Part shown: positions 1 to 43,320 of the stretch, one piece after another
How the letters are laid out: each line of letters opens with the position of its first letter
Numbering within the stretch: the stretch's first letter is position 1
IMG/VR virus record: IMGVR_UViG_2541047798_000010
DNA: 43,320 nucleotides
Direction: 5' to 3' (one strand)
DNA from: a virus
Taxonomy: Duplodnaviria; Heunggongvirae; Uroviricota; Caudoviricetes
Program-made: the position numbers and the translations under genes
The notes under the pieces: generated by a model
Database searches by the model: none
What the model was told of the DNA's origin: nothing
The model's input: the letters and a program-made list of their open reading frames with translations, nothing else

Positions 1-516
1 ATGAAATTTAAAAAATGTCTTCTGCCTGTGGCAATGTTAGCGTCATTCACTCTGGCAGGATGCCAGTCAAATGCTGATGATCATGCCGCCGATGTTTATC
101 AAACCGATCAACTGAATACCAAACAAGAAACTAAAACCGTTAATATTATTTCCATTCTTCCCGCAAAAGTTGCCGTAGACAACTCCCAAAATAAACGAAA
201 CGCACAAGCCTTCGGCGCGCTTATTGGTGCAGTCGCTGGCGGTGTAATCGGCCACAACGTGGGGTCTGGCAGCAATTCCGGAACGACGGCAGGTGCAGTT
301 GGCGGCGGAGCTGTTGGCGCGGCAGCGGGTTCTATGGTGAATGATAAAACCTTAGTGGAAGGTGTTTCTCTAACGTATAAGGAAGGCACCAAAGTGTATA
401 CCTCCACCCAGGTGGGTAAAGAGTGCCAGTTTACGACAGGTTTAGCCGTTGTTATTACCACGACGTATAACGAAACGCGTATTCAGCCAAATACGAAATG
501 TCCTGAAAAGAGCTAA
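1..516 (+). CDS. Lipoprotein with Gly/Ala-rich glycine-zipper core (SlyB/Pcp-like); probably host-side flank
   Basis: 171-aa ORF from ATG at 1; signal peptide with lipobox LAGC; central GALIGAVAGGVIGH...GAVGGGAVGAAAG segment. Confidence 0.65.
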   Translation: MKFKKCLLPVAMLASFTLAGCQSNADDHAADVYQTDQLNTKQETKTVNIISILPAKVAVDNSQNKRNAQAFGALIGAVAGGVIGHNVGSGSNSGTTAGAVGGGAVGAAAGSMVNDKTLVEGVSLTYKEGTKVYTSTQVGKECQFTTGLAVVITTTYNETRIQPNTKCPEKS

Positions 517-531
517 TGATCAGGAGGAGTC

Positions 532-1071
532 ATGAAGAAAGTTTTTCTTTGCGCCATCTTAGCCTCCTTAAGCTATCCGGCTATCGCCTCATCATTGCAG
601 GATCAACTCTCGGCTGTCGCAGAAGCGGAACAGCAAGGTAAAAATGAAGAGCAAAGGCAGCATGACGAATGGGTCGCGGAGCGCAACAGGGAAATCCAGC
701 AAGAGAAGCAACGTCGCGCAAACGCCCAGGCCGCGGCTAATAAAAGAGCGGCAACGGCAGCGGCGAATAAGAAAGCTCGTCAGGATAAACTGGACGCCGA
801 AGCCACTGCGGACAAAAAACGCGATCAAAGTTATGAAGATGAGCTACGCAGCTTAGAGATTCAGAAACAAAAACTGGCGCTGGCGAAAGAAGAAGCCCGC
901 GTCAAGCGCGAAAACGAATTTATCGATCAGGAACTGAAGCACAAAGCTGCGCAAACCGATGTGGTGCAATCTGAAGCTGACGCAAACAGAAATATGACTG
1001 AAGGCGGTCGCGATCTGATGAAAAGCGTGGGTAAAGCAGAAGAGAACAAATCGGACAGCTGGTTTAACTAA
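532..1071 (+). CDS. Secreted coiled-coil protein, Lys/Ala/Glu-rich; function unknown
   Basis: 179-aa ORF; strong RBS AGGAGGAG upstream of ATG 532; N-terminal signal peptide; followed by terminator at 1116. Confidence 0.6.
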   Translation: MKKVFLCAILASLSYPAIASSLQDQLSAVAEAEQQGKNEEQRQHDEWVAERNREIQQEKQRRANAQAAANKRAATAAANKKARQDKLDAEATADKKRDQSYEDELRSLEIQKQKLALAKEEARVKRENEFIDQELKHKAAQTDVVQSEADANRNMTEGGRDLMKSVGKAEENKSDSWFN

Positions 1072-1115
1072 GCGATGTCAGTAACTTCAAGCCTATGATT
1101 CGTGAGTATAAAAAA

Positions 1116-1142
1116 CCCTCTGTAGTAACAGAGGGTTTTGTT
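1116..1142. terminator. Bidirectional rho-independent terminator between host-like genes and the prophage lysis cassette
   Basis: Stem CCCTCTGT/ACAGAGGG with 4-nt loop, flanked by an A-tract upstream and TTTTGTT downstream (U-tract on both strands). Confidence 0.7.
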
Positions 1143-1266
1143 CATTCATAGTGCAGGGTTCAAATCATTCCCACTCAATTATTTACGATAACCATAACCA
1201 ATTGAGTGATAACATTTTTCCAAATCTCAATTTTTCCCGTACCGTTTTATATACCGTCACCGGAAA

Positions 1267-1764
1267 TCAGTGCCACGATTTTTGCTTCTTCAGTGAATCG
1301 TATTGCTGCTCGCAGAATTCCCCTGCGATACGATACTTTTCAGCCTCAGCTGCTGTTGCGTTGTAAACTCGGTTGCTTTCTTCAAGCATGTCGGCGAGCA
1401 CACCGATGACCTTGCTGGCTGGCGTGCCAGGGGGGAAAGATCCGGTATAGTGTTCGGCGAGCCGCCTGGTTTTGTCAAGCTCGGCGCGCATGCTGTCAGC
1501 AGCGGAATTAGCATACTCAGCATCAGCACGCGCCGCATCGATACGGGATTGTGCTTCACGTTCAATTTGTGTTTTCTCCTGCTCACGCTGTGACCTTAAC
1601 TTATCATCAGCCTGTTTCTGATCTTCCTTCGCCTGAGCATACCCGGCATCGTACTGGCGACTGCCGTGTATATTCCAGGCAACCACTCCTGATATGACCA
1701 GAACAGCAAGCACTGCCACGATAAGCAACTGTTTCCAGTATGCTTTTACGAATGCCCAGATCAT
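1267..1764 (-). CDS. Rz-like i-spanin (lysis protein, N-terminal TM anchor plus coiled coil)
   Basis: 165-aa ORF; N-terminal hydrophobic segment; ATGA overlap with endolysin stop at 1761-1764; last gene of lysis cassette. Confidence 0.6.
1290..1538 (-). CDS. Rz1-like o-spanin lipoprotein, fully embedded in the Rz gene in another frame
   Basis: ORF in +1 frame inside Rz; predicted start [17 protein letters not shown] has lipobox LLTAC followed by a Pro-rich mature peptide. Confidence 0.45.
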   Translation of the reverse strand: MRRVLMLSMLIPLLTACAPSLTKPGGSPNTIPDLSPLARQPARSSVCSPTCLKKATEFTTQQQLRLKSIVSQGNSASSNTIH

Positions 1765-2390
1765 ACCGCCAGCACCTTACTGGCAGTGATGTACCGCGCT
1801 CGCCGGTCGTCGATGCCGTTCCGGCCACCATTGATAATCAGAGTTACACGTGCAATATCGCCGGTATACTTCATGCATCCTTTGCTGGCGAAGAACCACG
1901 CCGCGCTACGAGCCGCATATTCGTCCTGCGCCAGCAGTTCAGGGCTCTCCAGCAGGTCAACCTTCAGACCGTTTCCGCAATCACGATAGTTATTCAAACC
2001 GGTAATCTGGATAAGTCCGCGCCCTCGGTAATTCCAGCCATCACCAGGGGCATTGTTCCCCATGCGTTTGCTGTATACCAGATTTGCGATCGCGCGCTGG
2101 CGCTCAAGTGGCAATGGTGGTTCACCAGCACGGCGCCCCAGTGCATTAGCCTGCCCCTGAGTGAGACGCCCAGCCCGAACGAAGTTAGCCAGTCCGCTGA
2201 CACTGTAGTTGAAATTCTCCTGCAACCTGGTGAAGCCCCCAGACTCATGCCCGACTTGAGCAATAAACATTGCCTGATCTTCTGCTTTGCTGATACCAAA
2301 CTCTTTCATCGCAGAAGTTATATGCGAGAACCAGCGTGCGGCCAGTGCCTCGCTGATACCAGCAGCTCGCTGGAATTGTTTAATCTCCAT
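1761..2390 (-). CDS. Endolysin, glycoside hydrolase family 19 (chitinase-like)
   Basis: Start chosen at internal ATG 2390 (RBS GAGG 9 nt upstream); GH19-type motif [20 protein letters not shown]; the longer ORF in the track overlaps the upstream holin. Confidence 0.85.
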
Positions 2391-2688
2391 GTTTAGACCT
2401 CGATACTTTAAAAATTTGAACGACGTTACCGCGCGTTTTAATAACCGCAGCCAGCATGACAGCGTTGATAATGACCTCAGATAAATCCACAGCCATTGGC
2501 GTACGTAACCAGATTGCATAGGCGACTCGAACAGGAATACTGGCCGCAGCAACAATCAGGAAATAAGCAAGCCATCCTCCCCACCTTCGATGTTGAGAGC
2601 CGTTACGCCGGAATGTGACAACGCGAATTGCTATGCCAGTGCAAATAACTGCATTGGTGATAAGCAAAAAAAACTCATGCGTTACCAT
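2380..2688 (-). CDS. Small membrane protein, holin or antiholin candidate
   Basis: 102 aa with two hydrophobic helices; RBS GGAG 8 nt upstream of ATG 2688; immediately upstream of endolysin. Confidence 0.5.
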
Positions 2689-3079
2689 CGTCTTTTCTCC
2701 CCGGAATTAACTCGCGTGGATTATCGGAACGGTGATAGAGCCATATACCAATACGCACAGCGACAATTGCTGACACGAATGCGCCTGCAGAGAAAACAAT
2801 CCCTTTTTCAAAAGAGTCCTGCGTGATGGTAGGGATCAGGCTGGCTATGCCGATAAGAATTGATGCTGCTGGTTTGTAAAAGAGAAGGCCGCAAAGAAAG
2901 CTGAGCATCGACAGGAGCACCCGGCGACGGATGGGGTACTCTACTGCAGAGGTAACAAAAATTACCGCCCCAGCCAAAGCCCCTAAAGCAACCTCCGGAG
3001 GGGCACCTGCAATAACCGCAGCAAGAGAACTAAAACTAAGCAACTGATTTAATTGCTCACTTGTTACTTGAGCAGACAT
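2675..3079 (-). CDS. Holin-like membrane protein
   Basis: 134 aa with multiple hydrophobic segments and a charged C-terminus; RBS AGGAG upstream of ATG 3079; first gene of lysis cassette. Confidence 0.5.
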   Translation of the reverse strand: MSAQVTSEQLNQLLSFSSLAAVIAGAPPEVALGALAGAVIFVTSAVEYPIRRRVLLSMLSFLCGLLFYKPAASILIGIASLIPTITQDSFEKGIVFSAGAFVSAIVAVRIGIWLYHRSDNPRELIPGRKDDGNA

Positions 3080-3360
3080 ACTTTCTCCTGTTTACTATCT
3101 ATAAGCCAGTCAATTATTGATGACTAAACCCGCATAGTAAACCATATATGAATCATTATTGTTCCATATCATATATCTCAATAAAAGTACTAATGATTTT
3201 ACAGAACGAGCCAGCAGAGTGGGGGCAGTTGTACAGGAACCATAGACTTAATTTTGTATTTAATAATGCTATGGTGTAATAAACCTGAACATGTATTTAA
3301 AATACGTACTGATTCATGATAGAATTCAAAGATAACTTTTCACAAACTCCGTTTTTGATA

Positions 3361-3386
3361 CCCGCAAAATATTGCGGGCTTTTTTT
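3361..3386. terminator. Hairpin overlapping the tailspike stop codon; U-tract is on the plus strand, orientation and function ambiguous
   Basis: Stem CCCGCAAAATATTGCGGG followed by CTTTTTTT on the plus strand. Confidence 0.35.
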
Positions 3387-6300
3387 AACGTTCTTCCAGA
3401 GACTGAATCCGCTCTTTTATCTTATCCATTTCTCTGCGCTGCCATGCTGCCTCGATATAGAATAAGAGATCAGGCCTGACCCCCCATCTAGATCCTGCTG
3501 GCGTTATTTCAACGCGCTCAATGATGTCTTCCATTACCATCACTGGATTATCATCCTCATCAACAATGATGCTCCCGTCATTATCAGTCAGCGGCATTTC
3601 CCTTTGGCCAGTAATGACGTCATCATATACTGCGGGATAATCGTCATAGCAAAGAAAGGCATAGCGGCATGTTGTGCTTTCTTCTTCCATGAGTCCGTGA
3701 GAAATAAGAACATCACGAAGTTGCTGCGCGATTACACCATGATGTATCCTCGCCCCTTCTTCCCCCTTTATAGCGACAGCGTTCAGCCATTTATAAGCGA
3801 TATACCTGACGTCACCCCAGGCATCCAGCAATGCTTCGTCAGGAGAGACCGGCTCTGTCTTTAATGTTCCGTCACTGGTAACCACAGGATTGGAGCCAAG
3901 ATAAACTGTCGAGAACCTGTTTCCCGGACCACCAAGAGCATTTACATTATCAAGATAAGGTTTAACATCTCCGTTCTCAAAAAGATGTTCGAGTGCGTTA
4001 TATACCGCGCGACGTGGAGTACTGCTTCCGGAACCATGCAACGTTATCATTGCACCATCTGCTGAAGACGTTGTTTCACCGCCGCTAACGATTAATCTCT
4101 GAGCGGTAACATCATCAGACGGTACTTTCTTCGCAATAATGGCGTAATTACCCTCAAGTTTGACTTCCGCGCGAACTTGTCCTGATGTACCTGCATGGAC
4201 AGTCAGTGACTGGACGGCAACATCATCTGTGAAATCAACGGGTACAGGAACCGTCCTCACGCCTGACGTCGACATAAAAGTAGGAAGCGTTCTGTTAGGA
4301 GTGGCTCCGTAGACAAAATCCCTTGAAACAAATTCTTCCTGTTTGATTTTCACCCTGAAACAATATAAATCAGCCGGGTGACCATCGTGAACATAAGGAT
4401 ATTTTCTGTTGTTATCCCCTATGCTCCATGGGTTTAGAAAGTCTTCCCCACCGAAAATGTAGTACAGCCAGTTGTCTTTGATACAAACTGAACCAACACC
4501 AACCGCAGAGTTAACTATTCCGCCCTGATAAATCTGATCAGTAACATTAACCCACTCTACATTATCCAGACTCCACTCATTGACGTTAACTCTGGTCATA
4601 AATGTTCTTGGATAATTTCCTGCATAACGGTTATCAGGTTCTCCTCCTTCCCACTCACCAAATGCGCGCTCACTGCCAAAAATAATCAGCTCATCGCCAA
4701 CTTTGGCAAAAGGAAGGTTTGAGTGATGAACATTATTTGGGAAGCGAAGAGAATTCCATGATGTACCTAAATCAGAGCTTCTGTGCAATGAACTACCGGG
4801 TTGAGTACTTAATGTCCCCCTGGTCGTCAGATACAGAATGCCATCATAATATTTTACACATGGCTCAGATGCATTCGCCTCATATTCTGCAGGTATGCGT
4901 CTGCGAACAAAGCTACCAGGAGAACCGAAAGCATCAGAGAAATAGAGTATCCCAAGCTCGCGTGGACCAATATCACCATTATGGTAGCCAACAGCAAAAC
5001 TGTTATCGCTAATCGTCGCAAAACTGTGAATCTCAGTAACAGGAGTGCTTCCGTCAACAAAAGAAGGAATAGTTCCAAGACTGGTTTTTCTCCATGGTGA
5101 CGAGTGAAATGATGTGCCAAAACTCCAGTATCTACCCTCGTTATTCTGATCCACATCCTGAGTATTTTGCGTCGTAACTGTAAAAGTATTTTTATCAATA
5201 ACAGTAGTCACCGTCATATTCCCGGTAACACCTGTAACACCAGAGTTTGAGAAGTTGACAAAATCACCAGCAAATAATCCGTGATCAGTAATGCGAATAT
5301 AAGCGACTTGCTGATTTGCTGCTTTCGTTATACCACCATAAACGCGAAGGCTGCGACTCATTGGGCGATCCCACAACTCTGCAACCTGCAGTTTATTTCC
5401 TCTCACGGTCCGCGTCTCAATTACAGCAAAAAGGCGATTTCTGACAACCCCCATACTCATGCAGTGATAGTTAACTGTGGGATAGTTTTCATGTAAATCT
5501 GTAAGCCATTCCGGCGTTGTCCAGGTCTTCCCGTCATCTCCTGAGCGAACCCATGCAACATGGAGGTTATTTACACCATGGCGGTCTCCAGCCATAAAAG
5601 GCGCATAGATGACATTGTCATATACAAACGTTTTATCCTGCGTCCAGGCGTTGTACCACGGTGTATCTGTAATTTTAAATAACTCTCCCTGGATAAAATC
5701 TTCAGAAGCATAAAAAAGAGGCTGGCCCGGTATTCTCTCAAATAAAAAACGAGCATTTTTAAATCGACTGACATCCGGAAGAGTTGATACTTTAAAAGTA
5801 AGCCCTAATCCGTCAATTTTATAACCTGGAGATGAGGCTTCAAGGCACGCGCTTATTGCAGTGGAGTCGTCATTTATACCATCACCAACAGCTCCAAAAT
5901 CTTTGGGGCTAATAGCATCACGCATTTTATCCTGGAACGTTCGGTACACAGCCCCAGAACCATACTGAATAAACCAACCAAAACCACCAACAACCCCGGC
6001 GATTGCAGCATCAACATAATTACGCATTGAGCGATTATTTACAGCGTCCTGCTCAAATGATGGATCTGCAAGGTTAGAAATTTTGTTTTGCTTTGCATCG
6101 TAATATTTTGCAAGCAGAGAGGGCTTCATCAATGCACGTCTGAACCACCCAAAACATTGCTGGATCAGCATCGTCAGGTAGTCAAAGGCATCTTCATGCA
6201 CTTCGGGGAAAAATTTTCCCTGATTGCGAAGGTCTGTCTCCTGCACTACATCAAGCACACGATCTATCGTAATTCGCCATCCAGTAGCAAGCGGAGACGG

Positions 6301-6504
6301 AAGAACCACAGAACCGCCACTATAAGTGCCCGCCCCAGTTACCGTATAACCGGTATCCAGGACCAATTCTGTTACGTTCCCGTTCAGGTCAGACACCTGA
6401 ACAACCAGGTCTGATTTTCTGAAAATTCGAAAAGTATACGGAAACGATGTCGTAACGCCGTTACCGGTGTATTCGTTGTGGTCAACTTCGGTTGAGACCG
6501 TCAT
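3385..6504 (-). CDS. Tailspike/depolymerase: T7 gp17-like N-terminal adaptor, central domain with pectate-lyase-like motif plus sialidase-type RIP and two Asp-box motifs, C-terminal intramolecular-chaperone (peptidase S74-like) domain
   Basis: 1039 aa; RBS GGAG upstream of ATG 6504; motifs DFGAVGDGINDD (aa 202-213), ERIP (aa 255-258), SGDDGKTW (aa 321-328), SSDLGTSW (aa 576-583); C-terminal about 160 aa from TSDGTLKTEP resembles auto-cleaving chaperone domains. Confidence 0.9.
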   Translation of the reverse strand: MTVSTEVDHNEYTGNGVTTSFPYTFRIFRKSDLVVQVSDLNGNVTELVLDTGYTVTGAGTYSGGSVVLPSPLATGWRITIDRVLDVVQETDLRNQGKFFPEVHEDAFDYLTMLIQQCFGWFRRALMKPSLLAKYYDAKQNKISNLADPSFEQDAVNNRSMRNYVDAAIAGVVGGFGWFIQYGSGAVYRTFQDKMRDAISPKDFGAVGDGINDDSTAISACLEASSPGYKIDGLGLTFKVSTLPDVSRFKNARFLFERIPGQPLFYASEDFIQGELFKITDTPWYNAWTQDKTFVYDNVIYAPFMAGDRHGVNNLHVAWVRSGDDGKTWTTPEWLTDLHENYPTVNYHCMSMGVVRNRLFAVIETRTVRGNKLQVAELWDRPMSRSLRVYGGITKAANQQVAYIRITDHGLFAGDFVNFSNSGVTGVTGNMTVTTVIDKNTFTVTTQNTQDVDQNNEGRYWSFGTSFHSSPWRKTSLGTIPSFVDGSTPVTEIHSFATISDNSFAVGYHNGDIGPRELGILYFSDAFGSPGSFVRRRIPAEYEANASEPCVKYYDGILYLTTRGTLSTQPGSSLHRSSDLGTSWNSLRFPNNVHHSNLPFAKVGDELIIFGSERAFGEWEGGEPDNRYAGNYPRTFMTRVNVNEWSLDNVEWVNVTDQIYQGGIVNSAVGVGSVCIKDNWLYYIFGGEDFLNPWSIGDNNRKYPYVHDGHPADLYCFRVKIKQEEFVSRDFVYGATPNRTLPTFMSTSGVRTVPVPVDFTDDVAVQSLTVHAGTSGQVRAEVKLEGNYAIIAKKVPSDDVTAQRLIVSGGETTSSADGAMITLHGSGSSTPRRAVYNALEHLFENGDVKPYLDNVNALGGPGNRFSTVYLGSNPVVTSDGTLKTEPVSPDEALLDAWGDVRYIAYKWLNAVAIKGEEGARIHHGVIAQQLRDVLISHGLMEEESTTCRYAFLCYDDYPAVYDDVITGQREMPLTDNDGSIIVDEDDNPVMVMEDIIERVEITPAGSRWGVRPDLLFYIEAAWQRREMDKIKERIQSLEER

Positions 6505-6608
6505 GTTAAATCTCCAGATAGTCGCAGCACCCGTTGCGCCGCATATCTGGTTATTCTATTACCTGAAAAACCACATATGGATAAAAAGACTATAAATACC
6601 AATAGATA

Positions 6609-6623
6609 TTACCTTTCGGGTAA
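6609..6623. promoter_or_regulatory. Operator-type palindrome TTACC-N5-GGTAA (copy upstream of LexA-controlled gene, in divergent region with tailspike)
   Basis: ATTACCTTTCGGGTAAT; perfect match to the motif found at OR and OL. Confidence 0.6.
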
Positions 6624-6660
6624 TTTGCAAAACGTGCTGGATAGCAAACAAATTATTTGT

Positions 6661-6680
6661 TACTGTATAAACATACAGTT
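6661..6680. promoter_or_regulatory. LexA (SOS) box
   Basis: TACTGTATAAACATACAGTT: CTGT-N8-ACAG core intact, 17 of 20 positions match TACTGTATATATATACAGTA; 20 bp upstream of ATG 6700. Confidence 0.75.
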
Positions 6681-6699
6681 ATTGCATGGAGAAGATAAG

Positions 6700-6957
6700 A
6701 TGCAGCAGTATCACTATCCACTGGAAGACGGATTTACCGAAAGGATTCACACGCCGGGAGGCGTCAGGTCACTGGTGGAGGGATCGCACTTGATGAAATT
6801 ACTCCGGGATCTCGATAAGGATGGATTTAATGTCGATGGCCCACTTGCCGAACTGACTGCACTGATTAACTACGTCACCAGCTCACAGATGTCTATGCAG
6901 GATCTACAAACACATCTCGACTATTGTGCCGAACAATTACGAAAACAAACCAGATAA
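6700..6957 (+). CDS. Small standalone antirepressor-effector-domain protein (homolog of the C-terminal domain of the two Ant paralogs); SOS-controlled candidate antirepressor
   Basis: 85 aa from ATG 6700 (RBS GGAG 8 nt upstream); aligns with Ant C-terminus (IH-P-GV...LM-LL...DG-V-G-AELT...DLQTH-Y); LexA box immediately upstream. Confidence 0.65.
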   Translation: MQQYHYPLEDGFTERIHTPGGVRSLVEGSHLMKLLRDLDKDGFNVDGPLAELTALINYVTSSQMSMQDLQTHLDYCAEQLRKQTR

Positions 6958-6988
6958 GATTTGAAATTACCAATAGGAGTGCTTATAT

Positions 6989-7003
6989 TTACCTTTGCGG
7001 TAA
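6989..7003. promoter_or_regulatory. Operator-type palindrome TTACC-N5-GGTAA sitting in the loop of a hairpin (AGGAGTGC/GCACTCCT) at the outer edge of the left ant arm
   Basis: TTACCTTTGCGGTAA; mirrored by the copy at 10028. Confidence 0.6.
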
Positions 7004-7094
7004 ATTTACATCGCACTCCTCTTGTGCCATAGTAATCGGGCACTGGCAAAATCCAGTGCCGGGATTGGCGTCCCGGGTTACTAAGTGGCGCATA

Positions 7095-7117
7095 CCACGC
7101 CAGACGTGGTTTTTTTA
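7095..7117 (+). terminator. Rho-independent terminator inside the ant1 leader
   Basis: Stem CCACG/CGTGG followed by TTTTTTTAT; preceded by two further stem-loops (GGCACTGG/CCAGTGCC and CCGGGA/TCCCGG). Confidence 0.55.
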
Positions 7118-7272
7118 TGCGTTAAGCACAGCTATATCCGAATTATGGTGGGCTGGGCAGGGGTCCGAAAGGACGCCGGTACCACTTAGGCCGGTACGCC
7201 AACCTTGTCCAGTTCACCACCAGTAATTGGCGTTGCGGTGGTGATTAAAATCACTAAGTGGAGATAACCACC

Positions 7273-7983
7273 ATGGCTAATGCTCAAACTGCCATCTTCA
7301 AATTTGAATCTGTTAACCCTATCCGTTCCATCATTATCGATGGCCAACCATGGTTTGTAGCCCAAGACGTTTGTAGTGCGCTGCGTATCCAAAACGTCAC
7401 CCAAGCACTTGAAAAACTGGATGATGATGAAAGGTCTATGTTCAACATAGGGCATGAACATCGTGCAATTTTTGACAGCCGAGTAAAAGAGATCAACATT
7501 ATCTCCGAGTCAGGCCTCTACACACTGATCCTCCGCTGCCGCGACGCAGTGACACCAGGCACTATCCCCTACCGCTTTCGTAAATGGGTTACAGGTGAGG
7601 TTCTTCCTCAGATCCGCCGCACCGGAAGTTACATTAAAAACTCGCTCCCGCAGGAAGAACGCATAAAGATGGTTGCCGACCAGGTAGCCAACGCCACAGC
7701 ATCAGCAGTGATGCAGGCAATGAAGATAGAGAACAAAACCTACAGCGCCCCGCTGAAGCCCGGCTACCGCAGCCTGATTCATTCGCCGTCTGGTGTTCTC
7801 GGCCTGACGGAGAACTCACTGCTGATGAATCTGCTGAACCAGTTACAGGAAGACGGGCACGATGTATCGGGCGCGGCGGCGGAGCTGACCACCATGTTTT
7901 GCTACATCGTTGGTGTGAGCAAATGCCTGCGTGATATCCAGACGCACGCGGAGTACATCAACGACAAGGCTGGGTTCTTCTGA
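7273..7983 (+). CDS. Antirepressor paralog 1 (Bro-N-like N-terminal domain plus shared C-terminal effector domain)
   Basis: 236 aa from ATG 7273 (RBS GGAG); N-terminal IFKFESVNPIRSIIIDGQPWFVAQDVCSAL is Bro-N/KilA-N-like; C-terminal half nearly identical to paralog 2. Confidence 0.8.
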   Translation: MANAQTAIFKFESVNPIRSIIIDGQPWFVAQDVCSALRIQNVTQALEKLDDDERSMFNIGHEHRAIFDSRVKEINIISESGLYTLILRCRDAVTPGTIPYRFRKWVTGEVLPQIRRTGSYIKNSLPQEERIKMVADQVANATASAVMQAMKIENKTYSAPLKPGYRSLIHSPSGVLGLTENSLLMNLLNQLQEDGHDVSGAAAELTTMFCYIVGVSKCLRDIQTHAEYINDKAGFF

Positions 7984-8010
7984 CGGGCGGCGGCACAGGG
8001 ATGTGCCTTT
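7585..8010. repeat. Left arm of a near-identical inverted repeat (about 425 bp) covering the 3-prime half of ant1 and about 25 bp beyond its stop
   Basis: Reverse complement of 9045-9470 matches with only scattered substitutions; mirrored antisense ORFs 7634-7819 and 9232-9417 have near-identical translations. Confidence 0.8.
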
Positions 8011-8055
8011 AAATAATTCTGTACGATTGCAGACAGGGTGGTGAATAGAGTACTA

Positions 8056-8070
8056 TTACCTTACGGGTGA
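8056..8070. promoter_or_regulatory. Imperfect operator-type site upstream of the cargo gene
   Basis: TTACCTTACGGGTGA (one mismatch in the right half-site). Confidence 0.4.
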
Positions 8071-8107
8071 TCCATAGCGATTAGGCACCGATACAGGAGG
8101 AGCCCAC

Positions 8108-8140
8108 ATGAGAAAATTTGACGAGTACGAAGGCGTTTAA
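8108..8140 (+). other. 10-codon upstream ORF (MRKFDEYEGV) with strong RBS, followed by a terminator-like hairpin at 8161-8184; candidate attenuator leader for the cargo gene
   Basis: AGGAGG 7 nt upstream of ATG 8108; hairpin GGGGCC-ATTA-GGCCCC then GTTTTCAT; cargo start at 8200. Confidence 0.3.
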
Positions 8141-8199
8141 CATTCGGATAGTTTAATGACGGGGCCATTAGGCCCCGTTTTCATGTCTGGAGACAGTTT

Positions 8200-8739
8200 G
8201 TGTTAAGTGAAGAAATGCAATTTGCCATGGCTGTGGCTCAAATCGTAAGTGCAGTCGCGGTTTCGCTTGGCTTGTTCATAGCTATCGCTACTATTATTTA
8301 TAATGTAAATACAGCGAGAAAAGTACACACTTCAGTATTCCTTGGTGAAAGCAGGTTTGATGTAGATTATAAGAAAGGCCTATCTACTATGCGCCGCATT
8401 CACGAGTCGAACAAATCATTCCGCTCTTATATGTATCCAAGCAATGGGCAGGCTGATCTTACGGATGAAGAAAAGATAGAGAAGAGAGAAATAATTTACT
8501 GTCTAGGTTTCTACGAACGCATGGCTGTGAGCGTGAAGCGGAAAACTTATGATGAGACCATGATTAAGGAAGTATTTTACAGCTCCGTTGTAAATAACTA
8601 TCAGATTGCGCTACCTCTTATACAAGCTATTAGAGAAAAAGAAAACATAAACACATATTTTAAAGAATATGAATGGTTAGCCACACGATGGAAGGATTGT
8701 CCATTGAAGGACAAATCCCCGTGGTACAAGTTTTGGTAA
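8200..8739 (+). CDS. Membrane-anchored protein of unknown function; AT-rich cargo between the inverted ant genes (candidate superinfection-exclusion or abortive-infection protein)
   Basis: 179-aa ORF with GTG start at 8200 (GGAG 7 nt upstream) or ATG 8215; single N-terminal TM helix; markedly AT-rich; 3 of the first 8 Arg codons are AGA/AGG; followed by a strong terminator. Confidence 0.6.
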   Translation: MLSEEMQFAMAVAQIVSAVAVSLGLFIAIATIIYNVNTARKVHTSVFLGESRFDVDYKKGLSTMRRIHESNKSFRSYMYPSNGQADLTDEEKIEKREIIYCLGFYERMAVSVKRKTYDETMIKEVFYSSVVNNYQIALPLIQAIREKENINTYFKEYEWLATRWKDCPLKDKSPWYKFW

Positions 8740-8762
8740 GCCCGCAGCGCGGGCTTTTTTGT
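8740..8762 (+). terminator. Rho-independent terminator after the cargo gene
   Basis: GCCCGC-AGC-GCGGGC followed by TTTTTTGT directly after the TAA stop. Confidence 0.7.
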
Positions 8763-8832
8763 GGACGAAACAAAAGTCAGTGCTACACTCATTGACGCCA
8801 CATTGAGGTGGCTTATAGATGGAAATTTCACA

Positions 8833-8994
8833 ATGAAAAAAGCATTTGCTGCACTGTTCGTTTTGTTGTCTCTGGTAGCTTCAACTCAGGCCTTTGCCGG
8901 TCGTTGTCAGCACGACAGCGACACTGCTGCTGACGGCTCCCGCTGCGGTGGGCGTTCTGCGGATTCCCGCCCTGGCGGCGGTGGCATTCGTTAA
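8833..8994 (+). CDS. Possible small secreted Gly-rich peptide (53 aa); weak call
   Basis: Internal ATG of track ORF 8761-8994; predicted signal peptide MKKAFAALFVLLSLVASTQAFA; no convincing RBS. Confidence 0.3.
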   Translation: MKKAFAALFVLLSLVASTQAFAGRCQHDSDTAADGSRCGGRSADSRPGGGGIR

Positions 8995-9017
8995 AAACAA
9001 GGCCGCGAAAGCGGCCT
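8991..9017 (-). terminator. Rho-independent terminator for ant2
   Basis: Minus-strand stem GGCCGC-TTTC-GCGGCC followed by TTGTTTTTAA, about 50 bp downstream of the ant2 stop. Confidence 0.55.
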
Positions 9018-9018
9018 G

Positions 9019-9030
9019 TGACATGTCACG
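9019..9030. repeat. 12-bp perfect palindrome GTGACATGTCAC (copy 1 of 3)
   Basis: Exact 12-mer also at 28175-28186 and 30629-30640. Confidence 0.6.
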
Positions 9031-9044
9031 ATAGTTTCGTTTTG

Positions 9045-9470
9045 CACATCCCTGTGCCGCCGTTCTGTCAGAAGAACCCTGCTTTGTCGTTGATATACTC
9101 CGCGTGGGTCTGGATATCACGCAGGCATTTGCTCACACCGACGATGTAGCAGAACATGGTGGTCAGCTCCGCCGCCGCGCCCGATACGTCGTGCCCGTCG
9201 TCCTGTAACTGGTTCAGCAGATTCATCAGCAGTGAGTTCTCCGTCAGGCCGAGAACACCAGACGGAGAATGAATCAGGCTGCGGTAGCCGGGCTTCAGCG
9301 GGGCACTGTAGATTTTGTTCTCTATCTTCATCGCCTGCATTACTGCTGACGCCGTGGCGTTGGCTACCTGGTCGGCAACCATCTTTATGCGTTCTTCCTG
9401 CGGGAGCGAGTTTTTAATGTAACTTCCGGTGCGGCGGATCTGAGGAAGTACTTCGCCTGTAACCCATTCA
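9045..9470. repeat. Right arm of the near-identical inverted repeat (3-prime half of ant2)
   Basis: Reverse complement matches 7585-8010. Confidence 0.8.
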
Positions 9471-9760
9471 AGAAATCTGAATGCTCTCGTTCCCTCAGTC
9501 ATTGCCTCTTTGCAACGCAGAATAAGGATGTAGAGACCTGATTCTGAAACGATGGATAGTTCTTGTATTCCACCAGGGGTCTGTATTGAATACAGCCCCT
9601 TTTTGTTCCAGCCTTTTTTATCAAGTTTTCTCGCTTGTGTAACATCAATATTCAAAGCATTGCACACATCTTTGGTGACAAACCAAGGTTCTCCGTCAAT
9701 CATGAACATACGGATCTGGCAGGATGACTCAAAGGAAAAGATGGAAGGTTTGGTATTCAT
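9068..9760 (-). CDS. Antirepressor paralog 2 (Bro-N-like N-terminal domain plus shared C-terminal effector domain), inverted relative to paralog 1
   Basis: 230 aa from ATG 9760 (RBS AGGTGA); N-terminal domain diverged from paralog 1, C-terminal about 130 aa near-identical. Confidence 0.8.
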   Translation of the reverse strand: MNTKPSIFSFESSCQIRMFMIDGEPWFVTKDVCNALNIDVTQARKLDKKGWNKKGLYSIQTPGGIQELSIVSESGLYILILRCKEAMTEGTRAFRFLEWVTGEVLPQIRRTGSYIKNSLPQEERIKMVADQVANATASAVMQAMKIENKIYSAPLKPGYRSLIHSPSGVLGLTENSLLMNLLNQLQDDGHDVSGAAAELTTMFCYIVGVSKCLRDIQTHAEYINDKAGFF

Positions 9761-10027
9761 GGCGATCACCTTTGTAGTTAGGTTAATCACCACCGCTGAG
9801 ACCAATCAGATGGTGGTGAACTGTGCAGAGTTGGTCTTACCGGCTACAAAGGAACCCGGCGCACCTTTCGGTGCCCCCACACAGCCCACCATAGAATAGG
9901 TGCGCTTTACACATAAAAAAACCGCTTATGCGGCATATGTGCCTCTGTAGTAATCCGGGAGACCAATCCCGGCACTGGATTTTGCCAGTGCCTGATTACT
10001 ATGGCACAAGAGGAGTGCGATGTAAAT

Positions 10028-10042
10028 TTACCGCAAAGGTAA
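10028..10042. promoter_or_regulatory. Operator-type palindrome TTACC-N5-GGTAA at the outer edge of the right ant arm
   Basis: TTACCGCAAAGGTAA; mirror of the 6989 copy, with the same downstream stem-loops and terminator in inverted orientation. Confidence 0.6.
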
Positions 10043-10065
10043 TGATAAACGCTAAGAAATATTAA

Positions 10066-10084
10066 AATCAACCATATTTGGTTA
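10066..10084. promoter_or_regulatory. Second palindromic motif ATCAACCAnATTTGGTTA (AACCA-N4-TGGTT), copy 1
   Basis: AATCAACCATATTTGGTTA; near-identical element at 36927-36945; degenerate AACCACATA versions at 6569, 27150 and 34987, each next to an operator-type site. Confidence 0.35.
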
Positions 10085-10189
10085 ATGCGTATAAAAGAGC
10101 CAGCAGCGAGAAATTGTGCCGCGACGTAAAATAACGAGCATCTGCTGGCTTACAACCAGCGATGTTTCAAATTTGTCACTATTATCAAC

Positions 10190-10543
10190 GTGCCATTCCA
10201 CGGCGCAGAGCTTTATGTTGTCAATCATAACGGCGAACCATACACCCCAATGAAACCTATCGTTGAAGGCATGGGTATGGATTGGGCTTCACAGTTTACG
10301 AAAATGAAGCAGCGGTTTAAAACCTGCATTGTGAAAATCACAATGCAGCTTCCTGGGGATGAACAGCGCCGTGAGATTATTTGTTTGGCACTTCGCAAAC
10401 TTGCTGGCTGGTTGCAAACCATCAGCCCTAACAAAGTCCGCCCTGAAATCCGCGAAAGTATTGAAACATCAACCGTATCGATATCGACACGGTTGATTAT
10501 GACGGTAACTTATTTCCGTGTGTCCTATTTCTCCCGCCACTAA
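10190..10543 (+). pseudogene. Possible gene remnant; ORF with GTG start and no RBS
   Basis: 117-aa track ORF; normal GC content, no ribosome-binding site, ends directly against the minus-strand AT-rich gene. Confidence 0.25.
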
Positions 10544-10840
10544 CTAATTATATTTGTCTTTAAAAATTTCATGGAATGATTGAGAGTAAGACTTGCCATA
10601 CTTCAAATAACATTCTTCATCCAACTTTCTTAATGAACTTCGAACCTGTTCGTGGCATACAGCAAAAAAAACAAGTCCGCCGCCTATTAATACCCCTATT
10701 GATATTGGGTTCGCAACATCCCATAAAAAATCGGCTAACAGAGCAAATACCCCACCGCCGCCAATAAATGCCCCTATAGCTCGGTTCGTTTTAGCTTGCT
10801 CATAGCGTCTCTCTAACTCACTAAACTCTTTAATATCCAT
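10544..10840 (-). CDS. Small two-TM membrane protein, AT-rich moron
   Basis: 98 aa from ATG 10840; two Gly-rich hydrophobic helices (GAFIGGGGVFALLADFLW and ISIGVLIGGGLVFFAV) with charged termini; low GC. Confidence 0.55.
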   Translation of the reverse strand: MDIKEFSELERRYEQAKTNRAIGAFIGGGGVFALLADFLWDVANPISIGVLIGGGLVFFAVCHEQVRSSLRKLDEECYLKYGKSYSQSFHEIFKDKYN

Positions 10841-10917
10841 ATAAGCACCTCTATAAAATTACTTCATCACCGGATCCACCTGGTTTATTAGTGGCGCAAT
10901 CCAGAACAGATGTTTTA

Positions 10918-11766
10918 TTATTGTGAAGTTTTCATTGCACGATTTTCAGCTCTGAATTCAAGAACCGTTTCAATATTTCTTTCCTTCAGCATATCCATAA
11001 CATTTTTATTCATTTGACTATCACTGGTTAATAACTGATAAACGTTTCTTTTCTCTTTATCAGAATTTTCTTTAACAGCTGATTTGCATGACAAATGCTT
11101 ATTGAAATTTTCTACATCGCTAGTACATGAATTTACGGCTGCGGATGAAATATCAGACGCTGAAGAAACACCGTCATCTAAACGTTTTATAGCATTTTCT
11201 ATACATGAGTTAAGGGAATAAACGACAACTGAGCGATACCCTTCAGACGCACACCATTCTAAATTTCTTGAAGGATCGAGTGGTTTTACTTCGCTGGATT
11301 GAATTAACTTGTCAAACACTGACTTATATTCAATCTGTTTTTTATCTATAGCCCATACCTCAGTAGCTGATTTATAATGCCCAGTATGCTTATTAACATC
11401 AAACCCATGTTTTATAAGCAAATCTGCCCATGAAAGATTTATTGATTCATTGTTATGAGGCCATTTCCCTGTCAGAACCGCCCCCATAGACCCCATATAT
11501 CCGCCATATGATGGTATAGCACCATGGCTCAATAACTTCTCAGCAACCACAGGGCAATTAATTACATAGGAGGCGTAAAGCCCATTCCATAAAGCCCCTC
11601 TATAGTAATCGCCGCGATTAGGTTCTTTTAAGTCGATAGCCTTTGATAATTGTTCACACGTTTTGCATGCATCAAAGTTATCCTTATTGCATTGCAATGA
11701 ACTGGCGGCTGTAGGATTTACAGCGACTATTGAAAGCACAATGCCAAACAAATTTATTTTTTTCAT
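10918..11766 (-). CDS. Secreted Cys-rich protein of unknown function, AT-rich moron (possible degenerate ankyrin-like repeats)
   Basis: 282 aa from ATG 11766; N-terminal signal peptide MKKINLFGIVLSIVAVNPTAASS; many Cys; segments such as ADLLIKHGFDVNKH resemble ankyrin repeat ends; low GC. Confidence 0.6.
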   Translation of the reverse strand: MKKINLFGIVLSIVAVNPTAASSLQCNKDNFDACKTCEQLSKAIDLKEPNRGDYYRGALWNGLYASYVINCPVVAEKLLSHGAIPSYGGYMGSMGAVLTGKWPHNNESINLSWADLLIKHGFDVNKHTGHYKSATEVWAIDKKQIEYKSVFDKLIQSSEVKPLDPSRNLEWCASEGYRSVVVYSLNSCIENAIKRLDDGVSSASDISSAAVNSCTSDVENFNKHLSCKSAVKENSDKEKRNVYQLLTSDSQMNKNVMDMLKERNIETVLEFRAENRAMKTSQ

Positions 11767-11767
11767 C

Positions 11768-14700
11768 CTATTTCATCTGCTCTTCAACTTTATTCAGTAA
11801 TGGTGATATCGCCCACAGGTTCTGAAAAGGTAGCATTTTACGGACCGCGTGGGTTTGCTGGCTGTCAAATTCTCCGTTAAGTACACCATTCGCAACCGTC
11901 GCGGCATCACCGCCAAGATCAAAGGTAGGACCAAGTAAAGCACCAATAGCATTACGACTCTGAAACCTTGATACCGGAGGCGCACCAAACATCGCGCCAA
12001 GACCAAACCTACCGCCGCTTATGTTCTCAACGGTATTCAGCGGCTCAGAGAGCCAGCCAAGCATTCCACCCCGGTCGATCCCCTCTTTCACAAGGTTATT
12101 CCAGCTGTAGTCGATATCGCGACCGCTTAACTTCTGTTTCATCATATAGACCATTGAGCCAAGCGCAATCGTGCCAAGCGCACCAAGATAGAATGCAGCA
12201 TCGCCCTGCTGGATACCAGATACCAGCACCCTGTTATGCTGTGCGAAGATAAACGTTTTGAACTGCGTGATCATCTTCCAGCCTTCTTTACTAAAAAACA
12301 GCGGTGTATCACCTACGCCAGGCGTTACAATCACTGAGTCTACATCTTTCAGCACTGCAGACTGGAAAATCTCTCTAGCGAAACGGTCATCCCACAGATG
12401 ACTATGCCCGGTTAACAGCCCGTCCATATCCTCTCCGTGCTTCCCGAATTGCTCCCCGATTCGGCGCAGAACATCTTCATTGATGCCGACCTGTGCCATC
12501 TTCCGCATTTCACTTTTGGAGAGCGTGCCACCAGCAGAAACTTGGCGAGCCGCGTCAAGTATCCTCGACTGCACTATCATCCCAGACCATGATTTAAGTG
12601 CGCTGTTCCACTGATTCATCAGCGTCCAGTTACCGAATTTCTGCGTCATCCAGTTCAGACCTCGCTCAGCGGCGCTTCTCCGGCTATAGGGGTCAGTAAG
12701 ATCCGCTATAGCCTTTGTACGCGTAGACAGGACATAATCAAGCCCAACTGCCATTTCTCGCAAATCCCTGGTTGCAATTTTCACTGAGTCCATATTTTTA
12801 AGCATGCTTACCATTGGTCCGAGAGATTTTCTCAGGCCATGCTGCATCATCGGTCGCATCAGATCAGTTGCAGCGGAGACGGTCATTCCACCAAGCAAAC
12901 GGAGGAAGTTAATATTCCTAGCAACTCGCCCGGCACGAACAAAGAAACTGCGTGGATCTTGAGGTGCACCGTAAGTACCAAGCAGTCGATCACGCATAGC
13001 CGTAATATCCCTAATATCAGCCTCCCGTTGCTTCTCAAGAACTGCACGTCGTTTAGGTGTTTTAGCCTCTTTTATTAGCCTGGTATATTCCTCACTAACC
13101 TGACGGATTTGCTCCCCCATATCTTTACGGCCAAACTGCGCAGTCAGCTCAATTTCTGGTGCCACCTGCCGGAGATAACTTTCCATGATGTAGTTAACAT
13201 CTGATTCAAGAAAATCTTCTATACGCTCATCAGGAATAAGCAGCGTTCGGCTTTTAGTGAAACCAGCCCGACCAACGAGTCTCTCTGGGATAATATCGGC
13301 TGGTACAAGCCCGGAAGGTGCGCCTATTATTTTATTCACGATCTCGTCAGCAGCGTCCTCTGCTTCCTCTCGGGATAGAGGCTCCATCTGCTTCAGTGCT
13401 CGCTCGCGGCTTGCATTCAGCCTTGTGGTTGAATTTGCCCGTTTTTGCAGTCGGCGAAGCTCAGAACGATATTTCCGTGGATTATCCAGCAACTCCATAT
13501 GGCGCTGATAGACAGGAAGCTCACTCTTTGCCTGCGCTATATCATCAAGGCGTGTTTTAAGGTCAGAGCTTTCTTTCATCATTCTTGCCTGAAGTTTTTC
13601 TGATGAAGTCTCGGCCAACTCTTTTTCTATTCTTGTAAGACGCGCCTGTGTGTCAGTCTCCTGAGATATAAGCTTATTTCGTTTATCCAGTTCTTCCATG
13701 AGTAGAATTTTTTTACCAGACCATTTCTCCGCTTCAGCGATTTCACTAGCGAGAGCATCAGCGCGCGGTGCTGATTCCTCTGCAGTTTTTAGCAATGAAT
13801 TTATCTTTTCAATTCGCTGACCTGCTTTGTCAGCACCTTTGGCACTAATCCCTTGTATCCAGTTGGCAATTCGCCCTCTGAATTCAGTGCGGTCGGAAAG
13901 TATCTTATCGAACTTATAAATGCGGGGAAGATAACTCTTCGCCGTCACGACATCGATATCCTCAGGAAGGATCCCCAATTCCTGCATACGGGCTTTTGTG
14001 GTCTCAAAAATGGGGCGGATTCTGGCGGCTGCTTGTGAAACCTCAGGAATATCACTCTGATCACCACGGCGCATAGCCATGCCAACAGCTTCATTGAAAT
14101 CAATAAAGTTCATCCTCTTCACGCCGCGGGCGCTGACAGATTTGCTGTACTGCTGGTAAGCATCACGAGTAGCTTCCATCTGCTTATAAAGCATGGCGTC
14201 GTATTGCTTAATCTTAGTCTCGACTGCCGTAAACGTAGCCAACCCCTCATCATTTTTGGCGAAGAAATAGTTATTTTCGGCAAGCTGCTGGTTAATCTGA
14301 CGGGAAACAAGAGATGGTGATTGCGCCAAGCGGCCAGCAGGAGTGACACTCAACGTTTTGTTAGCAAGTCCAAGTCCAGCAAGCTGTTCCTGATCGAGTG
14401 TGGTATTGAAAACCTGAGCTGCACCAATGCTTTGAGGAGAATCCATACCTCGCAAATGATTACCTACTGAGTTAACCACTGCCTCGCGCGCGCTAGGTCC
14501 AGCAAGTAGCTGTGCACCAGCACCAAGGATCCCACCAACGAGAGCATCAACAACAACGTTCGATACGCTCTCCATCGGTGAGCGAGCTTCCTGAGTGGCC
14601 TGCAATGCGGCCTCTGAAGCAACACTGCCAGCAGCATTGGCTAAAGCAAAACGTCCGGCTGTTTCTGCAATACGACCGCCACGAACGACAGCGCCGAACG

Positions 14701-15157
14701 GAATAAACATAGAAATCGCATTGAATGGATCTGCTAATCTCATTGCTACAGAAGAGACTGTACCAGCAAATCCCAAGCCTGAATTGTATTCCATGTCAGC
14801 TCTCTGCTGATCGATTCGATGTTTAATTGCCATTGTTTCTTCATGCGAACCGGAGTTGATAAACGAATCTGCAAAATCTTCATAGCCTTTAATATCTGCT
14901 GCATCGTTATCAAATGGGTTATATCCTTCAACCCTGTCAAACTGACTGAAAGGAGCACTGGCAATAAAGCTACCCAGCGTGTTATCTATACGAAATGCTG
15001 CTTGTCTAGACCTTTGAACGCGTTGATCACTGGTAAATGGGTTCACAGCAGAAAGCAAAGAAGGTGTTTCCATATAGAAATTACTGTCATCAGGTGCTGC
15101 TATTTGCTGAATACCCTCGCCAAGCAACTCTTTAGGATCCTGTTCATATATCGGCAT
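11768..15157 (-). CDS. Large internal virion / DNA-ejection protein (T7 gp16-like position and size)
   Basis: 1129 aa; coiled-coil-rich; start ATG overlaps the upstream stop (TAATG); last gene of the tail/core module. Confidence 0.6.
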   Translation of the reverse strand: MPIYEQDPKELLGEGIQQIAAPDDSNFYMETPSLLSAVNPFTSDQRVQRSRQAAFRIDNTLGSFIASAPFSQFDRVEGYNPFDNDAADIKGYEDFADSFINSGSHEETMAIKHRIDQQRADMEYNSGLGFAGTVSSVAMRLADPFNAISMFIPFGAVVRGGRIAETAGRFALANAAGSVASEAALQATQEARSPMESVSNVVVDALVGGILGAGAQLLAGPSAREAVVNSVGNHLRGMDSPQSIGAAQVFNTTLDQEQLAGLGLANKTLSVTPAGRLAQSPSLVSRQINQQLAENNYFFAKNDEGLATFTAVETKIKQYDAMLYKQMEATRDAYQQYSKSVSARGVKRMNFIDFNEAVGMAMRRGDQSDIPEVSQAAARIRPIFETTKARMQELGILPEDIDVVTAKSYLPRIYKFDKILSDRTEFRGRIANWIQGISAKGADKAGQRIEKINSLLKTAEESAPRADALASEIAEAEKWSGKKILLMEELDKRNKLISQETDTQARLTRIEKELAETSSEKLQARMMKESSDLKTRLDDIAQAKSELPVYQRHMELLDNPRKYRSELRRLQKRANSTTRLNASRERALKQMEPLSREEAEDAADEIVNKIIGAPSGLVPADIIPERLVGRAGFTKSRTLLIPDERIEDFLESDVNYIMESYLRQVAPEIELTAQFGRKDMGEQIRQVSEEYTRLIKEAKTPKRRAVLEKQREADIRDITAMRDRLLGTYGAPQDPRSFFVRAGRVARNINFLRLLGGMTVSAATDLMRPMMQHGLRKSLGPMVSMLKNMDSVKIATRDLREMAVGLDYVLSTRTKAIADLTDPYSRRSAAERGLNWMTQKFGNWTLMNQWNSALKSWSGMIVQSRILDAARQVSAGGTLSKSEMRKMAQVGINEDVLRRIGEQFGKHGEDMDGLLTGHSHLWDDRFAREIFQSAVLKDVDSVIVTPGVGDTPLFFSKEGWKMITQFKTFIFAQHNRVLVSGIQQGDAAFYLGALGTIALGSMVYMMKQKLSGRDIDYSWNNLVKEGIDRGGMLGWLSEPLNTVENISGGRFGLGAMFGAPPVSRFQSRNAIGALLGPTFDLGGDAATVANGVLNGEFDSQQTHAVRKMLPFQNLWAISPLLNKVEEQMK

Positions 15158-17904
15158 TATTTGCCCCCTGCGTATATATTGCTCGGAAGGTAATTGGCTG
15201 AACCATAACCGAATGGTTTTGTCAGATCTGGAGGAGTATATCCATCTTTATTGCTGAACTGCGGCAGCGGATTGCCTTCTCTCCGCACTCTAGCCTCATC
15301 AACACGCTGTTGCTGGAACTGAATGGTTTGCCTGTACATTGGAGATGTCAGCTGATCCGGCTTGAAACGAACAGGGAGACCATTTTCTCCAATATAATTT
15401 CTCGGTTCTATCGCTCCGTTTGCGTCAGGCTGTAAAACCATAACAGCATAACTCCTATCCCTTGCCGTAAGGCCATCAGAAACAAGTATTAAGTCCGTAT
15501 CACTGCGAGGACCGCCAAAGGATTTTGATTTAAGCTCGCGTTTTTCCTGCTCCCACTGCCCCTGTATCCAGTTACCAGCACCATTATTTACTCCGTACAA
15601 TGCCTCAGGTGCATACTTCATAACCTCTGCTTTGCCATTAACTGTAGAAACTCCCCAGGTGGTTCTGATCATGGCATTGGTCATTTTCTCAGCCTGTTCT
15701 GCATCGCCACCTGTCTGTACAAAGTTAGCATCGTAAATTGTCTGGTAATCTCGCTGATAGGCCGCATTTGATTTTCCTGGATCGGTAATATCCGGAGACC
15801 ACGAACCAAAGGAAGTCAGACTGCTGGCGTTATTTTGTGCAGCAGTTGCCCTCGCCGCGACATATTTTTTGTCTCGCATGGCAGTGGAAAGCATCTGTTT
15901 CATTCGGTCATCCTGTTGGAACACCTGGCTGTAAGCCATATCAACAGCCTTATCCTCCGGCACGCCAGCGCGGGAATAATCGTAAACCTTGCCGTAAAAT
16001 GCCATCGTACTTTTATCAAGTGTTGCCGCTGCCGCCGGATTATTATCAAATAACTGACCGTAGAATTTTGCCATCGGGACAACCAGCGCAGGATCTCTTG
16101 ATGTTGCTCCACTGTTAAGCATTGTTTTAACCTGAGTTGGTATCATGCCGCTTTTAGTTGTGACGGTGACCAGTGTATTGATGCTCTGCGGATCAGATAT
16201 GGAAAACGAAGGCGCGATATCCTGCGCGAAATAACGGTCTACCGCTGCCTGATTGTTTTTGTCGTTCGGGTCCAGCGGGAAGTTATTTTGCATTGAAGAC
16301 ACGAACCTGTTTCTTCCCTGCTGAATCTCCCACTCCCTATCCATCTCTTTAAATTTGGCCTGCATTTTCTCCCAGCGTTGCTGGTTAGCTGCAAATCCAG
16401 GAGCGTTTGGATCCTGTGGACGTAAACGTTCAAGAATGTCTTGTCGTCCTTCTGGAGTGAGGTCTTTAGCGGCACCAATGACACCTCCATATTGTATCTG
16501 CGCCTGCATATCCTTCCACTTCATAGCGCCAATGCGCGGACCATTGGCCCGGATAAAATCGTCCTCAGAAGGTAACGTCTCAGGTTTCAATCCTTCATCA
16601 AGGGCTGAATATGCATCTTTAACTACGGTGCTAAGCTGGTCCGCATACTGCTGGCGGTACTGATTTCTCAGCTCATTAGCCTGCCTCAATGCCTGTATTT
16701 GCATTTGAGGGCTCATAGCGTCAAATGCCGCATTGCCCGTATAACGCTTAGGTGAATCAAGGTTAGTTAGACCAAGGGATGCCGAGATACCAGTTTCAAG
16801 CTGTTCGGTGCTATAAGGCATACTGCCATTTTCGTGTTTAATAATCCCAGCACATAAAGCAGCTAGTGTCTTTGGGTTAGAGATATCAAGCTGATCATTC
16901 TCCCCAACACCAAGCTCACTACACAATGCCCTAATATAAGCATCAGTATTATTACCATCACTAGCCGGAGCATAGCGATTAACAATCTCGCTAACGGTGT
17001 CATAGCCTTGACGCTGGTAAGACAACATATTTTTACCCAACGCGCGGATTCCATGCTCAGGGGTAGCAAACGTTGCAAAACGTCCATCGCTACCGATCTG
17101 ACCTTCCCACGGGTTAGATTTGCTCGCTTCAATATTACCAGGGTTATTATTACGTAAACCACGAGCATCCAATGAATTACCATGTGATATTGCACGACTC
17201 ACACCATCAAGATCCCCTGGCTCTCCATTAACCTGAAGAAACTCGTTGTATTTTTGAGCGATATTTCCTATCCATGCTTGCTGCCCCATTTGTTCCTTGA
17301 GCTGAGTTTTCTGCTGAACACGCCACCCATCAGGAAGCCCATGTGCATCAGCGTATTGATCAATAGATTCAAATCGCTGCTTGGCTAAATCGACAAATGC
17401 TTGGTTATCGCTATATAGCCCCGCAGACTGAGTGACAGCCAATGCATTTCCTGACAAATACGTTTGATCTTGGAATTGCTGAAACTGCCCAACTTCATAT
17501 CGACGTGCCTGATTGTAATAAGACTGCATAGACTGCTGGAGTTGAAAGGATAATTTATTCCTTTCCTCACTTTCAGGAATTGAGCCTAATAATGCCTGAG
17601 CCCTTTCCTGCATATTTTTCATAACAGCGTCACTCTGACCAAGAGCGTTTTTACCCTGTTTAGAAATCAGCCCATTTTCAGGGTTGTTAATCTGGTCATC
17701 TGCAAATTGGTTAAATTGCAGTAACGCCTCCTGGGCCATAGCAACATTCGCTTTCTGCCTGGCTTCACCATATGCCACCGCATACTGATCTGCGACATTC
17801 GCCAGCACCTGACCTGCTTGAGGAACATCGAAGGTCTGAAAACCACCGGTTTGCACACCACGACTTTGCACCTGGCGTCCGGATGTAGTAGGAACAACAG
17901 GCAT
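15157..17904 (-). CDS. Internal virion protein with peptidoglycan-hydrolase-like segment (T7 gp15-like position)
   Basis: 915 aa; segment LRNNNPGNIEASKSNPWEGQIGSDGRFATFATPEHGIRALGKNML typical of phage virion-associated cell-wall hydrolase domains; ATGA overlap with upstream gene. Confidence 0.55.
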   Translation of the reverse strand: MPVVPTTSGRQVQSRGVQTGGFQTFDVPQAGQVLANVADQYAVAYGEARQKANVAMAQEALLQFNQFADDQINNPENGLISKQGKNALGQSDAVMKNMQERAQALLGSIPESEERNKLSFQLQQSMQSYYNQARRYEVGQFQQFQDQTYLSGNALAVTQSAGLYSDNQAFVDLAKQRFESIDQYADAHGLPDGWRVQQKTQLKEQMGQQAWIGNIAQKYNEFLQVNGEPGDLDGVSRAISHGNSLDARGLRNNNPGNIEASKSNPWEGQIGSDGRFATFATPEHGIRALGKNMLSYQRQGYDTVSEIVNRYAPASDGNNTDAYIRALCSELGVGENDQLDISNPKTLAALCAGIIKHENGSMPYSTEQLETGISASLGLTNLDSPKRYTGNAAFDAMSPQMQIQALRQANELRNQYRQQYADQLSTVVKDAYSALDEGLKPETLPSEDDFIRANGPRIGAMKWKDMQAQIQYGGVIGAAKDLTPEGRQDILERLRPQDPNAPGFAANQQRWEKMQAKFKEMDREWEIQQGRNRFVSSMQNNFPLDPNDKNNQAAVDRYFAQDIAPSFSISDPQSINTLVTVTTKSGMIPTQVKTMLNSGATSRDPALVVPMAKFYGQLFDNNPAAAATLDKSTMAFYGKVYDYSRAGVPEDKAVDMAYSQVFQQDDRMKQMLSTAMRDKKYVAARATAAQNNASSLTSFGSWSPDITDPGKSNAAYQRDYQTIYDANFVQTGGDAEQAEKMTNAMIRTTWGVSTVNGKAEVMKYAPEALYGVNNGAGNWIQGQWEQEKRELKSKSFGGPRSDTDLILVSDGLTARDRSYAVMVLQPDANGAIEPRNYIGENGLPVRFKPDQLTSPMYRQTIQFQQQRVDEARVRREGNPLPQFSNKDGYTPPDLTKPFGYGSANYLPSNIYAGGK

Positions 17905-18470
17905 CAGTAACCTCCTATTTTGAATCGGGAGTCAGAATTCATAAAACCTGAGTTAGATAACATTGGCGTGTTTCCTTGCTTACTAATCGGATTGATACTT
18001 CCGCTACCCAACTTATATGCACCGTATGCTTTTAGTGGTGCCGTTAACAAAGTGCTGGTCATCGATGATTTAGCAGCCGACTGAGCAGCAGCCCCCTGTG
18101 CCTGAGCATTCATTCCCTGAACCTGATACCCATATGCCTCACGCTGAGCATTATTCACTGTCGTTAACGCATCAAGAGTGCCGAACTGAGCATTATCCGC
18201 AAAAACGTCAAGAGCTGTTCCGCTACTTAATTCCGCACCGGTAGCCCCCATAGTGGCCGCCGCAGTGCCTGAGCGTTGACGCATTTCACGACGACGCTGA
18301 TCCGCTTCAATATTCCCACGATTGATTGAATCCTGTGCCTGAGCTTCAGCAATTTCAGCATTCCGATCAGCTATGGCTGACTGGTATTTTGCCTGCTTGC
18401 TCTGGCTGTACATTGACGCGGCTGTGGATGCCACTGTGACGGCAACCAAAGCGATGGCTGGGTTACACAT
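17904..18470 (-). CDS. Internal virion protein (T7 gp14-like position), N-terminal membrane anchor
   Basis: 188 aa; hydrophobic N-terminus, Ala/Gln-rich body. Confidence 0.45.
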   Translation of the reverse strand: MCNPAIALVAVTVASTAASMYSQSKQAKYQSAIADRNAEIAEAQAQDSINRGNIEADQRRREMRQRSGTAAATMGATGAELSSGTALDVFADNAQFGTLDALTTVNNAQREAYGYQVQGMNAQAQGAAAQSAAKSSMTSTLLTAPLKAYGAYKLGSGSINPISKQGNTPMLSNSGFMNSDSRFKIGGY

Positions 18471-18934
18471 TATTTTCTCTCCATGTGAAATCTGTGGAAA
18501 TTAAGACCAAGAGCACCATAAGGCGCGGCTTCTTCAAGCCTGAATCCAAGCCAGTGCAGCCATGCTTTGGCAACATGGTTTCGCTCGTCGACATAGTTTT
18601 CCAGGCGCGGATAAACTGCCAGCATCTGCTGCAATACAGGGCGGCAGTGGCGAAGAAATGTCTTCTGATATTTTTCGATACGGCTGGTTCCGACCAGCCA
18701 GGGCGTACCATTGCCACCGATCATTGACGCCGGAGATACGCCAAACATGGTTACCAGTTCTCCGTTCGCAAATCCTGACCAGGCCATAGTCGCAGTACGC
18801 AGACCAACACGCAGCGCATCTTCGGTAGTCATCAGTGATACCGCATACAGTTCGTCAATATCAGCCTGACGAACATCCGGCAAAATCATCTGAAGATGCT
18901 CTTCGGTTGCGGGAATAATTTGAACATCGATCAT
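18470..18934 (-). CDS. Hypothetical virion-module protein
   Basis: 154 aa; translationally coupled (ATGA) to the upstream gene. Confidence 0.4.
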   Translation of the reverse strand: MIDVQIIPATEEHLQMILPDVRQADIDELYAVSLMTTEDALRVGLRTATMAWSGFANGELVTMFGVSPASMIGGNGTPWLVGTSRIEKYQKTFLRHCRPVLQQMLAVYPRLENYVDERNHVAKAWLHWLGFRLEEAAPYGALGLNFHRFHMERK

Positions 18935-21405
18935 CAGAACCCACCAACAGTAAGGCGAGGAATAACGGCAAGAACAGACAGCGGCAACGGATCAAGCTGA
19001 CGGATTTTTACACGTCCGTTTTTGCCCCAGTTACTGTCCAGTTTCACTTCTACTTTTCCGGTAGCATCATCAACAGGATCATCGTAGAACTCGAATTCAC
19101 GCTGTGGATATTCGTACCATTTACCGCCGGGCGTAGTCGCCCAGATGCCGCGACTGGCATTCACAACCAGAGTAACGGAGGGGATCACCTGTTTTTTGTC
19201 CAGCAGCGTTTCCTGTCCGTTAATGTTGATATCCAGTGTTTCGAATTCAGCAGTTATTGGCAGGCCGATGTGCACTACAGCCCCCGGAGATTCCAGCGTG
19301 ACGGCACCTCCGGAAACCACTTTCTGTGGTTCCACGTTCGCATCAGAGAGAATGTTTACGGTCTGGCCTTCAAGATGAGACAGGCCTCCAAATGTCCGGC
19401 GCGCCATCTGCCAGTTCGTGGTGGCCACATTCCTGAGGGATGGCGGGACGTTCCTGTTAGCACGAACCACTACAGCGGTATTGCTGGTTACAGAAATAAT
19501 GTCGCAACGTAATTCTTTTGACACCTCATCGCCAGTATCAGGATCAGTTCCGGTATAAGGGAACTGTAGTTGCGCGCCGACATCACTACTGGTGAAGTAC
19601 GCACCACCAGAAACACTGATTGTATATTCCGCGCGGTAATCCCATTCGCCAGAACCACCAGTGATGGTCATCGTTCTGTCAGACGTATTTCTTCCATCAT
19701 AGCTAAGGCCAGAATCAACAAAGAAAGCATCTTCATCGCTGGTAAATAAACGGCTGGACAGTCGCTCGATGTATCTCACTGTTTGCCCGTTAACGGTTCG
19801 GTTAATGACGAAATACACCGCATCTTCATTGCCTTCGCTGATACTGCATGTGCTTTCATATTTTCCGGTACTGGACTGTGGTGCCCATGCAAAAACCTGT
19901 TGATCACGCAAATAGGTCATCACCAGTAATTTACCGTCATCACGAATGCAGAAGGCGCTGGAGTAAGGGACAATAGAGAAGCACCAGTCAACAATGCTGT
20001 GCTTCTGAAAAAGATGATTGGCAAGGATAGTAAGGTCGTTCCCCTGATAGCCGTCAACATCGAATGAGTAGGCCAGATCACGGACAACACTGCCTTTCTC
20101 CTGGACGAACAGAGCAATATTCGCCACGGCAATTGGTGGGACATTGCTCGAGCCATTTGATCCCTGAGAGCTGAATGCAAATGATGATGGGGTTAACACT
20201 TTGTTCTGGTCGCCGGTGATGACGTACTCACCTCCGGAAGTCAGCGCCACCAGAGAACCAACATCAATCAGGTGGCGGATCTCATTAACCTGACGCCCGG
20301 CATAGGTGTAGATAATTCTGTCGTCATCCTGCGTAGGATTGCTTTTGCCAAAATCCTTATAATCCCCGGTACGGCTGGCCCAGATAGTCTGAGGGAACGC
20401 AGTCGATGCGGCGAAGTAAAGACGCTGTTGATAATAAACAACAGTGCCAGGATAACCATTAACACTGTTCCAGGCATATTTAGCCCATTTATAGCTGGCA
20501 TTATCCTCGCCAACGACCTGCGAAGGGATATAGGAAATCACCTCAGCAGTTGCAGTAGTGCCATTTACAGCAGTTATACTGGCAATGCCAAAACCACTGT
20601 GCAGATACTCCCACTCAATGCCAGTATCATCATCACCGGATCCGCCCCAGCCATCCCATGATGTGCCTTCTGTATGCGAAGGGCGCAAAGTACCTGTTTT
20701 GCCTGCTGTAACGGCGCGATAGTAGTTACTGTCTGCACGGCGAATATCGCCAATCGACGTACTCTTACTGGTTTCCCATACCGGCACAGAATCCACTGCA
20801 GGCTGTTCCAGATAGAACAATTTGCCTACCTGCTCCGCGCCAAAAATAGAGGCGCTTGCCGTTAACGTAATTGTCCCGGTGCTGGCGCTGGCATAAACCG
20901 TCACTGACTCGTCAATATTGATATCTTCAAATGGCCCGTTCTTCGTTACCACATCAACCAGTTGCCAGTTGTCATGCGCATAGCGACGCAACTCTTTCGG
21001 CGGGTATGCCGGATGAACCAGCGTAAGCACGTCGGCGCTTTGCGTGAATTTAATTCGGAACAGATCGGCTTCAGTATATGGCGTGGCAATTTCATAAATA
21101 ACATTGCTGCTGTTCAGCACCAACGCACCATCTTTGATAACGCGCATGTACTGGTGTCCGAACTCCAGAGCATAGGTCTGAACCGTCGAGAACTGGAACG
21201 GGATCAGGCGGCATTTCCGATTTGGGTATTTGGCGGCACCGACAAAACGCGTACCAGGTCGATTCTCAACGCCGCCATACTGCCGCACGATAAAGTTATC
21301 GCACTTGCGCAATGCCACCTGGTACTTCGCCATGTCAATACGCCCGTACAACGACGGTCCAATCTCACCACCGGCAAAGCTGGGCTGGATCCAACTGATA
21401 GCCAT
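18934..21405 (-). CDS. Tail tubular protein B-like (nozzle), T7 gp12-like size and position
   Basis: 823 aa; follows a 202-aa gp11-sized protein; ATG 21405. Confidence 0.5.
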   Translation of the reverse strand: MAISWIQPSFAGGEIGPSLYGRIDMAKYQVALRKCDNFIVRQYGGVENRPGTRFVGAAKYPNRKCRLIPFQFSTVQTYALEFGHQYMRVIKDGALVLNSSNVIYEIATPYTEADLFRIKFTQSADVLTLVHPAYPPKELRRYAHDNWQLVDVVTKNGPFEDINIDESVTVYASASTGTITLTASASIFGAEQVGKLFYLEQPAVDSVPVWETSKSTSIGDIRRADSNYYRAVTAGKTGTLRPSHTEGTSWDGWGGSGDDDTGIEWEYLHSGFGIASITAVNGTTATAEVISYIPSQVVGEDNASYKWAKYAWNSVNGYPGTVVYYQQRLYFAASTAFPQTIWASRTGDYKDFGKSNPTQDDDRIIYTYAGRQVNEIRHLIDVGSLVALTSGGEYVITGDQNKVLTPSSFAFSSQGSNGSSNVPPIAVANIALFVQEKGSVVRDLAYSFDVDGYQGNDLTILANHLFQKHSIVDWCFSIVPYSSAFCIRDDGKLLVMTYLRDQQVFAWAPQSSTGKYESTCSISEGNEDAVYFVINRTVNGQTVRYIERLSSRLFTSDEDAFFVDSGLSYDGRNTSDRTMTITGGSGEWDYRAEYTISVSGGAYFTSSDVGAQLQFPYTGTDPDTGDEVSKELRCDIISVTSNTAVVVRANRNVPPSLRNVATTNWQMARRTFGGLSHLEGQTVNILSDANVEPQKVVSGGAVTLESPGAVVHIGLPITAEFETLDININGQETLLDKKQVIPSVTLVVNASRGIWATTPGGKWYEYPQREFEFYDDPVDDATGKVEVKLDSNWGKNGRVKIRQLDPLPLSVLAVIPRLTVGGF

Positions 21406-22010
21406 CAGGACAACCTCGCAATGGTAAACTCATCAACCGGTGGCTGTGGTTCCTGTGATTCATTCTGGCTATGCGAGCCAGCACTAAGAATCACGCGATT
21501 GTACATATTGAGGGCAAACGTACCGAGGTCTGCATTCCCAGTCAGCGCCATGTTAATAGCTGCCGCAAGACGCCAGGCCAACGCCTCCATAAAAATGGCA
21601 TCAAACATGTTCACATCTGAAACGCGAGAGACATACTTGAGCCATGCCTGCGGCTGGTCTGTGTAGATCAACTTTCCTGTTCCGTTGGTGTCTGCACCAA
21701 CTTCGTACTGAACGCGCATTGCTGCTGTTGGATTGCGTACACCAGGAAGCATAATTTCAGTAATGCGCAGACAATCGGACGGGTACTGGTACGCATATTC
21801 CCAGTCAGGCGGTGGATTGTTCGTATCTGCAAGCGCCACGCGTTTGGTAGCAAAGTTCCAGTCAAAATCAGAAAGCACAGCATCACGGCAGGCCTCAAAG
21901 TGCAGCGAACATTCCCCTGCTTCCTTGCTGGCTTCCGTCAGGCTGTTAATGCTGCGGCTGTTGCCAATATTGGACAGCGCACGATTACAGATCTCTACTA
22001 CAGAGGCCAT
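21405..22010 (-). CDS. Tail tubular protein A-like / adaptor (T7 gp11-like size and position)
   Basis: 201 aa from ATG 22010 (track ORF begins one codon earlier at GTG); ATGA coupling with upstream gene. Confidence 0.45.
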   Translation of the reverse strand: MASVVEICNRALSNIGNSRSINSLTEASKEAGECSLHFEACRDAVLSDFDWNFATKRVALADTNNPPPDWEYAYQYPSDCLRITEIMLPGVRNPTAAMRVQYEVGADTNGTGKLIYTDQPQAWLKYVSRVSDVNMFDAIFMEALAWRLAAAINMALTGNADLGTFALNMYNRVILSAGSHSQNESQEPQPPVDEFTIARLS

Positions 22011-22333
22011 CACTCCCCCCCGTTACCGTAGAGGGTTTCAGCCGCTGATTTTTCTACATCACCGGAAACAGGAGCGATTGCCATATCAGTGATCTGCAGA
22101 TCGGCGCTGCGATTAACACCATCGTCAGTTTCTCTGGCAGACAGGCCTCGAATAACAGCCTTTGCAGTTATCATCACTTCTGTTCCGACGCCCTGAGGTT
22201 GCGCCTTCAGCTTATTCAATGTGTCGTTATTAAGAGTGATGCACAGCCCCCACGGGTATTCATCGCAAGTTCTGGTTTCTCCGCTCTCATCCTGGTAGCT
22301 GTCAGTGCCGGTTTTGAGGTTTACGAGTTCCAT
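22010..22333 (-). CDS. Hypothetical head/neck protein
   Basis: 107 aa from ATG 22333 (RBS AGGAG 8 nt upstream). Confidence 0.45.
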   Translation of the reverse strand: MELVNLKTGTDSYQDESGETRTCDEYPWGLCITLNNDTLNKLKAQPQGVGTEVMITAKAVIRGLSARETDDGVNRSADLQITDMAIAPVSGDVEKSAAETLYGNGGE

Positions 22334-22383
22334 ATACACTCCTGCAATAAAGGGGCCGAAGCCCCTTGTCGGATTCGCGAGGC

Positions 22384-22719
22384 TTACACGCCCAGTTCTT
22401 TACGCTTATCTGCGATCTTCTCGCGGAGCGTTTCGGCTTTAGCGTTATGGTGTGGCTTCTCGTTAAAGAGCAATTCGTACTCTTCACGGAGCTTATCCAG
22501 TTCACCATCATCTGACACATCATTGATGATTTTGGTGCTGGTTGCTGCCATTGACACCTTTCCTGCAACTTTTGCTTTTGCCTGTCTGGCTGCATCGTTA
22601 ACAGGTTCCAGTGCGCTACCAGGCTCACCTTCGTATTCGATTTCTGCCCCCTCCGGCCACAGAGTGTTATGGATATGAGAGAGGCGCAGAACGAGGTATC
22701 TTGGTTTCTCACCTGACAT
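22384..22719 (-). CDS. Hypothetical head/neck protein
   Basis: 111 aa from ATG 22719 (RBS AAGGTGA 6 nt upstream). Confidence 0.45.
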   Translation of the reverse strand: MSGEKPRYLVLRLSHIHNTLWPEGAEIEYEGEPGSALEPVNDAARQAKAKVAGKVSMAATSTKIINDVSDDGELDKLREEYELLFNEKPHHNAKAETLREKIADKRKELGV

Positions 22720-22729
22720 CGATATCACC

Positions 22730-23167
22730 TTAACCAGTTACTTTTGAGCGGATCGGATACGGCGTATTGGCATCAACATCAAGACTGATACCAGCAGTGA
22801 ATTCGCCAGCCGTTAGTGGGCCAGTTGCGACGGAGTAGTTAACACGCAGATATCGCTGAACACCGGCAGGCACCTTTGCAGAAACAACTCGTTTACCTGC
22901 TGTCAGGGCGGTCTTTGCCAGTGCGCCACTATCATAAATAGTGGTCCATGAGCTGTTATTTTCACTCGTCTGCAACTGGATGTTTACAGTTGCATCACCG
23001 CTTGCCGCGGCGGCTGTGTTAACCAGCGCCCAAAACTCAAGCGGGTAACCAACGCCGATATCACGACGTTTTCCGTCAATTGGACCGAGATCGATTACGT
23101 CAGTAGAAGCCGCGGTATCAGTTACCGCCTGAGCTTCGGAGAACATCAACAGTTTGTCGGTGATCAT
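22730..23167 (-). CDS. Putative capsid decoration/stabilisation protein
   Basis: 145 aa; RBS GGAG; immediately downstream of the major capsid gene; Thr/Ser/Ala-rich beta-type composition. Confidence 0.4.
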   Translation of the reverse strand: MITDKLLMFSEAQAVTDTAASTDVIDLGPIDGKRRDIGVGYPLEFWALVNTAAAASGDATVNIQLQTSENNSSWTTIYDSGALAKTALTAGKRVVSAKVPAGVQRYLRVNYSVATGPLTAGEFTAGISLDVDANTPYPIRSKVTG

Positions 23168-23218
23168 CTTCTTTCTCCATTAGTGGGTCTGTTACGACCC
23201 ACAGGTTAATAACAGGCG

Positions 23219-24211
23219 TTACACCACGCGGGCTTCTGTTTCCAGAAGCGCATCAGTTTCACGGATTGGTACACCACGGAATGAAGTCCACCACTCGCCT
23301 TCTGTCTCTTTTACGCTGATCGCCAGAGATGTTTTCTCCAGAGATTGCAGATCAAGAGCCTGTCCTACAGTGCGGTTCATGTAGAACACCGGGCGACCCA
23401 TGCCACGATTTGGAATGCGATGCAGTGCTTTAACCATCAACTTCGCAATATTTGCGGCAGAGGAAGGTTCTGAAAGATTGCTGACATCGATGTTTGCAAT
23501 GCGAACAACATAACGCCAGTCACGCAGAGCAAGTCCGTTGTCCCATTTGTAATGGGTACGGTAGCCTTCGTACTTGCCGCCATTAGCATCTTCCAGTGTC
23601 ACCTGGCCTTTATCTTCCATCTGAATGCCAGCCTTCTGCCCTTTCGGGAAGATGCCATGCACGGTGTTTTCGCCCCACACCACTAACCAGATTGAGGTGT
23701 TATCTGTACCCGTGCCACCAGCATCAATGATGTTCTGAGCATTACCTGCAGACAGGCTGGAATAGCGGGAGGACAGTCCCATAAACTGCTGAGGGTTAAC
23801 GCTGGAATCACCATAAAACAGCGTCTGCGCCATCTGCTGATTCATCGCTTCAATAAATGCGCGGTCTTCAGACAGGCGGAATTCGGCGGTATTGCCGTTC
23901 AGATCAGCCAGTGACTTATCGACTTCAGCATAGGTTTCCAGCATGCCAACGGAATCGGTTACCTGCACTGTGGTTGATTTGCTTGGCTGTACGCCATAGT
24001 TCAGCAAACGCCAGGTAGCTGAAGGTAAACCAGAACGAATGGTGGTTCGGTGTCCGGTAGGAAGGTTCCCTTCGACAAAAGGCATATCCTGAAGGATCGG
24101 GTTAGTTTGACCGAGAAGCTCGATAATCTTATCGACTTTCCCGTTTGGATCGACGCGCTTACCCCAGTCAGCCAGCGTTAGCGCAGTTAAGCCTTTAACA
24201 GCCATTGTCAT
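23219..24211 (-). CDS. Major capsid protein
   Basis: 330 aa; RBS GAGAGG; position between scaffold and decoration genes; size typical of HK97-fold capsid proteins. Confidence 0.75.
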   Translation of the reverse strand: MTMAVKGLTALTLADWGKRVDPNGKVDKIIELLGQTNPILQDMPFVEGNLPTGHRTTIRSGLPSATWRLLNYGVQPSKSTTVQVTDSVGMLETYAEVDKSLADLNGNTAEFRLSEDRAFIEAMNQQMAQTLFYGDSSVNPQQFMGLSSRYSSLSAGNAQNIIDAGGTGTDNTSIWLVVWGENTVHGIFPKGQKAGIQMEDKGQVTLEDANGGKYEGYRTHYKWDNGLALRDWRYVVRIANIDVSNLSEPSSAANIAKLMVKALHRIPNRGMGRPVFYMNRTVGQALDLQSLEKTSLAISVKETEGEWWTSFRGVPIRETDALLETEARVV

Positions 24212-24219
24212 TTCCTCTC

Positions 24220-24915
24220 TTATTTGCCATAGAGCACTTCGGCCGCACTACGCTGGCCTTCATTACCACCGGTGACCATGCCATCTTCAGACATCGCCTT
24301 TCCGATTTTCACGAACGTTTTGACCAGATCAGGGTGATTACCCAGCCCGGTGGTGTTCAGATATTCTTTGAGTTCAGGTGTCCCGAACTGGTCAAGCGCA
24401 CGCTGTGCGGCGCTAAGGTTAGAAATCAACTTGTCGCCACCGATTTCTTTGTCAGCTTTTACATCAGCAGCCCACTGCTCGGTTGTTTTCTGCCAGGCTT
24501 CTGCCTGGCGCTGCTGCACACCTGCCAGAATCTTCGGATAAGCATCAACCAGCTTTTGCGCTTGCTCGTTGGTCAGGTTAAGTTCTCGCGCCACCGGCTC
24601 GAACTCCTTCAGCGCTTCTGTATCCAGCTCTACGCCTTCGGCAGCCTGAAACTCGTACTTCTCAGGCGCACCCTCTGGTTTATCGCCGTCCTTTTTTTCA
24701 TCCTGCTTATCGTTTTCAGGATTTTTGTCATCAGCAGGTTTATCGCCATCAGCAACAGGTTGTGGCTTATCACCTTCCTGTTGTGATGGATCACCAACTG
24801 GAGCAGGGTTATCACCTGCAGGCGCTGACGGTTCTGACGCAGCCGGAGCTGCTCCACCATCGACTGGTTGCTCATTGCAAAGACGGCGATACAGCAAACG
24901 CTCAAATAAATTCAT
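24220..24915 (-). CDS. Scaffolding protein
   Basis: 231 aa from ATG 24915 (RBS AGGAG); acidic, Pro/Asp/Lys-rich N-terminus and helical C-terminus; between portal and capsid. Confidence 0.55.
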   Translation of the reverse strand: MNLFERLLYRRLCNEQPVDGGAAPAASEPSAPAGDNPAPVGDPSQQEGDKPQPVADGDKPADDKNPENDKQDEKKDGDKPEGAPEKYEFQAAEGVELDTEALKEFEPVARELNLTNEQAQKLVDAYPKILAGVQQRQAEAWQKTTEQWAADVKADKEIGGDKLISNLSAAQRALDQFGTPELKEYLNTTGLGNHPDLVKTFVKIGKAMSEDGMVTGGNEGQRSAAEVLYGK

Positions 24916-24917
24916 GA

Positions 24918-25214
24918 TCACTCCTGTTCACTGGCCTCTTTGGCCATCTTCAAATACTGTTCAGGGCAATGCGCCATAACGCGCTGAAACAGTTCCAGCG
25001 CCAGATTGCGTTGCCCCTCATTAAATGCCATTGCCATAGCGTCCATCGGTGAGATAGCGGAAAACACACGGCCTTTCTCCAGCACCGACCAGACAACGCG
25101 ACGCCCCTGTTCACTGCTCATGACAAAGCGAATGTCATCAATTTCACGCTGCGCCATGTCACGTTGCTTACGGGCGTTTTCTTCTTTCAGTTGTTCGTCT
25201 TCGTAATCTGTCAT
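24918..25214 (-). CDS. Small hypothetical protein between portal and scaffold
   Basis: 98 aa; ATG 25214 overlaps the portal stop. Confidence 0.45.
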   Translation of the reverse strand: MTDYEDEQLKEENARKQRDMAQREIDDIRFVMSSEQGRRVVWSVLEKGRVFSAISPMDAMAMAFNEGQRNLALELFQRVMAHCPEQYLKMAKEASEQE

Positions 25215-26890
25215 TGTGATTGCCCACCCTGACCACTAACTGCATTCGCCATAGCTGACAAAACACTCGGATCCGAAGTTTTAGCTTCGCTTAGCGTCTT
25301 GGCACCCTGTGCCGCCGCCATCCCCATCGCCATCATTTGTTGCTGCTGTTGCTGCTGTGCCCGTTGCTGGCGAGCCTGCTCAACCTGTTCCTGCGGAACA
25401 ATGACGGTTGGAGACACTCCGGACATATCAGCGAATGCATCGATCGCTTGATCAACGTTGAGTTTGTCGAGAGCTTCTGGTTTCGCTTGCGCAAGTTGAC
25501 CAATGAAGTTAACCGTGGACGCCAGACTGGACAGGCCGATAGACTTCTGCGCCTGAGCCATGACGGAAATGTATTCGACCTTCAGGGGCATGCCTTCCAT
25601 CGCGTCAGGCGGTGGCGGCAGCATGTTTTTACGCACCATCATCGAGAAAGCGCGGTCAATGAGAGGATTAAGACATTCGTCGTTCAGACGCTCCAGAACC
25701 GGCCCCAACATCAGAAGTTTTTCTTCTTTCATTTCGATCACCGCTTCAACAGGCATCGAGCGGGTATTGATGTTCTGCAACATCATGAACAGATCGACAA
25801 AGTAGGCGCTGTTAATGATTTGACGAGTGTCCTGAATGTCTGCCACCAAATCTGCTGTACTGGGGTTAACCAGATAAGCAGGCCTGAAGCCATCCTGACC
25901 AGTAATCTGATCGATATACGTGATGTCGCCAGGAAGAAGGGAGGCGCGCTGATTCTTGAGGGAAGTCGGAGCAACCATCGGCGGATTGGTGGCTTTATCA
26001 ATCAACTGCGACTTGCGCTTCTGAAGAAGCTGCAATGCCTTAACAGCTCCAAGCGCCAGCATACCCGGGCATGATGATCCATAAACATCTTCGCCGTTAA
26101 CTTCCCAGCGCGGAGCCATAATTGGAAACTCATCGAATCCGGACTCACGCAACAACTTGTCGTTATCGCCACCAACCTCGTAATAAACCGATTTGAATGG
26201 CTTGTTCTTGCTATCCAGCTTCGATGTATCGCGGTCAATGTTCGGGTAAACCGAATGCATCACTTCAATCCACTTCTCGTAGGTGCCGCTTTCCCACATG
26301 CTTTTTACGGATTCGCTGACGTTATTTAGCCCGAACTCCTGAACAAGCTGACGAACAGTCATAGAGAACTTGCGGAAACAGGTGTCCACACTGCCACGAG
26401 GTGAGTTAGCCAGGTAGTAACTGCCTATCGGGAATGGCATTGTGCGAATGATGTCCTCGTCATCCTCCAGCACCGCCATTGCACCAGTGCTGTATGTGCC
26501 GAGGCTTCCGTATAACTGCGGAAGAGACTGGTAGAGATTCGACTTATTGAACATATCGTTCATGCGGTTCTGCACCGCCTCAAGCCACAACTTAACAGGG
26601 CCATAATCCATCATTTCAGGATCTGGCGTAGCCAGGCGAAACCACGGACGCGCGGGGCTTGTGATGCCTGACATCATGCCGCTGGCGAGAGTGCGCGCCG
26701 CCATAGTCCCGGTCGAATCAATAATGCGTGTATTGCGTCGATCGTTACGGTTGACCTCAGAAGTCAGAAAGCGGGAACCACGCGGGTTGATGTAATCACT
26801 CAACTCGCGCCAGTGCGGCTCGAACGACTGACGCTCGCTTTCAAGTTGTGCGAACTGTTTGTTCAATCGCTCTTTAGTTGTTTCCGCCAT
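25211..26890 (-). CDS. Portal (head-to-tail connector) protein
   Basis: 559 aa; RBS GGAG; first large gene of the head module; Gln-rich C-terminal tail. Confidence 0.75.
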   Translation of the reverse strand: MAETTKERLNKQFAQLESERQSFEPHWRELSDYINPRGSRFLTSEVNRNDRRNTRIIDSTGTMAARTLASGMMSGITSPARPWFRLATPDPEMMDYGPVKLWLEAVQNRMNDMFNKSNLYQSLPQLYGSLGTYSTGAMAVLEDDEDIIRTMPFPIGSYYLANSPRGSVDTCFRKFSMTVRQLVQEFGLNNVSESVKSMWESGTYEKWIEVMHSVYPNIDRDTSKLDSKNKPFKSVYYEVGGDNDKLLRESGFDEFPIMAPRWEVNGEDVYGSSCPGMLALGAVKALQLLQKRKSQLIDKATNPPMVAPTSLKNQRASLLPGDITYIDQITGQDGFRPAYLVNPSTADLVADIQDTRQIINSAYFVDLFMMLQNINTRSMPVEAVIEMKEEKLLMLGPVLERLNDECLNPLIDRAFSMMVRKNMLPPPPDAMEGMPLKVEYISVMAQAQKSIGLSSLASTVNFIGQLAQAKPEALDKLNVDQAIDAFADMSGVSPTVIVPQEQVEQARQQRAQQQQQQQMMAMGMAAAQGAKTLSEAKTSDPSVLSAMANAVSGQGGQSQ

Positions 26891-26904
26891 TTCAATGACT
26901 CCGG

Positions 26905-27111
26905 TTACTGACCAAGCAGCGTTTTACCGCTGGTATTAGCGGTTGATGTGTCGCCCTGAGAACCGGTAAGCAGCGTAGAACTACGACCAGCAGCAGCGCG
27001 ACGGCGACGAGTTTCTTCGTCGCGGGCATCAACAACGGCGGCATCCTGCTCCTGTGGTGCTGCCTGAACTTCTGGTGTTGCAGGCACTGATGGTGAGCTA
27101 CCCATGCACAT
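26905..27111 (-). CDS. Small Ala/Gln-rich protein, first ORF of the late operon; weak call
   Basis: 68 aa; RBS GGAG 8 nt upstream of ATG 27111; low-complexity sequence. Confidence 0.35.
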   Translation of the reverse strand: MCMGSSPSVPATPEVQAAPQEQDAAVVDARDEETRRRRAAAGRSSTLLTGSQGDTSTANTSGKTLLGQ

Positions 27112-27149
27112 ATCAATGACTCCGTACGCAATTAAATTATTACCAATTT

Positions 27150-27163
27150 AACCACATATGATT
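27150..27163. promoter_or_regulatory. Degenerate AACCA-N4-TG motif upstream of the late (portal) operon, 38 bp from an operator-type site
   Basis: AACCACATATGATT; compare AACCACATATGGAT at 6569-6582 upstream of the tailspike. Confidence 0.3.
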
Positions 27164-27201
27164 TATTTATCGTAGATAGTTGACATTTAACGCACTAATT
27201 A

Positions 27202-27216
27202 TTACCTTTCAGGTAA
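27202..27216. promoter_or_regulatory. Operator-type palindrome TTACC-N5-GGTAA upstream of the late operon
   Basis: TTACCTTTCAGGTAA; TTGACA hexamer at 27180-27185. Confidence 0.6.
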
Positions 27217-27239
27217 GCAAAGAGTTCATTCCGGTTATT

Positions 27240-27538
27240 AACCTGACTGGCTTGTCGTTAAATTGAACAGGTGGGGTGAGCTTTTATTTTGAGCAGTACG
27301 GTGTATGGCACATGCGCCGATAGCGGTCTGGATACGTTTAAGGGGCACCCTCCCTTGCTCGGGCAAACGAACCAGGTAGCCGGAATGTGCAAGTCGAGCG
27401 GTTTTATTCCGCGCACGGGGATTCACCATCCCGGCGATTCGGTGTGACGCCTCGGAAGAGACGAGGGTACAACGATGAGAGCATTTATGGAGCCGCGACA
27501 AAGTGTGGTGCCTTAACAGGCTAAGTGCTCTCAGCGTT
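27240..27538 (+). other. About 300-bp non-coding, stem-loop-rich segment upstream of the tRNA; possible leader or uncharacterised structured RNA
   Basis: No plausible ORF on either strand; several GC-rich stem-loops (for example GGGGAT/ATCCC, CCTCG/CGAGG, GCACAT/ATGTGC). Confidence 0.25.
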
Positions 27539-27615
27539 GTGGCATTAGCTCAGTTGGACAGAGCAACCGCCTTCTAAGCGGTTGGTCGCAGGTTCGAATC
27601 CTGCATGCCACGCCA
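27539..27615 (+). tRNA. tRNA-Arg (anticodon UCU, reads AGA), phage-encoded
   Basis: 77-nt cloverleaf: acceptor GTGGCAT/ATGCCAC, D-stem GCTC/GAGC, anticodon stem ACCGC/GCGGT with loop CTTCTAA, T-arm GCAGG-TTCGAAT-CCTGC, discriminator G and encoded CCA; differs from host argU. Confidence 0.9.
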
Positions 27616-27658
27616 GAATCACGCCTAAGGACCGTGATGCCAGAAGTTCCAGGGGCTT

Positions 27659-27701
27659 GGCGGTGATGGTTTCCCTTGAAGGACTATCACCGCCCTTTTT
27701 A
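27659..27701 (+). terminator. Rho-independent terminator downstream of the tRNA
   Basis: 9-bp stem GGCGGTGAT/ATCACCGCC followed by CTTTTT. Confidence 0.65.
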
Positions 27702-27778
27702 CAGCAGGACGCCATTGCGATGGCTTCATGCTGTAAACCAGTACAGCCACGGAAGGCATAACTCATTGCTTCCAGTTC

Positions 27779-27802
27779 GCCCGGTTCGCCGGGCATTTTT
27801 TT
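27779..27802 (+). terminator. Second hairpin plus U-tract immediately before the RBS of the next gene (terminator or attenuator)
   Basis: GCCCGG-TTCG-CCGGGC followed by ATTTTTTT, then AAGGTGA RBS and ATG 27814. Confidence 0.5.
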
Positions 27803-27813
27803 AAGGTGAGATT

Positions 27814-28170
27814 ATGAACGACCAGCAAATCGAAAAAGAAATCGCTGAGAAAGGCAAAACGGCACCGCGAGTTACGCCCCAATATATCGAAAGCATCATT
27901 CTTGAAGAGCATTTCTTTACTGCTTATGACGGCATTCGTGCTGCCAATATGGGCGTTGGCGATTCATGGACAGCGCATAAATCTACAGACCTCCTGACTT
28001 TCTGCGTACTGGTGCTGAAGAATGGCTTCACCGTCACCGGAGAGAGCGCCTGTGCAAGCCCGGAAAACTTTGATGCAGAAATTGGTCGGAAGATTGCCCG
28101 GCAGAATGCTGTAAACAAAATCTGGATGCTTGAAGGTTACTTGCTGAAGCAGAAGTTAAGCGAGCAATAA
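27814..28170 (+). CDS. Small phage protein, probably N4 Gp49 / Sf6 gp66-like family; plus-strand moron between terminase and portal
   Basis: 118 aa; RBS AAGGTGA; N-terminus MNDQQIEKEIAEKGKTAPRVT matches a widespread prophage protein family (assignment from memory). Confidence 0.5.
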   Translation: MNDQQIEKEIAEKGKTAPRVTPQYIESIILEEHFFTAYDGIRAANMGVGDSWTAHKSTDLLTFCVLVLKNGFTVTGESACASPENFDAEIGRKIARQNAVNKIWMLEGYLLKQKLSEQ

Positions 28171-28174
28171 CACC

Positions 28175-28186
28175 GTGACATGTCAC
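28175..28186. repeat. 12-bp perfect palindrome GTGACATGTCAC (copy 2 of 3), at convergent gene ends
   Basis: Exact 12-mer, 5 bp after the stop of the 27814-28170 gene and downstream of terL. Confidence 0.6.
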
Positions 28187-28260
28187 AAACAGCCAGCCTA
28201 TGAGCTGGCTTTGTTTTATCCTCACCAGAGGATATCAACGACATTATCCCCACCAGCGGA

Positions 28261-29736
28261 TTAAGCATAGGGATCGTAATCTGTAATGGCCTTGCCTTGC
28301 TGGTTCTGCTGACCTGGAATTCGCAGACGCTTCGACACAGGGAAAGCAAACGTCAGCAATAGCGCATCGCCTTTACCCGGCGAACGCCCAAGACGCTCTT
28401 TGATATCTTCCTTCGGTTCGATAACGATTTTACCGTCCACACGAACTTTGTACTCTGCCGCCGACAGGTCGTCTGCAGTTTCCTGGTCATCCAGCATGCC
28501 GCCCAGCCTCAGCCATGTCTTACATGAGTTGAACATCTCCCCACGCTTGTTAAGCATCTGCGGGTCAGTGGACGCACCGCCGAACGGAACAAGTTGCCAT
28601 GTACGTCCCCAGCCATCACCGATTGACTTCAGACCGGTTCCGTAACCGAAGTCGATGAACACCGCGTCAGCCTGGTACTGGTCTTCAAAGTCAGCGATAC
28701 GCTTCGCCATAATCAGATCGTCGGTGGTCTTGTTGCCGGTCCACAGCACCTTACTGTGCAGCCCCTGCCGCAGGTATATCACCGCGTCATCAACGCCTGA
28801 ATATGCCGGGTCAACACCGATTATCACCGGAGCATGTGCAACCTGCGCAGCGGTTACCACCCGTTTCATTGCCTCGTCAGTAAGACCGGTAGGGATAAAC
28901 TGCAATTCAGATGCATCAGGGAATATGCCACGCACACGGATTTTAACGAAGTCGCTATCTTCCCCGTAGTCATCAACCCATTTCTGCAACTGCTGTTTGT
29001 TGGTGCCTTCCACCGTCCTGCTGTCAATCTGCGCAGTTTTCCAGCGGTGTTTGTATTTGCGGAAACATTCACGGAAACGCCCGGTGTTACGTGTAGGGTT
29101 TCCGAAAGCCACCCAGATAATCTCAGTGTCTTCGTCCGTTAGCGCACCCTCGGCAACTTCCCACACCAGATCCGCAATGTTCGACGCTTCATCAAATACC
29201 ACGATGATGCGTTTACGCTCGTTGTGTAGTCCGGCGAATGCCTCAGTGTTGTGCTCAGACCAGGGGATTGCGTCAGCTCGCCACCGCTTGTCGTGCCCAG
29301 GGTCATTGCTGTACATCGCGGTAGCGGTACAGGTAAACCAGTCTTTCGTGATAGCAAGGTTTGACCACTTGATAATTTCCGGCCAGGTCTTCGTTCGTAG
29401 CTGGTTGTCGGTGTTGGCGGTCACCACGACCTTACAATCCTCGCAAGTGGACATGCCCCAGTTGGTCAGCATTGAGATGAATGCGGATTTACCAATACCG
29501 TGACCAGAAGCACGTGCCAGCATAAGCGGCTGATATCGCGTCTCTGGATTCTGCAGGTGATCACGTATCTCTCGGAACGCATCAGCCTGCCACTGACGTG
29601 GGCCGGTGGCATGTGCCAGTTCAGTCCCCTCTTCCCCCCATGGGAACGCATAGAGGGCATAGCCAAGCGGATCGTGAGTGAACCCTGCAATATCCTCGAT
29701 TAACTGCTCTTCAGGAGATAACGCTGTATCTGTCAC
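28261..29736 (-). CDS. terL: Terminase large subunit
   Basis: 491 aa; GTG start overlapping the terS stop (GTGA); Walker A-like GHGIGKS; C-terminal nuclease region. Confidence 0.9.
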   Translation of the reverse strand: MTDTALSPEEQLIEDIAGFTHDPLGYALYAFPWGEEGTELAHATGPRQWQADAFREIRDHLQNPETRYQPLMLARASGHGIGKSAFISMLTNWGMSTCEDCKVVVTANTDNQLRTKTWPEIIKWSNLAITKDWFTCTATAMYSNDPGHDKRWRADAIPWSEHNTEAFAGLHNERKRIIVVFDEASNIADLVWEVAEGALTDEDTEIIWVAFGNPTRNTGRFRECFRKYKHRWKTAQIDSRTVEGTNKQQLQKWVDDYGEDSDFVKIRVRGIFPDASELQFIPTGLTDEAMKRVVTAAQVAHAPVIIGVDPAYSGVDDAVIYLRQGLHSKVLWTGNKTTDDLIMAKRIADFEDQYQADAVFIDFGYGTGLKSIGDGWGRTWQLVPFGGASTDPQMLNKRGEMFNSCKTWLRLGGMLDDQETADDLSAAEYKVRVDGKIVIEPKEDIKERLGRSPGKGDALLLTFAFPVSKRLRIPGQQNQQGKAITDYDPYA

Positions 29737-30332
29737 TGATTGCCATCCTGACGTTCTTTCAGTCTCTTCCTGGCTGCCGCTATGCGATCAGCAATTGTCA
29801 CATTCACATTAACATCCAGGCGTTCTTTGAATGCGTTGACGTCGACGTGCTTACCAATCAGTTCGAGGTTCTTCACCTTGTCAGGCCATTTAATTTTTTT
29901 GAGGATGCCAACCAGCTCTTTCTCGTCTCCACGGCCTTCGAACATGTCGGCCAGTTCGAAACCTGTCAGGTACTGCCGCCAGACCTTAGGCCATTCCGAG
30001 ACCGGCTTGATGCTCATATCGTCGTTGAGAATGTCAATCACGTCCATCTGGTCGATCTCCACCAGGCGCATGAGAACGTAATCAGCACTGACGCGCATTC
30101 GTTTGTTGCGCTCCTCCATCAACTCGGCAATCCGTTTTTGAATGCGTTCATCGCGCATCATGACACTGGCTTTAACTGCCGCTGTATTTGGGGAGAATCC
30201 TGCGTTAATCGCAGCCTGAGTCTGGTTTTCAGGCGTTTGGATGTATGACTGGCAATAAGCCTCCTGCATTGCTGTTAGTGGCTTAAATTGCGTTGATTTG
30301 CGTTTATAGGTTTTAGGTTCAGCAGGCATCAT
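29733..30332 (-). CDS. terS: Terminase small subunit
   Basis: Start chosen at ATG 30332 (199 aa); the track's longer TTG-start ORF translates the operator-containing leader into an implausible TITTTVTITTVV N-terminus. Confidence 0.6.
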   Translation of the reverse strand: MMPAEPKTYKRKSTQFKPLTAMQEAYCQSYIQTPENQTQAAINAGFSPNTAAVKASVMMRDERIQKRIAELMEERNKRMRVSADYVLMRLVEIDQMDVIDILNDDMSIKPVSEWPKVWRQYLTGFELADMFEGRGDEKELVGILKKIKWPDKVKNLELIGKHVDVNAFKERLDVNVNVTIADRIAAARKRLKERQDGNQ

Positions 30333-30349
30333 AACCACCGTGGTAATAG

Positions 30350-30364
30350 TTACCGTTGTGGTAA
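30350..30364. promoter_or_regulatory. Operator-type palindrome TTACC-N5-GGTAA 18 bp upstream of terS
   Basis: TTACCGTTGTGGTAA, between a minus-strand terminator and the terS start. Confidence 0.6.
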
Positions 30365-30370
30365 TAGTAC

Positions 30371-30401
30371 CATGCAAAATAAAGCCGCCATAGTTGGCGG
30401 C
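30371..30401 (-). terminator. Rho-independent terminator separating the early operon from terS-terL
   Basis: Minus-strand stem GCCGCC-AACTAT-GGCGGC followed by TTTATTTTG. Confidence 0.5.
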
Positions 30402-30406
30402 AGTAT

Positions 30407-30619
30407 TCAAAGTCCATCAAATTCATCGTAAAAACTCTCGTCAAGATACCCTTCCCATTTACCGCGAATGAAAATTACATCCTCGCCGCAAGGGTGCTGA
30501 CTGTCGATAACTATATCCCTCCTGGCGCAACCATACTTATGCATGAGAAATTTAACCTCTTTCGGAAAATTTGCTGAGTTATCTCTCATATCTTCAAGGT
30601 CGTAGCGTATTTTTGGCAT
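30407..30619 (-). CDS. Small hypothetical protein
   Basis: 70 aa from ATG 30619 (RBS AAGG 6 nt upstream); the track's GTG start lies inside the 12-bp palindrome. Confidence 0.4.
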   Translation of the reverse strand: MPKIRYDLEDMRDNSANFPKEVKFLMHKYGCARRDIVIDSQHPCGEDVIFIRGKWEGYLDESFYDEFDGL

Positions 30620-30628
30620 AACACCTTC

Positions 30629-30640
30629 GTGACATGTCAC
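30629..30640. repeat. 12-bp perfect palindrome GTGACATGTCAC (copy 3 of 3)
   Basis: Overlaps the stop codon of the zinc-ribbon gene, 10 bp upstream of ATG 30619. Confidence 0.6.
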
Positions 30641-30975
30641 ACTATTAATTTCGTTTCATGCCAGCCTTTAGTCACCCAGCATTGCGAGTCACCATTACAC
30701 GGGCATGAATTAACGGGAACTCTCTCGCCGCACTTACCGCAAAGTTTTCTGCTGATCGATTTTATACGCCCGCGCACACGTGCATCATCCTGGCGGATCA
30801 GCAGCGCGATGTACTCGGCCATTTCATAGGGATCGTGACCAGGGCGCCGGGCGGCGCAGTTCCGCGCCAGCATTTCCTGCTCCTGCTTATCCAGCACCAG
30901 TTCAATTTTGCGCTCACCAGCGGCGGACTGCCGAGCGCGCTGCGCGGCTTTGCGTTCTGCGGGGGATTTAGCCAC
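30637..30975 (-). CDS. Zinc-ribbon protein (Cys cluster CGKCGERVPVNSCPCNGDSQC); candidate transcription regulator, start uncertain
   Basis: GTG 30975 chosen (GGAG 8 nt upstream); basic N-terminal region plus C-terminal Cys cluster; located just upstream of the terS operator. Confidence 0.45.
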   Translation of the reverse strand: MAKSPAERKAAQRARQSAAGERKIELVLDKQEQEMLARNCAARRPGHDPYEMAEYIALLIRQDDARVRGRIKSISRKLCGKCGERVPVNSCPCNGDSQCWVTKGWHETKLIV

Positions 30976-31090
30976 GAATCGCACTCCACGCCAGATTGAT
31001 TAATGACTCCCAGGCAATATAAACCAGGATACCAGCAGCCAGGCCGAAACCAATCACCATGGCATAAAGCAGAGCGTTGCGCTTGTTCAT
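30968..31090 (-). CDS. 40-aa hydrophobic micro-protein (MNKRNALLYAMVIGFGLAAGILVYIAWESLINLAWSAIRG), not in the ORF track
   Basis: ATG overlaps the upstream stop as TAATG (translational coupling); single predicted TM helix. Confidence 0.3.
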   Translation of the reverse strand: MNKRNALLYAMVIGFGLAAGILVYIAWESLINLAWSAIRG

Positions 31091-31923
31091 TACTTCGCCT
31101 CCTGCGGCGGTTCCGGTAGCGGCATCCAGTTGGTTACTCCATGCCATATACCAGTTAAGATTTCAAACCTTGGCTCTCTGCCTTTCTGTGTCTTGGCATA
31201 TTCATTTCTTGTATATACGCATTGTCTAACTGCATATCCATTCCATCCAATAACTGTTTGTCTGATTTCAGGCATTCGCTCACTACAGCTTATCCAACCA
31301 TCCGGAGTTACCGGAGAGTTGCCTGCCAGTCTACGCAAAACAGCCTTAACAGCCTCAATACGGTCATCATCGTAACTTTCTGCCGTATCTATGCGGTCGA
31401 GCATGATGATTGCGTTATCAATATCAGGATTGCCGGCCCACTCATTACCGCGATTGGATTCGGCAGCCTGGTTGCCGCGTACTGGTTGATTGTCGGCTTT
31501 ACCCAGTCTGTCGTCGCTGCATGAATGCCCTTCCAGCCAGGCCAATGCTTGTCGCATGAAATACGCAATATGTTTGCCGTGGTAATCGTCTTCATCGATG
31601 TGAAAAGCGATACTACGAATGTATTCAATTGCGTTTTCAATGGCCTCTAACGCTATCGGCGCTGGCGGGGCGATGCGTCCAAGCAACTTATTTACCTCTT
31701 TCGCCATCGCGTCATATTTATCTAAATGGCGATTAGCTTCTAAGCAGACTCGGCGCATCTGATCTGAGTTAACTCGTTTAACTGGATCTGCTTCCAGCGA
31801 TGCCAGAGCAATTCGTGCCAGTTCTTCCGCTTCTTCTGCTGGCAGTACAACGTTGCTACCAGGTCCGTATGTTTCGCGCCACTGCTTGATTGTCAGCAGT
31901 CGCTCTTTGGTTATAGTGGTCAT
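31090..31923 (-). CDS. DUF551-domain protein
   Basis: 277 aa; C-terminal WISCSERMPE...VTNWMPLPEPP signature typical of DUF551 phage proteins. Confidence 0.6.
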   Translation of the reverse strand: MTTITKERLLTIKQWRETYGPGSNVVLPAEEAEELARIALASLEADPVKRVNSDQMRRVCLEANRHLDKYDAMAKEVNKLLGRIAPPAPIALEAIENAIEYIRSIAFHIDEDDYHGKHIAYFMRQALAWLEGHSCSDDRLGKADNQPVRGNQAAESNRGNEWAGNPDIDNAIIMLDRIDTAESYDDDRIEAVKAVLRRLAGNSPVTPDGWISCSERMPEIRQTVIGWNGYAVRQCVYTRNEYAKTQKGREPRFEILTGIWHGVTNWMPLPEPPQEAK

Positions 31924-31933
31924 TTGTTAATCC

Positions 31934-32689
31934 TTAAACTGCTAGTTGCAATTGCATTTCAAATCGGTCGCGTTGTTCACAATACGCAAGAGAACCAGGG
32001 CTATTGTGTGCCTCAATCCGTTCTACCATTAATGCTGCTCGTGTCTCTTTACTTGCAGGTGCATAAGCCCCAGACCAGGCTTTATCAATACCGATGTTTC
32101 GAGCGACGTTCGTACTATCTGCGCTGGCTAAGGGTAATTTTGTGAATATCTGCGGATTTAACATGCGCAATCCATGTAGTTTCGCAACCGGCTGACCATA
32201 CTCATCAACAATGTGACGAATCAGGTCTTTCATTCTGGCTACCGCAAGAGTTGGGCGCTTTACGTCATAGTCGCCACAACTACCGATAGCCACTCGCGGA
32301 AACTCATTGCACAAATGAATAAATCGCTCGTCACTTTCATTCATGTGCCACACTGGAACGCCAGCTAGTTTTCCGTGAGGCCACTCATTCAGAAGCGCAT
32401 CATTTTCTTCCTCTCCGCCATCAATAACATCAGGGATAATGGCAAAATCGAATCCTGGGTGATTCTTCCAGCGAGCAACAAACTCGTAGTAATCGCTCCA
32501 GTCGATTTTGTTTTTGCCAGCTGCTTTCCAGGCGGTGAATGCACCGTTGTCCAGTGCGAACGACTGACAGTATTCAGCAGCGAGATTGATCTGGCCTGAA
32601 TGCGCAAAACTGATAAACGCATGTCGCCCTTTCCATGCTCTCATGGCGCACGTATCAGGAGTAATAGGCCCACCGTGATAGTGAATCAT
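31934..32689 (-). CDS. Truncated TGT-fold protein (tRNA-guanine transglycosylase superfamily, DpdA-like); candidate DNA 7-deazaguanine transglycosylase
   Basis: 251 aa from ATG 32689 (RBS AAGGAG 7 nt upstream); motif-level correspondence to TGT: ITPDTCAM vs VETPCFMP, ALDNGAF vs TDSGGFQ, RVAIGSCGDYD vs GYAVGGLAVGE, ADSTNVARN vs FDCVMPTRNARN; lacks the C-terminal zinc subdomain. Confidence 0.55.
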   Translation of the reverse strand: MIHYHGGPITPDTCAMRAWKGRHAFISFAHSGQINLAAEYCQSFALDNGAFTAWKAAGKNKIDWSDYYEFVARWKNHPGFDFAIIPDVIDGGEEENDALLNEWPHGKLAGVPVWHMNESDERFIHLCNEFPRVAIGSCGDYDVKRPTLAVARMKDLIRHIVDEYGQPVAKLHGLRMLNPQIFTKLPLASADSTNVARNIGIDKAWSGAYAPASKETRAALMVERIEAHNSPGSLAYCEQRDRFEMQLQLAV

Positions 32690-32690
32690 C

Positions 32691-33440
32691 TCACTCTCCT
32701 TTGATGCGAATGCCAGCGGCACGGGAATCATTCCATCGCTTTACTTCTTCACGAATTACGTCAATGCATTCTTTCGAATCCATTAGGTAATCTTCATCAA
32801 AAAGCCTTTCCTGTTCGTTTTCTATCGCAACAATGATTGCTTCAACTAACTTTTGTGCCTGAGAACCACTTTCTAACTCTGCAATGCGCTTCTCTGCGGC
32901 TTCCAGCTTCTCGCGCATATCGTCAACGTACTCGACCAGAGATCCGCCAGCAGGAATTTCGCACTCCTCGACCAGTTGGAAGTAGATATCAGCTGCGGCC
33001 CGTGTGTTGCTATGCCTAGCGTCGCCCATCTCACCTTCACGAAGAGCATCGCGTTCGGCGGTAAGATTGGCTATTTTGCTGTCTTTGCCTTCAAGCTCAA
33101 CGCGCAGCTTCCCTACCGTTAGCGCAATATCCTCGTTCTCCTGGTCGCGGCGTTTGATGTATTGCTGGTTTCTTTCCCGTTCATCCAGCAGTGCCAGCAC
33201 GGTAGCCGGGTTAGCCTCTGCTATGAATTCAGCGTTTGCATAAGCCTGAGCATCTGATTCAATCAGGCAGTTAACATGACATTCCGCAATCACGCCACCG
33301 GGTTCTCCTTTCCATTTTTGACAAACAAAAACTCCTGTTAAATTGCCGTGCTGGTTAACAGATGTATGCCCTACGATGTAGCTTCCTTTAGTTGCTTTCT
33401 CTGCCTTTTCACGCAGTGCCTGATAGTCAATCTTGCTCAC
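32691..33440 (-). CDS. Ead/Ea22-like early-region protein
   Basis: 249 aa; GTG start overlapping upstream stop (GTGA); N-terminus SKIDYQALREKAEKATKG and coiled-coil middle typical of Ea22-like proteins. Confidence 0.5.
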   Translation of the reverse strand: MSKIDYQALREKAEKATKGSYIVGHTSVNQHGNLTGVFVCQKWKGEPGGVIAECHVNCLIESDAQAYANAEFIAEANPATVLALLDERERNQQYIKRRDQENEDIALTVGKLRVELEGKDSKIANLTAERDALREGEMGDARHSNTRAAADIYFQLVEECEIPAGGSLVEYVDDMREKLEAAEKRIAELESGSQAQKLVEAIIVAIENEQERLFDEDYLMDSKECIDVIREEVKRWNDSRAAGIRIKGE

Positions 33441-33943
33441 TGGTTGCCTCCTTTGCGAAGCTGGTCGGCGAACAAACGTACACCAGACGCTTCACTGCGT
33501 AGAAACTTAACGGCATCATCAAAACCACCTCGTTCTGCGTCGTCTGCTCCGTTGTCGAGGTTATCTGCGTACATCTCTACCCCCTGCGCCCGTACTTCAG
33601 CCAGGAAAGCATCGGTGGCTGGGGGTTCGATATCGTTAATTTCAGGAAGAATCTCTTCCCATGTGGCGATATCGCCATTCAAATGCCATCCGGAAATTCC
33701 ACTGGAGTTATCCGCAACACTGCGAACGGCTTCAATAGTTTCGAGCATTACCGCACTCTCCGCCGCCAGCGCCGCGCATCTGGCTTCAAGTTCCGCAAAC
33801 TTATCAGCTACTGACTTCGGACCGTCTTCACCGCATGCCTGCATCATGGCTGTTTCCCATGCCCGCTCATTAGCCAGAGCAGCATCACAGAGACGTCGAG
33901 ATCTGTTCAGTTGCTCTTCAAGTTCTTCATAACTCGGTTTCAT
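33437..33943 (-). CDS. Hypothetical acidic early-region protein
   Basis: 168 aa; RBS GAGGG 6 nt upstream of ATG 33943. Confidence 0.45.
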   Translation of the reverse strand: MKPSYEELEEQLNRSRRLCDAALANERAWETAMMQACGEDGPKSVADKFAELEARCAALAAESAVMLETIEAVRSVADNSSGISGWHLNGDIATWEEILPEINDIEPPATDAFLAEVRAQGVEMYADNLDNGADDAERGGFDDAVKFLRSEASGVRLFADQLRKGGNQ

Positions 33944-34004
33944 CTTTACCCTCGCTTATCCACATAACTTATTGATTACATTGATAACTAAAAAGATCGT
34001 CGAT

Positions 34005-34613
34005 TCATGCCGATCTATTTTTCATCAGTGATTCATAAAACTTTTGCCACTTATGCCGACCGAAATTAGCCTTCGAGTTACAGCTCGAACAAAGGCAAAT
34101 AAGGTTCTCCTGACGACAGTCTTGCTTGTCGTAATTGATGTGATGAGTTGTTAGCCTTTTGTCTGTTCCATCACAACCTGGGTTCTGACAAGTAAAACCA
34201 TCTCGCTCAATAACCCTCTTGCTCGTTTCTCGGAAATCCCACGGATACGGCAATCTCGATAATCCACCAGACCAGTTTGGATTTCCTTCCCCCTTCATCA
34301 GAGAAGAACGCATTATGTTGGAACACTGTTTCGAGCAGCATTTATGACGCTTCTCATGACTCAAGAAAACGGAGAACGAAGATCCGCATACGCAGCATAT
34401 TTTTAATACTCGCTTTAGTTCCCGATTTACCGTCTTGCCTCGCTGTGAAATTCCTACACACTGAAGTGAGCAGAACCTTGAAGATGAGTTGGCTCGCTTA
34501 ACCTGATATTGCCTGCCACATACGGAACAAACCTTTTCGATTTTCCCACCCTTCCAATTCGGGTTTTTATCACCGGATACAATCAATCCCGCAGCATTGG
34601 GCTTCTCGCTCAT
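34005..34613 (-). CDS. HNH homing-type endonuclease with N-terminal zinc-ribbon repeats
   Basis: 202 aa; HNH motif TTHHINYDKQDCRQENLICLCSSCN; repeated CxxC pairs; AT-rich codon usage unlike flanking genes. Confidence 0.8.
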   Translation of the reverse strand: MSEKPNAAGLIVSGDKNPNWKGGKIEKVCSVCGRQYQVKRANSSSRFCSLQCVGISQRGKTVNRELKRVLKICCVCGSSFSVFLSHEKRHKCCSKQCSNIMRSSLMKGEGNPNWSGGLSRLPYPWDFRETSKRVIERDGFTCQNPGCDGTDKRLTTHHINYDKQDCRQENLICLCSSCNSKANFGRHKWQKFYESLMKNRSA

Positions 34614-34963
34614 AGTTCCTCAACCTCCCATCCACCACCGAGCTTTTTAGGTTTTGGATAAGCAACCTGAAAGACAAACGGATAGCTGTCTGCCGCAACC
34701 TTCATCTTGACTCTCGCATCGTCAGTAAAGACTGACTTACTTCCCTTAACGTCCACCATCACCAACTGCCCGTCAGCCAACATCACGGCAAAATCTACAG
34801 TCAGGAAGCAGTTGTCAGCTAACCGCAGCTTGATACCCTCGAATCGATACCAGGCGATTTCCCCTGCACGTTTACGCTGCTCAAGGTGCTGGCAATACGC
34901 AGATTCTGTTTTGTTCATCTGGCCTGTTTTGAGTCGACCAAGAGCCTGTATCTGTTTTCTCAT
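34610..34963 (-). CDS. DUF1064-like protein (putative PD-(D/E)xK-type nuclease)
   Basis: 117 aa; motif pattern TESAYCQHL...YRFEGIKL...TVDFAVMLADGQLVMVDVKG; operator-type site overlaps its RBS. Confidence 0.5.
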   Translation of the reverse strand: MRKQIQALGRLKTGQMNKTESAYCQHLEQRKRAGEIAWYRFEGIKLRLADNCFLTVDFAVMLADGQLVMVDVKGSKSVFTDDARVKMKVAADSYPFVFQVAYPKPKKLGGGWEVEEL

Positions 34964-34966
34964 GAT

Positions 34967-34981
34967 TTACCCCTGAGGTAA
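34967..34981. promoter_or_regulatory. Operator-type palindrome TTACC-N5-GGTAA overlapping the RBS of the 34610-34963 gene
   Basis: TTACCCCTGAGGTAA, 4 bp from the start codon. Confidence 0.55.
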
Positions 34982-35028
34982 TTAAAAACCACATAAGACA
35001 CGAAATCAATAGATTTTAGAATATTTTA

Positions 35029-35043
35029 TTACCCAACAGGTAA
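35029..35043. promoter_or_regulatory. Operator-type palindrome TTACC-N5-GGTAA, second copy in the intergenic region downstream of the P-like gene
   Basis: TTACCCAACAGGTAA; a promoter-like TTGATT-N17-TTTAAT (minus strand) lies between the two sites. Confidence 0.55.
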
Positions 35044-35080
35044 TCATCGAGACGTAAAAAAATGCGCTATCGCGCTGGTA

Positions 35081-35863
35081 TTACTTGATAAATCCTGCCG
35101 CCTTTCCCCGCCTGTATTCCTCCATCAGCCACTGCGCCGGTGTTATTCCCCCCAGGGTGGCGGCGTTAGGCATGCACCCGAAACTTCGCCCTGGTGGATG
35201 GTAAACGTCTCTCCCTGTATCCGGAGGTGTACTCATGGGTTCTGGCTTTGCCTGTATGCTGATCACCGGATCGGGTATCTGCTGTCCGGAAGCCACCTTT
35301 TTCGCCCAATCATCGAGCAGCCTGCGCGCGTGTTTCTCAACCTCAATCTCGCTAAGCTGGCGCTGATACATTGCACGGCGGGTATCACATACGACCCAGT
35401 ACATAACCGGATGTCGCCACGGGAATCTTTCGGGACCACCAGGATATAAACTTTTTTCCTTGCTGTACCGGTGAAACTCCGCCATCACATCGTCAATGGT
35501 GACGCCAAGAACCATCTTGCTGTCTTTACACCACTTGATAAATTGCCCTGGCGACGGCCAGAACGGAGATTCACTGGCGCGGGCGTGGCGCATACCAGCG
35601 TTAACCTGTTCCATTGTTGTGATCCCATTCTCCAGAAACGCAAGCATCCATTGTTTTCGAAATTCGTTTAGCTTTCCTTGCTCGCTGATAGCAGCGATGC
35701 TGCCTGGAAATGCAGCCTGTAACTGGACAAACATTTCGTTGAAAATTCTTGCAACCTGCTCCTTCTTTGCCCTTTCATCGTCAGCAGAAGCAACCGCCGT
35801 CGAGTGGTCATGCCCACCACGAAAGCGATCGTACTCATTAAGAAGTTCTGGAGTTGATTTCAT
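35081..35863 (-). CDS. Replication protein P-like (helicase loader)
   Basis: Start chosen at ATG 35863 (RBS GAGGTG); segment RKQWMLAFLENGITTMEQVNAGMRHARASESPFWPSPGQFIKWCKD closely matches lambda P (RQWVLAFRENGITTMEQVNAGMRVARRQNRPFLPSPGQFVAWCRE). Confidence 0.85.
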   Translation of the reverse strand: MKSTPELLNEYDRFRGGHDHSTAVASADDERAKKEQVARIFNEMFVQLQAAFPGSIAAISEQGKLNEFRKQWMLAFLENGITTMEQVNAGMRHARASESPFWPSPGQFIKWCKDSKMVLGVTIDDVMAEFHRYSKEKSLYPGGPERFPWRHPVMYWVVCDTRRAMYQRQLSEIEVEKHARRLLDDWAKKVASGQQIPDPVISIQAKPEPMSTPPDTGRDVYHPPGRSFGCMPNAATLGGITPAQWLMEEYRRGKAAGFIK

Positions 35864-36653
35864 CCCACACCTCATCTATCCAGTCAGTGTTATGCCAGTC
35901 AAGGCTCTTTCTGACTTCACCTGATTTCTGTCTACAGAACTGGATGCGCCTTGCCAGCTTCTGCTCCCACTGTGCCTGATGGTATGCCTTACCCTCAGCC
36001 ATCCAGTAAATTCTGAACTCTGCAAGTTCCTGTGCCGTTGGCAGACTGTCCAGGTAGATTCCCTGCAATGAGCTTTTCCGAAGAAAGTCATCTGATGGCT
36101 GCCATTGTTCATGCATGACAAATTTGCCTAATTGCCCTGGCCCACCAGGAGGAACAAAGTTATTCATCACGGCGTTGTTTGCGCCGGGGTCATGAGGCAC
36201 AGAATCCCCGGTTTTTGTCCTGCTCTCCCTCTCTTGGTTAAATGACTGGTTATATGACTGGTTCTGGATCCCGTTTTTGGGATCATTCAACATCCCGTTT
36301 TTGGGATCATTCAACATCCCGTTTTCGGGAACATTACCGTTTTCGGGTTCATTACACCCTTCTAGGTTGCCTTTAATGTTCCCGTTTTTGGTTATATTAA
36401 GAGAGAAAACCCGCACTCTTTTTGTCGCTCCCTTTCTCTCTCCGGTATCTGAAATAAGCCCCATTTTCATGAGCGATATAAGCCCGGCCTGCACGGTTTT
36501 TTTATTCAGGCAAGTGTCTTTAACGAGGCGTTCTATGCTGGGGTAGCAGAGGTTATATTCATCGGCTCTGTCAGCCATCGAGAGCAGTATGAGCTTTAAT
36601 GATGAGCTACCTGGATCTGTCTCCCAGGCCCAATCTGTTGCATGTCTGCTCAT
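35838..36653 (-). CDS. Replication initiator O-like protein containing the origin iterons
   Basis: 271 aa; RBS GGAG; N-terminal HTH-like domain; repetitive linker NDPKNGMLNDPKNG encoded by the iteron DNA; directly upstream of the P-like gene. Confidence 0.65.
   Translation of the reverse strand: MSRHATDWAWETDPGSSSLKLILLSMADRADEYNLCYPSIERLVKDTCLNKKTVQAGLISLMKMGLISDTGERKGATKRVRVFSLNITKNGNIKGNLEGCNEPENGNVPENGMLNDPKNGMLNDPKNGIQNQSYNQSFNQERESRTKTGDSVPHDPGANNAVMNNFVPPGGPGQLGKFVMHEQWQPSDDFLRKSSLQGIYLDSLPTAQELAEFRIYWMAEGKAYHQAQWEQKLARRIQFCRQKSGEVRKSLDWHNTDWIDEVWDEINSRTS
36267..36395. repeat. Origin-type iteron array inside the O-like gene
   Basis: Two exact 24-bp direct repeats (CATCCCGTTTTTGGGATCATTCAA, first copy starts GATCC) plus 2-3 degenerate copies with core CCCGTTTT(T/C)GG. 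Confidence 0.6.
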
Positions 36654-36668
36654 GATTAATCTCCGCTA

Positions 36669-36869
36669 TCAGTTTGAGTGTTGTGGGGAGGAATTAATCA
36701 TGATCTGCTTAATCTCTGCCCTGATGCGACGGTTTGATTCCATGGTGCACTCAACACAGTGTCCGTTGTAAACCCAGCGTTCACTGTCATGTCCATGCTT
36801 ACATGGTTTTCCGGTGTAGTAGCGTTTAAGTCCGCGCTTTGCGGCATCAATACGTGTAATGATTTCCAT
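36669..36869 (-). CDS. Small zinc-finger-like protein in the cII-equivalent position; function unknown
   Basis: 66 aa from ATG 36869; motif KPCKHGH...CVEC. Confidence 0.4.
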   Translation of the reverse strand: MEIITRIDAAKRGLKRYYTGKPCKHGHDSERWVYNGHCVECTMESNRRIRAEIKQIMINSSPQHSN

Positions 36870-36926
36870 GGTAAGCCCTGTTATTAGTATTGGGATTACG
36901 GTTATTTTGTGCTGACACAAAAAAAA

Positions 36927-36945
36927 GATCAACCAGATTTGGTTA
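36927..36945. promoter_or_regulatory. Second palindromic motif ATCAACCAnATTTGGTTA, copy 2
   Basis: GATCAACCAGATTTGGTTA, directly followed by an imperfect operator-type site at 36950-36964. Confidence 0.35.
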
Positions 36946-36949
36946 TTTA

Positions 36950-36964
36950 TTACCTTTGAGGTGC
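36950..36964. promoter_or_regulatory. Imperfect operator-type site upstream of the cII-position gene
   Basis: TTACCTTTGAGGTGC. Confidence 0.4.
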
Positions 36965-36970
36965 GAATAG

Positions 36971-36997
36971 ATATGAAAAGACCGCCGGGTGGCGGTC
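36971..36997 (-). terminator. Rho-independent terminator immediately after the cro-like gene (tR1-like position)
   Basis: Minus-strand stem GACCGCC-ACCC-GGCGGTC followed by TTTTCATAT. Confidence 0.5.
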
Positions 36998-37019
36998 TAC
37001 AGAGGGTTGTGACTGGATA

Positions 37020-37250
37020 TCATGAGTAGAAGAAGTATGCCAGTTCTGCTTTTGAGCGCAGCCATTGTCTTGTTTTACAGGCTTTAAAAAGCCCATTCAT
37101 CAATACTTTACCTGGCATTTTGCGCTTACCTGTTAAGTGAGTCTGGATATAGTGACTCGTCGTTCCGGCTTCCTGTGCGAAGGCTTCACGCTCATCCGGA
37201 GTAAGTGCAAGCCAGTGCTTTTTGAAATCGAAATGTCCGTTATCGCTCAT
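37020..37250 (-). CDS. Cro-like small DNA-binding protein, divergent from the repressor
   Basis: 76 aa; position opposite the repressor across a three-operator region. Confidence 0.55.
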   Translation of the reverse strand: MSDNGHFDFKKHWLALTPDEREAFAQEAGTTSHYIQTHLTGKRKMPGKVLMNGLFKACKTRQWLRSKAELAYFFYS

Positions 37251-37286
37251 AGCTATTGCCTGATATTTATTTCAGATAATAAATAT

Positions 37287-37349
37287 TCACCCATAAGGTA
37301 ACAAAAATCAAGGATAGTTACCTATGAGGTGCATTTACCTGTTGGGTAA
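37287..37349. promoter_or_regulatory. OR-type operator region: three operator-type sites between the cro-like and repressor genes
   Basis: TCACCCATAAGGTAA (37287-37301), TTACCTATGAGGTGC (37318-37332), TTACCTGTTGGGTAA (37335-37349); minus-strand promoter-like TTGATT-N17-GAATAT with the first site inside the spacer. Confidence 0.7.
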
Positions 37350-37404
37350 TATTGCTTTAAATTGAATCATCTACTGATTCATATATGAGGCGATTTTCCA
37401 GAAA

Positions 37405-37989
37405 ATGAAAAGTATCCAGGACGTCCGCAGGCAAAATCTCAACGACTTGATCGACCGTGAATTCAATGGTGTTCAGACGCGGATGGCAGAAAAACTTGGA
37501 ACTCAGGCAAATCTGGTAAACCGCTGGGCTCTTGGCAAGAAGGTTATCGGCGACCAGGTTGCACGAAAAATTGAAGCTGCCGCCAATAAACCCCGTAACT
37601 GGCTTGATATTGATCGTTCGCTTTCTCAGGAGGGTTTTCAGCCTGTCGGCCCGAGCGATATAGGTCAGTTGGCGGCTCACAACCTGGAACGCTGGATGAG
37701 CGAAAGCCGCGACCTTTCAACACAGGGAAAACTTCACCGCGCATCCGGCGTCGCCCAGGTGACAATCAGCCGCCTGTTAAACAATGAGGTCAGCGTTTCC
37801 ATTTCCACTCTGGAGAATGTTGCATCCGCATTCGGGCGTCACGGATATGAACTACTGATTCACCCGCACGACCCTGCGACTATCAACTATGACCGCTCAC
37901 GCTACGCATTGTTACCCGAAACCGAGAAAGCAAAGATCGAAAGTTACATTGAATTTGTCATCAACCAGAACGAAAAAAGCAAACAATAA
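37405..37989 (+). CDS. Prophage repressor with two tandem HTH (XRE-type) domains and no LexA-like autocleavage (S24) domain
   Basis: 194 aa; HTH-like segments near aa 20-60 and 95-150; divergent from cro-like gene; own terminator downstream. Confidence 0.7.
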   Translation: MKSIQDVRRQNLNDLIDREFNGVQTRMAEKLGTQANLVNRWALGKKVIGDQVARKIEAAANKPRNWLDIDRSLSQEGFQPVGPSDIGQLAAHNLERWMSESRDLSTQGKLHRASGVAQVTISRLLNNEVSVSISTLENVASAFGRHGYELLIHPHDPATINYDRSRYALLPETEKAKIESYIEFVINQNEKSKQ

Positions 37990-38010
37990 AACTATAGTTT
38001 TCAGTAAGTA

Positions 38011-38036
38011 AGCCGCCTCATGGCGGCTTTTTTATT
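38011..38036 (+). terminator. Rho-independent terminator after the repressor gene
   Basis: AGCCGCC-TCAT-GGCGGCT followed by TTTTTATT. Confidence 0.7.
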
Positions 38037-38046
38037 GCCAGATAGA

Positions 38047-38123
38047 TTACCTTACGGGTAATTTTTTTAACTCATATCTATTGACACTAAACCAAATAAG
38101 CATAATTATTACCTCAACGGTAA
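38047..38123. promoter_or_regulatory. OL-type region: two perfect operator-type sites flanking a sigma70-like promoter for the plus-strand recombination operon
   Basis: TTACCTTACGGGTAA (38047-38061); -35 TTGACA (38081-38086), 17-bp spacer, -10 AATTAT; TTACCTCAACGGTAA (38109-38123) starts right after the -10. Confidence 0.65.
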
Positions 38124-38142
38124 CAGACCGAGGTAACAAGTT

Positions 38143-38295
38143 ATGCAGTGGAAAATCATCAACGGTTGGTACTGCGTTACTGCATGCGGATTCATGAGCT
38201 GGAAGTTCCGCACCTTACAGGAAGGCATTAAGTGGGCTTTCGTCAGCAAAGAAGCTCGCGATGTAGCCAACGATAACGAGATATGGGAGGGCTGA
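38143..38295 (+). CDS. 50-aa Trp/Cys-rich small protein, first ORF after the OL promoter (not in ORF track)
   Basis: RBS GAGGT 9 nt upstream of ATG 38143; stop overlaps the RBS of the next gene. Confidence 0.3.
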   Translation: MQWKIINGWYCVTACGFMSWKFRTLQEGIKWAFVSKEARDVANDNEIWEG

Positions 38296-38297
38296 TA

Positions 38298-38597
38298 ATG
38301 AACGTTAATCAGCAGAAAAATCTTCAAAAAATCATGCTGGCATTCGACAAGGACTACCGCCTGTCAGAACAGCTATATGACCGACAAGTTGAACTGATTG
38401 AGAGCATCCGACTTCATCAACTGTCCTCAACTTTCGACGTTGTAACAGGCAAAGGCGTTCGTCAGGAAGTGCTGGAGGCTGCTAAAGACAGCCCTGAGTT
38501 CGAAGAACTGATGGATTCCTACCGGCGCGAGGCAATGGCAATTATCGCCCGCTGGGATCTGGCGGATCGGATTGATGGGCAGAGGGAAGCGGCATGA
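38298..38597 (+). CDS. Hypothetical early protein
   Basis: 99 aa from ATG 38298 (RBS GGAGGG 7 nt upstream); ATGA coupling to the exonuclease gene. Confidence 0.5.
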   Translation: MNVNQQKNLQKIMLAFDKDYRLSEQLYDRQVELIESIRLHQLSSTFDVVTGKGVRQEVLEAAKDSPEFEELMDSYRREAMAIIARWDLADRIDGQREAA

Positions 38598-39493
38598 TGC
38601 AGAACGCTGGAATCATGGATAGAACAAAATACATCGGAGGAAGCGATGTTGCAGGGATTCTTGGAATTAGCCCATGGCGCACCCCGCTTGAGGTTTATCT
38701 GGATAAGGTCCAGCCACGTGTCAAACCAGTAGACCCAAGCAAGCAGAAAGTTTTCACGCGTGGCCAGCGTATGGAGCCATACGTAATAGACCTGCTTTCT
38801 GAGGAAACAGGGATGGAAATCGTTCATCGCGGAAACCGCTATATCCACCGTGATTACGATTTTATTGCAGCTGAGATCGATGCAGAAGCAGCGTCAGGCG
38901 AGAACATTGAGATCAAAACAGTTAGTCCGTTCAAAGCCAAAGAATGGGGAGAAATCCAGACAGATGCAATTCCTGTGCATTACACGGCCCAGGCCATGCA
39001 CGGGTTGATGGTTACAAACAAACAGGTATGCGTTTTCGGTGTGCTTATCGGTGGCGACGACTTCCGAATCTATCGGGTTGAGCGTGATGAAGAAACTATC
39101 CAGGCGATCTTAGAAAAAGAAATCGCTTTCTGGGACCGAGTGAAAAATCTTAACCCGCCGGAAGCTACCAGCGTAAGCGATGTATCGCTGATGTTTGAGA
39201 AAGATGCCGGGACAAGTATCGAGGCTGACGGAAAGGCACTCGCACTATTCAACGATCTACGAGACATGAAGTCACGCAGAAAATCACTGGAAGAAGAAAT
39301 AGCTATATCAGAAGAGAAGCTGAAGATGTACATGCAAGAGCACTCAGTCCTGACCCTGGACGGAAAGCCGCTCTGCACATGGAAATCTCAGATCAGCAAC
39401 AGATTCGACCAGAAGCTATTCCAGTCAGTACACCCTGAGTTATTCGAAAAATTCAAAACAACAACGACACAACGCGTCTTCAGAATGAAGTAA
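38594..39493 (+). CDS. YqaJ-like recombination exonuclease (PD-(D/E)xK)
   Basis: 299 aa; N-terminal YIGGSDVAGILGISPWRTPLEVY typical of YqaJ/lambda-Exo-like exonucleases; paired with RecT. Confidence 0.8.
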   Translation: MMQNAGIMDRTKYIGGSDVAGILGISPWRTPLEVYLDKVQPRVKPVDPSKQKVFTRGQRMEPYVIDLLSEETGMEIVHRGNRYIHRDYDFIAAEIDAEAASGENIEIKTVSPFKAKEWGEIQTDAIPVHYTAQAMHGLMVTNKQVCVFGVLIGGDDFRIYRVERDEETIQAILEKEIAFWDRVKNLNPPEATSVSDVSLMFEKDAGTSIEADGKALALFNDLRDMKSRRKSLEEEIAISEEKLKMYMQEHSVLTLDGKPLCTWKSQISNRFDQKLFQSVHPELFEKFKTTTTQRVFRMK

Positions 39494-39502
39494 GGAGAAA
39501 AA

Positions 39503-40525
39503 ATGTCTATCAATGCACTTAAGGCAGCGGCTACCGGTAACCAAGTTGCACATCATAATGAGAAACCAACAACTCTGGCCGGACTTCTGGCAGACCCAAA
39601 AATTAAAGCTCAGATGGCTTTGGCACTTCCAAAGCACATGACAGCAGACCGTCTGGCGCGCATAGCAACCACAGAGATCAGAAAGGTTCCAAAACTTGCA
39701 TCATGCGACCAAGCCAGCTTCCTGGGGGCAATTATGCAATGTGCCCAATTGGGTCTTGAACCAGGCGGAGCTCTTGGACACGCTTACCTGATACCGTTCG
39801 ACAAACGCCAGAAAGTAAATGGAAGATGGGAAACCGTATCTACAGAAGCACAGCTGATTATCGGCTATCGCGGAATGATTGACCTTGCCCGCCGCTCTGG
39901 GCAGATCCTGAGTATCTCGGCTCGTACCGTACATACAAACGACAAATTCAGCTACTCATACGGCCTGGAAGAAACGCTCGAGCATTTACCTTGCGAAACA
40001 GGTGACCGCGGAGAATTAACGCACGTTTACGCCGTTGCACGACTGAAAGATGGCGGAGTCCAATTTGAAGTTATGAGCCGGGCAGACGTTGAGAAAGTTC
40101 GTGCACTGAGCAAAGCCGGTAGCAGTGGCCCATGGGTTGATCACTTCGATGAGATGGCTAAAAAAACAGTAATTCGCCGACTGTTCAAATATCTTCCTGT
40201 TTCTATTGAAATGCAGAAGGCTGTTGTTATGGATGAGCGCGCTGAAGCTGGACTTAGCCAAGATAACGCAGCTGTTATCACTGGTGAATATTCCGTAGTT
40301 GACGATGAGCGTCAACACCTGTCGCCAATTTCAGATTCAGAACGAGAAGAAGCTCGAGAATATATCATCGCGATACTTAATAGCCTGGATCCATCTGCTG
40401 AAGATGCAAAAACGATGTTCAAGCGCGCTGAAAATGAAATTAACACCATGGCTGAAAAGCTCGGTGATGAATATCACCAAAAATTCATGATGACGCTTAA
40501 CGATATGCGTCCAGAATTCGAGTAA
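39503..40525 (+). CDS. recT: RecT-family single-strand annealing protein
   Basis: 340 aa; RBS AAGGAG; follows the exonuclease gene; RecT-like core. Confidence 0.85.
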   Translation: MSINALKAAATGNQVAHHNEKPTTLAGLLADPKIKAQMALALPKHMTADRLARIATTEIRKVPKLASCDQASFLGAIMQCAQLGLEPGGALGHAYLIPFDKRQKVNGRWETVSTEAQLIIGYRGMIDLARRSGQILSISARTVHTNDKFSYSYGLEETLEHLPCETGDRGELTHVYAVARLKDGGVQFEVMSRADVEKVRALSKAGSSGPWVDHFDEMAKKTVIRRLFKYLPVSIEMQKAVVMDERAEAGLSQDNAAVITGEYSVVDDERQHLSPISDSEREEAREYIIAILNSLDPSAEDAKTMFKRAENEINTMAEKLGDEYHQKFMMTLNDMRPEFE

Positions 40526-40574
40526 CCACCACCGCGGCGCCACGTGCGCCGCACTGCAACCAAGAGAGGTATTC

Positions 40575-40823
40575 ATGAAAGGTGCATTAGGTAAGAAAGA
40601 ACTCCTGGCGGTGGTGCCACTGTCATGGAGCACTATCGACCGTATGGAGCGCGCAGGGGAATTTCCTAAACGCTGGTATATCACCGATAAACGCTGCGCA
40701 TGGAACCGTGATGAAGTTGAGCGTTGGCTTGATGAACGTCAGGCAGCAAGCCCGGCAGAGTTCCAGGGTAAAAAGCCTCCTGTTCAGCAACGTGTATATC
40801 GTCCCGTGAGCAACGCTGCATGA
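40575..40823 (+). CDS. AlpA/Xis-like small HTH protein (candidate excisionase or regulator)
   Basis: 82 aa; RBS GAGAGG; segment LLAVVPLSWSTIDRMERAGEFPKRWYITDKRCAWNRDEVERWL typical of the AlpA family. Confidence 0.65.
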   Translation: MKGALGKKELLAVVPLSWSTIDRMERAGEFPKRWYITDKRCAWNRDEVERWLDERQAASPAEFQGKKPPVQQRVYRPVSNAA

Positions 40824-40932
40824 GTGCGCTGCTAAGGCACTGGAGCAAATGGTCAGGATGGTACTTATTCCTGGCCTCTGTTTCAGCATGGCTTTATCTG
40901 CTGGCATTAATTTTCAGAGAGGGTTGGATTAA

Positions 40933-41232
40933 GTGAGAAAGTTAAGCCGACTTGAAAAATATCACATGAATAAGGTTTCAATGCGCAGTCCGTCAAAGAT
41001 TGTCGCCGTTACTCCTGCGGCGATAGAGATCGAAAAACGCGCGATTGAAAGAGAGAAAAAAGGGCAATTCCGCATTGCCGCTCACCTTTGGCTTCAGTGT
41101 ATGGATGTTGCTTCTGGTGATGTTGAACGTGCAAGGATCGCGGTTCGCAGGGACCAATGTATCACAAAAGGTAACGGCCTTCGCCGTGGCGACTATAGCG
41201 GCATAGGATGTTGTGGGGTGGTTTATGACTAA
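40933..41232 (+). CDS. Hypothetical protein, start uncertain (GTG 40933 or ATG 40966)
   Basis: 99-aa track ORF; stop overlaps the methyltransferase start region. Confidence 0.35.
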   Translation: MRKLSRLEKYHMNKVSMRSPSKIVAVTPAAIEIEKRAIEREKKGQFRIAAHLWLQCMDVASGDVERARIAVRRDQCITKGNGLRRGDYSGIGCCGVVYD

Positions 41233-41875
41233 GAAATACACACTAATCTATGCAGATCCACCCTGGGTATACCGGGACAAAGCCGCAGATGGTAATCGCG
41301 GTGCCGGTTTTAAATATCCGGTTATGAGTGTGCTGGATATCTGCCGCCTTCCTGTGTGGGATTTGGCCGATGAAAACTGTCTGTTGGCCATGTGGTGGGT
41401 GCCAACACAACCACTCGAAGCACTAAAAGTTGTTGAAGCCTGGGGATTCCGTCTGATGACGATGAAGGGCTTCACGTGGATAAAATGTGGTAGTCGACAA
41501 CCAGATAAACTGGTTATGGGTATGGGACACATGACTCGCGCCAATAGTGAAGATTGCCTGTTTGCGGTAAAGGGAAAACTACCTACGCGCATTAATGCAG
41601 GGATCGTTCAGTCATTTACCGCACCGCGGCTTGAGCATTCAAGAAAGCCAGATATCGTTCGTGAAAAACTTGTGCAATTATTAGGCGATGTTTCTCGCAT
41701 TGAACTGTTCGCCCGCCAGACGTCTCATGGCTTTGATGTTTGGGGTAATCAGTGCGAAGACCCGGCAGTGCAACTACACCCTGGATACGCGTTGGATATT
41801 GGCGGATTAACAAATGCATTCAGCAATGCTCCGCTGTCACCAACAGACATCCAGGGGCGGGAGCGTGCTGCATGA
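41225..41875 (+). CDS. MT-A70-family DNA N6-adenine methyltransferase (orphan)
   Basis: 216 aa from ATG 41225; catalytic DPPW motif in YTLIYADPPWVY; no adjacent restriction endonuclease gene. Confidence 0.8.
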   Translation: MTKKYTLIYADPPWVYRDKAADGNRGAGFKYPVMSVLDICRLPVWDLADENCLLAMWWVPTQPLEALKVVEAWGFRLMTMKGFTWIKCGSRQPDKLVMGMGHMTRANSEDCLFAVKGKLPTRINAGIVQSFTAPRLEHSRKPDIVREKLVQLLGDVSRIELFARQTSHGFDVWGNQCEDPAVQLHPGYALDIGGLTNAFSNAPLSPTDIQGRERAA

Positions 41876-42066
41876 ACAGGGCATCACCAGCAGATTTAAG
41901 AAAATGCCTTGAAACTGCAAACATGCTTGCACACAGCGGGATCAGGTTTGTTCCAATTCCCGCTGTCACTGATGCTGAATTTGCAACACTGTCAGCAATA
42001 TTCGAAAACAAAATTGAATCACTGGCAGCAGAAGCAGAGATGGAAGAAAATCAGCAGAACTATTAA
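41872..42066 (+). CDS. Small hypothetical protein
   Basis: 64 aa; ATG overlaps the methyltransferase stop (ATGA); convergent with the integrase. Confidence 0.4.
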   Translation: MNRASPADLRKCLETANMLAHSGIRFVPIPAVTDAEFATLSAIFENKIESLAAEAEMEENQQNY

Positions 42067-42069
42067 ACG

Positions 42070-43320
42070 TTATTCCCCCGCCATCCACTTCTCAAACTTC
42101 GACGGGGAGAACGGAATCAGATCCGTATGCTCCCCGTCAATCCATGAATCAATCATATCGGCCCACTGCTGCAACATGTAGGCGCGCTGTCTGGCGTATT
42201 CCGCTTTGTTATATACGGCGCGCACACCTTTCTGCTCATGTGCCAGAGCCTTTTCAATCCAGTCTGAAGGATAACCAGCCTCATGCAACAACGTACTGGC
42301 TGTACGGCGCATATCATGTACAGTGAAGTCCTGAATATGCTCACCATCTTCATTTATTATTTTCACCGTTCTGTCGATCAGAGAGTTCAGCGCGGCATTA
42401 GATAATGGCTTCCGGAAATTGTAACGACCAGGAACCAGATATTCACTTCCACCAGCGCACATCTGCAACCCGACCAATATATCCTGTGCCTGTTTAGGCA
42501 GGTAAATAACGTGCGCCCGGCTTCCCTTCATGCGGTCTGGAGGAATTGTCCATGTCCATTTTTTAAAATCTATTTCATCCCACGTTGCATTGGTGAATTC
42601 GCCCTTACGAACCATAGTGATAAGCACCAGTTTTAAAGCCATTTTCATAGTGCCCATAGCACCAATGGCATCCAGCGTGCGGAAGAACAGGCCAATTTCT
42701 TCTGGTGTCAGTGTTCGCTCTCGTGGTTTAAATATGGCGATAGACGAAGGTTTAATGTCAGCCGCAGGATTAAACAAACCATGACCACGGTCATTGGCGT
42801 GACGGTATACGCTACTGATGATCTCCCTGGCCTGCACTGCTGTTGCCCGGCCACCGCGTTCGACAATCCGGTCACACAAATCACGAACCATCGATGTGGT
42901 AATTTCAGCCATCATTTTATTGCCAAGAACCGGAAGTATGTCACGGTCGATCACCGCCTGTTTCATTGCGCGGGTACTGTCAGCCAGGATGACGTGTTTC
43001 ATATAACTGTCGGTATGTACCGCAAACGTCTCGGCACCACGAATCTTTTTGATACCGTCACGTTTAGCCGCAGCCGGTGACTGGCCTGCTTTAAGCAGCT
43101 TCTTTGCAGCAATCAGTTCTTCTCGCGCTTCTGCCAGGCTGATACCGTCACGCCCATACTGCCCGATTACCAGTGTTTCGCGGCGACCGTTGATACGGTA
43201 GTCATAGCGAAACGAGACCGTGCCTGACGTAAGCACAGCTACATACAGCCCGTCACGATCGGAGACCTTGTACAGTTTGTCCTGCGGCTTGAGGTTTTTT
43301 AATTTTGTATCGGTAAGCAC
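42070..43320 (-). CDS. int: Tyrosine integrase, P4-type (5-prime end at or just beyond the window edge)
   Basis: 416-aa ORF running to the window edge; N-terminal LTDTKLKNLKPQDKLYKVSDRDGLYV arm-binding domain and C-terminal catalytic region (R...HDMRRT...Y). Confidence 0.9.
   Translation of the reverse strand: MLTDTKLKNLKPQDKLYKVSDRDGLYVAVLTSGTVSFRYDYRINGRRETLVIGQYGRDGISLAEAREELIAAKKLLKAGQSPAAAKRDGIKKIRGAETFAVHTDSYMKHVILADSTRAMKQAVIDRDILPVLGNKMMAEITTSMVRDLCDRIVERGGRATAVQAREIISSVYRHANDRGHGLFNPAADIKPSSIAIFKPRERTLTPEEIGLFFRTLDAIGAMGTMKMALKLVLITMVRKGEFTNATWDEIDFKKWTWTIPPDRMKGSRAHVIYLPKQAQDILVGLQMCAGGSEYLVPGRYNFRKPLSNAALNSLIDRTVKIINEDGEHIQDFTVHDMRRTASTLLHEAGYPSDWIEKALAHEQKGVRAVYNKAEYARQRAYMLQQWADMIDSWIDGEHTDLIPFSPSKFEKWMAGE

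What the first reader, a model, noticed from the sequence alone, without database searches (positions are those of the whole stretch)
3385..6504. Tailspike combines sialidase-type motifs with a C-terminal auto-chaperone domain
After a T7 gp17-like N-terminal adaptor, the protein has a pectate-lyase-like motif (DFGAVGDGINDD), a RIP motif (ERIP) and two Asp-boxes (SGDDGKTW, SSDLGTSW), the signature set of sialidase-fold beta-propellers. It ends in a domain resembling the self-cleaving intramolecular chaperone of endosialidases and other tail fibres (about 3388-3876; predicted cleavage near TS/DGTLK). This points to a capsule or O-antigen depolymerase, possibly acting on a sialic-acid-type polysaccharide, and predicts host serotype.
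Basis: partly seen in the sequence, partly recalled or inferred. Interest (0 to 1): 0.5.

Follow-up and report, generated by a model that had tools for sequence, protein, structure and literature searches.

The report
Known K1 capsule-degrading phage tailspike
This gene encodes a well-known type of phage tailspike, an endosialidase that digests the polysialic-acid K1 capsule of E. coli and cuts off its own folding-helper tail, and the identical protein has already been published, so the finding is correct but ordinary.

Summary
Window 3385-6504 (- strand) is one intact 1039-aa ORF. It matches all four Pfam endosialidase domains (beta-propeller E 6.5e-233) and Peptidase_S74. Residues 205-876 are about 67% identical to the crystallised phage K1F endosialidase. 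Residues 234-1030 differ at only 8 positions from the experimentally characterised CUS-3 endosialidase. The whole protein is 100% identical to the tailspike of the published temperate phage vB_EcoP_ZX5, which grows on an O87:H52:K1 strain; that paper describes the same three-domain layout. The reported catalytic residues (H309, R515, E547, R562, R613), both Asp-boxes and the autocleavage residues (S877, K882, R863) are conserved. The N-terminal roughly 200 residues are the anchor of phiV10/epsilon15-like podophages (Uetakevirus), with a T7 gp17-like fold. The window is such a prophage, with host yfgH-yfgI at its left end, as in APEC O1. Three corrections apply. The "pectate-lyase motif" is the conserved start of the endosialidase head and lies at the module joint. 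"RIP" is not a family motif; only E-R is invariant. Activity and cleavage are inferred, not tested.

The parts
3385..6504 (-). Complete tailspike gene (1039 aa plus stop): endosialidase (endo-N-acetylneuraminidase) precursor, 115.7 kDa
   Evidence: ORF. Pfam domains. 100% protein identity to vB_EcoP_ZX5 QTH80017.1. Masses.
5908..6504 (-). N-terminal virion anchor, aa 1-199: beta-sandwich (aa 8-85) followed by a helical neck; Uetakevirus (phiV10/epsilon15-type) module with a T7 gp17-like fold
   Evidence: 97.8% nucleotide identity to the phiv142-3 tail-fibre gene from -299 to nt 596. PHROG tail families at E down to 1e-139. PDB 8ck1 at E 1.5e-32. AlphaFold model and Foldseek hits to T7 gp17 N-terminus 7ey9 and 7boz. 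PMC10408124 uses the first 205 aa of the phiV10 tailspike as its query for the Uetakevirus anchor.
5866..5901 (-). DFGAVGDGINDD motif (aa 202-213) at the joint between the anchor and the enzymatic head
   Evidence: It lies in the roughly 100-nt stretch (gene nt 597-698) that is neither phiv142-3-like nor CUS-3-like at high identity. GAxGDG...D is invariant in six endosialidases. The same motif starts the beta-helix head of the phiv142-3 tail fibre.
5692..5892 (-). Endosialidase N-terminal extension, aa 205-271 (contains ERIP at aa 256-259)
   Evidence: PF12218 E 5.9e-32. E256 and R257 are invariant; I258 and P259 are not.
4342..5691 (-). Six-bladed beta-propeller catalytic domain, aa 272-721, with predicted catalytic residues H309, R515, E547, R562 and R613
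   Evidence: PF12217 E 6.5e-233. 70.4% identity to K1F and 99.8% to CUS-3 over this span. Residue mapping. Residue roles from PMC12632334.
5110..5358 (-). Beta-barrel (polysialic-acid-binding) domain inserted in the propeller, aa 383-465
   Evidence: PF12195 E 3.2e-46. 100% identical to CUS-3.
5521..5544 (-). Asp-box 1, SGDDGKTW (aa 321-328)
   Evidence: Aligned with the K1F box SGDDGQTW and invariant in six endosialidases.
4756..4779 (-). Asp-box 2, SSDLGTSW (aa 576-583)
   Evidence: S, D, G and W are invariant in six endosialidases.
3877..4341 (-). Stalk domain (Pfam End_tail_spike), aa 722-876; contains R863, the counterpart of endoNF R897
   Evidence: PF12219 E 8.4e-78. Aligned to the end of chains 1v0e and 3gvl. 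R863 mapping.
3388..3876 (-). C-terminal intramolecular chaperone / autoprotease domain, aa 877-1039 (18.7 kDa), with the S877-K882 dyad; predicted cleavage T876|S877
   Evidence: PF13884 E 1.7e-10. 3gw6 E 1.3e-93 over aa 757-1038. S877 and K882 are invariant. The dyad is described in PMC8326128.
3361..3378 (.). GC-rich palindromic hairpin 7 nt after the stop codon. The T-run is on the + strand only, so it is at best a weak terminator for the tailspike gene.

Best explanation
The gene encodes the single receptor-binding tailspike of a phiV10/epsilon15-like (Uetakevirus) temperate podophage. The window shows the prophage with the host genes yfgH-yfgI on its left flank and its integrase gene at the right edge. 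The protein is a GH58 endosialidase. Inferred from homologues: it is made as a 115.7-kDa precursor, and its C-terminal chaperone domain (aa 877-1039) drives trimerisation and folding of the stalk. Once folding brings S877, K882 and R863 together, that domain cuts itself off between T876 and S877, leaving a stable 97-kDa mature spike. The N-terminal roughly 200 residues (T7 gp17-like fold) fix the trimer to the tail. [quoted passage not shown] This lets the virion tunnel through the capsule. Shown here: the domain architecture, conservation of the catalytic and cleavage residues, identity to published proteins, and the mosaic origin (Uetakevirus anchor plus CUS-3-type head). Inferred from homologues: trimerisation, autocleavage, enzymatic activity and K1 specificity.
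For: Pfam finds End_N_terminal, End_beta_propel (E 6.5e-233), End_beta_barrel, End_tail_spike and Peptidase_S74, all above the curated cut-offs. PDB hits are endoNF 1v0e/3gvl at E=0 over aa 205-876, phi92 endosialidase 4hiz at E 6.7e-271, and the endoNF stalk plus chaperone 3gw6 at E 1.3e-93. Identity to K1F is 70% in the propeller; identity to CUS-3 is 99.8% in the propeller and 98.7% in the stalk. CUS-3 siaK1 is annotated with endo-alpha-sialidase activity from direct assay, citing PMID 16689790. The protein is 100% identical to the vB_EcoP_ZX5 tailspike. That phage forms plaques on E. coli YO1, serotype O87:H52:K1, and its paper describes ORF7 as T7-like N-terminus plus endosialidase plus intramolecular chaperone (PMC9782041). 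H309, R515, E547, R562 and R613 match K1F H350, R549, E581, R596 and R647, which were intolerant to substitution in a deep mutational scan (PMC12632334). S877, K882 and R863 match S911, K916 and R897 (PMC8326128). All of these are invariant in six endosialidases from podo-, sipho- and myophages. All 12 nucleotide differences from the ZX5 allele are synonymous. The full-length gene occurs in 72 of 5426 complete E. coli genomes, always on chromosomes, including strains named O1:K1:H7 and O7:K1. The inverting mechanism and the GH58 assignment come from PMC6254351 and PMC9620260. The prophage carries no second tailspike or fibre gene among its tail genes.
Against: Nothing was tested biochemically here: activity, trimerisation and cleavage rest on homology. 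K1F K410, reported as essential in vitro, is G369 here and G310 in CUS-3; however, the mutational scan found K410 substitutable. K1F Q853, which I recall as a stalk binding residue (from memory, not verified), is M819 here, as in the active CUS-3 enzyme. K1 specificity versus other polysialic acids (K92, O-acetylated K1) cannot be told from sequence.
Confidence: 0.93

Rival explanations
1. It is an endosialidase-fold tailspike whose real target is a different sialic-acid polymer, such as K92 (alternating alpha-2,8/2,9 linkages) or heavily O-acetylated K1, rather than plain K1.
For: Sequence alone cannot fix linkage or acetylation preference. Unlike CUS-3, this prophage has no neuO O-acetyltransferase next to the spike gene, so its relation to capsule acetylation may differ.
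Against: The head is 99.8% identical to the CUS-3 enzyme from K1 strain RS218. The identical protein serves a phage grown on a K1 strain. Named carriers are K1 strains.
Confidence: 0.04
2. It is a decayed prophage gene, or a binding-only spike that is catalytically inactive or not processed.
For: The copy sits in a prophage, and prophage genes can decay. Catalytically inactive endosialidases that still bind polysialic acid are known as engineered reagents (PMC5380687).
Against: The ORF is intact, and all reported catalytic and cleavage residues are retained. There are no amino-acid differences from the spike of a plaque-forming phage, and the 12 nucleotide differences are all synonymous.
Confidence: 0.02
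3. It is a pectate-lyase-type beta-helix depolymerase, or a GH33 exosialidase, rather than an endosialidase.
For: There are weak Pfam matches: PF12708 at E 0.036 over aa 201-221 and BNR_2 at E 0.0037. The DFGAxGDGxxDD motif also begins the beta-helix tail fibre of phiv142-3.
Against: Both matches are far below the curated cut-offs (14.3 against 27 bits; 17.1 against 31.4 bits). The endosialidase models score 110-773 bits, and solved endosialidases align end to end.
Confidence: 0.01

Closest known systems
vB_EcoP_ZX5 ORF7 tail protein (QTH80017.1; MW722083; Uetakevirus; PMC9782041)
   Same: 100% identical in protein sequence and 99.6% in DNA, with all 12 differences synonymous. The neighbouring lysis genes are the same: membrane protein, holin, endolysin and a DUF2514 protein. 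The flanking host locus is consistent: ZX5 integrates at the 3' end of guaA, and the window and APEC O1 have yfgH-yfgI on the other side.
   Different: The gene itself does not differ. The window's prophage has a duplicated, inverted antirepressor region upstream of the spike gene that ZX5 lacks.
CUS-3 endosialidase tailspike SiaK1 (ABQ88383.1; P22-like Lederbergvirus prophage of E. coli K1 RS218)
   Same: 95% identity over aa 193-1039, and 99.3% nucleotide identity over gene nt 699-3091. Propeller, barrel, stalk and chaperone are the same, with 8 amino-acid differences in aa 234-1030. Its activity was shown experimentally (PMC5380687).
   Different: The N-terminal anchor is a P22 gp9-type head-binding domain rather than the Uetakevirus/T7 gp17-like anchor. 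CUS-3 carries the phase-variable neuO gene just downstream, and the window does not. The last 9 residues differ.
Phage K1F endosialidase endoNF (gp17; PDB 1V0E, 3GVL, 3GW6)
   Same: The domain order is the same. Identity is 57% in the N-terminal extension, 70% in the propeller, 56% in the stalk and 54% in the chaperone. Catalytic residues, Asp-boxes and the S/K/R cleavage residues are identical.
   Different: K1F is a lytic T7-like phage whose anchor is only about 22% identical. The window protein has a 7-residue insertion (FVDGSTP, aa 482-488) and a longer chaperone insert. It has G369 in place of K410 and M819 in place of Q853.
phiV10 / epsilon15 / phiv142-3 tailspikes (Uetakevirus)
   Same: The N-terminal anchor is 97.8% identical in DNA to phiv142-3 through nt 596. 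The genome backbone and the gene's position next to the lysis cassette are the same.
   Different: Their heads are O-antigen-specific beta-helix enzymes; here the head is a beta-propeller endosialidase. phiV10 has an O-acetyltransferase conversion gene beside the spike, and the window has none.

Membership tests
GH58 bacteriophage endosialidase | Six-bladed beta-propeller catalytic domain (Pfam PF12217) | tested here: met
   772.6 bits, E 6.5e-233, covering the whole model 1-367. 70% identical to the propeller of the crystal structure 1v0e.
GH58 bacteriophage endosialidase | Beta-barrel domain inserted in the propeller, plus the N-terminal extension and the stalk (tail-spike) domain | tested here: met
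   PF12195 at 155.7 bits (aa 383-465), PF12218 at 109.6 bits (aa 205-271) and PF12219 at 260.4 bits (aa 722-876).
GH58 bacteriophage endosialidase | Two Asp-boxes (blades 1 and 4 in K1F; PMC2716378) | tested here: met
   SGDDGKTW at aa 321 and SSDLGTSW at aa 576, aligned with the K1F boxes at 362 and 610. None of 20,000 shuffles gave two boxes.
GH58 bacteriophage endosialidase | Active-site residues H350, R549, E581, R596 and R647 (K1F numbering; PMC12632334) | tested here: met
   They map to H309, R515, E547, R562 and R613, invariant in six endosialidases.
GH58 bacteriophage endosialidase | Endo-cleavage of alpha-2,8 polysialic acid with inversion | not testable with these tools
   Support is indirect: the CUS-3 head (99.8% identical) is annotated with activity from direct assay, and the identical protein serves a phage of a K1 strain.
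Peptidase S74 / C-terminal intramolecular chaperone domain | Pfam PF13884 match above the cut-off, and homology to the solved endoNF chaperone (3GW6) | tested here: met
   41.4 bits against a cut-off of 22. 3gw6_A at E 1.3e-93 over aa 757-1038.
Peptidase S74 / C-terminal intramolecular chaperone domain | Ser-Lys catalytic dyad (S911/K916, five residues apart) plus the stalk arginine R897 | tested here: met
   S877, K882 and R863 are invariant in six endosialidases. Their roles are described in PMC8326128.
Peptidase S74 / C-terminal intramolecular chaperone domain | Autocatalytic release of the domain after trimer folding | not testable with these tools
   Predicted products are 97.1 and 18.7 kDa.
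Phage T7 gp17 N-terminal tail-attachment domain (PF03906) | Sequence-profile match above Pfam's gathering score | tested here: not met
   15.9 bits against a cut-off of 25.2, E 0.01, and the best stretch covers only aa 135-161.
Phage T7 gp17 N-terminal tail-attachment domain (PF03906) | Same fold as the gp17 N-terminus in the T7 tail complex | tested here: met
   Foldseek hits 7ey9_a (rmsd 2.0 A over 84 columns), 7boz_a and 8dsp at prob 1.0, E 4.5e-4 to 7.7e-4. The closest hit is 8ck1_B at 47% identity, E 2.2e-11. The model is confident only for aa 8-85.
Uetakevirus tailspike anchor | Conserved first ~200-205 aa shared within the genus (PMC10408124 uses the first 205 aa of the phiV10 tailspike) | tested here: met
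   97.8% nucleotide identity to phiv142-3 up to nt 596. 94% protein identity to HEMP4 over aa 1-203.
GH33 exosialidase | BNR/sialidase profile above the cut-off, and a conserved (F/Y)RIP motif supplying the first arginine of the triad | tested here: not met
   BNR_2 scores 17.1 bits against a cut-off of 31.4. Only E-R of ERIP is conserved among endosialidases, and the following I-P varies. Whether R257 is the counterpart of the FRIP arginine could not be decided without coordinates.
Pectate-lyase-like beta-helix depolymerase (PF12708) | Profile match over the beta-helix domain | tested here: not met
   14.3 bits against a cut-off of 27, covering only aa 201-221.

The most novel reading that the evidence does not exclude
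The conserved GAxGDGxxDD element that opens both beta-helix depolymerase heads (as in phiv142-3) and endosialidase heads may act as a shared recombination joint. Such a joint would let phiV10-like prophages swap an O-antigen beta-helix head for a capsule-specific beta-propeller head. The roughly 100-nt stretch around it (gene nt 597-698) resembles neither parent closely, which would then record a third donor or an older exchange. Separately, the invariant E256-R257 could be a vestige of the exosialidase FRIP arginine.
Probability: 0.3. Interest if true: 0.25.

Novelty: already known. Interest (0 to 1): 0.1.

Why it matters
It matters little for discovery. Endosialidase tailspikes are among the best-studied phage depolymerases, with crystal structures, a known mechanism and a deep mutational scan, and this exact protein and its domain layout are already published for phage vB_EcoP_ZX5. 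The practical value is annotation. The gene marks the prophage as K1-capsule-specific and points to a K1 host background. It is also a clean example of head swapping: the same CUS-3-type endosialidase head sits on a P22-type anchor in CUS-3 and on a Uetakevirus, T7 gp17-like anchor here. That is useful for tailspike engineering and for capsule typing from genomes.

Tried and rejected
- **Pectate-lyase or GH28-type beta-helix head.** Rejected: PF12708 is sub-threshold and covers only 21 residues.
- **GH33 exosialidase.** Rejected: BNR_2 is sub-threshold.
- **RIP as a signature motif.** Rejected: it arises by chance in 13% of shuffles and is not conserved in the family.
- **A neuO-type conversion gene beside the spike, as in CUS-3.** No AAGACTC repeats and no tandem repeats near the gene. 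The 305-nt gap downstream holds only a hairpin.
- **A second receptor-binding protein in the prophage.** None found. The large ORFs upstream are tail-tube and internal virion proteins.
- **Primary endoNF papers** (PMC2267309, PMC2666599, PMC2719380). They are not held in the library, so residue roles are cited from secondary sources.
- **Structure prediction of the central domain.** Judged unnecessary given about 67-70% identity to solved structures.
- **Co-occurrence with the K1 neu/kps locus.** I could not compute this across the 72 carrier genomes, because the genome search lists at most 60 rows and offers no protein mode.
Full report
**1. Observation**

Window 3385..6504 (- strand) is a single intact ORF of 1039 aa. 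It has a GGAG ribosome-binding site 8 nt upstream of the ATG.
- DFGAVGDGINDD, aa 202-213
- ERIP, aa 256-259
- SGDDGKTW, aa 321-328
- SSDLGTSW, aa 576-583
- TSDGTLK, aa 876-882

In 20,000 composition-preserving shuffles, two Asp-boxes never arose and the GAxGDGxxDD motif never arose. The tripeptide RIP arose in 13% of shuffles, so it carries no weight alone.

**2. What the protein is**

Pfam places five domains, all above their curated cut-offs:

| Domain | Residues | Score |
|---|---|---|
| End_N_terminal | 205-271 | 109.6 bits |
| End_beta_propel | 272-721 | 772.6 bits, E 6.5e-233 |
| End_beta_barrel (inserted in the propeller) | 383-465 | 155.7 bits |
| End_tail_spike | 722-876 | 260.4 bits |
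| Peptidase_S74 | 877-937 | 41.4 bits |

The matches to pectate-lyase (PF12708, 14.3 bits) and BNR_2 (17.1 bits) are well below their cut-offs.

Against solved structures, aa 205-876 align end to end with phage K1F endosialidase (1v0e, 3gvl; E = 0) and with phi92 endosialidase (4hiz; E 6.7e-271). Residues 757-1038 align with the K1F stalk plus chaperone (3gw6; E 1.3e-93). Identity to K1F is 70% in the propeller, 56% in the stalk and 54% in the chaperone.

**3. It is already published**

The protein is 100% identical to the tail protein of Escherichia phage vB_EcoP_ZX5 (MW722083). All 12 nucleotide differences are synonymous. ZX5 is a temperate podophage of the genus Uetakevirus, isolated on E. 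coli YO1, serotype O87:H52:K1, and it integrates at the 3' end of guaA (PMC9782041). That paper states that ORF7 has a T7-like N-terminal domain, a central endosialidase and a C-terminal intramolecular chaperone of endosialidase.

Residues 193-1039 are 95% identical to the CUS-3 endosialidase tailspike SiaK1. Gene nt 699-3091 are 99.3% identical in DNA, and there are only 8 amino-acid differences in aa 234-1030. The CUS-3 record annotates endo-alpha-sialidase activity from direct assay.

The full-length gene occurs in 72 of 5426 complete E. coli genomes, always on the chromosome. Carriers include APEC O1, O7:K1 strain CE10 and several strains named O1:K1:H7.

**4. Functional residues**

I mapped K1F numbering onto the window protein:

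| K1F residue | Window residue | Role |
|---|---|---|
| H350 | H309 | active site |
| R549 | R515 | active site |
| E581 | E547 | active site |
| R596 | R562 | active site |
| R647 | R613 | active site |
| S911 | S877 | cleavage dyad |
| K916 | K882 | cleavage dyad |
| R897 | R863 | stalk arginine needed for cleavage |

The first five are the reported catalytic and sialic-acid-binding residues and were highly intolerant to substitution in a deep mutational scan of the K1F spike (PMC12632334). S911 and K916 form the serine-lysine dyad, and R897 is the stalk arginine required for autocleavage (PMC8326128).

All of these are invariant in an alignment of six endosialidases, as are both Asp-boxes. 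The six come from a Uetakevirus prophage, K1F, CUS-3, the myophage ESCO5, a Kagunavirus siphophage and K1E.

Chain 1v0e ends at the Thr aligned with T876. Predicted products are 97.1 kDa (aa 1-876) and 18.7 kDa (aa 877-1039).

Two K1F residues differ. K410 is G369 here. Q853, which I recall from memory (unverified) as a stalk binding residue, is M819 here. Both differences are shared with the active CUS-3 enzyme, and K410 tolerated substitution in the mutational scan.

**5. The N-terminal anchor and the joint**

Residues 1-203 hit many PHROG tail-spike and tail-fibre families at E down to 1e-139. They also hit PDB 8ck1, a podophage tail fibre (E 1.5e-32).

The Pfam T7-tail model scores only 15.9 bits against a cut-off of 25.2. 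However, an AlphaFold model built from 24 homologues (pLDDT about 90 for aa 8-85, low for the helical neck) matches the T7 gp17 N-terminus in tail complexes. The hits are 7ey9_a (rmsd 2.0 A over 84 columns) and 7boz_a, at E 7.7e-4 and prob 1.0. So "T7 gp17-like" is right at the fold level. The close relatives are Uetakevirus anchors.

At the DNA level, the gene and its upstream 299 nt are 97.8% identical to the phiv142-3 tail-fibre gene as far as nt 596. CUS-3-like sequence starts at nt 699. The roughly 100 nt in between, which encode the DFGAVGDGINDD motif, resemble neither closely. The same motif opens the beta-helix head of the phiv142-3 fibre (DFGAKGDGITDD) and the heads of all six endosialidases (GAxGDG...D invariant). 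It is therefore a conserved module boundary, not evidence of a pectate lyase.

A published analysis uses the first 205 aa of the phiV10 tailspike to represent the Uetakevirus anchor. It finds that anchors follow phage genus while heads follow host serotype (PMC10408124). The exchange of endosialidase heads between T7-type and P22-type anchors was described earlier (PMC5380687).

Of ERIP, only E-R is invariant. Other endosialidases have ERIV, ERVA or ERLA. The motif lies in the N-terminal extension, not in the Pfam propeller model. Whether R257 corresponds to the exosialidase FRIP arginine could not be decided without coordinates.

**6. Genomic context**

The window is a phiV10/epsilon15-like prophage.
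- Positions 1-1071 are the host genes yfgH and yfgI, present in 5422 of 5426 genomes.
- The lysis cassette (DUF2514 protein, GH19 endolysin, two holin-family proteins) lies at 1267-3079, directly downstream of the spike gene.
- The integrase lies at 42070-43320.
- APEC O1 has the same arrangement next to yfgI.
- The tail genes are T7-like tubular and internal virion proteins, and there is no second receptor-binding protein.
- Unlike CUS-3, there is no neuO gene or AAGACTC repeat next to the spike gene.

**7. Mechanism**

Shown here: the architecture, the conserved residues, identity to characterised proteins and the mosaic origin.

Inferred from the K1F literature: the C-terminal domain chaperones trimer and stalk folding, then cleaves itself off through the Ser-Lys dyad. 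The mature trimer is fixed to the tail by the anchor. It binds polysialic acid at the propeller, barrel and stalk sites and cleaves alpha-2,8 linkages internally with inversion, which opens a path through the K1 capsule.

**8. Verdict**

It is a member of a very well-known family, and the identical protein is already described in the literature. Novelty: already known. Interest is low.

Noticed in passing
window 6978-10053 (arms 7481-7984 / 9067-9570 and 6978-7083 / 9948-10053): There is a large inverted duplication just upstream of the tailspike gene. Two Bro-N antirepressor paralogues (7258..7983 + and 9068..9805 -) share 504-nt arms that are 89% complementary, and there are outer 106-nt arms at 92%. 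The 1082-nt spacer carries a DUF4760 ORF (8200..8739) and a small ORF with a signal-peptide-like start (8761..8994). ZX5 and phiv142-3 have a single antirepressor here. This could be an insertion with duplication or an invertible segment.
   Followed up: partly
window 10000-12000: This is a low-GC block (0.40, against about 0.50 for the prophage). It contains ORF 10918..11766 (-), 282 aa with a signal-peptide-like N-terminus, which has no Pfam match but belongs to PHROG 6118 (function unknown). Next to it are a truncated P22_AR_N antirepressor fragment (10190..10543) and a 98-aa ORF with a hydrophobic, glycine-rich middle segment (10544..10840). It looks like a moron or cargo region.
   Followed up: partly
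window 1-1071 and 42070-43320: The window starts with the host core genes yfgH and yfgI and ends exactly at the start codon of the prophage integrase gene. The prophage therefore has yfgI on one side, as in APEC O1, and ZX5 integrates at the 3' end of guaA. The attachment site on the integrase side lies outside the window.
   Followed up: yes
window 6577-6957 (+): A small ORF is transcribed divergently from the tailspike gene. Its C-terminal half resembles the C-terminus of the antirepressors (PHROG 450, and a weaker match to anti-repressor PHROG 1760). It may be a remnant or a small regulator.
   Followed up: no
window 27539-27615 (+): A tRNA-Arg (anticodon TCT) gene sits inside the prophage, on the strand opposite to the large structural-gene ORFs on either side of it.
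   Followed up: no
window 36235-36355: There is a cluster of short tandem repeats (periods 12, 18 and 24; 2-3 copies each) in the early/regulatory region. They could be iterons or operator-like repeats of the replication or immunity region.
   Followed up: no
related sequences: Endosialidase-type heads at about 59-61% identity are annotated in phages listed with non-E. coli hosts: Acinetobacter phage vB_Aba_01KA and 'Salmonella phage IME207', whose host is given as Klebsiella. A 277-aa Kluyvera cryocrescens protein (P0009) joins this same anchor (80% identity) to an endosialidase N-terminal extension. Either the host labels are doubtful or sialic-acid capsules are targeted outside E. coli.
   Followed up: no

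Follow-up and report, generated by a model that had tools for sequence, protein, structure and literature searches.

The locus at positions 6609-6957 of the window (the whole stretch of 43,320 nucleotides of viral DNA analysed here) is, with high probability, the induction switch of an epsilon15-like prophage and is orthologous to the LexA-Ant-Rep switch of Salmonella phage SPC32H. By its sequence, the window is an epsilon15-like (Uetakevirus) prophage of Escherichia coli. The observation is right but unremarkable, since both the mechanism (published in 2013) and the structure of the Ant-Rep complex (2016) are already known. Its value lies chiefly in annotation, and it holds little scientific news. 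The correct naming of ant identifies the SOS trigger of a prophage family carried by approximately one in ten sequenced E. coli.

The proposed switch has few parts. In the lysogen, a 194-amino-acid repressor, Rep, predicted to be unable to autocleave, would bind TTACC-N5-GGTAA operators at each lytic operon. The host LexA protein would occupy an SOS box at 6661-6680, which overlaps the -10 region of ant, and silence this gene. Upon DNA damage, RecA would be activated, LexA would cleave itself, and ant would be transcribed. The 85-amino-acid Ant protein would then bind Rep, at what is a C-terminal tetramerisation domain in the SPC32H structure, and remove it from its operators. With Rep off the operators, the lytic operons would fire. 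For the phage in the window, LexA binding, SOS induction, and the binding of Ant to Rep are predicted by homology. The sequence-only reading had proposed that an SOS-controlled mini-antirepressor induces a prophage whose repressor does not autocleave, and this proposal is supported, again by homology, in that it matches the mechanism published for the SPC32H ortholog.

The LexA box, TACTGTATAAACATACAGTT, is near consensus, as had been claimed, and is the sole match of its kind. No other site in the whole 43-kb window matches the E. coli LexA consensus TACTGTATATATATACAGTA at 3 or fewer mismatches. One hundred shuffles of the window yielded 0 matches to TACTGTATATATATACAGTA, and thus none is expected by chance. 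On an approximate heterology-index-like score, based on ~22 E. coli SOS boxes of the kind compiled by Lewis 1994 and Fernandez de Henestrosa 2000, the box scores 2.3, against 13.1 for the runner-up 20-mer of the window and values between 2.3 and 11.8 for the reference sites. It is therefore on a par with the best of the E. coli SOS boxes. The two remaining CTGT-N8-ACAG matches in the window (23189 and 27731) are poor LexA sites, and one at 27729 has a score of 14.3 on the same scale.

The promoter region was aligned across 11 related loci, which come from E. coli, Salmonella, Enterobacter, and Klebsiella relatives. The CTGT and ACAG half-sites of the LexA box are kept in the E. coli prophages, phiV10, SPC32H, epsilon15, and the Enterobacter phages Tyrion and BUCT554, and the central 8 bp vary. 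Conserved half-sites around a drifting center are the pattern expected of a protein-binding site. In the Klebsiella phages of the alignment, the left half of the box is weakened to ATGT. A 106-bp segment of the promoter region is present in 553 of 5426 complete E. coli genomes (~10%).

The intergenic stretch between the tailspike gene and ant spans 6505-6699 and contains, from left to right, an operator, an CTGGATAG block, the LexA box, and the ribosome-binding site. The CTGGATAG block, at approximately 6637-6644, is invariant across the relatives. The gap from the LexA box to the ant ATG is 19 nt, in agreement with the 20 bp that had been given, and all coordinates in the sequence-only reading are correct to within one base. 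A putative ant promoter can be read in the sequence at 6638-6671 (+), either as TGGATA-17-TACTGT or as TAGCAA-18-TATAAA. A simple promoter scan of the window called no promoter at the LexA box. In a looser scan, which does not choose between the two candidates, both place the -10 element inside the LexA box. The ribosome-binding site, GGAGAAG at 6688-6694 (+), is conserved in the alignment, and its GGAG core can be read at 6688-6691.

The ant gene lies at 6700-6957 (+), with its ATG at 6700 and its stop codon at 6955-6957, and encodes an 85-amino-acid antirepressor that is orthologous to SPC32H Ant. The protein matches chain E of PDB entry 5D50, named 'Anti-repressor protein', with an E value of 4.1e-47, and residues 2-84 align to residues 3-85 of the crystallised protein. 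This chain is its sole PDB match. In a global alignment, it is 87% identical to SPC32H Ant. A tblastn search of the phage collection hit the SPC32H and SPC32N gene that is annotated 'ant: anti-repressor protein' and found the small gene standing alone in 35 phage records. Among PHROGs, the protein matches phrog_450 (9e-48), a family labelled 'unknown function', and otherwise phrog_15539 and phrog_1760 only. Searches of Pfam, NCBIfam, and PADLOC with the protein gave no family match; the sole Pfam match, DUF724, reached 17.6 bits against a cutoff of 38.4 and is noise. The annotation gap is wide. In all 26 E. coli RefSeq records among the matches listed, the protein is called a 'hypothetical protein'. 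The small Ant of phiV10 and ZX5 also carries this name, and a Pfam or NCBIfam model for it is absent.

The 85-residue protein is also related to two large antirepressor paralogs encoded nearby. As had been noted from the sequence, it is homologous to the C-terminal domain of both, with 42-43% identity over 72-74 amino acids and an E value of 1e-15. The Bro-N domain is absent from the small protein in Pfam searches, and the part held in common is the C-terminal domain of two Bro-N proteins. The same reading had called the small protein a detached domain, and the direction of evolution that this term implies is unsupported; a standalone form of ~86 amino acids is found in every Uetakevirus examined, and Bro-N fusions are found in some. 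This homology to only the C-terminal third of the neighboring Bro-N proteins, together with an in-frame upstream ATG at 6577, could suggest that the 85-codon frame is a degenerate leftover or a detached piece of a large antirepressor gene and lacks its own function, or that the real gene is a 126-codon frame starting at 6577. The longer frame was rejected because it would put the LexA box and the ribosome-binding site inside coding sequence. A remnant is hardly credible in either form, given that the protein aligns over its full length to a crystallised protein of 86 amino acids, that the frame has its own ribosome-binding site and LexA box, and that the gene stands alone in the 35 phage records noted above and its promoter region recurs in roughly a tenth of complete E. 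coli genomes. An intact antirepressor gene is the preferred reading.

The predicted target of Ant is encoded by rep at 37405-37989 (+). Rep matches chain A of 5D50, named 'Repressor', with an E value of 3.5e-42, and also matches 5D4Z (5D4Z_A), a C-terminal fragment. The sequence-only reading had described a repressor with two helix-turn-helix domains and without an S24 autocleavage domain, and the Pfam search agrees. HTH_3 matches fall in both halves of the protein, as an N-terminal Cro/YdaS-like helix-turn-helix at residues 21-61 and an HTH_3 domain at residues 106-147, and no Peptidase_S24 match was found. By homology, Rep is composed of an N-terminal helix-turn-helix DNA-binding domain and a C-terminal helix-turn-helix-like domain for tetramerisation and Ant binding. 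It shares 99.5% identity with the Rep of phiV10 and 43% with that of SPC32H, the latter with 50% identity in the N-terminal domain and 41% in the C-terminal domain. Because identity to SPC32H Rep is only 43%, some uncertainty about the SPC32H-type mechanism is left, and conservation of the Ant-Rep binding interface is assumed. Divergent from rep is a cro-like gene (37020-37250, -; phrog_35 match), and two Rep operators (37287-37301 and 37335-37349) lie between the two genes.

The SPC32H mechanism was published by Kim & Ryu (2013, J Virol 87:11775) and is summarised in PMC7380047; a further summary is found in bioRxiv 2025.11.27.690993. According to PMC9638917, SPC32H Rep binds DNA as a tetramer, and tetrameric Ant binds two Rep dimers and breaks the tetramer. 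PMC9986798 states that the C-terminal tetramerisation domain of Rep is also its Ant-interaction domain. The 5D50 structure itself (Kim et al. 2016 PNAS) is described in PMC9638917 and PMC9986798.

Phage SPC32N offers a natural comparison at the LexA box. Across the 5.2 kb around ant, SPC32H and SPC32N show exactly 2 differences, one of which lies in the tailspike gene. The second falls in TACTGTATGTTTATACAGTG, a box 17 nt upstream of ant, whose CAG half-site carries a C-to-A change in SPC32N. When the 11 sequences are aligned, this SPC32H box corresponds column for column to the box at 6661-6680 of the window. SPC32N, which is said to differ from SPC32H by 2 nt, reportedly has constitutive Ant owing to a point mutation in the LexA box that overlaps the ant promoter, and the C-to-A change matches this published account. 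In the work of Kim & Ryu, Rep is reported not to be cleaved in the SOS response, LexA is said to control ant negatively, and the Ant family is reportedly described as structurally distinct.

The window and SPC32H belong to one genus, Uetakevirus, and their genes are arranged alike: ant and the tailspike gene diverge, with a Rep operator between them. In the SPC32H record, 'ant' and 'rep' are annotated at places that match the genes of the window. Both Ant proteins are ~86 amino acids long and share 87% identity, and in the alignment the LexA boxes of the two phages coincide over the ant promoter. The Rep proteins are homologous, each with two helix-turn-helix-like domains and without S24, and the operator motif is TTACC-N5-GGTAA in both phages. 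The differences lie elsewhere. The Rep of the window is of the phiV10 type and has diverged to the 43% identity given above. Its phage has an E. coli host and an endosialidase tailspike. In SPC32H, ant is followed by a terminator and a convergent gene, whereas in the window it is followed by two isrK/C4-gated Bro-N/Ant-C genes. In epsilon15 and phiV10, gp19 and p24 are the orthologous small genes; they likewise have a Rep operator upstream and are called hypothetical in those records.

Phage ZX5 is much closer to the window, with an Ant that is 100% identical and a Rep that is 99.5% identical. The ZX5 lysogen is inducible with mitomycin C, which raised titers from 1e7 to 1e9 PFU/mL (PMC9782041). 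In that 2022 study, only the large Bro-N antirepressor was examined, and its overexpression shifted the phage towards lysis (PMC9782041). This result would suit a different division of labor, in which the 85-residue Ant works in trans, against the repressors of other prophages or a host factor, and leaves induction to the large Bro-N antirepressors. The 87% conservation of Ant between clades whose Reps share only 43% identity points the same way, and crosstalk of antirepressors between prophages is known (PMC3121763; PMC7380047). Such a role is nevertheless very unlikely. Virtually every Uetakevirus record has both Ant and Rep (35 and 36 records, respectively), SPC32H and epsilon15 have the small Ant and no Bro-N gene in this region, and crystal structure 5D50 is a direct Ant-Rep complex. 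The reading in which Ant acts on the Rep of its own prophage is thus retained. The asymmetry of conservation between the E. coli and Salmonella clades, with Ant at 87%, its target Rep at 43%, and the operator half-sites TTACC/GGTAA the same in both, is an observation in its own right. It hints at cross-reactivity or at shared immunity at the level of the operator.

Another comparison that had been drawn is with 186 Tum and the antirepressors of the Gifsy phages. The functional logic of this comparison stands. In 186 and in Gifsy/Fels-2, a small antirepressor under LexA repression binds a repressor that cannot be cleaved and so inactivates it (Shearwin 1998; Lemire 2011, PMC3121763). At the level of sequence, the ant gene of the window has the LexA-repressed promoter that characterises Tum/GfoA-type antirepressors. 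The resemblance is taken to be functional only, and searches of Pfam, NCBIfam, PDB, and PHROGs detected no relatedness of the 85-residue protein to the Tum or Gifsy antirepressors. These phages are also of other types (Myo- and Siphoviridae).

The site adjacent to the LexA box, at 6609-6623, is the palindrome TTACC-TTTCG-GGTAA (TTACCTTTCGGGTAA) in the divergent region between the tailspike gene and ant. It had been described as an operator-type site, and the enrichment of its motif bears this out. Allowing at most 1 mismatch, TTACC-N5-GGTAA is present at 13 places in the window, with 0.71 expected, and these are concentrated near rep and at the starts of operons. The half-sites TTACC and GGTA are invariant in 11 of 11 aligned sequences, and the 5-bp spacer is variable. 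The epsilon15 GenBank record places 'repressor' protein_bind features exactly at the motif, including at the site upstream of gp19, the Ant ortholog. The annotated repressor-binding site at the position of this operator stands next to an IHF site in epsilon15. In SPC32H, the rep gene is surrounded by 5 copies of the motif. Owing to the epsilon15 annotation, the copies around SPC32H rep, and the copies of the window that flank rep and operon starts, the best available reading of TTACC-N5-GGTAA is that of the Rep operator.

Several operators of the window are centered on the predicted start of a good promoter, such as TTGACA-17-AATTAT at 38081-38109. This promoter belongs to the early-left (recombination) operon, and it carries two Rep operators (38047-38123) that are 62 bp apart from center to center. 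The paired operators of the window are those at 34967/35029, 38047/38109, 37287/37335, and 30332/30350; two of these pairs are spaced by exactly 62 bp and the others by 48 and 18 bp. A spacing of 62 bp, or ~6 helical turns, fits a tetramer that bridges two sites.

The operator at 6609-6623 is placed differently. It is centered at about -55 to -62 from the likely ant start, outside of the core promoter. On the other side lies a conserved tailspike promoter-like element, TCCATA-17-TAGAAT (6553-6581, -), which lies within a block of invariant alignment columns, 42 nt ahead of the ATG of the tailspike gene. Transcription of the tailspike gene from this element would start near 6546 and would put the operator at about -70. 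With the operator at -56 to -62 from ant and ~-70 from the tailspike start, it is therefore midway between two divergent promoters. The tailspike element has a single GGTAA half-site beside its -10, and epsilon15 annotates its IHF site between the element and the operator. A leftward promoter overlapping the operator was sought by manual reading and rejected, with only weak and unconserved hexamers found.

The sequence-only reading had suggested that ant might be doubly controlled, by LexA and by the phage repressor. In the 62-bp pairs elsewhere in the window, one operator lies at about -62 and the other on the start site, so an upstream operator can belong to a repression complex. At ant, however, LexA would occupy the place of a start-site operator. 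From this arrangement, Rep may possibly also modulate ant via 6609-6623. Alternatively, the operator could be a Rep site for the divergent tailspike promoter, with ant under LexA alone, and we hold this plausible at somewhat below even confidence. Under this alternative, separate repression of the tailspike promoter would be needed, as ant and the immI cassettes lie between the tailspike gene and the remainder of the late operon. Every other operon start in the window has an operator, the leftward TCCATA-17-TAGAAT element is conserved, and the operator is outside the ant core promoter, at about -56 to -62. By inference, SOS induction would also be defeated if Rep repressed ant fully. Against this, the operator at ~-70 is equally far from the predicted tailspike start, and neither core promoter is overlapped. 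The 62-bp pairs with a site at about -62 further suggest that upstream sites can act through Rep tetramers. A main role at the tailspike promoter and modulation of ant by Rep are about equally likely.

Downstream of ant are two cassettes of the immI type. Cassette 1 occupies 6961-7261 (+) and is composed of a Rep-operated promoter (operator 6989-7003), an isrK-like RNA (7040-7116), a C4-like RNA (7141-7224), and an RBS target box (7253-7261). Its RNAs match the Rfam families isrK and C4 with 67.7 and 66 bits, respectively. It is followed by large antirepressor paralog 1 (7273-7983, +), which has a Pfam Bro-N domain and an Ant-like C-terminal domain (42% identity) and matches phrog_130 and phrog_450. 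Cassette 2 is inverted (9068-10042, -). It contains large paralog 2 (9068-9760, -), also a Bro-N protein by Pfam, a C4-like RNA (9809-9896), an isrK-like RNA (9915-9991), and a Rep operator (10028-10042).

In each cassette (7040-7261, +; 9780-9991, -), a box of 9-10 nt in the isrK linker is repeated at the ribosome-binding site of the large antirepressor gene, and both copies are complementary to the C4 loop. In cassette 1, the isrK linker has ACTAAGTGG, the C4 loop CCACTTAG, and the RBS region again ACTAAGTGG. In cassette 2, where the box is CTACA[G/A]AGG, the corresponding sequences are CTACAGAGG in the linker, CCTTTGTAG in the loop, and CTACAAAGG in the RBS region. The phiV10 stretch that was compared (4259-4580) has ACTAAAAGG in the linker, CCTTTTAG in the loop, and ACTAAAAGG in the RBS region. 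The specificity box thus differs between cassette 1, cassette 2, and phiV10, and such covarying specificity boxes are the pattern of P1/P7 c4.

Cassettes of isrK and C4 that gate Bro-N/Ant-C proteins are a known kind of module, and those of the window also fit the isrK-orf45-anrP mechanism of Gifsy-1 (PMC4825925). With the immI region of P1/P7 (c4-icd-ant) and the Gifsy-1 isrK-orf45-anrP module (PMC4825925), they share the C4/isrK RNAs, an antisense loop set against the antirepressor ribosome-binding site, and an upstream target mimic. They differ from both in that the gated proteins have a C-terminal domain of the SPC32H Ant type, that the cassette promoters carry a Rep operator, and that there are two cassettes with different antisense specificity.

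This arrangement leads to a more tentative proposal, which we consider possible but rather unlikely, that the SOS switch of the phiV10 type is a cascade. LexA cleavage would release the small Ant, Rep would be lost, and the Rep-operated promoters of the two isrK/C4-gated Bro-N proteins would open, with read-through from ant into isrK also possible. Transcripts of ant may read into isrK because a scan found no canonical terminator between them. If the cascade were true, the large Ants, which would have the Rep-binding fold of the small Ant but are gated with two different antisense specificities, would provide positive feedback, or else would target in trans the diverged Reps of other Uetakevirus prophages in the same host. 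The operator at 6989-7003 lies inside a larger palindrome, GGAGTGC...GCACTCC (6975-7020), which has perfect 18-bp arms in phiV10. The hairpin that encloses this operator, between ant and isrK, folds as RNA with a z score of -2.8 and could end or stabilise the ant transcript.

The cassette is duplicated and inverted, with arms of 504 nt (7481-7984/9067-9570) at 89% identity and arms of 106 nt (6978-7083/9948-10053) at 92% identity. The C-terminal 120 amino acids of the two large Ants are nearly identical. The region between the cassette copies (8200-8994) holds a DUF4760 gene at 8200-8739, with its own near-operator at 8056-8070, and a 77-codon frame whose product has a hydrophobic N-terminus. 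A PADLOC search gave no match for either of these two. Just outside of cassette 2 is a 117-codon frame (10190-10543, +) with a P22_AR_N domain (E 1e-31), a fourth antirepressor-related frame that is possibly truncated.

The relatives that match the ant region, whether from E. coli, Salmonella, or Enterobacter, are all epsilon15-like podoviruses of the genus Uetakevirus. The E. coli phages HEMP4, phiv142-3, ZX5, and phiV10 are 90-97% identical to the ant region, and the Salmonella and Enterobacter relatives are ~76% identical. E. coli IAI39 is among the closest chromosomal matches. The tailspike gene divergent from ant (3385-6504, -) has Pfam endosialidase domains. It encodes a complete endosialidase with an End_N_terminal domain, a beta-propeller, a beta-barrel, End_tail_spike, and a Peptidase_S74 chaperone, from which the K1 polysialic-acid capsule is the predicted target of the prophage. 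A phage-borne tRNA-Arg gene (anticodon TCT; 27539-27615, +) is located between the portal and terminase gene blocks, with a Rep operator nearby at 27202-27216.

What the first reader, a model, noticed from the sequence alone, without database searches (positions are those of the whole stretch)
6609..38123. One 15-bp palindrome, TTACC-N5-GGTAA, recurs at OR, OL and eight other promoters
Perfect copies are at 6609, 6989, 10028, 27202, 30350, 34967, 35029, 37335, 38047 and 38109 (start coordinates); imperfect copies are at 8056, 36950, 37287 and 37318. About 0.04 perfect copies are expected by chance in 43 kb. All are intergenic. Three sit between the cro-like and repressor genes and two flank the OL-type promoter, so the motif is very probably the repressor operator. 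Extra copies in front of the SOS antirepressor gene, both ant genes, the cargo gene, the late operon, terS and a mid-operon nuclease gene imply the repressor directly controls many operons, as P1 C1 or N15 CB do, rather than only the immunity region.
Basis: partly seen in the sequence, partly recalled or inferred. Interest (0 to 1): 0.7.

Follow-up and report, generated by a model that had tools for sequence, protein, structure and literature searches.

The report
Prophage repressor operators at many promoters
The repeated 15-bp palindrome is real and is very probably the binding site of this phiV10/epsilon15-type prophage's repressor at about ten promoters, but the same sites are already annotated as repressor-binding in phage epsilon15, so this is a new example of a known arrangement.

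Summary
There are ten perfect TTACC-N5-GGTAA copies, against 0 in 100 shuffles. All 13 lie in the 7.2% of the window that is non-coding. Sites 36950 and 37318 have two mismatches and are supported only by orthology.

The window is a phiV10/epsilon15-like (Uetakevirus) E. coli prophage. Its repressor is a full-length homologue of Salmonella phage SPC32H Rep (PDB 5D50). Its small antirepressor matches SPC32H Ant and has a LexA box in front of it.

The same motif sits at the same map positions in phiV10, Tyrion, epsilon15, SPC32H and Klebsiella phage BUCT711. The epsilon15 RefSeq record already labels seven of these positions 'protein_bind: repressor'.

At four clear sigma-70 promoters the -10 hexamer ends on the first T of the site. 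At PL and at a mid-operon promoter, a second site lies exactly 62 bp upstream, just after a terminator.

Site 27202 overlaps the -10 of a promoter that points away from the late operon, towards a tRNA-Arg gene. Site 6609 overlaps no recognisable promoter.

Verdict: a new member of a known kind, of modest interest.

The parts
37405..37989 (+). Repressor gene (Rep), 194 aa. It has an N-terminal HTH DNA-binding domain and no S24 peptidase domain.
   Evidence: full-length match to SPC32H Rep, PDB 5D50_A, E 3.5e-42; 99% identical to phiV10 p40, 78% to Tyrion, 43% to epsilon15 and SPC32H, with helix NLVNRW (residues 36-41) invariant. Pfam finds HTH domains only.
37020..37250 (-). Cro-like gene, 76 aa, divergent from rep.
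   Evidence: phrog_35, transcriptional repressor; 58-84% identical across the genus, with AGTTSHYIQTHLT invariant. It is a likely second binder of the same sites.
37287..37349 (.). OR, three operators: 37287-37301 (1 mismatch), 37318-37332 (2 mismatches) and 37335-37349 (perfect). The invariant TTGATT at 37311-37306 on the minus strand is the likely PR -35. The operator nearest cro fills the PR spacer.
   Evidence: alignment of six phages. The 17 bp and 30-31 bp spacings are conserved.
38047..38123 (+). OL/PL module. The order is rep terminator (38010-38029), distal operator 38047-38061, PL (TTGACA 38081-38086, 17-nt spacer, AATTAT 38104-38109), then proximal operator 38109-38123. The two operators are 62 bp apart.
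   Evidence: the half-sites and the -35 are invariant in six phages.
34967..35043 (-). Mid-operon module. The order is terminator after the P-like gene, distal operator 35029-35043, promoter (TTGATT 35009-35004, 17-nt spacer, TTTAAT 34986-34981), then proximal operator 34967-34981. The N5 of the proximal operator carries the ribosome-binding site of the DUF1064-like gene, whose ATG is at 34963. The operators are 62 bp apart.
   Evidence: six-phage alignment, with the 62 bp spacing in all six.
36950..36964 (.). Weak operator (2 mismatches) 14 nt after the cro terminator and before the p42-like gene (36669-36869, minus strand).
   Evidence: Orthologous one-mismatch sites are at phiV10 33112, Tyrion 35365 and BUCT711 2546. 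It is not significant on its own.
30332..30364 (-). terS operators: 30350-30364 (perfect) and 30332-30346 (1 mismatch), 18 bp apart. They lie after the terminator of the early-right operon and directly before the terS ATG at 30329. The candidate -10 TACTAT ends on the first T of the site, and the -35 is weak.
   Evidence: The same 18-bp pair occurs in epsilon15 (12, 30), phiV10 (87, 105) and Tyrion (67, 85). The epsilon15 feature at 12-27 is labelled 'repressor'.
27180..27216 (+). Operator 27202-27216, overlapping the -10 (TACCTT, 27203-27208) of a promoter with a consensus -35 (TTGACA, 27180-27185). The promoter points to tRNA-Arg (27539-27615) and a gp49/66-family gene (27814-28170). The late operon (gp3-like gene, 26905-27111, minus strand) lies on the other side.
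   Evidence: TGTCAA and its distance to the site are invariant in five phages. SPC32H has a tRNA-Arg on the same strand. The epsilon15 feature at 2931-2947 is labelled 'repressor'.
6609..6623 (.). Operator between the tail-fibre gene (3385-6504, minus strand) and the small ant gene. It overlaps no recognisable sigma-70 promoter.
   Evidence: Orthologues are at epsilon15 19896 (annotated 'repressor'), SPC32H 20013, Tyrion 21776 and phiV10 20877 (1 mismatch).
6661..6957 (+). LexA box TACTGTATAAACATACAGTT (6661-6680), followed by the small antirepressor gene (6700-6957, 85 aa).
   Evidence: match to SPC32H Ant, PDB 5D50_E, E 4e-47.
6961..7983 (+). First large ant unit. The order is promoter TTGAAA-17-TATATT (6961-6989), operator 6989-7003, isrK-like RNA (7040-7116), C4 antisense RNA (7141-7224), then the Bro-N/Ant-domain gene (7258-7983).
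   Evidence: the C-terminal 74 aa are 42% identical to the small Ant.
9068..10071 (-). Second large ant unit, an inverted paralogue of the first. The order is promoter TTGATT-18-TATCAT (10071-10042), operator 10028-10042, isrK-like RNA (9991-9915), C4 RNA (9896-9809), then the Bro-N/Ant-domain gene (9805-9068).
8056..8739 (+). Cargo slot. The order is operator 8056-8070 (1 mismatch, with the candidate -10 TACTAT ending on its first T), a 10-codon ORF (8108-8140), a hairpin, then the DUF4760 gene (8200-8739).
   Evidence: a prophage of E. coli PF9285 carries a YafO toxin-antitoxin cargo in the same slot and has a perfect site 43 bp before it.

Best explanation
TTACC-N5-GGTAA (extended form A-TTACC-N5-GGTAA-T) is the operator of the prophage's SPC32H-type repressor Rep. 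The cro-like protein probably binds it as well. Rep has no autocleavage domain. It is inactivated by antirepressor proteins, and the small ant gene is under LexA control.

The genome is divided into short transcription units. Each unit starts, often directly after a terminator, with its own sigma-70-type promoter carrying an operator. In the lysogen Rep therefore shuts each unit off directly.

At four clear promoters (PL, the mid-operon promoter and both large ant promoters) the operator covers about -7 to +8. At PR it fills the spacer between the -35 and -10 elements. At the tRNA-Arg promoter it contains the -10 itself.

At PL and at the mid-operon promoter a second operator lies 62 bp upstream, about six helical turns. 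One Rep tetramer, which has two pairs of DNA-binding domains, could hold both operators and clamp the promoter. This step is inferred.

Rep also represses two Bro-N/Ant-domain genes. Once LexA-controlled Ant has removed some Rep, more antirepressor should be made. This feedback is also inferred.

What is shown here: the sites, their placement, their conservation, and the homologies. What is inferred: who binds the sites, any looping, and any feedback.
For: Statistics. The source is a Uetakevirus-type prophage. Rep matches PDB 5D50_A and Ant matches 5D50_E, and a LexA box lies at 6661-6680. Rep has HTH domains only.

The epsilon15 RefSeq record places 'protein_bind: repressor' features on this motif. 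The motif is at orthologous positions in SPC32H, epsilon15, phiV10, Tyrion and BUCT711, each with 0 of 100-200 shuffles reaching the observed count.

Alignments show that the half-sites, the -35 elements and the terminators are conserved while N5 varies. The 62 bp spacing holds in 11 of 12 pairs. The -10 hexamer ends on the first T of the site at 6989, 10028, 34967 and 38109.

The Rep recognition helix NLVNRW is invariant across repressors that are only 43% identical, which matches the invariant half-site. Operator N5 G+C content tracks the Rep clade: 40% against 11%, P 7e-6.

Literature: SPC32H Rep binds palindromic DNA as a tetramer (PMC9638917) and has an N-terminal DNA-binding domain, a dimerisation domain and a tetramerisation domain (PMC9986798). 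Over-expressing the identical ZX5 repressor cuts holin and endolysin transcripts by more than 99.9% (PMC9782041).
Against: No binding experiment was available to me for this phage or, in readable form, for any relative. The SPC32H and epsilon15 primary papers are not held.

Conservation cannot separate Rep from the cro-like protein, which is even better conserved. No relative with a different operator was found, so a true repressor/operator covariation test was not possible.

Site 6609 overlaps no recognisable promoter. The promoters at 8056 and 30350 are weak (7 of 12 matches). Site 27202 controls a promoter that faces away from the late genes.

A 62-bp loop is very tight, and the looping idea is untested.
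Confidence: 0.85

Rival explanations
1. The sites are mainly targets of the cro-like protein rather than Rep. This protein would turn down early, ant and packaging promoters during lytic growth, while Rep would act only at OR and OL.
For: The cro-like protein is 58-84% identical across the genus and has an invariant putative recognition helix (AGTTSHYIQTHLT). That matches the invariant half-site at least as well as Rep does. It is homologous even in Moraxella phage Mcat9, which has related palindromes.
Against: In known lambdoid switches, Cro and the repressor share operators, so this is more likely an addition than an alternative (my own knowledge). The Rep recognition helix is also invariant. 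The epsilon15 curators assigned the sites to the repressor. Leaving the ant genes unrepressed in the lysogen would be self-defeating.
Confidence: 0.07
2. Several sites act as roadblocks to read-through transcription rather than as promoter operators. This would apply to the sites that directly follow terminators (38047, 35029, 36950, 30350). They would stop, for example, PRM transcripts that pass the rep terminator from entering the early-left genes on the same strand, much as mycobacteriophage L5 stoperators do.
For: Four sites lie 12-19 nt after a terminator. The rep gene and the early-left operon are on the same strand. Site 36950 has no partner site and no clear promoter.
Against: Two of these four sites are the distal members of 62-bp pairs that bracket good promoters. 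That fits cooperative repression. The sites are palindromic, whereas L5 stoperators are asymmetric and orientation-dependent (my own knowledge). This is a mechanistic variant of the best explanation and does not exclude it.
Confidence: 0.25
3. The motif is bound by another factor, either a host regulator or another phage regulator such as the phrog_536 regulator encoded at 30637-30984. Alternatively it is a recombination or module-boundary sequence.
For: The sites lie at module junctions of a mosaic genome. One junction is the variable cargo slot. Binding has not been tested.
Against: The tripartite arrangement between the divergent rep and cro genes is what an immunity operator looks like, as are the strict positions relative to the -10 and -35 elements. 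A related distant Rep/Cro pair in Mcat9 carries related palindromes at its own OR-like and OL-like regions. No host regulator with this site is known to me.
Confidence: 0.03

Closest known systems
Salmonella phage SPC32H Rep/Ant switch (Kim and Ryu 2013; Kim et al. 2016; PDB 5D50 and 5D4Z)
   Same: Rep and the small Ant are clear homologues. A LexA box lies before ant. Rep has no autocleavage domain. The same palindrome occurs at the same map positions in SPC32H itself. Rep is reported to be a tetramer that binds palindromic sites (PMC9638917).
   Different: The window's Rep is only 43% identical to SPC32H Rep, and its operators have G+C-richer spacers. The window also has two Rep-controlled Bro-N/Ant-domain genes with isrK and C4 RNAs, plus a cargo slot, none of which is annotated in SPC32H.
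Phage epsilon15 'protein_bind: repressor' features (RefSeq NC_004775.2)
   Same: The motif and the scattered positions are identical: before terS, before gp3, at gp19/tail fibre, at OL and before the mid-operon nuclease gene.
   Different: The epsilon15 features are predictions. They omit the OR sites, the proximal mid-operon site, the second terS site, and the sites before the lysis cassette and before int. Epsilon15 has no large ant genes.
Phage P1 C1 repressor and its immI operon (c4-icd-ant), and phage N15 CB
   Same: In all of these, one prophage repressor has operators at many promoters outside the immunity region. As in P1 immI, the ant gene here follows a C4 antisense RNA and is fronted by a repressor operator. 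The P1 and N15 details are from my own knowledge.
   Different: No homology to C1 or CB was found or tested. The P1 C1 operator is asymmetric, whereas this one is a palindrome. This is an integrated podovirus prophage, not a plasmid prophage.
Mycobacteriophage L5 gp71 stoperators
   Same: Many repressor sites are spread through the genome in short intergenic gaps. Some lie where they could stop read-through transcription.
   Different: L5 sites are asymmetric 13-mers oriented with transcription and mostly not at promoters (my own knowledge). The sites here are palindromic, and most are positioned precisely on promoters.
Lambda CI/Cro with tripartite OR and OL
   Same: The repressor and cro genes are divergent with three operators between them. 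A second operator cluster lies at the leftward promoter.
   Different: There is no RecA-dependent cleavage domain. Induction works through antirepressors. There are operators at about eight further promoters. No antitermination system is evident.

Membership tests
SPC32H-type Rep/Ant lysogeny switch (Uetakevirus) | The repressor is homologous to SPC32H Rep over its full length (DNA-binding, dimerisation and tetramerisation domains). | tested here: met
   residues 1-190 align to 5D50_A residues 2-197, E 3.5e-42. The domain layout is taken from PMC9986798.
SPC32H-type Rep/Ant lysogeny switch (Uetakevirus) | The repressor lacks a LexA-like (S24) autocleavage domain. | tested here: met
   Pfam finds only HTH families.
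SPC32H-type Rep/Ant lysogeny switch (Uetakevirus) | There is a small antirepressor homologous to SPC32H Ant, with a LexA box at its promoter. | tested here: met
   E 4e-47 to 5D50_E. TACTGTATAAACATACAGTT at 6661-6680, 20 nt before the ATG.
SPC32H-type Rep/Ant lysogeny switch (Uetakevirus) | Rep binds the palindromic operator, and Ant releases it. | not testable with these tools
   Only indirect support is available: the epsilon15 record features and secondary descriptions of Kim et al. 2016.
Uetakevirus genus-wide operator set | The same motif occurs at orthologous promoters: terS, the gp3/tRNA region, ant/tail fibre, OL pair, OR triple, and the mid-operon pair at 62 bp. | tested here: met
   Exceptions: the site before the lysis cassette is absent from the window, and the site before int would lie beyond the window's end.
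P1 C1 / N15 CB multi-operator repressors | Repressor operators occur at many promoters outside the immunity region. | tested here: met
   from sequence placement only.
P1 C1 / N15 CB multi-operator repressors | The repressor is homologous to C1 or CB. | not tested
   No comparison was run. The best structural relative is SPC32H Rep.
P1 C1 / N15 CB multi-operator repressors | The operator is asymmetric (P1 C1). | tested here: not met
   The site is a perfect palindrome. It works like this family but is not a member.
L5-type stoperators | The sites are asymmetric, oriented with transcription, and lie inside transcription units away from promoters. | tested here: not met
   The sites are palindromic, and at least six sit precisely on promoters.
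P1 immI-type ant control (C4 antisense RNA before ant) | A C4 RNA gene lies between the promoter and ant. | tested here: met
   RF01695 at 7141-7224 (66 bits) and at 9809-9896 (78.6 bits). Both exceed the gathering score of 45.

The most novel reading that the evidence does not exclude
The conserved module 'terminator, distal operator, promoter, proximal operator' has its operator centres exactly 62 bp apart. It may be the DNA counterpart of Rep's unusual tetramer: one tetramer would hold both operators and clamp the promoter in a very small loop. Together with an operator on every transcription unit, this would replace an antitermination cascade. The G+C content of the operator spacer, rather than the half-site, would set immunity specificity between Rep clades. 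The Rep-repressed Bro-N/Ant-domain genes would give a self-reinforcing induction switch.
Probability: 0.3. Interest if true: 0.55.

Novelty: new member of a known kind. Interest (0 to 1): 0.3.

Why it matters
The result gives a ready map of the Rep regulon for phiV10-type prophages, which are common in E. coli. The ant region alone matches 697 of 5,426 complete genomes. These phages are also used as O157 reporter and engineering phages.

The map shows that lysogeny here depends on direct repression of about ten promoters rather than on a single switch. It also yields precise, testable predictions: the 62-bp operator pairs, the role of the spacer composition, and antirepressor feedback. These could link the published Rep tetramer structure to real operator layouts. 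It does not reveal a new kind of system.

Tried and rejected
- **Primary papers.** I tried to read the epsilon15 genome paper (PMC2698709) and the two SPC32H papers (PMC3807360, PMC4983836) by PMC id, DOI and PubMed id. None is held. I therefore cannot say which operators were tested experimentally.
- **Motif in the literature.** A full-text search for the motif, written five ways, found nothing.
- **Covariation test.** I looked for a relative whose divergent repressor goes with a different palindrome. This failed because every Rep from 43% to 100% identity keeps the same recognition helix and the same half-site. Only the spacer composition differs.
- **Distant homologues.** Pseudomonas phage PseuP_224 gave nothing significant. 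Moraxella phage Mcat9 gave a related but different palindrome cluster. Its cro-like gene is also homologous, so it does not separate Rep from Cro.
- **Sigma-70 promoter for the late operon at 27202.** Rejected. The -10-like and -35 elements are on the other strand.
- **RNA hairpin reading of the palindrome.** Rejected. The stem is only 5 bp, the loop is not conserved, and half of the sites lie upstream of the transcription start.
- **Defence function of the cargo.** PADLOC found no defence family for the cargo genes.
- **Technical limit.** Whole-genome loci fetched by accession did not appear in the Python sandbox. Relatives were therefore scanned with the DNA search instead.

Full report
**1. 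The observation**

An exact scan finds TTACC-N5-GGTAA at 6609, 6989, 10028, 27202, 30350, 34967, 35029, 37335, 38047 and 38109. None appeared in 100 dinucleotide-preserving shuffles.

That gives 13 sites against 0.7 expected.
- Sites 36950 and 37318 each have two mismatches and share the same variant right arm, GGTGC.
- With a deliberately generous gene list, only 7.2% of the window is non-coding. All 13 sites with at most one mismatch lie wholly within it. P is about 4e-12 for the ten perfect copies.
- The composition-based expectation is 0.044 copies for the window. Among all 5-N5-5 palindromes, the TTACC arm occurs ten times and the next arm twice.
- Two-mismatch matches are background as a class: 22 of 24 are in coding sequence. 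Sites 36950 and 37318 therefore stand only on orthology.

**2. What the window is**

The window is a mosaic relative of Escherichia phage phiV10 and Salmonella phage epsilon15, genus Uetakevirus.

- The repressor (37405-37989) is 99% identical to phiV10 p40 and 100% identical to that of phage HEMP4.
- It aligns over its full length to the crystallised repressor Rep of Salmonella phage SPC32H (5D50_A, E 3.5e-42).
- Pfam finds only HTH domains, with no autocleavage domain.
- The 85-aa gene at 6700-6957 matches SPC32H Ant (5D50_E, E 4e-47).
- That gene is preceded by a near-consensus LexA box, TACTGTATAAACATACAGTT, at 6661-6680.

This is therefore the SPC32H-type switch: a non-cleavable repressor that is removed by a LexA-controlled antirepressor. 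The description of that switch is from my own knowledge of Kim and Ryu 2013. I could not read the paper.

**3. The motif is genus-wide and already annotated**

The epsilon15 RefSeq record carries 'protein_bind: repressor / lysogeny' features at seven positions:
- 12-27, before terS
- 2931-2947, before gp3
- 19895-19911, between gp19 and the tail-fibre gene
- 32479-32494, 32554-32570 and 32616-32632, on the OL side
- 35906-35922, before the mid-operon RuvC gene

Each feature coincides with an exact TTACC-N5-GGTAA.

The same motif, far above shuffle expectation, is found in SPC32H, phiV10, Tyrion and Klebsiella phage BUCT711. It occupies the same map positions:
- a pair 18 bp apart before terS
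- one site in the gp3 upstream region
- one site between the small ant gene and the tail-fibre gene
- one site on the large ant promoter
- a one-mismatch site before the lysis cassette (absent in the window)
- a one-mismatch site before int (beyond the window's end)
- an OL pair
- an OR triple, with spacings of 17 and 30-31 bp
- a weak site after the cro terminator
- a pair before the mid-operon nuclease-like gene

**4. Placement relative to promoters**

- At four clear promoters the -10 hexamer ends exactly on the first T of the site, so the operator covers roughly -7 to +8. These are 6961-6989 (TTGAAA-17-TATATT), 10071-10042 on the minus strand (TTGATT-18-TATCAT), 35009-34981 on the minus strand (TTGATT-17-TTTAAT) and 38081-38109 (TTGACA-17-AATTAT).
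- At PL and at the mid-operon promoter a second operator lies 62 bp upstream, 12 nt after a terminator.
- Six-phage alignments of both modules show that the terminator, both pairs of half-sites and the -35 (CTATTGA) are invariant, while N5 and the remaining sequence vary.
- The 62 bp spacing holds in 11 of 12 cases and is 63 bp in the twelfth.
- In the proximal mid-operon operator, N5 is constrained to nAGrG because it doubles as the ribosome-binding site. The ATG follows 3 nt after the site.
- At OR, an invariant AAAAATCAA gives a TTGATT -35 for PR on the cro strand. The operator nearest cro fills the PR spacer.

**5.

*Site 27202.* It overlaps the -10 (TACCTT, 27203-27208) of a promoter whose consensus -35 (TTGACA, 27180-27185) is on the plus strand.
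- Both that hexamer and its distance to the site are invariant in five phages.
- The promoter points away from the late operon, towards a tRNA-Arg(UCU) gene at 27539-27615 and a gp49/66-family gene at 27814-28170.
- SPC32H has a tRNA-Arg on the equivalent strand.
- No sigma-70 promoter facing the gp3-like gene overlaps the site.
- Direct Rep control of the late operon is therefore possible but not shown.

*Site 6609.* Its centre lies about 50 bp upstream of the -10 region of the LexA-box promoter. It overlaps no recognisable promoter on either strand.

*Site 8056.* This is the cargo site, with one mismatch. It gains support from a prophage of E. coli PF9285. There a YafO toxin-antitoxin pair replaces DUF4760 in the same slot, and a perfect site lies 43 bp before it.

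**6. Who binds the sites**

- The Rep N-terminal domain keeps an invariant helix, NLVNRW, across repressors that are only 43% identical overall. This includes the Klebsiella phage. It fits the invariant half-site.
- The cro-like protein is even better conserved, at 58-84% identity, with AGTTSHYIQTHLT invariant. Conservation therefore cannot separate the two proteins. Both probably use the sites, as in lambdoid switches.
- No relative with a different operator exists in the phage collection, so a true covariation test was not possible.
- One difference does track the Rep clade. N5 is 40% G+C in the window and Tyrion, against 11% in epsilon15 and BUCT711 (P 7e-6). Orthologous sites are not independent, so this is a lead and not proof of a role in specificity.
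- A distant Rep/Cro pair in Moraxella phage Mcat9 has clusters of a related palindrome (TTACYTTTAARGTAA-like) at its own OR-like and OL-like regions. There are 10 hits against 1.7 expected.

**7. Mechanism**

Literature I could read gives three points:
- SPC32H Rep binds palindromic DNA as a tetramer whose DNA-binding domain pairs come from different dimers, and one tetramer suffices for repression (PMC9638917).
- Rep has a DNA-binding domain, a dimerisation domain and a p53-like tetramerisation domain (PMC9986798).
- Over-expression of the ZX5 repressor, stated there to be identical in sequence to phiV10 p40, lowers holin and endolysin transcripts by more than 99.9% (PMC9782041).

The best-supported model is direct steric repression of each promoter by Rep. 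The 62-bp pairs allow one tetramer to hold both operators on the same face of the helix. This bridging step is inferred.

The two Bro-N proteins are encoded at 7258-7983 and 9068-9805. They are inverted paralogues, 75% identical, and their C-terminal domain is 42% identical to the small Ant. Each has an operator at +1. This suggests a feed-forward step in induction, which is also inferred.

**8. Comparison and novelty**

The system works like P1 C1 or N15 CB in that one repressor acts at many operons. The resemblance to P1 extends to a C4 antisense RNA in front of ant. It is not shown to be a member of those families. The operator is palindromic and the repressor belongs to the SPC32H Rep family.

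The scattered sites are already annotated in epsilon15 and the switch proteins are already characterised. The finding is therefore a correct rediscovery in a new mosaic prophage. The parts not covered by any source I could read are:
- the strict promoter geometry
- the invariant 62-bp pairs
- the divergent tRNA promoter
- the operator at the cargo slot
- the clade-specific spacer composition

These are modest extensions that can be tested.

Noticed in passing
window 7040-7224 (+) and 9809-9991 (-): Each large ant gene has a leader carrying an isrK-like Hfq-binding RNA (67.7 and 74.7 bits) followed by a C4 antisense RNA (66 and 78.6 bits). This resembles the P1 immI layout, placed behind a Rep operator.
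   Followed up: partly
window 27539-27615 (+): A tRNA-Arg(UCU) gene lies on the strand opposite the late operon. ORF 27545-27796 (minus strand) overlaps it, and its phiV10 counterpart appears to be annotated as p04. That ORF and ORF 27238-27501 (minus strand) are probably not genes.
   Followed up: partly
window 27150-27160, 6569-6579, 3140-3150, 34987-34997 (all minus strand): A second box, CATATGTGGTT (exact or one mismatch), lies upstream of the gp3-like late operon, the tail-fibre gene and the lysis cassette, and in the spacer of the mid-operon promoter. The same is true in phiV10 and epsilon15. It may be a late-promoter or activator element. Genome-wide counts at two mismatches are not significant, and the geometry is not uniform.
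   Followed up: partly
window 6978-7083 / 9948-10053 and 7481-7984 / 9067-9570: Two inverted repeats (106 nt at 92% and 504 nt at 89%) make the two Bro-N/Ant-domain units mirror images around a variable cargo slot. The cargo is DUF4760 here and a YafO toxin-antitoxin pair in TL-2011b and in E. coli PF9285. Parts of the region occur in 697 of 5,426 complete E. coli genomes.
   Followed up: partly
window 8108-8195: Between operator 8056 and the DUF4760 gene lie a 10-codon ORF (MRKFDEYEGV) with a strong ribosome-binding site and then a GC-rich hairpin followed by a T run. This may be a leader-peptide attenuator.
   Followed up: no
L002 (phiV10) 41-119: The annotated phiV10 terS start (position 41) places the two terS operators (87-101 and 105-119) inside the coding sequence. 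In epsilon15, Tyrion and the window, terS starts directly after the second operator. The phiV10 start is probably annotated too far upstream.
   Followed up: partly
operator N5 spacers in the window and loci L002-L006: Spacer G+C content follows the Rep clade. It is 33-40% in the phiV10, window and Tyrion sites and 3-15% in the epsilon15, SPC32H and BUCT711 sites. This is a possible basis for immunity specificity through indirect readout.
   Followed up: partly
window 1-1071 and 43320: The window ends exactly on the integrase start codon (42070-43320, minus strand). It begins with two plus-strand genes, a glycine-zipper/TraT-like protein and a DUF5384 protein, beyond the Rz gene. The conserved one-mismatch site before int (TTACCTTAAAGGTAT in four relatives) would lie outside the window.
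   Followed up: no
window 3080-3384: The one-mismatch or perfect site that relatives carry before the lysis cassette (epsilon15 24704, phiV10 24692, SPC32H 24782, Tyrion 26408) is absent here. The O-antigen-modification gene (oac or O-antigen ligase) that relatives carry between the tail-fibre gene and the lysis cassette is also missing.
   Followed up: no
window 10190-10543 (+): This is a 117-aa remnant of a P22-type antirepressor N-terminal domain (P22_AR_N, E 1e-31). The equivalent is annotated as a truncated pseudogene in E. coli PF9285.
   Followed up: no
L008 (Moraxella phage Mcat9) 2357-2492 and 4110-4167: A distant Rep-like and Cro-like gene pair is flanked by clusters of a related palindrome (TTACYTTTAARGTAA-like). 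This suggests that the Rep DNA-binding domain, the Cro-like protein and this operator type form an old, widespread module.
   Followed up: partly

Follow-up and report, generated by a model that had tools for sequence, protein, structure and literature searches.

Sequence analysis places a P1-type c4 antisense RNA behind an IsrK-type terminated leader upstream of each of two antirepressor genes in one phage

Background

In phages P1 and P7 the antirepressor gene ant is repressed by c4, a small RNA for which antisense pairing at the ribosome binding site (RBS) of ant has been shown experimentally. P1 c4 is excised from its precursor by RNase P, and the block acts in P1 via icd and translational coupling. 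The antirepressor of N15 is under similar control by a small processed RNA. The immunity specificities of P1 and P7 are set by differences in the a and b sequences (PMC12197685).

A further RNA in front of an antirepressor gene has been described in Gifsy-1. Some transcripts of this prophage stop at the terminator of IsrK, while those that read through form a translationally silent mRNA (PMC4825925), and the short RNA activates this silent mRNA in trans (Hershko-Shalev et al. 2016, PMC4825925). The read-through RNA is silenced by a helix containing the pairs G28-C162 and G31-C159, and the mechanism has been described as needing the translation of orf45 (PMC4825925). STnc1160 is lost when PisrK is deleted (PMC4825925), and Gifsy-1 lysogens contain large amounts of both IsrK and STnc1160 (PMC7067206). 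P1 c4 is never mentioned in the IsrK paper, the authors of which call seqA a structural homolog of IsrK (PMC4825925), and a review from 2025 gives IsrK and c4 as separate systems (PMC12197685); in a study of APSE both RNAs were seen beside a BRO gene.

The DNA analysed here is a phage sequence of 43,320 nt (the whole stretch is called the window), in which two antirepressor genes, ant1 and ant2, are each preceded by a structured leader. A preliminary description had pointed to the region 6975-7272 and to its mirror upstream of ant2, proposing that a terminator placed ahead of the coding sequence implies antitermination or RNA-based control. By comparison of sequences and predicted structures, we identify both leaders as a known phage RNA switch, namely a P1-type c4 antisense RNA that follows an IsrK-type terminated leader. 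The preliminary description is in this respect a correct re-discovery of a known device, the sole twist being that one phage carries two copies of it with different RNA "addresses".

Results

Family membership and structure

The leaders were compared with Rfam, where the gathering scores are 45 bits for C4 (RF01695), 50 for isrK (RF01394) and 46.7 for c4-a1b1 (RF03163). In both modules the C4 model matched above its gathering score (66.0 and 78.6 bits), and the same was found for the isrK model (67.7 and 74.7 bits); the E-values of the leader matches lie between 1e-11 and 1e-16. The c4-a1b1 model, which is defined as "a1, b1 targets of C4" and overlaps the 5' half of isrK, scored 44.1 bits in module 1 and 38.4 in module 2, below its 46.7, and the a1 and b1 sites themselves are present in both modules. 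As expected of IsrK, each leader carries two 5' hairpins and a Rho-independent terminator behind a promoter of its own, a set that would give an RNA of ~77 nt. With these matches, and with an order of elements as in P1 immI and at the Gifsy-1 isrK locus, both leaders contain a genuine RNA of the C4 family and a terminated leader of the IsrK family, and the likeness to P1 c4, put forward previously as an analogy in principle, is more than an analogy. All coordinates are collected in Table 1.

Table 1. Positions in the window of the elements of the two modules
Module	Feature	Positions	Strand	Basis or remark
1	Inverted repeat around operator, GGAGTGC/GCACTCC	6976-6982/7013-7019		folds at -20.6 kcal/mol
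1	Operator, ATTTACC-TTTGC-GGTAAAT	6987-7005	.	abuts -35 hexamer of leader promoter
1	Leader promoter: -35 TTTACA, TG, -10 CATAGT	7005-7010, 7028-7033	+	promoter scan
1	Predicted transcription start	G7040	+	first base of isrK model match
1	IsrK-type leader RNA	7040-7116	+	Rfam isrK, 67.7 bits
1	Leader hairpin 1	7040-7059	+	covariation
1	Leader hairpin 2	7060-7075	+	covariation
1	a1 UUGGCGU, loop of hairpin 2	7065-7071	+	
1	b1 CUAAGUGG	7081-7088	+	
1	Intrinsic terminator, ACCACG-CCAGA-CGTGGT + T7	7094-7116	+	terminator scan; stem -7.6 kcal/mol
1	c4 antisense RNA gene	7141-7224	+	Rfam C4, 66 bits
1	c4 closing stem, AUGGUGG with CACCACC	7145-7151 with 7215-7221	+	
1	b' CCACUUAG, loop of second internal c4 hairpin	7182-7189	+	
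1	a' ACGCCAA, single-stranded junction after b' hairpin	7196-7202	+	
1	Target region on ant1 mRNA	7227-7275	+	exact complements of a' and b'
1	a2 UUGGCGU	7227-7233	+	
1	Conserved GGUGGUGA on ant1 mRNA (DNA: GGTGGTGA)	7237-7244	+	
1	b2 CUAAGUGG, overlapping Shine-Dalgarno	7254-7261	+	12 nt before ant1 ATG
1	ant1 Shine-Dalgarno, GGAG	7260-7263	+	
1	ant1 start codon	7273-7275	+	
1	ant1, Bro-N antirepressor gene, 236 aa	7273-7983	+	Pfam Bro-N, 9.6e-20; PHROG 130 anti-repressor Ant, 8e-57
2	Operator	10026-10044	.	
2	Leader promoter	9998-10026; -35 10026-10021, -10 10003-9998	-	
2	Predicted transcription start	9991	-	
2	IsrK-type leader RNA	9915-9991	-	Rfam isrK, 74.7 bits
2	Leader hairpins	9991-9972 and 9971-9956	-	
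2	a1 UUGGUCU	9966-9960	-	
2	b1 CUACAGAGG	9950-9942	-	
2	Terminator	9934-9915	-	
2	c4 antisense RNA gene	9809-9896	-	Rfam C4, 78.6 bits
2	b' CCUUUGUAG	9852-9844	-	
2	a' AGACCAA	9837-9831	-	
2	CACCACC	9818-9812	-	
2	Target region on ant2 mRNA	9758-9805	-	
2	a2 UUGGUCU	9805-9799	-	
2	GGUGGUGA on ant2 mRNA (DNA: GGTGGTGA)	9794-9787	-	
2	b2 CUACAAAGG, overlapping Shine-Dalgarno AAGGUGA	9777-9769	-	
2	ant2 start codon	9760-9758	-	
2	ant2, Bro-N antirepressor gene, 230 aa	9068-9760	-	

The transcribed leaders are far more folded than shuffled sequence (z = -5.0 and -5.2), and none of the 200 shuffles folds as well, in agreement with the structured leader and mirror image that had been proposed. Upstream of ant1 the two stem-loops and the terminator are indeed present (Table 1), and both leader hairpins covary in an alignment of 44 diverse leaders which includes P1 and Gifsy-1. 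The largest structure of the region, the c4 stem AUGGUGG...CACCACC (7145-7221), had been overlooked. Each c4 alone folds at -43.6 kcal/mol, and c4-1 takes the structure of the family, in which a long closing stem encloses two hairpins; the c4 stems covary as well, and 24 of the 41 consensus pairs have compensatory changes (RNAalifold, 44 sequences).

The pairing of CACCACC with GGTGGTG near the RBS, another element of the preliminary description, was recovered in both leaders, and in copy 1 the hairpin CACCACC/GGUGGUG has -16.8 kcal/mol. In c4, CACCACC makes up the 3' side of the closing stem, and the hairpin that it forms with the sequence after a2 competes with that stem and presents a2 in its loop. 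Across the alignment this hairpin is 93% paired, five of its eight pairs covary, and compensatory variants such as GCUACCACC/GGUGGUAGC and GUCCGCC/GGCGGAC occur among the leaders. It is a conserved alternative hairpin and not the antisense interaction itself. As to the mirrored arrangement upstream of ant2, the hairpins, the terminator and CACCACC/GGTGGTGA are all found there, but there is no counterpart of the stem that surrounds the operator of copy 1.

Antisense contacts and their specificity

The real antisense contacts, which the preliminary description did not see, are those of a' with a1 and a2 and of b' with b1 and b2. In both modules a' and b' are exact complements of a2 and b2, and in module 1 equally of a1 and b1; the two modules differ from each other by compensatory changes at all six sites (a1, a', a2, b1, b' and b2). 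In copy 1 the overlap of b2 with the Shine-Dalgarno sequence GGAG is limited to its first two bases.

To see these contacts in a wider set, a pattern derived from the leader was used, which fixed the loop of hairpin 1 and the TTGG of a1 and left unconstrained the positions that are informative, namely the last three a bases and the whole of b. This pattern led to 120 viral contigs and to ~100 unique leaders; many of these loci are close relatives, and the counts therefore overstate the number of independent events. With a' and a2 located by a search anchored on a1, an exact complement of a1 as a' and an identical a2 after c4 were found in 98 of 100 unique related leaders. In the alignment of 44 sequences a1:a' and a':a2 are each 99% paired, with compensatory changes at four of the seven positions; the observed covariation of the a site was reached by none of 500 shuffles, and slid registers do not approach the observed value. 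The related leaders show four a-types and 29 distinct b' loops, which occur in 36 a-by-b combinations. Concerning the b sites, the mean complementary run of b' is 8.5 nt with its own b1 vs 4.7 nt with non-cognate ones, and 9.0 nt with its own b2 vs 6.1 nt. In the related leaders b2 sits on the Shine-Dalgarno sequence, and the downstream ATG stands at an invariant column of the alignment (44 of 44 sequences).

Since the a and b sequences differ between the modules, each c4 should control its own ant gene only. The cognate duplexes have predicted energies of -12.6/-9.6 kcal/mol in module 1 and -12.0/-8.9 kcal/mol in module 2, while the non-cognate ones are weaker (-4.5 to -9.2 kcal/mol) and all lie off the a2 and b2 sites. 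Complete orthogonality is however not guaranteed, because a pairing of -9.2 kcal/mol is possible between the b' loop of c4-1 and the conserved module 2 sequence GGUGGUGA. Additional c4 targets were sought across the window: nowhere else do an a site and a b site adjoin, and isolated 7- or 8-mer matches to a or b are as frequent as expected by chance.

Promoter, operator and terminator

Among 106 related leaders A-11, T-7 and the G at +1 are 100% conserved, and T-35 is conserved in 98%. These positions define a putative sigma-70 leader promoter with predicted starts at G7040 and 9991. In the spacer from the terminator to c4, which is not conserved, the promoter scan predicted no promoter that would serve c4 separately.

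The operator at 6987-7005 corresponds to positions -53 to -35 relative to the start, outside the transcript, and most related leaders have the same operator sequence, at -50 to -36. The motif TTACC-N5-GGTAA occurs 13 times in the window vs 0.71 expected. It is reasonable to call it an operator, because two pairs of sites flank a candidate HTH_3 repressor gene (37405-37989), the product of which is without a peptidase domain. We infer that binding at this site may repress the leader promoter, but this is uncertain because the operator abuts the -35 hexamer and does not overlap it. In copy 1 only, a second promoter-like site (TTGAAA-17-TATATT, 6961-6989) overlaps the operator.

According to the preliminary description the operator sits in a hairpin loop, ahead of two more stem-loops. 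The hairpin is there in copy 1 (-20.6 kcal/mol), but in copy 2 the 5' arm is absent and the energy drops to -7.1 kcal/mol; moreover, in copy 1 it lies upstream of the conserved start at 7040, outside the RNA made from that promoter. As an RNA element the operator hairpin was ruled out, its 5' arm being replaced in copy 2 and its position being upstream of the conserved start.

A terminator with a T-run is found in 100 of 100 related leaders, most of them with seven U, and the stems are modest (mean -6.8 kcal/mol). A stem joining the 5' flank of the terminator to the 3' flank of the U-tract is also visible, and it varies in step in several relatives; its cognate pairing (6.6 nt) is barely better than the non-cognate one (5.7 nt).

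Genome context and distribution

Ant1 and Ant2 share 75% identity, and only two positions distinguish them over the C-terminal ~120 residues. At the level of annotation both are predicted to be Bro-N antirepressor-type proteins. The two genes converge on a cargo segment of ~1.1 kb. The closest phages are HEMP4, TL-2011b and phiV10 (epsilon15-like); phiV10 has a single module, the terminator of which is annotated. Other E. coli prophages that carry different cargo also have the double arrangement, and so does a viral contig (L075). A similar leader is present in 256 deposited phage genomes, more than 160 of them Stx-converting, and usually no feature is annotated over it.

Discussion

The best explanation overall, to which we would give a probability of about 0.85 from sequence and from analogy with the described systems, is that a P1-immI-type RNA switch stands in front of each ant gene. 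Transcription would start at G7040 (module 1) or 9991 (module 2) from a sigma-70 promoter guarded by a repressor, and most transcripts would probably end at the intrinsic terminator, giving an IsrK-like RNA of ~77 nt with a1 in a hairpin loop and with b1. Transcripts that read through would consist of the c4 RNA (~75 nt, presumably excised in the way known from P1; by this analogy the mature c4 of module 1 would extend from about 7147 to 7221) and then of the ant mRNA. The c4 RNA would present b' in the loop of one of its hairpins and a' in the junction behind it, and with these it would pair with b2 and a2 on the ant mRNA; once bound on b2 and the Shine-Dalgarno sequence it would block the entry of ribosomes, and no antirepressor would be made. 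The short leader, which has identical a1 and b1 sites, may act as a decoy that titrates c4. If so, a burst of leader transcription would switch ant on, and the terminator would determine how much decoy is made relative to antisense RNA.

The sequences themselves establish family membership and structure, every complementarity together with its covariation, and the conservation of promoter and terminator. Every functional step in the present phage rests on homology: that c4 is processed, that it blocks translation, that the leader is a decoy, that the terminator sets the balance and that the two modules are orthogonal is what we infer from the homologous systems. The region 6975-7272 and its mirror are wholly accounted for by the c4/IsrK switch, and nothing new is invoked.

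Other explanations have to be weighed against this one. An attenuation similar to that of P4 CI, in which c4 on nascent a1/b1 would favour the terminator and control would be transcriptional instead of a block at the ant RBS, seems to us unlikely, but it is the most plausible of the alternatives. In its favour, 5 nt separate the end of b1 from the terminator stem, the idea was raised for STnc1160 by the IsrK authors (PMC4825925), and a GGCG...CGCC hairpin that overlaps the 3' end of b1 and the 5' arm and loop of the terminator recurs in relatives with a mean of -6.0 kcal/mol (-3.5 kcal/mol when the upstream part was shuffled as a control). This hairpin is nevertheless a weak signal: the terminator is more stable (mean -8.6 kcal/mol), and usually no more than 2 nt of its arm are covered by the hairpin. 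Attenuation also leaves unexplained why b2 always lies on the Shine-Dalgarno sequence, at a constant spacing from the invariant ATG, and constitutive STnc1160 in Gifsy-1 did not lessen the effect of IsrK. Attenuation and a block at the RBS could coexist. The terminator between the promoter and the ant gene had suggested antitermination, one of the two options of the preliminary description; in this rival a Q- or N-like phage factor would allow read-through to ant. Of these options RNA-based control is supported by the Rfam matches and by covariation, while protein-mediated antitermination has found no support and appears very improbable: no nut- or qut-like element came to light, RNA-RNA pairing explains everything else that is conserved in the leader, and in lacZ fusions the homologous terminator of Gifsy-1 is read through without an added factor. 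In Gifsy-1 this terminator leaks by itself (PMC4825925), and by analogy the present leaders can do without an antitermination protein.

A coupling in the style of Gifsy-1, in which the ant RBS opens only when a small ORF starting from the AUGG of c4 ("orf45") is translated, has been demonstrated in that prophage, and the AUG is conserved; for the present leaders it is hardly credible. The frame stops after 14 codons in module 1 (83 nt before ant1) and after 28 codons in module 2 (45 nt before ant2), a frame that reaches the downstream ATG is kept in only ~19 of the 44 relatives, and in P1 it also stops after 14 codons. Because the orf45 frame is closed after 14 and 28 codons, the published Gifsy-1 model cannot apply literally, and coupling of this type was rejected for the window on account of the early stop codons. 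An icd-like ORF between c4 and ant was looked for and is present in neither module, where b2 lies on the Shine-Dalgarno sequence of ant itself. Since there is no icd, and since the orf45 frame stops far from ant, control must act directly on the RBS of ant. The least probable of all these readings is that one or both modules are decaying duplicates without function. The region is in fact an inverted duplication with an antirepressor fragment in its neighbourhood, but both modules are intact, with their ORFs, promoters, terminators and fully matched a and b sets that differ between the modules, and the same pair of modules is found in other prophages (L075 and E. coli A_5).

Returning to the c4/IsrK switch, some of its implications may go slightly beyond the literature, namely that IsrK is the a1/b1 arm of the c4 system, that a and b combine freely, and that one genome holds two addresses. 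The extended reading, in which the terminated leader is the decoy arm, a leaky terminator sets the ratio, the a and b sites form a two-part address code (at least four a-types and 29 b-types, in 36 combinations) and the double arrangement serves anti-immunity, is a tentative one, and we consider it rather less probable than its negation. If it were true, the a/b code would give dozens of mutually orthogonal immunity specificities. A resident prophage would then need both types of c4 to silence the present phage, because two addresses guard antirepressors with nearly identical C-termini, and the two addresses would amount to an anti-immunity strategy that extends the heteroimmunity of P1 and P7. 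The practical value lies in annotation and in synthesis. The recognition of c4 and IsrK in such leaders predicts which prophages are mutually immune at the level of the antirepressor, points to an RNA layer in the control of induction of toxin-carrying prophages, and joins the P1 c4 literature with that on Salmonella IsrK, which would describe one device from opposite sides.

Comparison with known systems

The CI RNA of satellite phage P4 is similar in being a small RNA processed from a leader, with complementary sites up- and downstream on the same transcript. P4 CI works by premature termination of transcription, and Rfam searches gave no match to a P4-type RNA family. The likeness to CI and to seqA-seqC is best read as a functional analogy only.

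Gifsy-1 (isrK - orf45/STnc1160 - anrP) has the same order of elements before its antirepressor gene, with an isrK match of 79 bits and a C4 match of 69 bits; the latter falls exactly on the published "orf45/STnc1160", between isrK and anrP, and the AUG of orf45 is that of the AUGG at the 5' end of c4. The a1, a' and a2 of Gifsy-1 (UUGGCGU/ACGCCAA) are identical to those of module 1, whereas the b sequences differ. The compensatory pairs published for Gifsy-1 (PMC4825925), G28-C162 and G31-C159, correspond base by base to the pairing of a1 (26-32) with a' (158-164). The contexts are different, the Gifsy-1 locus being downstream of Q in a lambdoid prophage and the locus of the window adjoining tail-fibre genes, and an Rfam search of the window found no isrJ.

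In P1 immI the order is alike: Oc4, the promoters P2c4 and P1c4, a1, b1, a terminator-like hairpin, c4, a2, b2 and the RBS, with a2 a few nucleotides after c4 and with icd and ant following b2 in the annotated record. The C4 model gives 68.8 bits in P1, compared with 66 and 78.6 in the window. The isrK model reaches 35 bits, below its threshold, and reveals a terminator-like hairpin between b1 and c4. The P1 promoter P1c4/P51b, with -10 TATAGT, aligns with the leader promoter (family consensus YATAGT), and its start coincides with the 5'-most base of the isrK-aligned hairpin in P1. Also in P1 the 3' strand of c4 can pair with the sequence after a2 (CCUGCCACC/GGUAGCAGG). There are also differences: icd, absent here, is a feature of P1 itself and not of the C4 RNA family; Ant is here a single Bro-N protein and in P1 an Ant1/Ant2 pair; and the operator of the window is a symmetric TTACC-N5-GGTAA that abuts the -35 of the leader promoter, while Oc4 of P1 overlaps a separate upstream promoter. 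Finally, unlike P1, the phage studied here, an epsilon15/phiV10-like podovirus, carries two modules in one genome.

Inverted repeats and antirepressor genes around the leader modules

The two Bro-N antirepressor genes, ant1 (7273-7983, + strand) and ant2 (9068-9760, - strand), share their 3' halves as a 504-nt inverted repeat, beyond which lies a shorter, 19-nt one, and together these repeats bracket a cargo segment of about 1.1 kb (see Table). In relatives a YafO toxin gene is found at the same place instead of the DUF4760 cargo. The segment between ant1 and ant2 could undergo inversion or exchange by recombination.

Further antirepressor-like sequences were found on both sides of this pair. 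Concerning the P22_AR_N-domain ORF beside ant2, the annotation of its counterpart in a relative is a truncated antirepressor N-terminal domain, and the ORF may be the leftover of a third ant gene, of P22 type. Upstream of ant1, the product of the small ORF shares homology with the C-terminal stretch (~85 residues) of both Ant1 and Ant2; in front of this ORF stand a canonical LexA box and a further operator copy. The region 6609-6957 resembles a self-contained antirepressor module under SOS control, placed upstream of the ant modules controlled by the c4/IsrK RNA switch.

Table. Features of the ant region and operator sites
Feature	Position	Details
Operator copy	6609-6623	precedes small ORF
LexA box, canonical	6663-6678	CTGTATAAACATACAG; precedes small ORF
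Small ORF	6700-6957	85 aa; PHROG 450
Hairpin 1 loop	7046-7053 and 9985-9978	GCAAAAUC
Terminator-flanking pair, copy 1	7086-7093 with 7117-7124	GCGCAUA/UAUGCGU
504-nt inverted repeat	7481-7984 / 9067-9570	89% complementary
19-nt inverted repeat	7988-8006 / 9044-9062	perfect
DUF4760 gene	8200-8739	within cargo segment
Terminator-flanking pair, copy 2	9945-9938 region with sequence after U-tract	GCACAUA/UAUGUGU
P22_AR_N-domain ORF	10190-10543	divergent from ant2 promoter; domain match 1e-31
TTACC-N5-GGTAA sites/clusters	27202; 30332-30364; 34967-35043; 37287-37349; 38047-38123
HTH_3 repressor candidate	37405-37989	no peptidase domain

Leader elements and their variants

In both leader copies, the bases directly 5' of the terminator stem are complementary to those directly 3' of the U-tract. 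This pairing would put the terminator inside a longer helix, solely in read-through RNA, and would in part mask b1, one of the leader segments. In several relatives the two strands change together, but the test of cognate against non-cognate combinations is weak. The loop of leader hairpin 1 is constant in the consensus sequences of the Rfam models isrK and c4-a1b1 and nearly identical in phage P1 (GCAAAUUC); no partner complementary to it was found in c4 or in the ant leader.

Related viral contigs also carry variant arrangements. L080 possesses two leader modules in tandem on the same strand, not inverted (5936-5959 and 7149-7171), for one of which no recognisable a' (the c4 antisense segment) was found downstream. 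In a subclass of leaders (L010, L016, L017, L042 and similar loci) about 40 extra nucleotides separate the terminator from c4, which starts near +208, versus +169 otherwise.

The dispersed operator

A pattern count over the whole window gave 13 palindromic TTACC-N5-GGTAA operator sites, against 0.71 expected, scattered across the genome. Sites are present 5' of the small terminase gene and beside a lambda-P-like replication gene, and others flank the HTH_3 repressor candidate on either side. Such a dispersed regulon, which resembles that of P1 C1, is consistent with antirepressor-driven induction.

Follow-up and report, generated by a model that had tools for sequence, protein, structure and literature searches.

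In the immI region of phages P1 and P7 (c4, icd, ant) and in the CI/seqA/seqC system of P4, the leader of the transcript for the antirepressor gives rise to a C4-family RNA (Rfam RF01695, clan CL00128). This RNA exposes two short segments, which pair with two sites at the ribosome-binding region further downstream; copies of the sites are located upstream, and the promoter carries an operator of the primary repressor. Allelic variation of the sites gives distinct specificities; Citron and Schuster are said to have traced the heteroimmunity of P1 and P7 to it in 1990. The isrK-orf45-anrP locus of Gifsy-1 was described by Hershko-Shalev et al. 2016 (PMC4825925), where an analogy between IsrK/STnc1160 and P4 CI is drawn. 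Here the sRNA IsrK (RF01394), which ends in a leaky terminator, precedes STnc1160, a stable RNA produced by processing, and the antirepressor gene, and IsrK has complementary sequence in common with the downstream RNA. The Rep/Ant switch of phage SPC32H (PDB entries 5D50 and 5D4Z) was reportedly described by Kim and Ryu in 2013 and Kim et al. in 2016. According to PMC9638917 the Rep tetramer of SPC32H is disassembled by an Ant tetramer, and in the related phage ZX5 an overexpressed Bro-N antirepressor promotes the lytic cycle (PMC9782041). In P22 the secondary-immunity island immI (mnt-arc-ant, beside tailspike gene 9) is regulated by Arc, Mnt and sar; relatives such as F11 have a P22-type Ant with Arc in convergent position. 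Inversions between prophage or rRNA repeats arise by reciprocal exchange between inverted homologous segments with no dedicated recombinase.

The unit analyzed here belongs to an epsilon15/phiV10-like (Uetakevirus) E. coli prophage, a podovirus, of which a stretch of 43,320 nucleotides (the window) was available. It occupies a mosaic region between the tailspike gene and genes for internal proteins, which is the same genomic position as in P22. We consider it likely that the unit consists of two paralogous antirepressor cassettes for secondary immunity in convergent orientation, and that its nested repeats are passive recombination substrates and not a switch. It shares with P1, P7 and P4 the C4-family RNA, the paired site copies and an operator-like palindrome in the promoter, but its antirepressor is unrelated (Bro-N plus an SPC32H-Ant-like domain, in an epsilon15-group podovirus) and two cassettes of different specificity are mirrored in one genome. 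In contrast to P1 and P7 the window contains no icd-like upstream ORF, and the target therefore overlaps the ant Shine-Dalgarno sequence directly. As in Gifsy-1, IsrK with a terminator precedes a second RNA and the antirepressor gene, whereas the orf45 coupling ORF is missing, no link to AntQ was seen and there are two inverted copies of the locus. As in SPC32H, a homolog of Rep is encoded together with a close ortholog of Ant that has a LexA box. The two cassette genes, in contrast, combine the Ant domain with an N-terminal Bro-N domain in one fusion and are placed behind IsrK/C4 instead of LexA, so that three Ant-domain genes have different regulatory inputs. IsrK and C4 RNAs likewise stand in the place of Arc, Mnt and sar of P22. 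Compared to the known repeat inversions the scale is small (3 kb), the repeated sequences are modules with regulatory and coding functions, and the shortest repeat (~80 nt) is the one at the mapped crossover. The same architecture was found in independent complete E. coli genomes, which excludes an assembly artefact.

Nested inverted repeats around two antirepressor genes

The preliminary description had named two antirepressor paralogs with diverged Bro-N N-terminal domains within an inverted repeat. Pfam searches and alignment confirmed both genes with the same ORF coordinates, and the repeat proved to be real and nested, with outer leaders and inner arms:

7273–7983, plus strand: ant1 (236 aa), Bro-N (aa 17-112; Pfam E = 9.6e-20), linker, SPC32H-Ant-like domain (aa 155-231)
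9068–9760, minus strand: ant2 (230 aa), Bro-N of a different type (Pfam E = 1.9e-13) and the same Ant-like C-domain
7594–8006, plus strand: left inner arm, 3' half of ant1 and post-stop hairpin (7992-8007); repeat finder and alignment
9044–9457, minus strand: right inner arm, 3' half of ant2 and hairpin; repeat finder and alignment
10190–10543, plus strand: truncated P22-type antirepressor N-terminal domain, a remnant (Pfam P22_AR_N, E = 1e-31)

The remnant forms the right flank of the unit; its homologs are labelled incomplete pseudogenes in RefSeq. The repeat finder returned inverted pairs at 7481-7984/9067-9570 (504 nt, 89%) and 6978-7083/9948-10053 (106 nt, 92%) as well as a perfect pair of 19 nt at 7988-8006/9044-9062. 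A gapped alignment of both sides with identities per segment defined four zones. The leader, comprising the promoter and the 5' part of isrK, is 97.5% identical over 81 nt (6989-7069 vs 9962-10042). Identity drops to 74.4% in the next zone (7070-7272 vs 9761-9961), which takes in the 3' part of isrK, C4 and the sequence up to the ribosome-binding site, and to 61.1% in the N-domain of ant (7273-7593 vs 9458-9760). It rises again to 94.9% in the C-terminal arm with the hairpin (7594-8006 vs 9044-9457, ~413 nt), which is the longest homology within the unit and in which up to 95 consecutive nt match perfectly. Its coding part is identical at 372 of 390 positions (95.4%); "near-identical", the term used before, is thus a slight overstatement for arms of roughly 95% identity. 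The proteins Ant1 and Ant2 are 75% identical overall and 98% identical in the C-terminal 128 aa.

Presumed antirepressor target and cassette RNAs

The C-domain of ant1 matches PDB 5d50_E (E = 1.2e-13). By sequence comparison the domain encoded in the inner arms is a homolog of the Rep-binding SPC32H antirepressor, a protein of known structure. This domain, the IsrK and C4 RNAs and a canonical LexA-controlled Ant a short distance upstream had been overlooked in the preliminary description. The components outside the cassettes are:

6609–6623, no strand assigned: palindrome TTACC-N5-GGTAA, putative Rep operator upstream of orf85 (motif count)
6663–6678, plus strand: LexA-box-like CTGTATAAACATACAG immediately 5' of orf85 (pattern search; position from sequence)
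6700–6957, plus strand: orf85 (86 aa), ortholog of SPC32H Ant (PDB 5D50 chain E; phmmer vs PDB, E = 4.1e-47)
37405–37989, plus strand: prophage repressor Rep (PDB 5d50_A "Repressor", E = 3.5e-42)

With orf85 there is a third copy of the arm-encoded domain, here standing alone, and the gene is kept beside the tailspike gene in 80 of 80 IMG/VR loci. Rep is the presumed target of all three Ant-domain proteins. Since the C-domain of ant1 (residues 155-228) is just 42% identical to orf85, Ant1 and Ant2 are treated here as predicted Rep binders. The window contains 13 copies of the palindrome, where 0.71 would be expected. It is found at both ant promoters, orf85 and the cargo promoter (four in the region of the unit) and in pairs around rep (37287/37335 and 38047/38109), a distribution that suggests a role as Rep operator.

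Mirrored upstream leaders had been described before, and both sides indeed carry a promoter, an operator palindrome, IsrK with its terminator and C4:

6989–7033, plus strand: left leader, operator palindrome (6989-7003), then promoter TTTACA-17-CATAGT (7005-7033)
7040–7116, plus strand: IsrK-1 sRNA with intrinsic terminator 7094-7110 (RF01394, 67.7 bits; gathering score 50)
7141–7224, plus strand: C4-1 antisense RNA (RF01695, 66 bits; gathering score 45; fold)
7225–7272, plus strand: ant1 translation initiation region with b2 UUGGCGU (7228-7234) and a2 CUAAGUGG (7254-7261)
9809–9896, minus strand: C4-2 antisense RNA (RF01695, 78.6 bits)
9915–9991, minus strand: IsrK-2 sRNA with terminator (RF01394, 74.7 bits)
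9998–10042, minus strand: right leader, promoter TTTACA-17-CATAGT and operator palindrome (10028-10042)

Both RNAs score above the Rfam gathering thresholds on both sides. C4-1 exposes a loop a' (CCACUUAG) and a linker b' (ACGCCAA), and IsrK-1 carries copies of the C4 target sites, b1 (UUGGCGU) and a1 (CUAAGUGG); a2 of ant1 overlaps the Shine-Dalgarno sequence. In C4-2 the loop is CCUUUGUAG and the linker AGACCAA, with targets CUACAAAGG and UUGGUCU within 9761-9808, while IsrK-2 carries b1 UUGGUCU and a1 CUACAGAGG. In order, each cassette comprises a sigma-70 promoter abutting the palindrome, the IsrK sRNA with its terminator, the C4-type antisense RNA and the Bro-N::Ant fusion gene. The complementarity of a' and b' to a2 and b2 suggests that C4 blocks translation of ant by pairing of loop and linker with the ribosome-binding region, and IsrK, bearing copies of both sites, may act as a decoy or activator. 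By analogy, the logic would be that of P1/P7 c4, P4 CI/seqA/seqC and Gifsy-1 IsrK.

In the 92 loci scanned, a', b', a2, b2, a1 and b1 co-vary across modules. The observed combinations of 4 a-variants and 3 b-variants make up 8 specificity classes. Cognate complementarity extends over 7-9 nt (a) and 7 nt (b), and non-cognate classes have at most one site in common. For the window pair the duplex energies are -9 to -17 kcal/mol for cognate and -5 to -10 kcal/mol for non-cognate combinations. The diverged middle of the cassettes thus holds the antisense specificity sites together with the Bro-N domain. Since neither site is common to both window cassettes, they look orthogonal and are predicted not to cross-regulate each other. 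In some modules b1 of IsrK is mismatched to b' (e.g. the right module of L017), and IsrK pairing may therefore be less constrained than pairing of C4 with the ribosome-binding site.

Inversions, cassette exchange and cargo variation in relatives

Both orientations of the unit occur among relatives. We compared diverged relatives (2-3% divergence), so that inversions are seen between loci rather than within one population. L002 and L042 differ by an exact inversion of 3,260 nt (98.4% identity) with colinear flanks, and the crossover, mapped at base level in this pair only, lies inside an identical stretch of the ~80-nt leader repeat. L090, the one record inspected among ~31 similar E. coli records, and L091 differ by an exact inversion of 3,033 nt (96.9%; flanks 97.2-97.6%) with the same outer boundaries. 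Recombination between the C-terminal arms had been expected to invert the cargo. Both cargo orientations do occur, but the mapped flip takes the whole unit including both ant genes, and its crossover is in the leader repeat instead of the arms. Cassette exchange was observed as well: from the left arm onwards to the right, L090 and L005 reach 99.6% identity, and their left N-domains differ.

The segment between the arms contains the following elements:

8027–8070, plus strand: conserved cargo promoter TTGCAG-18-TACTAT with operator-like palindrome (8056-8070; sequence, motif)
8071–8737, plus strand: variable cargo slot (boundaries from comparison with MS8345), here with a 10-codon mini-ORF (8108-8140), a terminator-like hairpin (8160-8177) and a DUF4760 gene (8200-8739; Pfam E = 1.6e-30)
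8833–8994, plus strand: constant small secreted protein of 53 aa with signal peptide (phrog_3117, phrog_14503)
9000–9017: bidirectional terminator hairpin 3' of the small-protein gene

In dozens of loci the promoter and palindrome are kept 3' of the upstream ant, and divergence starts directly after the palindrome. Variation of the cargo between conserved arms, which had been proposed as a check, was found: at least 8 alternative sequences occupy the slot in other loci, and MS8345 combines the same two ant genes as the window with a different cargo. The slot gave no PADLOC match. The small-protein gene accompanies every cargo type and occurs on the minus strand exclusively in loci with two cassettes. 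The term AT-rich cargo fits the slot (GC 0.41) but not the small-protein gene region (GC 0.53; arms 0.57, window 0.48).

Origin of the two orientations

The preliminary description had proposed that gene conversion keeps the arms near-identical and that recombination between them inverts the 1-kb cargo alone, with the N-domains left in place. The arms are the longest homology available, and two relatives speak for such events. In L017 the convergent arms show no difference from each other, and their private variants recur in a third arm; in L005 a single site of 390 distinguishes the arms. Homogenisation was found in these two loci only, and both have inverted cargo. Furthermore the window and L017 have a right module in common that is colinear at 96.9%, with the DUF4760 cargo reversed. 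The left N-domain of L017 differs from that of the window, however, so whole-unit inversion plus cassette exchange explains L017 equally well. In the window itself, the 390 sites contain 18 differences, 17 of them at third-codon positions, and this number is above the median for arms of different prophages (13; 5-95% range 7-19). The similarity of its arms is therefore explained by conservation of a functional domain throughout the population rather than by ongoing gene conversion. A pooled test of arms within versus between loci was not significant (p = 0.065). Both clean inversions include the ant genes, the base-mapped breakpoint is in the leader, and among the loci compared no pair has identical left and right N-domains with flipped cargo. 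We thus regard a flip confined to the cargo as unlikely.

Assembly of the two-cassette loci from single-cassette phages, with no inversion at all, would fit the high mosaicism of the region, the documented cassette exchange and the finding that every N-domain type also occurs as upstream cassette in single-cassette loci. It would not yield the same three-part content (two cassettes and the same cargo) in mirrored form. In two independent pairs the whole interior of 3.0-3.3 kb is an exact reverse complement between identical boundary positions, and interior identity equals flank identity in both, which makes this origin very improbable. Site-specific invertases such as Gin, Cin and Hin are well known, and switches of the Gin/Cin type lie beside tail-fibre genes in Mu and P1. 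A programmed segment that switches expression of cargo or antirepressors would agree with the adjacent tailspike gene and the two orientations among relatives. The absence of an adjacent recombinase had already been stated, and the ORFs tested, which lie close to the unit and in the regulatory half of the window, gave neither an invertase nor a resolvase domain; the sole site-specific recombinase found is a tyrosine integrase at 42070-43320. The inverted segment is bounded by at least ~80 nt of homology and not by a short crossover site, and every gene keeps its own promoter in both orientations, so that nothing is switched. We give such a switch next to no credence.

The favored reading of two cassettes with passive repeats requires homologous recombination, for which the host RecA or the phage RecT could serve:

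38594–40525, plus strand: YqaJ-type exonuclease and RecT recombinase (Pfam 2.8e-23 and 4.4e-57)

This phage-encoded system could act on the repeats. In relatives, a crossover between the leader repeats flipped the whole unit, double crossovers from leader to arm exchanged the middle cassette, and the arms became homogenised in some loci. Because both cassettes are intact in either orientation, inversion would be a by-product. Overall, the unit is a recombination-prone mosaic that carries a swappable cargo gene, rather than a genetic switch.

The mirrored antirepressor unit

A repeat finder and a gapped alignment of the left with the right side confirmed, far above chance, the inverted repeat that the preliminary description had placed around the antirepressor genes ant1 (7273-7983, plus strand) and ant2 (9068-9760, minus strand); the coordinates of both ORFs were as stated there. 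The repeat finder returned inverted arms at 7481-7984 and 9067-9570 (504 nt, 89%), a shorter pair in the leaders at 6978-7083 and 9948-10053 (106 nt, 92%) and a 19-nt perfect inverted pair directly after each ant stop codon. When identities were calculated for each segment of the alignment, the repeat showed a nested pattern:

Segments of the inverted repeat (left side / right side, identity)
6989-7069 / 9962-10042: leader with promoter and 5' isrK, 97.5%
7070-7272 / 9761-9961: 3' isrK, C4 and ribosome-binding site, 74.4%
7273-7593 / 9458-9760: N-domain of ant, 61.1%
7594-8006 / 9044-9457: C-terminal arm and hairpin, 94.9%

Uninterrupted identity reaches 49 nt for the leader and 95 nt for the arm, and the coding part of the arms is identical at 372 of 390 positions (95.4%). 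The segment between the arms spans 1,037 nt. It had been described as AT-rich, which is true of the variable cargo part (GC 0.41) but not of the region of the small-protein gene (0.53), compared with 0.57 for the arms and 0.48 for the window. An assembly artefact was ruled out by the presence of the same structure in many complete genomes. A transposon-like cassette was also rejected: there is no transposase, and in loci with a single cassette the left leader is found at an unchanged place. By eye, no target-site duplication was apparent in the sequence flanking the outer repeats.

Both ant products contain a Bro-N domain (PF02498; 71.5 and 51.3 bits against a Pfam cut-off of 25.6). Their shared C-domain, which is encoded by the arms, matches the 86-aa "Anti-repressor protein" of PDB entry 5D50 (5d50_E, E = 1.2e-13), an antirepressor of Salmonella phage SPC32H that is described in PMC9638917 as breaking up the repressor tetramer. 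A close ortholog of the same chain E (E = 4.1e-47) is encoded upstream of the left leader by the 85-aa ORF orf85 (6700-6957), which is labelled "hypothetical protein" in RefSeq and went unmentioned in the preliminary description; the C-domain of ant1 is 42% identical to it. Directly upstream of orf85 we found the LexA-box pattern CTGT-N8-ACAG (6663-6678). The homolog of the repressor Rep (37405-37989) matches 5d50_A with E = 3.5e-42 over residues 1-190. By homology to 5d50_E and orf85 only, the C-domain of Ant1 and Ant2 is predicted to bind and disassemble Rep. The window would then hold three genes for the Rep-binding domain, one of them apparently SOS-controlled and two as Bro-N fusions behind the RNAs IsrK and C4. 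The matches for Rep, the Ant ortholog and the Ant domain therefore identify the window as an epsilon15/phiV10-like prophage, with which its nucleotide matches to phages (phiV10, TL-2011b, ZX5 and others) concur.

To the right of the unit lies a P22_AR_N remnant (10190-10543, plus strand), a truncated N-terminal domain of a P22-type antirepressor. Relatives carry a full P22-type Ant with a C-domain 84% identical to the arms, in some cases with Arc adjoining (L003, one of the related loci compared). Phage phiV10 itself (DQ126339.2, L092) has a single cassette; at 2271-2950 its Bro-N gene, annotated as a 585-nt gene with a 90-nt ORF behind it, is possibly frameshifted relative to the 690-711-nt prophage genes.

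The palindrome TTACC-N5-GGTAA occurs in 13 copies in the window, with 0.71 expected:

Positions of TTACC-N5-GGTAA in the window (pairs separated by a slash)
6609, 6989, 8056, 10028, 27202, 30332/30350, 34967/35029, 37287/37335, 38047/38109

It is located directly upstream of the -35 element in both ant promoters (TTTACA-17-CATAGT), upstream of orf85 and at the promoter of the cargo. Pairs of copies, often 18-62 nt apart, bracket rep and also occur in other gaps of the early region. We infer a putative Rep operator; the copies probably constitute the dispersed operator set of an SPC32H-type Rep.

Antisense RNAs and their specificity sites

Between promoter and start codon, each ant gene is preceded by matches to two Rfam families:

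7040-7116, plus strand: IsrK (RF01394), 67.7 bits
9915-9991, minus strand: IsrK (RF01394), 74.7 bits
7141-7224, plus strand: C4 antisense RNA (RF01695), 66 bits
9809-9896, minus strand: C4 antisense RNA (RF01695), 78.6 bits

On both sides the IsrK match covers the full-length model, exceeds the gathering threshold of 50 bits and includes three hairpins, one of them the terminator. The C4 matches likewise exceed their threshold (45 bits) on both sides and show the long outer stem around two hairpins, the same architecture as in the predicted MFE fold. The loop of the second C4 hairpin (a') and the single-stranded linker following this hairpin (b') are complementary to two sites (a2 and b2) within the 48 nt separating C4 from the ant start codon. 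In both cassettes of the window a'/a2 pairing comprises 8-9 nt and b'/b2 pairing 7 nt; the a site overlaps the Shine-Dalgarno sequence of ant, and both sites recur in IsrK (a1 and b1).

Across 92 loci all six site elements co-vary. Four a-variants and three b-variants give eight specificity classes with a cognate complementarity of 7-9 nt (a) and 7 nt (b), where two classes share at most one site; the two cassettes of the window have neither in common. Sites were extracted by pattern and exact-complement counts, as indels within the a and b sites are misplaced when 29 leaders are aligned with MAFFT. Duplex energies, calculated from the loops only, ranged from -9 to -17 kcal/mol for cognate and from -5 to -10 kcal/mol for non-cognate pairs; RNAduplex runs of full-length C4 against the leaders gave over-long, uninformative duplexes. 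The position at which the two leaders diverge is accounted for by this arrangement, because what is conserved is the promoter with the structural hairpins, and what has diverged is the specificity code. In the right cassette of L017, a locus with three cassettes, the b1 site of IsrK is mismatched to the b' site of its own C4.

Cargo exchange, inversion and conversion among relatives

The region was present in 654 of 5,426 complete E. coli genomes, 41 of which carry two convergent cassettes; two further genomes have a two-cassette region disrupted by an IS. An IS3-family transposase is annotated inside the matched region of the swine isolates UTME-14 (NZ_CP157090.1) and UTME-10 (NZ_CP157104.1) and is absent from their relatives UTME-9 and UTME-12. 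Roughly 31 of the 41 two-cassette genomes seem to share a single ST131-type arrangement, judged from one inspected record (L090, ST131 isolate 46). This group comprises mostly human clinical isolates, including O25b:H4-ST131, and appears to carry the arrangement inverted, the left Ant being a 218-aa non-Bro-N protein. A majority of the 80 IMG/VR loci contain a single cassette, and in such loci the cargo always has the direction of the ant gene. L017 (IMGVR_UViG_3300045988_096329, approximately 6550-11250) contains three IsrK-C4-ant cassettes, two convergent and the third in direct orientation. The exact combination of the window was not found among the E. coli genomes searched, none of which covers 80% or more of it, the closest being MS8345.

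The cargo slot has a conserved entrance. Following the stop codon of the upstream ant gene, dozens of loci share a hairpin (7992-8007 in the window), the promoter TTGCAG-18-TACTAT and a palindrome (8056-8070), and at least eight unrelated sequences begin right after this palindrome among the loci compared. In nearly all loci the slot ends with the gene of a 53-aa protein that has a signal peptide (8833-8994), followed by a bidirectional terminator. The slot of the window (8071-8737) contains a DUF4760 gene, preceded by a 10-codon mini-ORF that has a strong Shine-Dalgarno sequence and by a terminator-like hairpin; in relatives the contents include a YafO-family toxin pair and a 633-nt ORF, among others. 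MS8345 has ant1 and ant2 as in the window and a different cargo, homology stopping at 8060 and returning at 8737. The prediction that cargo content varies between conserved arms is thus borne out. The segment 8095-8181 upstream of DUF4760, with its Shine-Dalgarno sequence, mini-ORF MRKFDEYEGV (8108-8140) and GC-rich hairpin with T-run (8160-8181), looks like a leader-peptide attenuator. PADLOC matched neither DUF4760 nor the small protein nor the flanking ORFs to a defence system, and the only paper found to mention DUF4760 was uninformative. L004, L006 and L089 have another insertion hot spot, 830-1,070 nt in size, which separates orf85 from the left cassette and is occupied by a YafO-family toxin pair or by a 729-nt ORF on the minus strand.

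Both orientations of the cargo exist, as had been anticipated, and we observed them between diverged relatives. Relative to orf85 and the tailspike, the small-protein gene is on the opposite strand in L005, L017, L039, L042 and L090, all with two convergent arms. Two pairs of loci provide clean inversions: L002 and L042 have colinear flanks around an exactly inverted interior of 3,260 nt (98.4% identity), and L090 and L091 an exactly inverted interior of 3,033 nt (96.9%) between flanks at 97.2-97.6%. Recombination between the arms, as proposed in the preliminary description, would invert the cargo alone; in both pairs, however, the ant genes switch sides along with it. For L002/L042, the one pair mapped at base level, a four-way alignment of the leaders shows variants changing from flank-linked to segment-linked inside an identical stretch that holds the promoter and the first IsrK hairpins, and the crossover therefore took place in the outer leader repeat. 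Among the loci compared, no two differed in cargo orientation while sharing their N-domains, and since an arm-only inversion leaves local junctions unchanged it could not be demonstrated; L017 is compatible with it without being diagnostic. L090 and L005 differ in their left N-domains but share 99.6% identity over everything from the left arm to the right, which shows exchange of a cassette by a double crossover in leader and arm.

No serine or tyrosine invertase domain was found in 6577-11766, in agreement with the earlier statement that no recombinase gene adjoins the unit, and the sole site-specific recombinase found elsewhere in the window is the phage integrase at its far end. A YqaJ-like exonuclease and RecT are encoded at 38594-40525, a phage recombination system relevant to mosaicism. 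Homology of at least about 80 nt at the boundaries, the lack of an invertase in the scanned ORFs and the fact that each gene keeps its own promoter either way speak for passive homologous recombination and against a switch. It is possible that orientation sets which ant gene, and whether the cargo, runs with the leftward late transcription that passes through this region. Elsewhere the window has a tRNA-Arg(TCT) gene (27539-27615) and a gene for an MT-A70 family methyltransferase (41213-41875).

The similarity of the arms had been taken as a sign of ongoing gene conversion. We compared 72 full-length arms over their 390-nt coding part (an indel follows the stop codon). Arms from different loci differed at a median of 13 positions (5-95% range 7-19), and the two arms of the window at 18, more than this median. 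Seventeen of these differences are at third codon positions and two change an amino acid, therefore reflecting purifying selection on a widely shared domain and not to recent homogenisation. Within-genome arms more alike than arms of different genomes, as expected under concerted evolution, were not seen in the window but in L017, where the convergent arms are identical (0 differences) and the third arm shares their private variants, and in L005, whose arms differ at 1 of 390 sites. Conversion within a locus therefore occurs in the family, and notably where the cargo is flipped; pooled over loci, the comparison of within- with between-locus arms was not significant (p = 0.065). Overall the observation of the mirrored unit is confirmed and its interpretation partly supported: the variation of the cargo and its two orientations are borne out, whereas arm-mediated inversion and ongoing conversion in the window are not supported.

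Relation to known systems and possible role

Each component belongs to a known family. As in P1-type immI, loop segments of C4 are complementary to two sites at the downstream ribosome-binding site in both cassettes. The unit nevertheless falls outside immI: there is no icd-like ORF, the gap between C4 and the ant ATG being just 48 nt, and the antirepressor is not of the P1 Ant family, as Pfam gives Bro-N only and the C-domain matches SPC32H Ant. The architecture of the C4, RBS and IsrK sites is that of P1/P7 c4 and P4 CI/seqA/seqC, an analogy also made for IsrK and STnc1160 in the Gifsy-1 IsrK paper (PMC4825925). With the SPC32H-type Rep/Ant switch the window shares a Rep homolog, a small Ant ortholog and a LexA box upstream of it. 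Unlike the invertible segments of Gin/Cin/Hin and the shufflon, the unit showed no adjacent or internal invertase in the interval 6577-11766. Our literature search found no description of the mirrored cassette arrangement, of a fusion between Bro-N and an Ant domain of the SPC32H type that is controlled by IsrK/C4, of combinatorial C4 specificity classes, of the mirror-image pairing of two orthogonal cassettes, or of an operator-controlled cargo slot and recurrent inversion of the whole unit.

We tentatively consider a role as a dual "barcode" of secondary immunity in an arms race among prophages sharing Rep, although this reading is rather unlikely to hold. Each C4 would silence incoming relatives whose Ant has matching a and b sites, each Bro-N::Ant would overcome residents without a matching C4, and the combinatorial alphabet of 4 x 3 sites would be a product of the arms race. 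The mirrored layout would have been selected because the phage RecT would delete direct repeats and merely flip inverted ones, and the operator-controlled cargo slot would serve generally to express genes that are required when Rep is off.

The finding is of moderate interest for phage biologists and of modest interest beyond. The SPC32H Rep/Ant switch, Gifsy-1 IsrK and the C4-type antisense immunity of P1/P4, each studied separately, come together in one locus. Three antirepressor-domain genes appear to act on one repressor, with an SOS input through orf85 and two non-cross-reacting antisense circuits through ant1 and ant2. As the 3-kb unit is invertible, both orientations are legitimate in genome annotation and not assembly errors. 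The eight co-varying RNA classes are a natural set whose orthogonality would matter for cross-talk between prophages, for superinfection immunity and for synthetic RNA regulators. The cargo slot, with its conserved promoter and operator, is a well-defined hot spot for the exchange of accessory genes, toxin-like ones among them, by prophages of E. coli.

Follow-up and report, generated by a model that had tools for sequence, protein, structure and literature searches.

Ribbon-helix-helix (RHH) proteins include repressors, such as P22 Arc, Mnt, CopG and MetJ, and antitoxins, such as TacA, ParD and MazE; their strand-helix-helix fold forms dimers by way of the strand, the dimers read short DNA sites that are symmetric or tandem, and the operators overlap the promoters under control. 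Operators located within or after genes can also act as roadblocks, as described for LacI at O2 and for the CcpA or CodY sites within transcription units. In epsilon15 and SPC32H, the operators of the Rep repressor are dispersed palindromes (ATTACC-N5-GGTAAT in epsilon15) found close to the tailspike gene and upstream of both terS and gp3. In enterobacteria and Vibrio, the MatP protein, which contains an RHH domain, is paired with matS, a 13-bp site (GTGACRNYGTCAC) (PMC6907758) present in the terminus region of the chromosome.

The DNA considered here is a stretch of 43,320 nucleotides (hereafter, the window) from a virus of the Caudoviricetes (IMG/VR record IMGVR_UViG_2541047798_000010), and is an epsilon15/phiV10-like (Uetakevirus) prophage. 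It contains a perfect 12-bp palindrome, GTGACATGTCAC, present in three exact copies, and a gene encoding a 112-aa protein, the product of what a sequence-only reading of the window had called the zinc-ribbon gene. On balance, we favor an explanation in which the palindrome is the cognate site of this protein and may act as a boundary element.

This putative pair resembles each of the systems mentioned above only in part. The 112-aa protein has a basic N-terminal helix, a predicted RHH-like domain and a four-cysteine C-terminal cluster; unlike the RHH repressors, it matches no curated RHH family by sequence, and its N-terminal helix and cysteine cluster are additional. Judging from motif counts, its presumed sites, which have a strict 2-bp spacer, resemble RHH operators in being symmetric and short (14 bp), but those of the window are single and dispersed, at gene 3' ends or terminator flanks and not at promoter-like matches, and one overlaps the gene's own stop codon. 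The motif shares with matS the half-sites GTGAC...GTCAC and an occurrence as dispersed, single sites, and modeling predicts an RHH-like domain for the 112-aa protein, MatP also having an RHH domain. However, the spacer is 3 bp in matS and 2 bp in the phage motif, which is found in phage genomes rather than in a chromosomal terminus. A true matS site was rejected, as the form with the 3-bp spacer (GTGAC-N3-GTCAC) has no match in the window and is not enriched in the loci described below, and homology of the 112-aa protein to MatP was rejected by hhalign. By analogy with the LacI, CcpA and CodY roadblocks, the proposed DNA-binding dimer would sit downstream of promoters, where it could affect the elongating polymerase only, but the phage sites show a systematic placement where operons end, next to intrinsic terminators, and each genome has them at three boundaries. 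The Rep operators are dispersed palindromes of the same phages at similar-looking positions, but they are located upstream of gene starts, whereas the GTGAC palindrome is located at the ends of the preceding genes; the window has 14 near-matches to a Rep operator (1.1 expected), none of which overlaps the GTGAC palindrome, and the possibility that the latter is a Rep operator was rejected. Like the lambda Q gene, the 112-aa gene is the last of the early-right operon, directly before a terminator and the late genes, but its product has no Q-family domain (Pfam, NCBIfam) and the site lies outside promoters.

The Palindrome in the Window

The three copies of the palindrome (sites C, B and A, in order of position; Table 1) were located by an exact-match search. 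The sequence-only reading had placed the second and third correctly and the first at 9019–9030, one base off, and the gene contexts that it described are those found in the list of open reading frames and by a Pfam scan. A 14-mer, CGTGACATGTCACA, is common to all three copies, and is read on the minus strand at copy 1 (9017–9030) and on the plus strand at copy 2. The presence of some 12-mer three times or more is not rare, as this was observed in 155 of 300 third-order Markov simulations and the window contains several others. A palindromic 12-mer occurred at least twice in two of these 300 simulations, and three times or more in none. The repeated palindrome is real, and its origin by chance is rejected by these simulations and by the enrichment of the motif in both of the 80-locus sets presented below.

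Table 1. Positions in the window of the palindrome copies and of the neighboring genes and terminators.
Feature	Position	Strand	Family or basis
77-aa cargo gene, converging on copy 1	8761–8994	+	PHROG 3117
Intrinsic terminator hairpin, AGGCCGC-TTTC-GCGGCCT then TGTTTTT	9000–9017	-	Terminator scan, RNA fold, conserved palindrome-then-hairpin order
Palindrome copy 1 (site C)	9018–9029		Exact match and sequence
Bro-N antirepressor-like gene (ant2 of the sequence-only reading)	9068–9805	-	Pfam PF02498; reads toward copy 1 and its terminator
Phage_gp49_66 (N4 Gp49 / Sf6 gene 66) accessory gene, convergent with terL	27814–28170	+	Pfam PF13876
Palindrome copy 2 (site B)	28175–28186		Exact match and sequence
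Bidirectional terminator hairpin between the PF13876 gene and terL	28191–28210	+	Terminator scan; both strands RNA-folded
Terminase large subunit gene, terL	28261–29736	-	ORF list, annotation of relatives, tblastn across loci
Terminator closing the early-right operon	30384–30401	-	Terminator scan, epsilon15 annotation, sequence comparison
70-aa gene between site A and the early-operon terminator	30407–30619	-	PHROG 1541
Palindrome copy 3 (site A)	30629–30640		Exact match and sequence
112-aa gene (GTG start), proposed binding protein	30637–30975	-	PHROG 536; homologue of epsilon15 gp49, phiV10 p55 and N15 gp46

Sites C and B lie between convergent gene ends. Site C separates the small cargo gene from the Bro-N gene, an inverted paralogue of the gene at 7258–7983, and abuts its terminator with a gap of 0 nt; site B separates the Phage_gp49_66 gene from terL, with 4 nt between the palindrome and the terminator hairpin. 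Site A contains the TGA stop codon (30639–30637, minus strand) of the cysteine-rich 112-aa gene, and 9 nt separate the end of this copy from the ATG (30619) of the next gene. The terminator that closes the early-right operon is the equivalent of epsilon15 39646–39671, which lies there 22 bp past the palindrome. A simple consensus scan found no promoter-like hexamers beside any of the three copies.

On the strand bearing the T-run, the palindrome of sites B and C comes immediately before the terminator hairpin, and site A is located 3 nt upstream of the next gene's ribosome-binding site, as might be expected of an element acting in RNA, that is, of a small hairpin or protein-binding sequence just 5' of terminators that would serve in antitermination, in processing or as a signal for translation. 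Such a role is highly improbable: five-base arms around a 2-nt center cannot form a full hairpin, the marginal 4-bp stem is missing from the centroid structures of site C, both arms are invariant in very distant lineages, with no compensatory changes seen, and the associated protein has a fold predicted to bind double-stranded DNA. RNA folding of the palindrome as an intrinsic terminator gave at most a 4-bp stem with no T-run, the true terminators being adjacent to it, and the boxB-like RNA hairpin that N/nut-type antitermination would use was only marginal at the palindrome.

Conservation of the Motif Across Phages

The decisive support for the palindrome is its conservation across other genomes. 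Epsilon15 (positions 2142, 19517 and 39612) and Tyrion (2702, 20377 and a copy spanning the record junction) share with the window the identical 12-mer and its three locations: the stop codon that closes the last early gene, the region after terL, and the end of the structural or antirepressor block. At one of these places, phiV10 (2262, 19493 and a junction copy with one mismatch) and phiv142-3 are one base off. The flanks differ among epsilon15, Tyrion and phiV10. Equivalents of site B follow terL in epsilon15 (2142), phiV10 (2262) and Tyrion (2702), with a variant in phiv142-3, and the equivalent of site C is found beside the same terminator in these four phages and in TL-2011b. The test named beforehand was whether related phages lack the 12-mer at equivalent junctions, and these relatives carry it there.

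The terminase genes of the window have one copy just upstream of them, the GenBank records of phiV10 and Tyrion open inside this copy, and one of the three motif copies of Vibrio phage K303 is 20 bp upstream of terS, with an HNH gene nearby; on these grounds, a sequence-specific nuclease (HNH or terminase) might act on the palindrome, or the palindrome might be a pac/cos signal. This explanation is extremely improbable, given that the starts of GenBank records are a convention rather than mapped ends, that three cuts would fragment the genome, and that the N15 cos site and the record ends of the P2-like phage lie far from the motif copies in these phages. The idea of an HNH target, put forward in the sequence-only reading, also conflicts with the presence of three copies in epsilon15 and of two exact copies and one with a single mismatch in phiV10, neither of which has an annotated HNH gene. 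No HNH domain was found among the open reading frames of the window that were scanned.

The general form of the motif is Y-GTGAC-NN-GTCAC-R (14 bp), GTGACATGTCAC being the form of the epsilon15 lineage; the preference for Y/R flanks is illustrated by position +1, at which the frequency of G is 0.60 and that of A is 0.36 in 56 independent contexts. In 80 epsilon15-like loci (1.35 Mb), 131 motifs were found, against 1.3 expected; the motif is at the gene's stop, in the register of site A, in 73 of the 80 loci, and a second peak, corresponding to site B, is seen 2.2–2.5 kb downstream, after terL. In 80 diverse loci (1.2 Mb) with homologues 35–47% identical, 126 motifs with the 2-bp spacer were found, in 78 of the loci, against 0–3 matches for each of the other spacers (0, 1 and 3–8); 38 of these extend over the stop codon, keeping the G-TGA-C register, and a further 16 are located between –30 and +60 nt. 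In N15, GTGACTGGTCAC is present three times (once as the reverse complement), with one copy overlapping the stop of gp46, and a Yersinia P2-like phage has a single site, GTGACGCGTCAC, at the stop of the homologue, the stop-codon register of site A being kept in both phages. The position of the motif does not reflect a coding constraint, because the palindrome lies 9 bp past a TAA stop in four loci (L014, L024, L039 and L101). The central dinucleotide tends to agree within a genome and to differ between lineages (three TG in N15, three AA in locus L210). Neither a homologue of the 112-aa gene nor the motif was found in lambda. Control loci seeded by the 14-mer, and with the gene absent from the retrieved stretch, contained seven extra motifs against 0.4 expected, but this control is not clean, as at least three of these loci come from a phage group in which other members have the gene beyond the retrieved stretch. 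The literature searched gave no match to the 12-mer, its variants or the 14-mer form, and the ZX5 paper treats the repressor, antirepressor and integrase only. Of the options raised by the sequence-only reading, that of a regulator-binding site thus gains support and becomes specific, as motif and one RHH protein family co-occur almost perfectly.

The motif-bearing phages have hosts belonging to the Enterobacterales, Vibrio and Aeromonas. These are roughly the groups that have MatP, and the GTGAC/GTCAC half-sites are equal to those of matS; the palindrome might, therefore, be the site of a host protein (MatP, bound to a sequence resembling matS, or some other host factor), with an indirect linkage to the phage gene. 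We consider this very unlikely. The 3-bp spacing of matS, absent from the window, yielded two matches in the 1.2 Mb of diverse loci, against 126 for the 2-bp spacer, and the link between the motif and one phage gene extends to the stop-codon register in four unrelated phage types, lambda being devoid of both. A lineage-specific central dinucleotide also fits a phage-specific partner.

The 112-aa Protein

In searches, the only match to the 112-aa protein was PHROG 536, labeled "transcriptional regulator"; Pfam, NCBIfam and PDB searches, with the single sequence and with profiles, gave no match. A first AF2 model, based on 27 close homologues, was poor (pLDDT 62.7) and had no significant Foldseek match, but the model was improved by the use of a 46-sequence alignment. 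MatP is among the structural matches of the model, and the protein is predicted to have an RHH-like fold of the type that binds double-stranded DNA. The basic helix (residues 5–18) contains two invariant residues, R8 and R13, and is, with the ribbon, a candidate for recognition of GTGAC. The family is large, with 882 protein clusters at 90% identity across the Enterobacterales and homologues in Vibrio and Aeromonas phages. The family was rejected as a main or general late activator, because N15 and the Yersinia P2-like phage carry their own activators (Q and Ogr, respectively) alongside it. Taken together, the co-occurrence of gene and motif, the symmetry of the palindrome and the predicted fold make it likely that the 112-aa protein binds the sites.

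The same protein and sites could have an architectural role, with dimers bridging or condensing the phage DNA, as MatP does with matS, or marking the genome for packaging or segregation. This seems unlikely, as sequence homology to MatP is absent (hhalign probability 0.2%), the number and position of the sites vary widely among lineages (down to the single site of the Yersinia phage), bridging would not require sites to favor gene 3' ends and the flanks of terminators so strongly, and proximity to pac or cos is inconsistent, the cos site of N15 being far from all three N15 sites. There is also a very small chance that the phages have a matS-like system of their own, in which the RHH protein would read the GTGAC half-sites of MatP at a spacing of 2 rather than 3 bp. 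If so, the dispersed sites would fold or pair phage genomes, or would couple or compete with the host machinery for terminus organization and division during lytic growth, and the one-base difference in spacing would keep the phage and host systems orthogonal.

Gene Ends, Terminators and Mosaic Junctions

Among the 56 independent contexts, 30 are at gene 3' ends and 15, from other lineages, are inside genes according to crude ORF calls; one type of site is found at the start of a Q antiterminator gene. Of the 218 unique contexts, 65 lie within 30 nt of a terminator-like hairpin, compared with 20 of 400 random positions. The order palindrome then hairpin, with a gap of 0–4 nt, is seen in 48 of the 65 hairpin-bearing contexts, but these 48 are not independent, because terminators are found next to the motif mostly at two ancestral sites (B and C) of one lineage.

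The palindrome coincides with a break in homology between relatives in 54 comparisons for site A, eight for site B and nine for site C, and dozens of comparisons show, immediately next to the palindrome, a conserved flank on one side and an unrelated one on the other. At site A, the variable flank is the 70-aa gene, found in only some relatives, and that of site B is the PF13876 gene, facing a conserved flank formed by the 3' end of terL and the terminator; at site C, the cargo gene is the conserved flank, and megablast matches to other phages stop exactly at window position 9030. These breaks could suggest that the palindrome is primarily a site of recombination or module exchange, as a site-specific target or a hotspot of short homology that generates mosaicism. 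We regard this as very unlikely: given a symmetric core, and copies of both orientations in the same genome, a recombinase would delete or invert essential genes (such as terS–terL), no recombinase co-varies with the motif, many of the sites of other lineages lie between ordinary consecutive genes or inside genes, and breakpoints are to be expected anyway at any conserved island at the end of a transcription unit. The option of a module boundary or recombination sequence, also raised by the sequence-only reading, thus holds as a description, homology breaking at the palindrome, but a dedicated recombination site is unlikely, because exchange between copies in the same genome would delete or invert terS–terL or structural genes. 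At the level of sequence comparison, a short conserved sequence at homology breakpoints is a description of the sites rather than a mechanism. The sites mark where transcription units end, and as accessory DNA is tolerated there, mosaic junctions would be expected to coincide with them.

A Possible Mechanism and Its Implications

In the explanation that we favor, a dimer of the 112-aa protein would occupy the 14-bp Y-GTGAC-NN-GTCAC-R site, and its action at boundaries would begin once the protein has accumulated. The bound dimer would limit read-through leaving the early operon at site A, read-through from terS–terL or from the convergent accessory gene at site B, and read-through across the end of the structural/antirepressor block at site C, reinforcing terminators that are strong in one direction only. 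That the bound site is a transcriptional roadblock or insulator at these boundaries is a tentative proposal, and somewhat doubtful. A synergy between hairpin and dimer is not mechanically obvious at sites B and C, because the protein would lie 0–4 bp past the hairpin and a stalled polymerase might leave the hairpin incomplete. The sites of other lineages located inside genes, the type found at the start of a Q gene and the non-independence of the terminator-flanked contexts also count against this proposal.

Apart from the Rep repressor and the antirepressor, the way in which epsilon15/phiV10-like phages are regulated is essentially uncharted, with no late-gene regulator known. Proposed here is a pairing between a very widespread, uncharacterized protein family and a precise DNA motif located where transcription units end, a pairing that probably marks the boundaries of gene blocks in hundreds of phages of enteric bacteria and Vibrio. 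This pairing provides a testable hypothesis for the separation of early, packaging and structural transcription, and, if the protein modulates read-through of terminators from a DNA site, this would be an unusual mode of control. The motif may also serve as a molecular landmark for mosaic exchange and the insertion of accessory genes, and could be used as an annotation marker of operon boundaries in this group of phages.

The palindrome and its setting

By exact matching and reading of the sequence, the palindrome GTGACATGTCAC was found to occur exactly three times in the window, here an epsilon15/phiV10-like (Uetakevirus) prophage with its late genes on the minus strand. Three copies had been reported by the sequence-only reading, which placed copies 2 and 3 correctly and copy 1 one base too high, its true start being 9018. 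The sole other near-match in the window (25151, two mismatches) is at chance level. All three copies share an asymmetric 14-mer, CGTGACATGTCACA, lying on the minus strand at copy 1.

A 12-mer present three times is not unusual per se: such triples arose in 155 of 300 simulations under a third-order Markov model, and the window itself holds several others. A palindromic 12-mer was never seen three or more times in the same 300 simulations, and at least twice in only two of them. Several of the other triple 12-mers are pieces of a large inverted duplication (6978-7083 with 9948-10053, 92% complementary; 7481-7984 with 9067-9570, 89%). It repeats the region of the antirepressor promoter together with the 3' half of Bro-N, and brackets copy 1 along with the DUF4760 and 77-aa cargo genes. 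A further repeat, CCAAAAACGGGA, occurs three times in 120 bp (36269, 36293 and 36380, minus strand) inside the DnaT/HTH_36 replication-initiator gene (35838-36653), and these repeats may be origin iterons.

Palindrome copies and other features of the window
Feature	Position	Strand	Remark
Site A (copy 3)	30629-30640		includes TGA stop of 112-aa gene
112-aa (gp49-like) gene	30637-30975	-	last gene of early-right operon; homologue of epsilon15 gp49 and phiV10 p55
70-aa gene	30407-30619	-	next after site A; inserted small gene
Terminator	30384-30401	-	beyond 70-aa gene
Two Rep-operator-like sites	30331-30365		between terminator 30384-30401 and terS
Site B (copy 2)	28175-28186		between PF13876 gene and terL
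PF13876 gene	27814-28170	+	flank of site B
terL	28261-29736	-	other flank of site B
Bidirectional terminator hairpin	28191-28210		4 nt from copy 2
Site C (copy 1)	9018-9029		abuts minus-strand terminator 9000-9017
Bro-N antirepressor gene	9068-9805	-	one side of site C
Cargo (DUF4760 gene and 77-aa gene)			other side of site C; convergent with Bro-N gene
ATTACC-N5-GGTAAT near-matches (17-mers)	2720, 6608, 6988, 8055, 10027, 15178, 27201, 30331, 30349, 34966, 35028, 37334, 38046, 38108

The long terS ORF (29733-30410, minus strand; TTG start at 30410) spans the terminator and the two Rep-operator-like sites beyond the 70-aa gene; translation probably begins instead at the ATG near 30332, as it does in epsilon15.

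Conservation and mosaic junctions

In epsilon15, Tyrion, phiV10 and phiv142-3, the 12-mer lies at the equivalent three places, between diverged flanks. Salmonella phage epsilon15 has copies at 2142 (after terL), 19517 (where the long structural operon ends, overlapping the stop of gp18) and 39612 (gp49 stop); Enterobacter phage Tyrion has them at 2702, at 20377 and spanning the record junction. In phiV10 the exact 12-mer is present twice, with a further copy at the record junction that has a single mismatch, and phiv142-3 has the variant GTGACACGTCAC at site B. The GenBank records of phiV10 and Tyrion open within the palindrome at the gp49-like stop (GTGA/CATGTTAC and GTGACA/TGTCAC, respectively, the slash marking the junction), so a linear scan misses the third copy. 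The placement at module junctions proposed for the window thus extends to epsilon15, Tyrion and phiV10. Across 80 epsilon15-like loci (1.35 Mb), GTGAC-NN-GTCAC was found 131 times against 1.3 expected; it lies at the stop of the gp49-like gene in 73 of them, with a second peak 2.2-2.5 kb downstream of that stop, after terL, and the few genomes without it at the gene stop carry copies elsewhere.

When the site is written C-GTGACATGTCAC-A, the A side is a conserved block (the gp49 gene end; a terminator and the terL end; a terminator and the end of the 77-aa gene) and on the C side hypervariable sequence reaches to the very edge of the palindrome. One-sided homology (one flank at least 80% identical, the other below 60%) was seen in 54 comparisons at site A, eight at site B and nine at site C, and three megablast matches stop at window position 9030, so that 'module boundary' is apt as a description of all three sites. 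We take this placement to follow from the position of the sites at operon ends and do not read it as evidence of a recombination function, which is unlikely because copies recombining within one genome would remove essential genes.

Association with the PHROG 536 family

The 112-aa protein has no sequence match in Pfam, NCBIfam or PDB; it falls in PHROG 536, labelled 'transcriptional regulator', and is plausibly a dimeric DNA-binding protein with a predicted ribbon-helix-helix domain. R8 and R13 in the basic N-terminal helix, several core positions, C79 and C82 are invariant, and so, wholly or almost, are C91 and C99 in the alignments. The family comprises 882 clusters at 90% identity, all unnamed; the members listed include those of Serratia, Xenorhabdus, Providencia, Proteus, Morganella, Yersinia, Salmonella and other Enterobacterales, further members come from Klebsiella, E. 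coli and Citrobacter, and homologues also occur in Vibrio and Aeromonas phages.

Distant homologues in quite different phages have the same half-sites, with the same 2-bp spacer, alongside them. Phage N15, whose gp46 is 38% identical, carries GTGACTGGTCAC three times (one as reverse complement), one copy overlapping the gp46 TGA in the same register; the homologue of a Yersinia P2-like phage (42%) has GTGACGCGTCAC at its stop, and Vibrio phage K303 (34%) has three motif copies, one 20 bp upstream of terS. About 0.04 copies would be expected by chance in each of these genomes. In lambda, neither the family gene nor the motif was found. Among 80 diverse IMG/VR loci (1.2 Mb; homologues 35-47% identical), the motif with the 2-bp spacer has 126 occurrences, spread over 78 loci, whereas spacers of 0, 1 and 3-8, an internal control of identical base composition, give 0-3 occurrences each. 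Of the 126 motifs, 38 overlap the homologue's stop codon and another 16 are found between -30 and +60 nt from it; where the family gene ends in TAA the palindrome lies 9 bp beyond the stop, and its position is therefore not a coding constraint. The central dinucleotide is usually AT; it varies among lineages and tends to agree inside one genome (three TG in N15, three AA in locus L210). In 56 independent contexts (sharing neither flank), the 3' flanking base is a purine (G 0.60, A 0.36), and the site is therefore Y-GTGAC-NN-GTCAC-R.

The element is thus real and widely conserved and, judged from sequence, functional. The suggested regulator-binding site is borne out in sequence terms, since the motif tracks the PHROG 536 family with the 2-bp spacer alone enriched, and the gp49-like protein itself probably binds the palindrome.

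Other candidate systems

The MatP site, GTGACRNYGTCAC (PMC6907758), has identical half-sites but one more central base. This 13-bp form is absent from the window and not enriched in related loci, no homology of the 112-aa protein profile to MatP was detected, and the structural match between the two proteins is limited to the generic ribbon-helix-helix part. Membership in the MatP/matS system was rejected on the absence and non-enrichment of the 13-bp form and the lack of MatP homology; a phage-borne matS-like system, suggested by the half-site resemblance, seems highly improbable. K303 carries, besides its three 12-bp sites, a single perfect matS-consensus 13-mer, GTGACACCGTCAC, at 19491 (about 0.01 expected).

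A Rep operator was ruled out, the repressor sites of the epsilon15 record reading ATTACC-N5-GGTAAT; this family has 14 near-matches in the window against 1.1 expected, several of them upstream of gene starts, terS included. The same record, in which many binding sites are annotated, has nothing at the palindrome positions. An RNA element was likewise rejected: its stem would be a marginal 4 bp, with both arms invariant and no compensatory changes seen. A late activator was dismissed because, besides the family protein, a Q gene is present in N15 and an Ogr gene in the P2-like phage. In the Yersinia phage (NC_070918.1), the Ogr-family zinc-finger ORF (MMHCPRCKF...CTNINCGKTF...) lies at 32431-32646 on the plus strand, whereas the annotation of this record shows a hypothetical protein encoded on the other strand (32350-32628). 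The earlier suggestion of an HNH-nuclease target was not supported, and a pac or cos target looks unlikely: the sites are retained in epsilon15 and phiV10, neither of which has an annotated HNH gene, and in N15 the cos site is at a different place. The original observation stands, and of its interpretation the regulator site and the boundary description survive.

Placement and proposed role

Among the 56 independent contexts, 30 lie where a gene ends and 11 in other intergenic DNA; the remaining 15 fall inside ORFs by crude ORF calling, at least one of these being intergenic in the annotated record. A terminator-like hairpin lies within 30 nt in 65 of 218 unique contexts versus 20 of 400 random positions, the palindrome preceding it by 0-4 nt in 48 of the 65, although these contexts are not independent because most derive from sites B and C. 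What follows the gene-end copy differs between phages: a terminator and terS in epsilon15, an inserted small gene in the window, a promoter with a LexA box in some relatives and in the Yersinia phage, or an excisionase-integrase module. The LexA-box-like sequence, a perfect TACTGT-N8-ACAGTA in a promoter-like context just past the palindrome (loci L008, at about 6312, L026 and L037; Yersinia phage, 10038-10057), suggests that an SOS-controlled gene, perhaps Tum-like, was inserted at the boundary.

In one group of lambdoid contigs (L013, L018, L023, L075, L116, L125), codons 2-5 (MRDMSQ) of a gene for a QuuD-like Q antiterminator consist of the 14-mer; this may be coincidental, or a site may have been placed where Q begins. 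In AT-rich lambdoid loci (L030, L057, L120, L031, L038, L022, L226, L271, L286), one palindrome falls within the 3' portion of the 151-aa gene at the cII position and a second lies about 5 kb off in the leftward operon, the pair flanking the immunity region; the family gene has no palindrome at its stop.

The literature searched yielded no description of the motif or its variants. Systems in which a small ribbon-helix-helix-type protein is paired with a cognate palindrome are already known; what is new is the protein family, the exact site and the systematic way in which that site is placed at gene and operon ends, including the gene's own stop codon. This placement, together with the lack of any promoter-like hexamer pair beside the three window copies in a promoter scan, points to action on elongating polymerase or to DNA organisation at transcription-unit boundaries, not to classical promoter repression. 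In the mechanism that we prefer, tentatively and at rather less than even odds, the product of the last early gene, once expressed, would occupy the sites as a roadblock or insulator limiting read-through across these boundaries.
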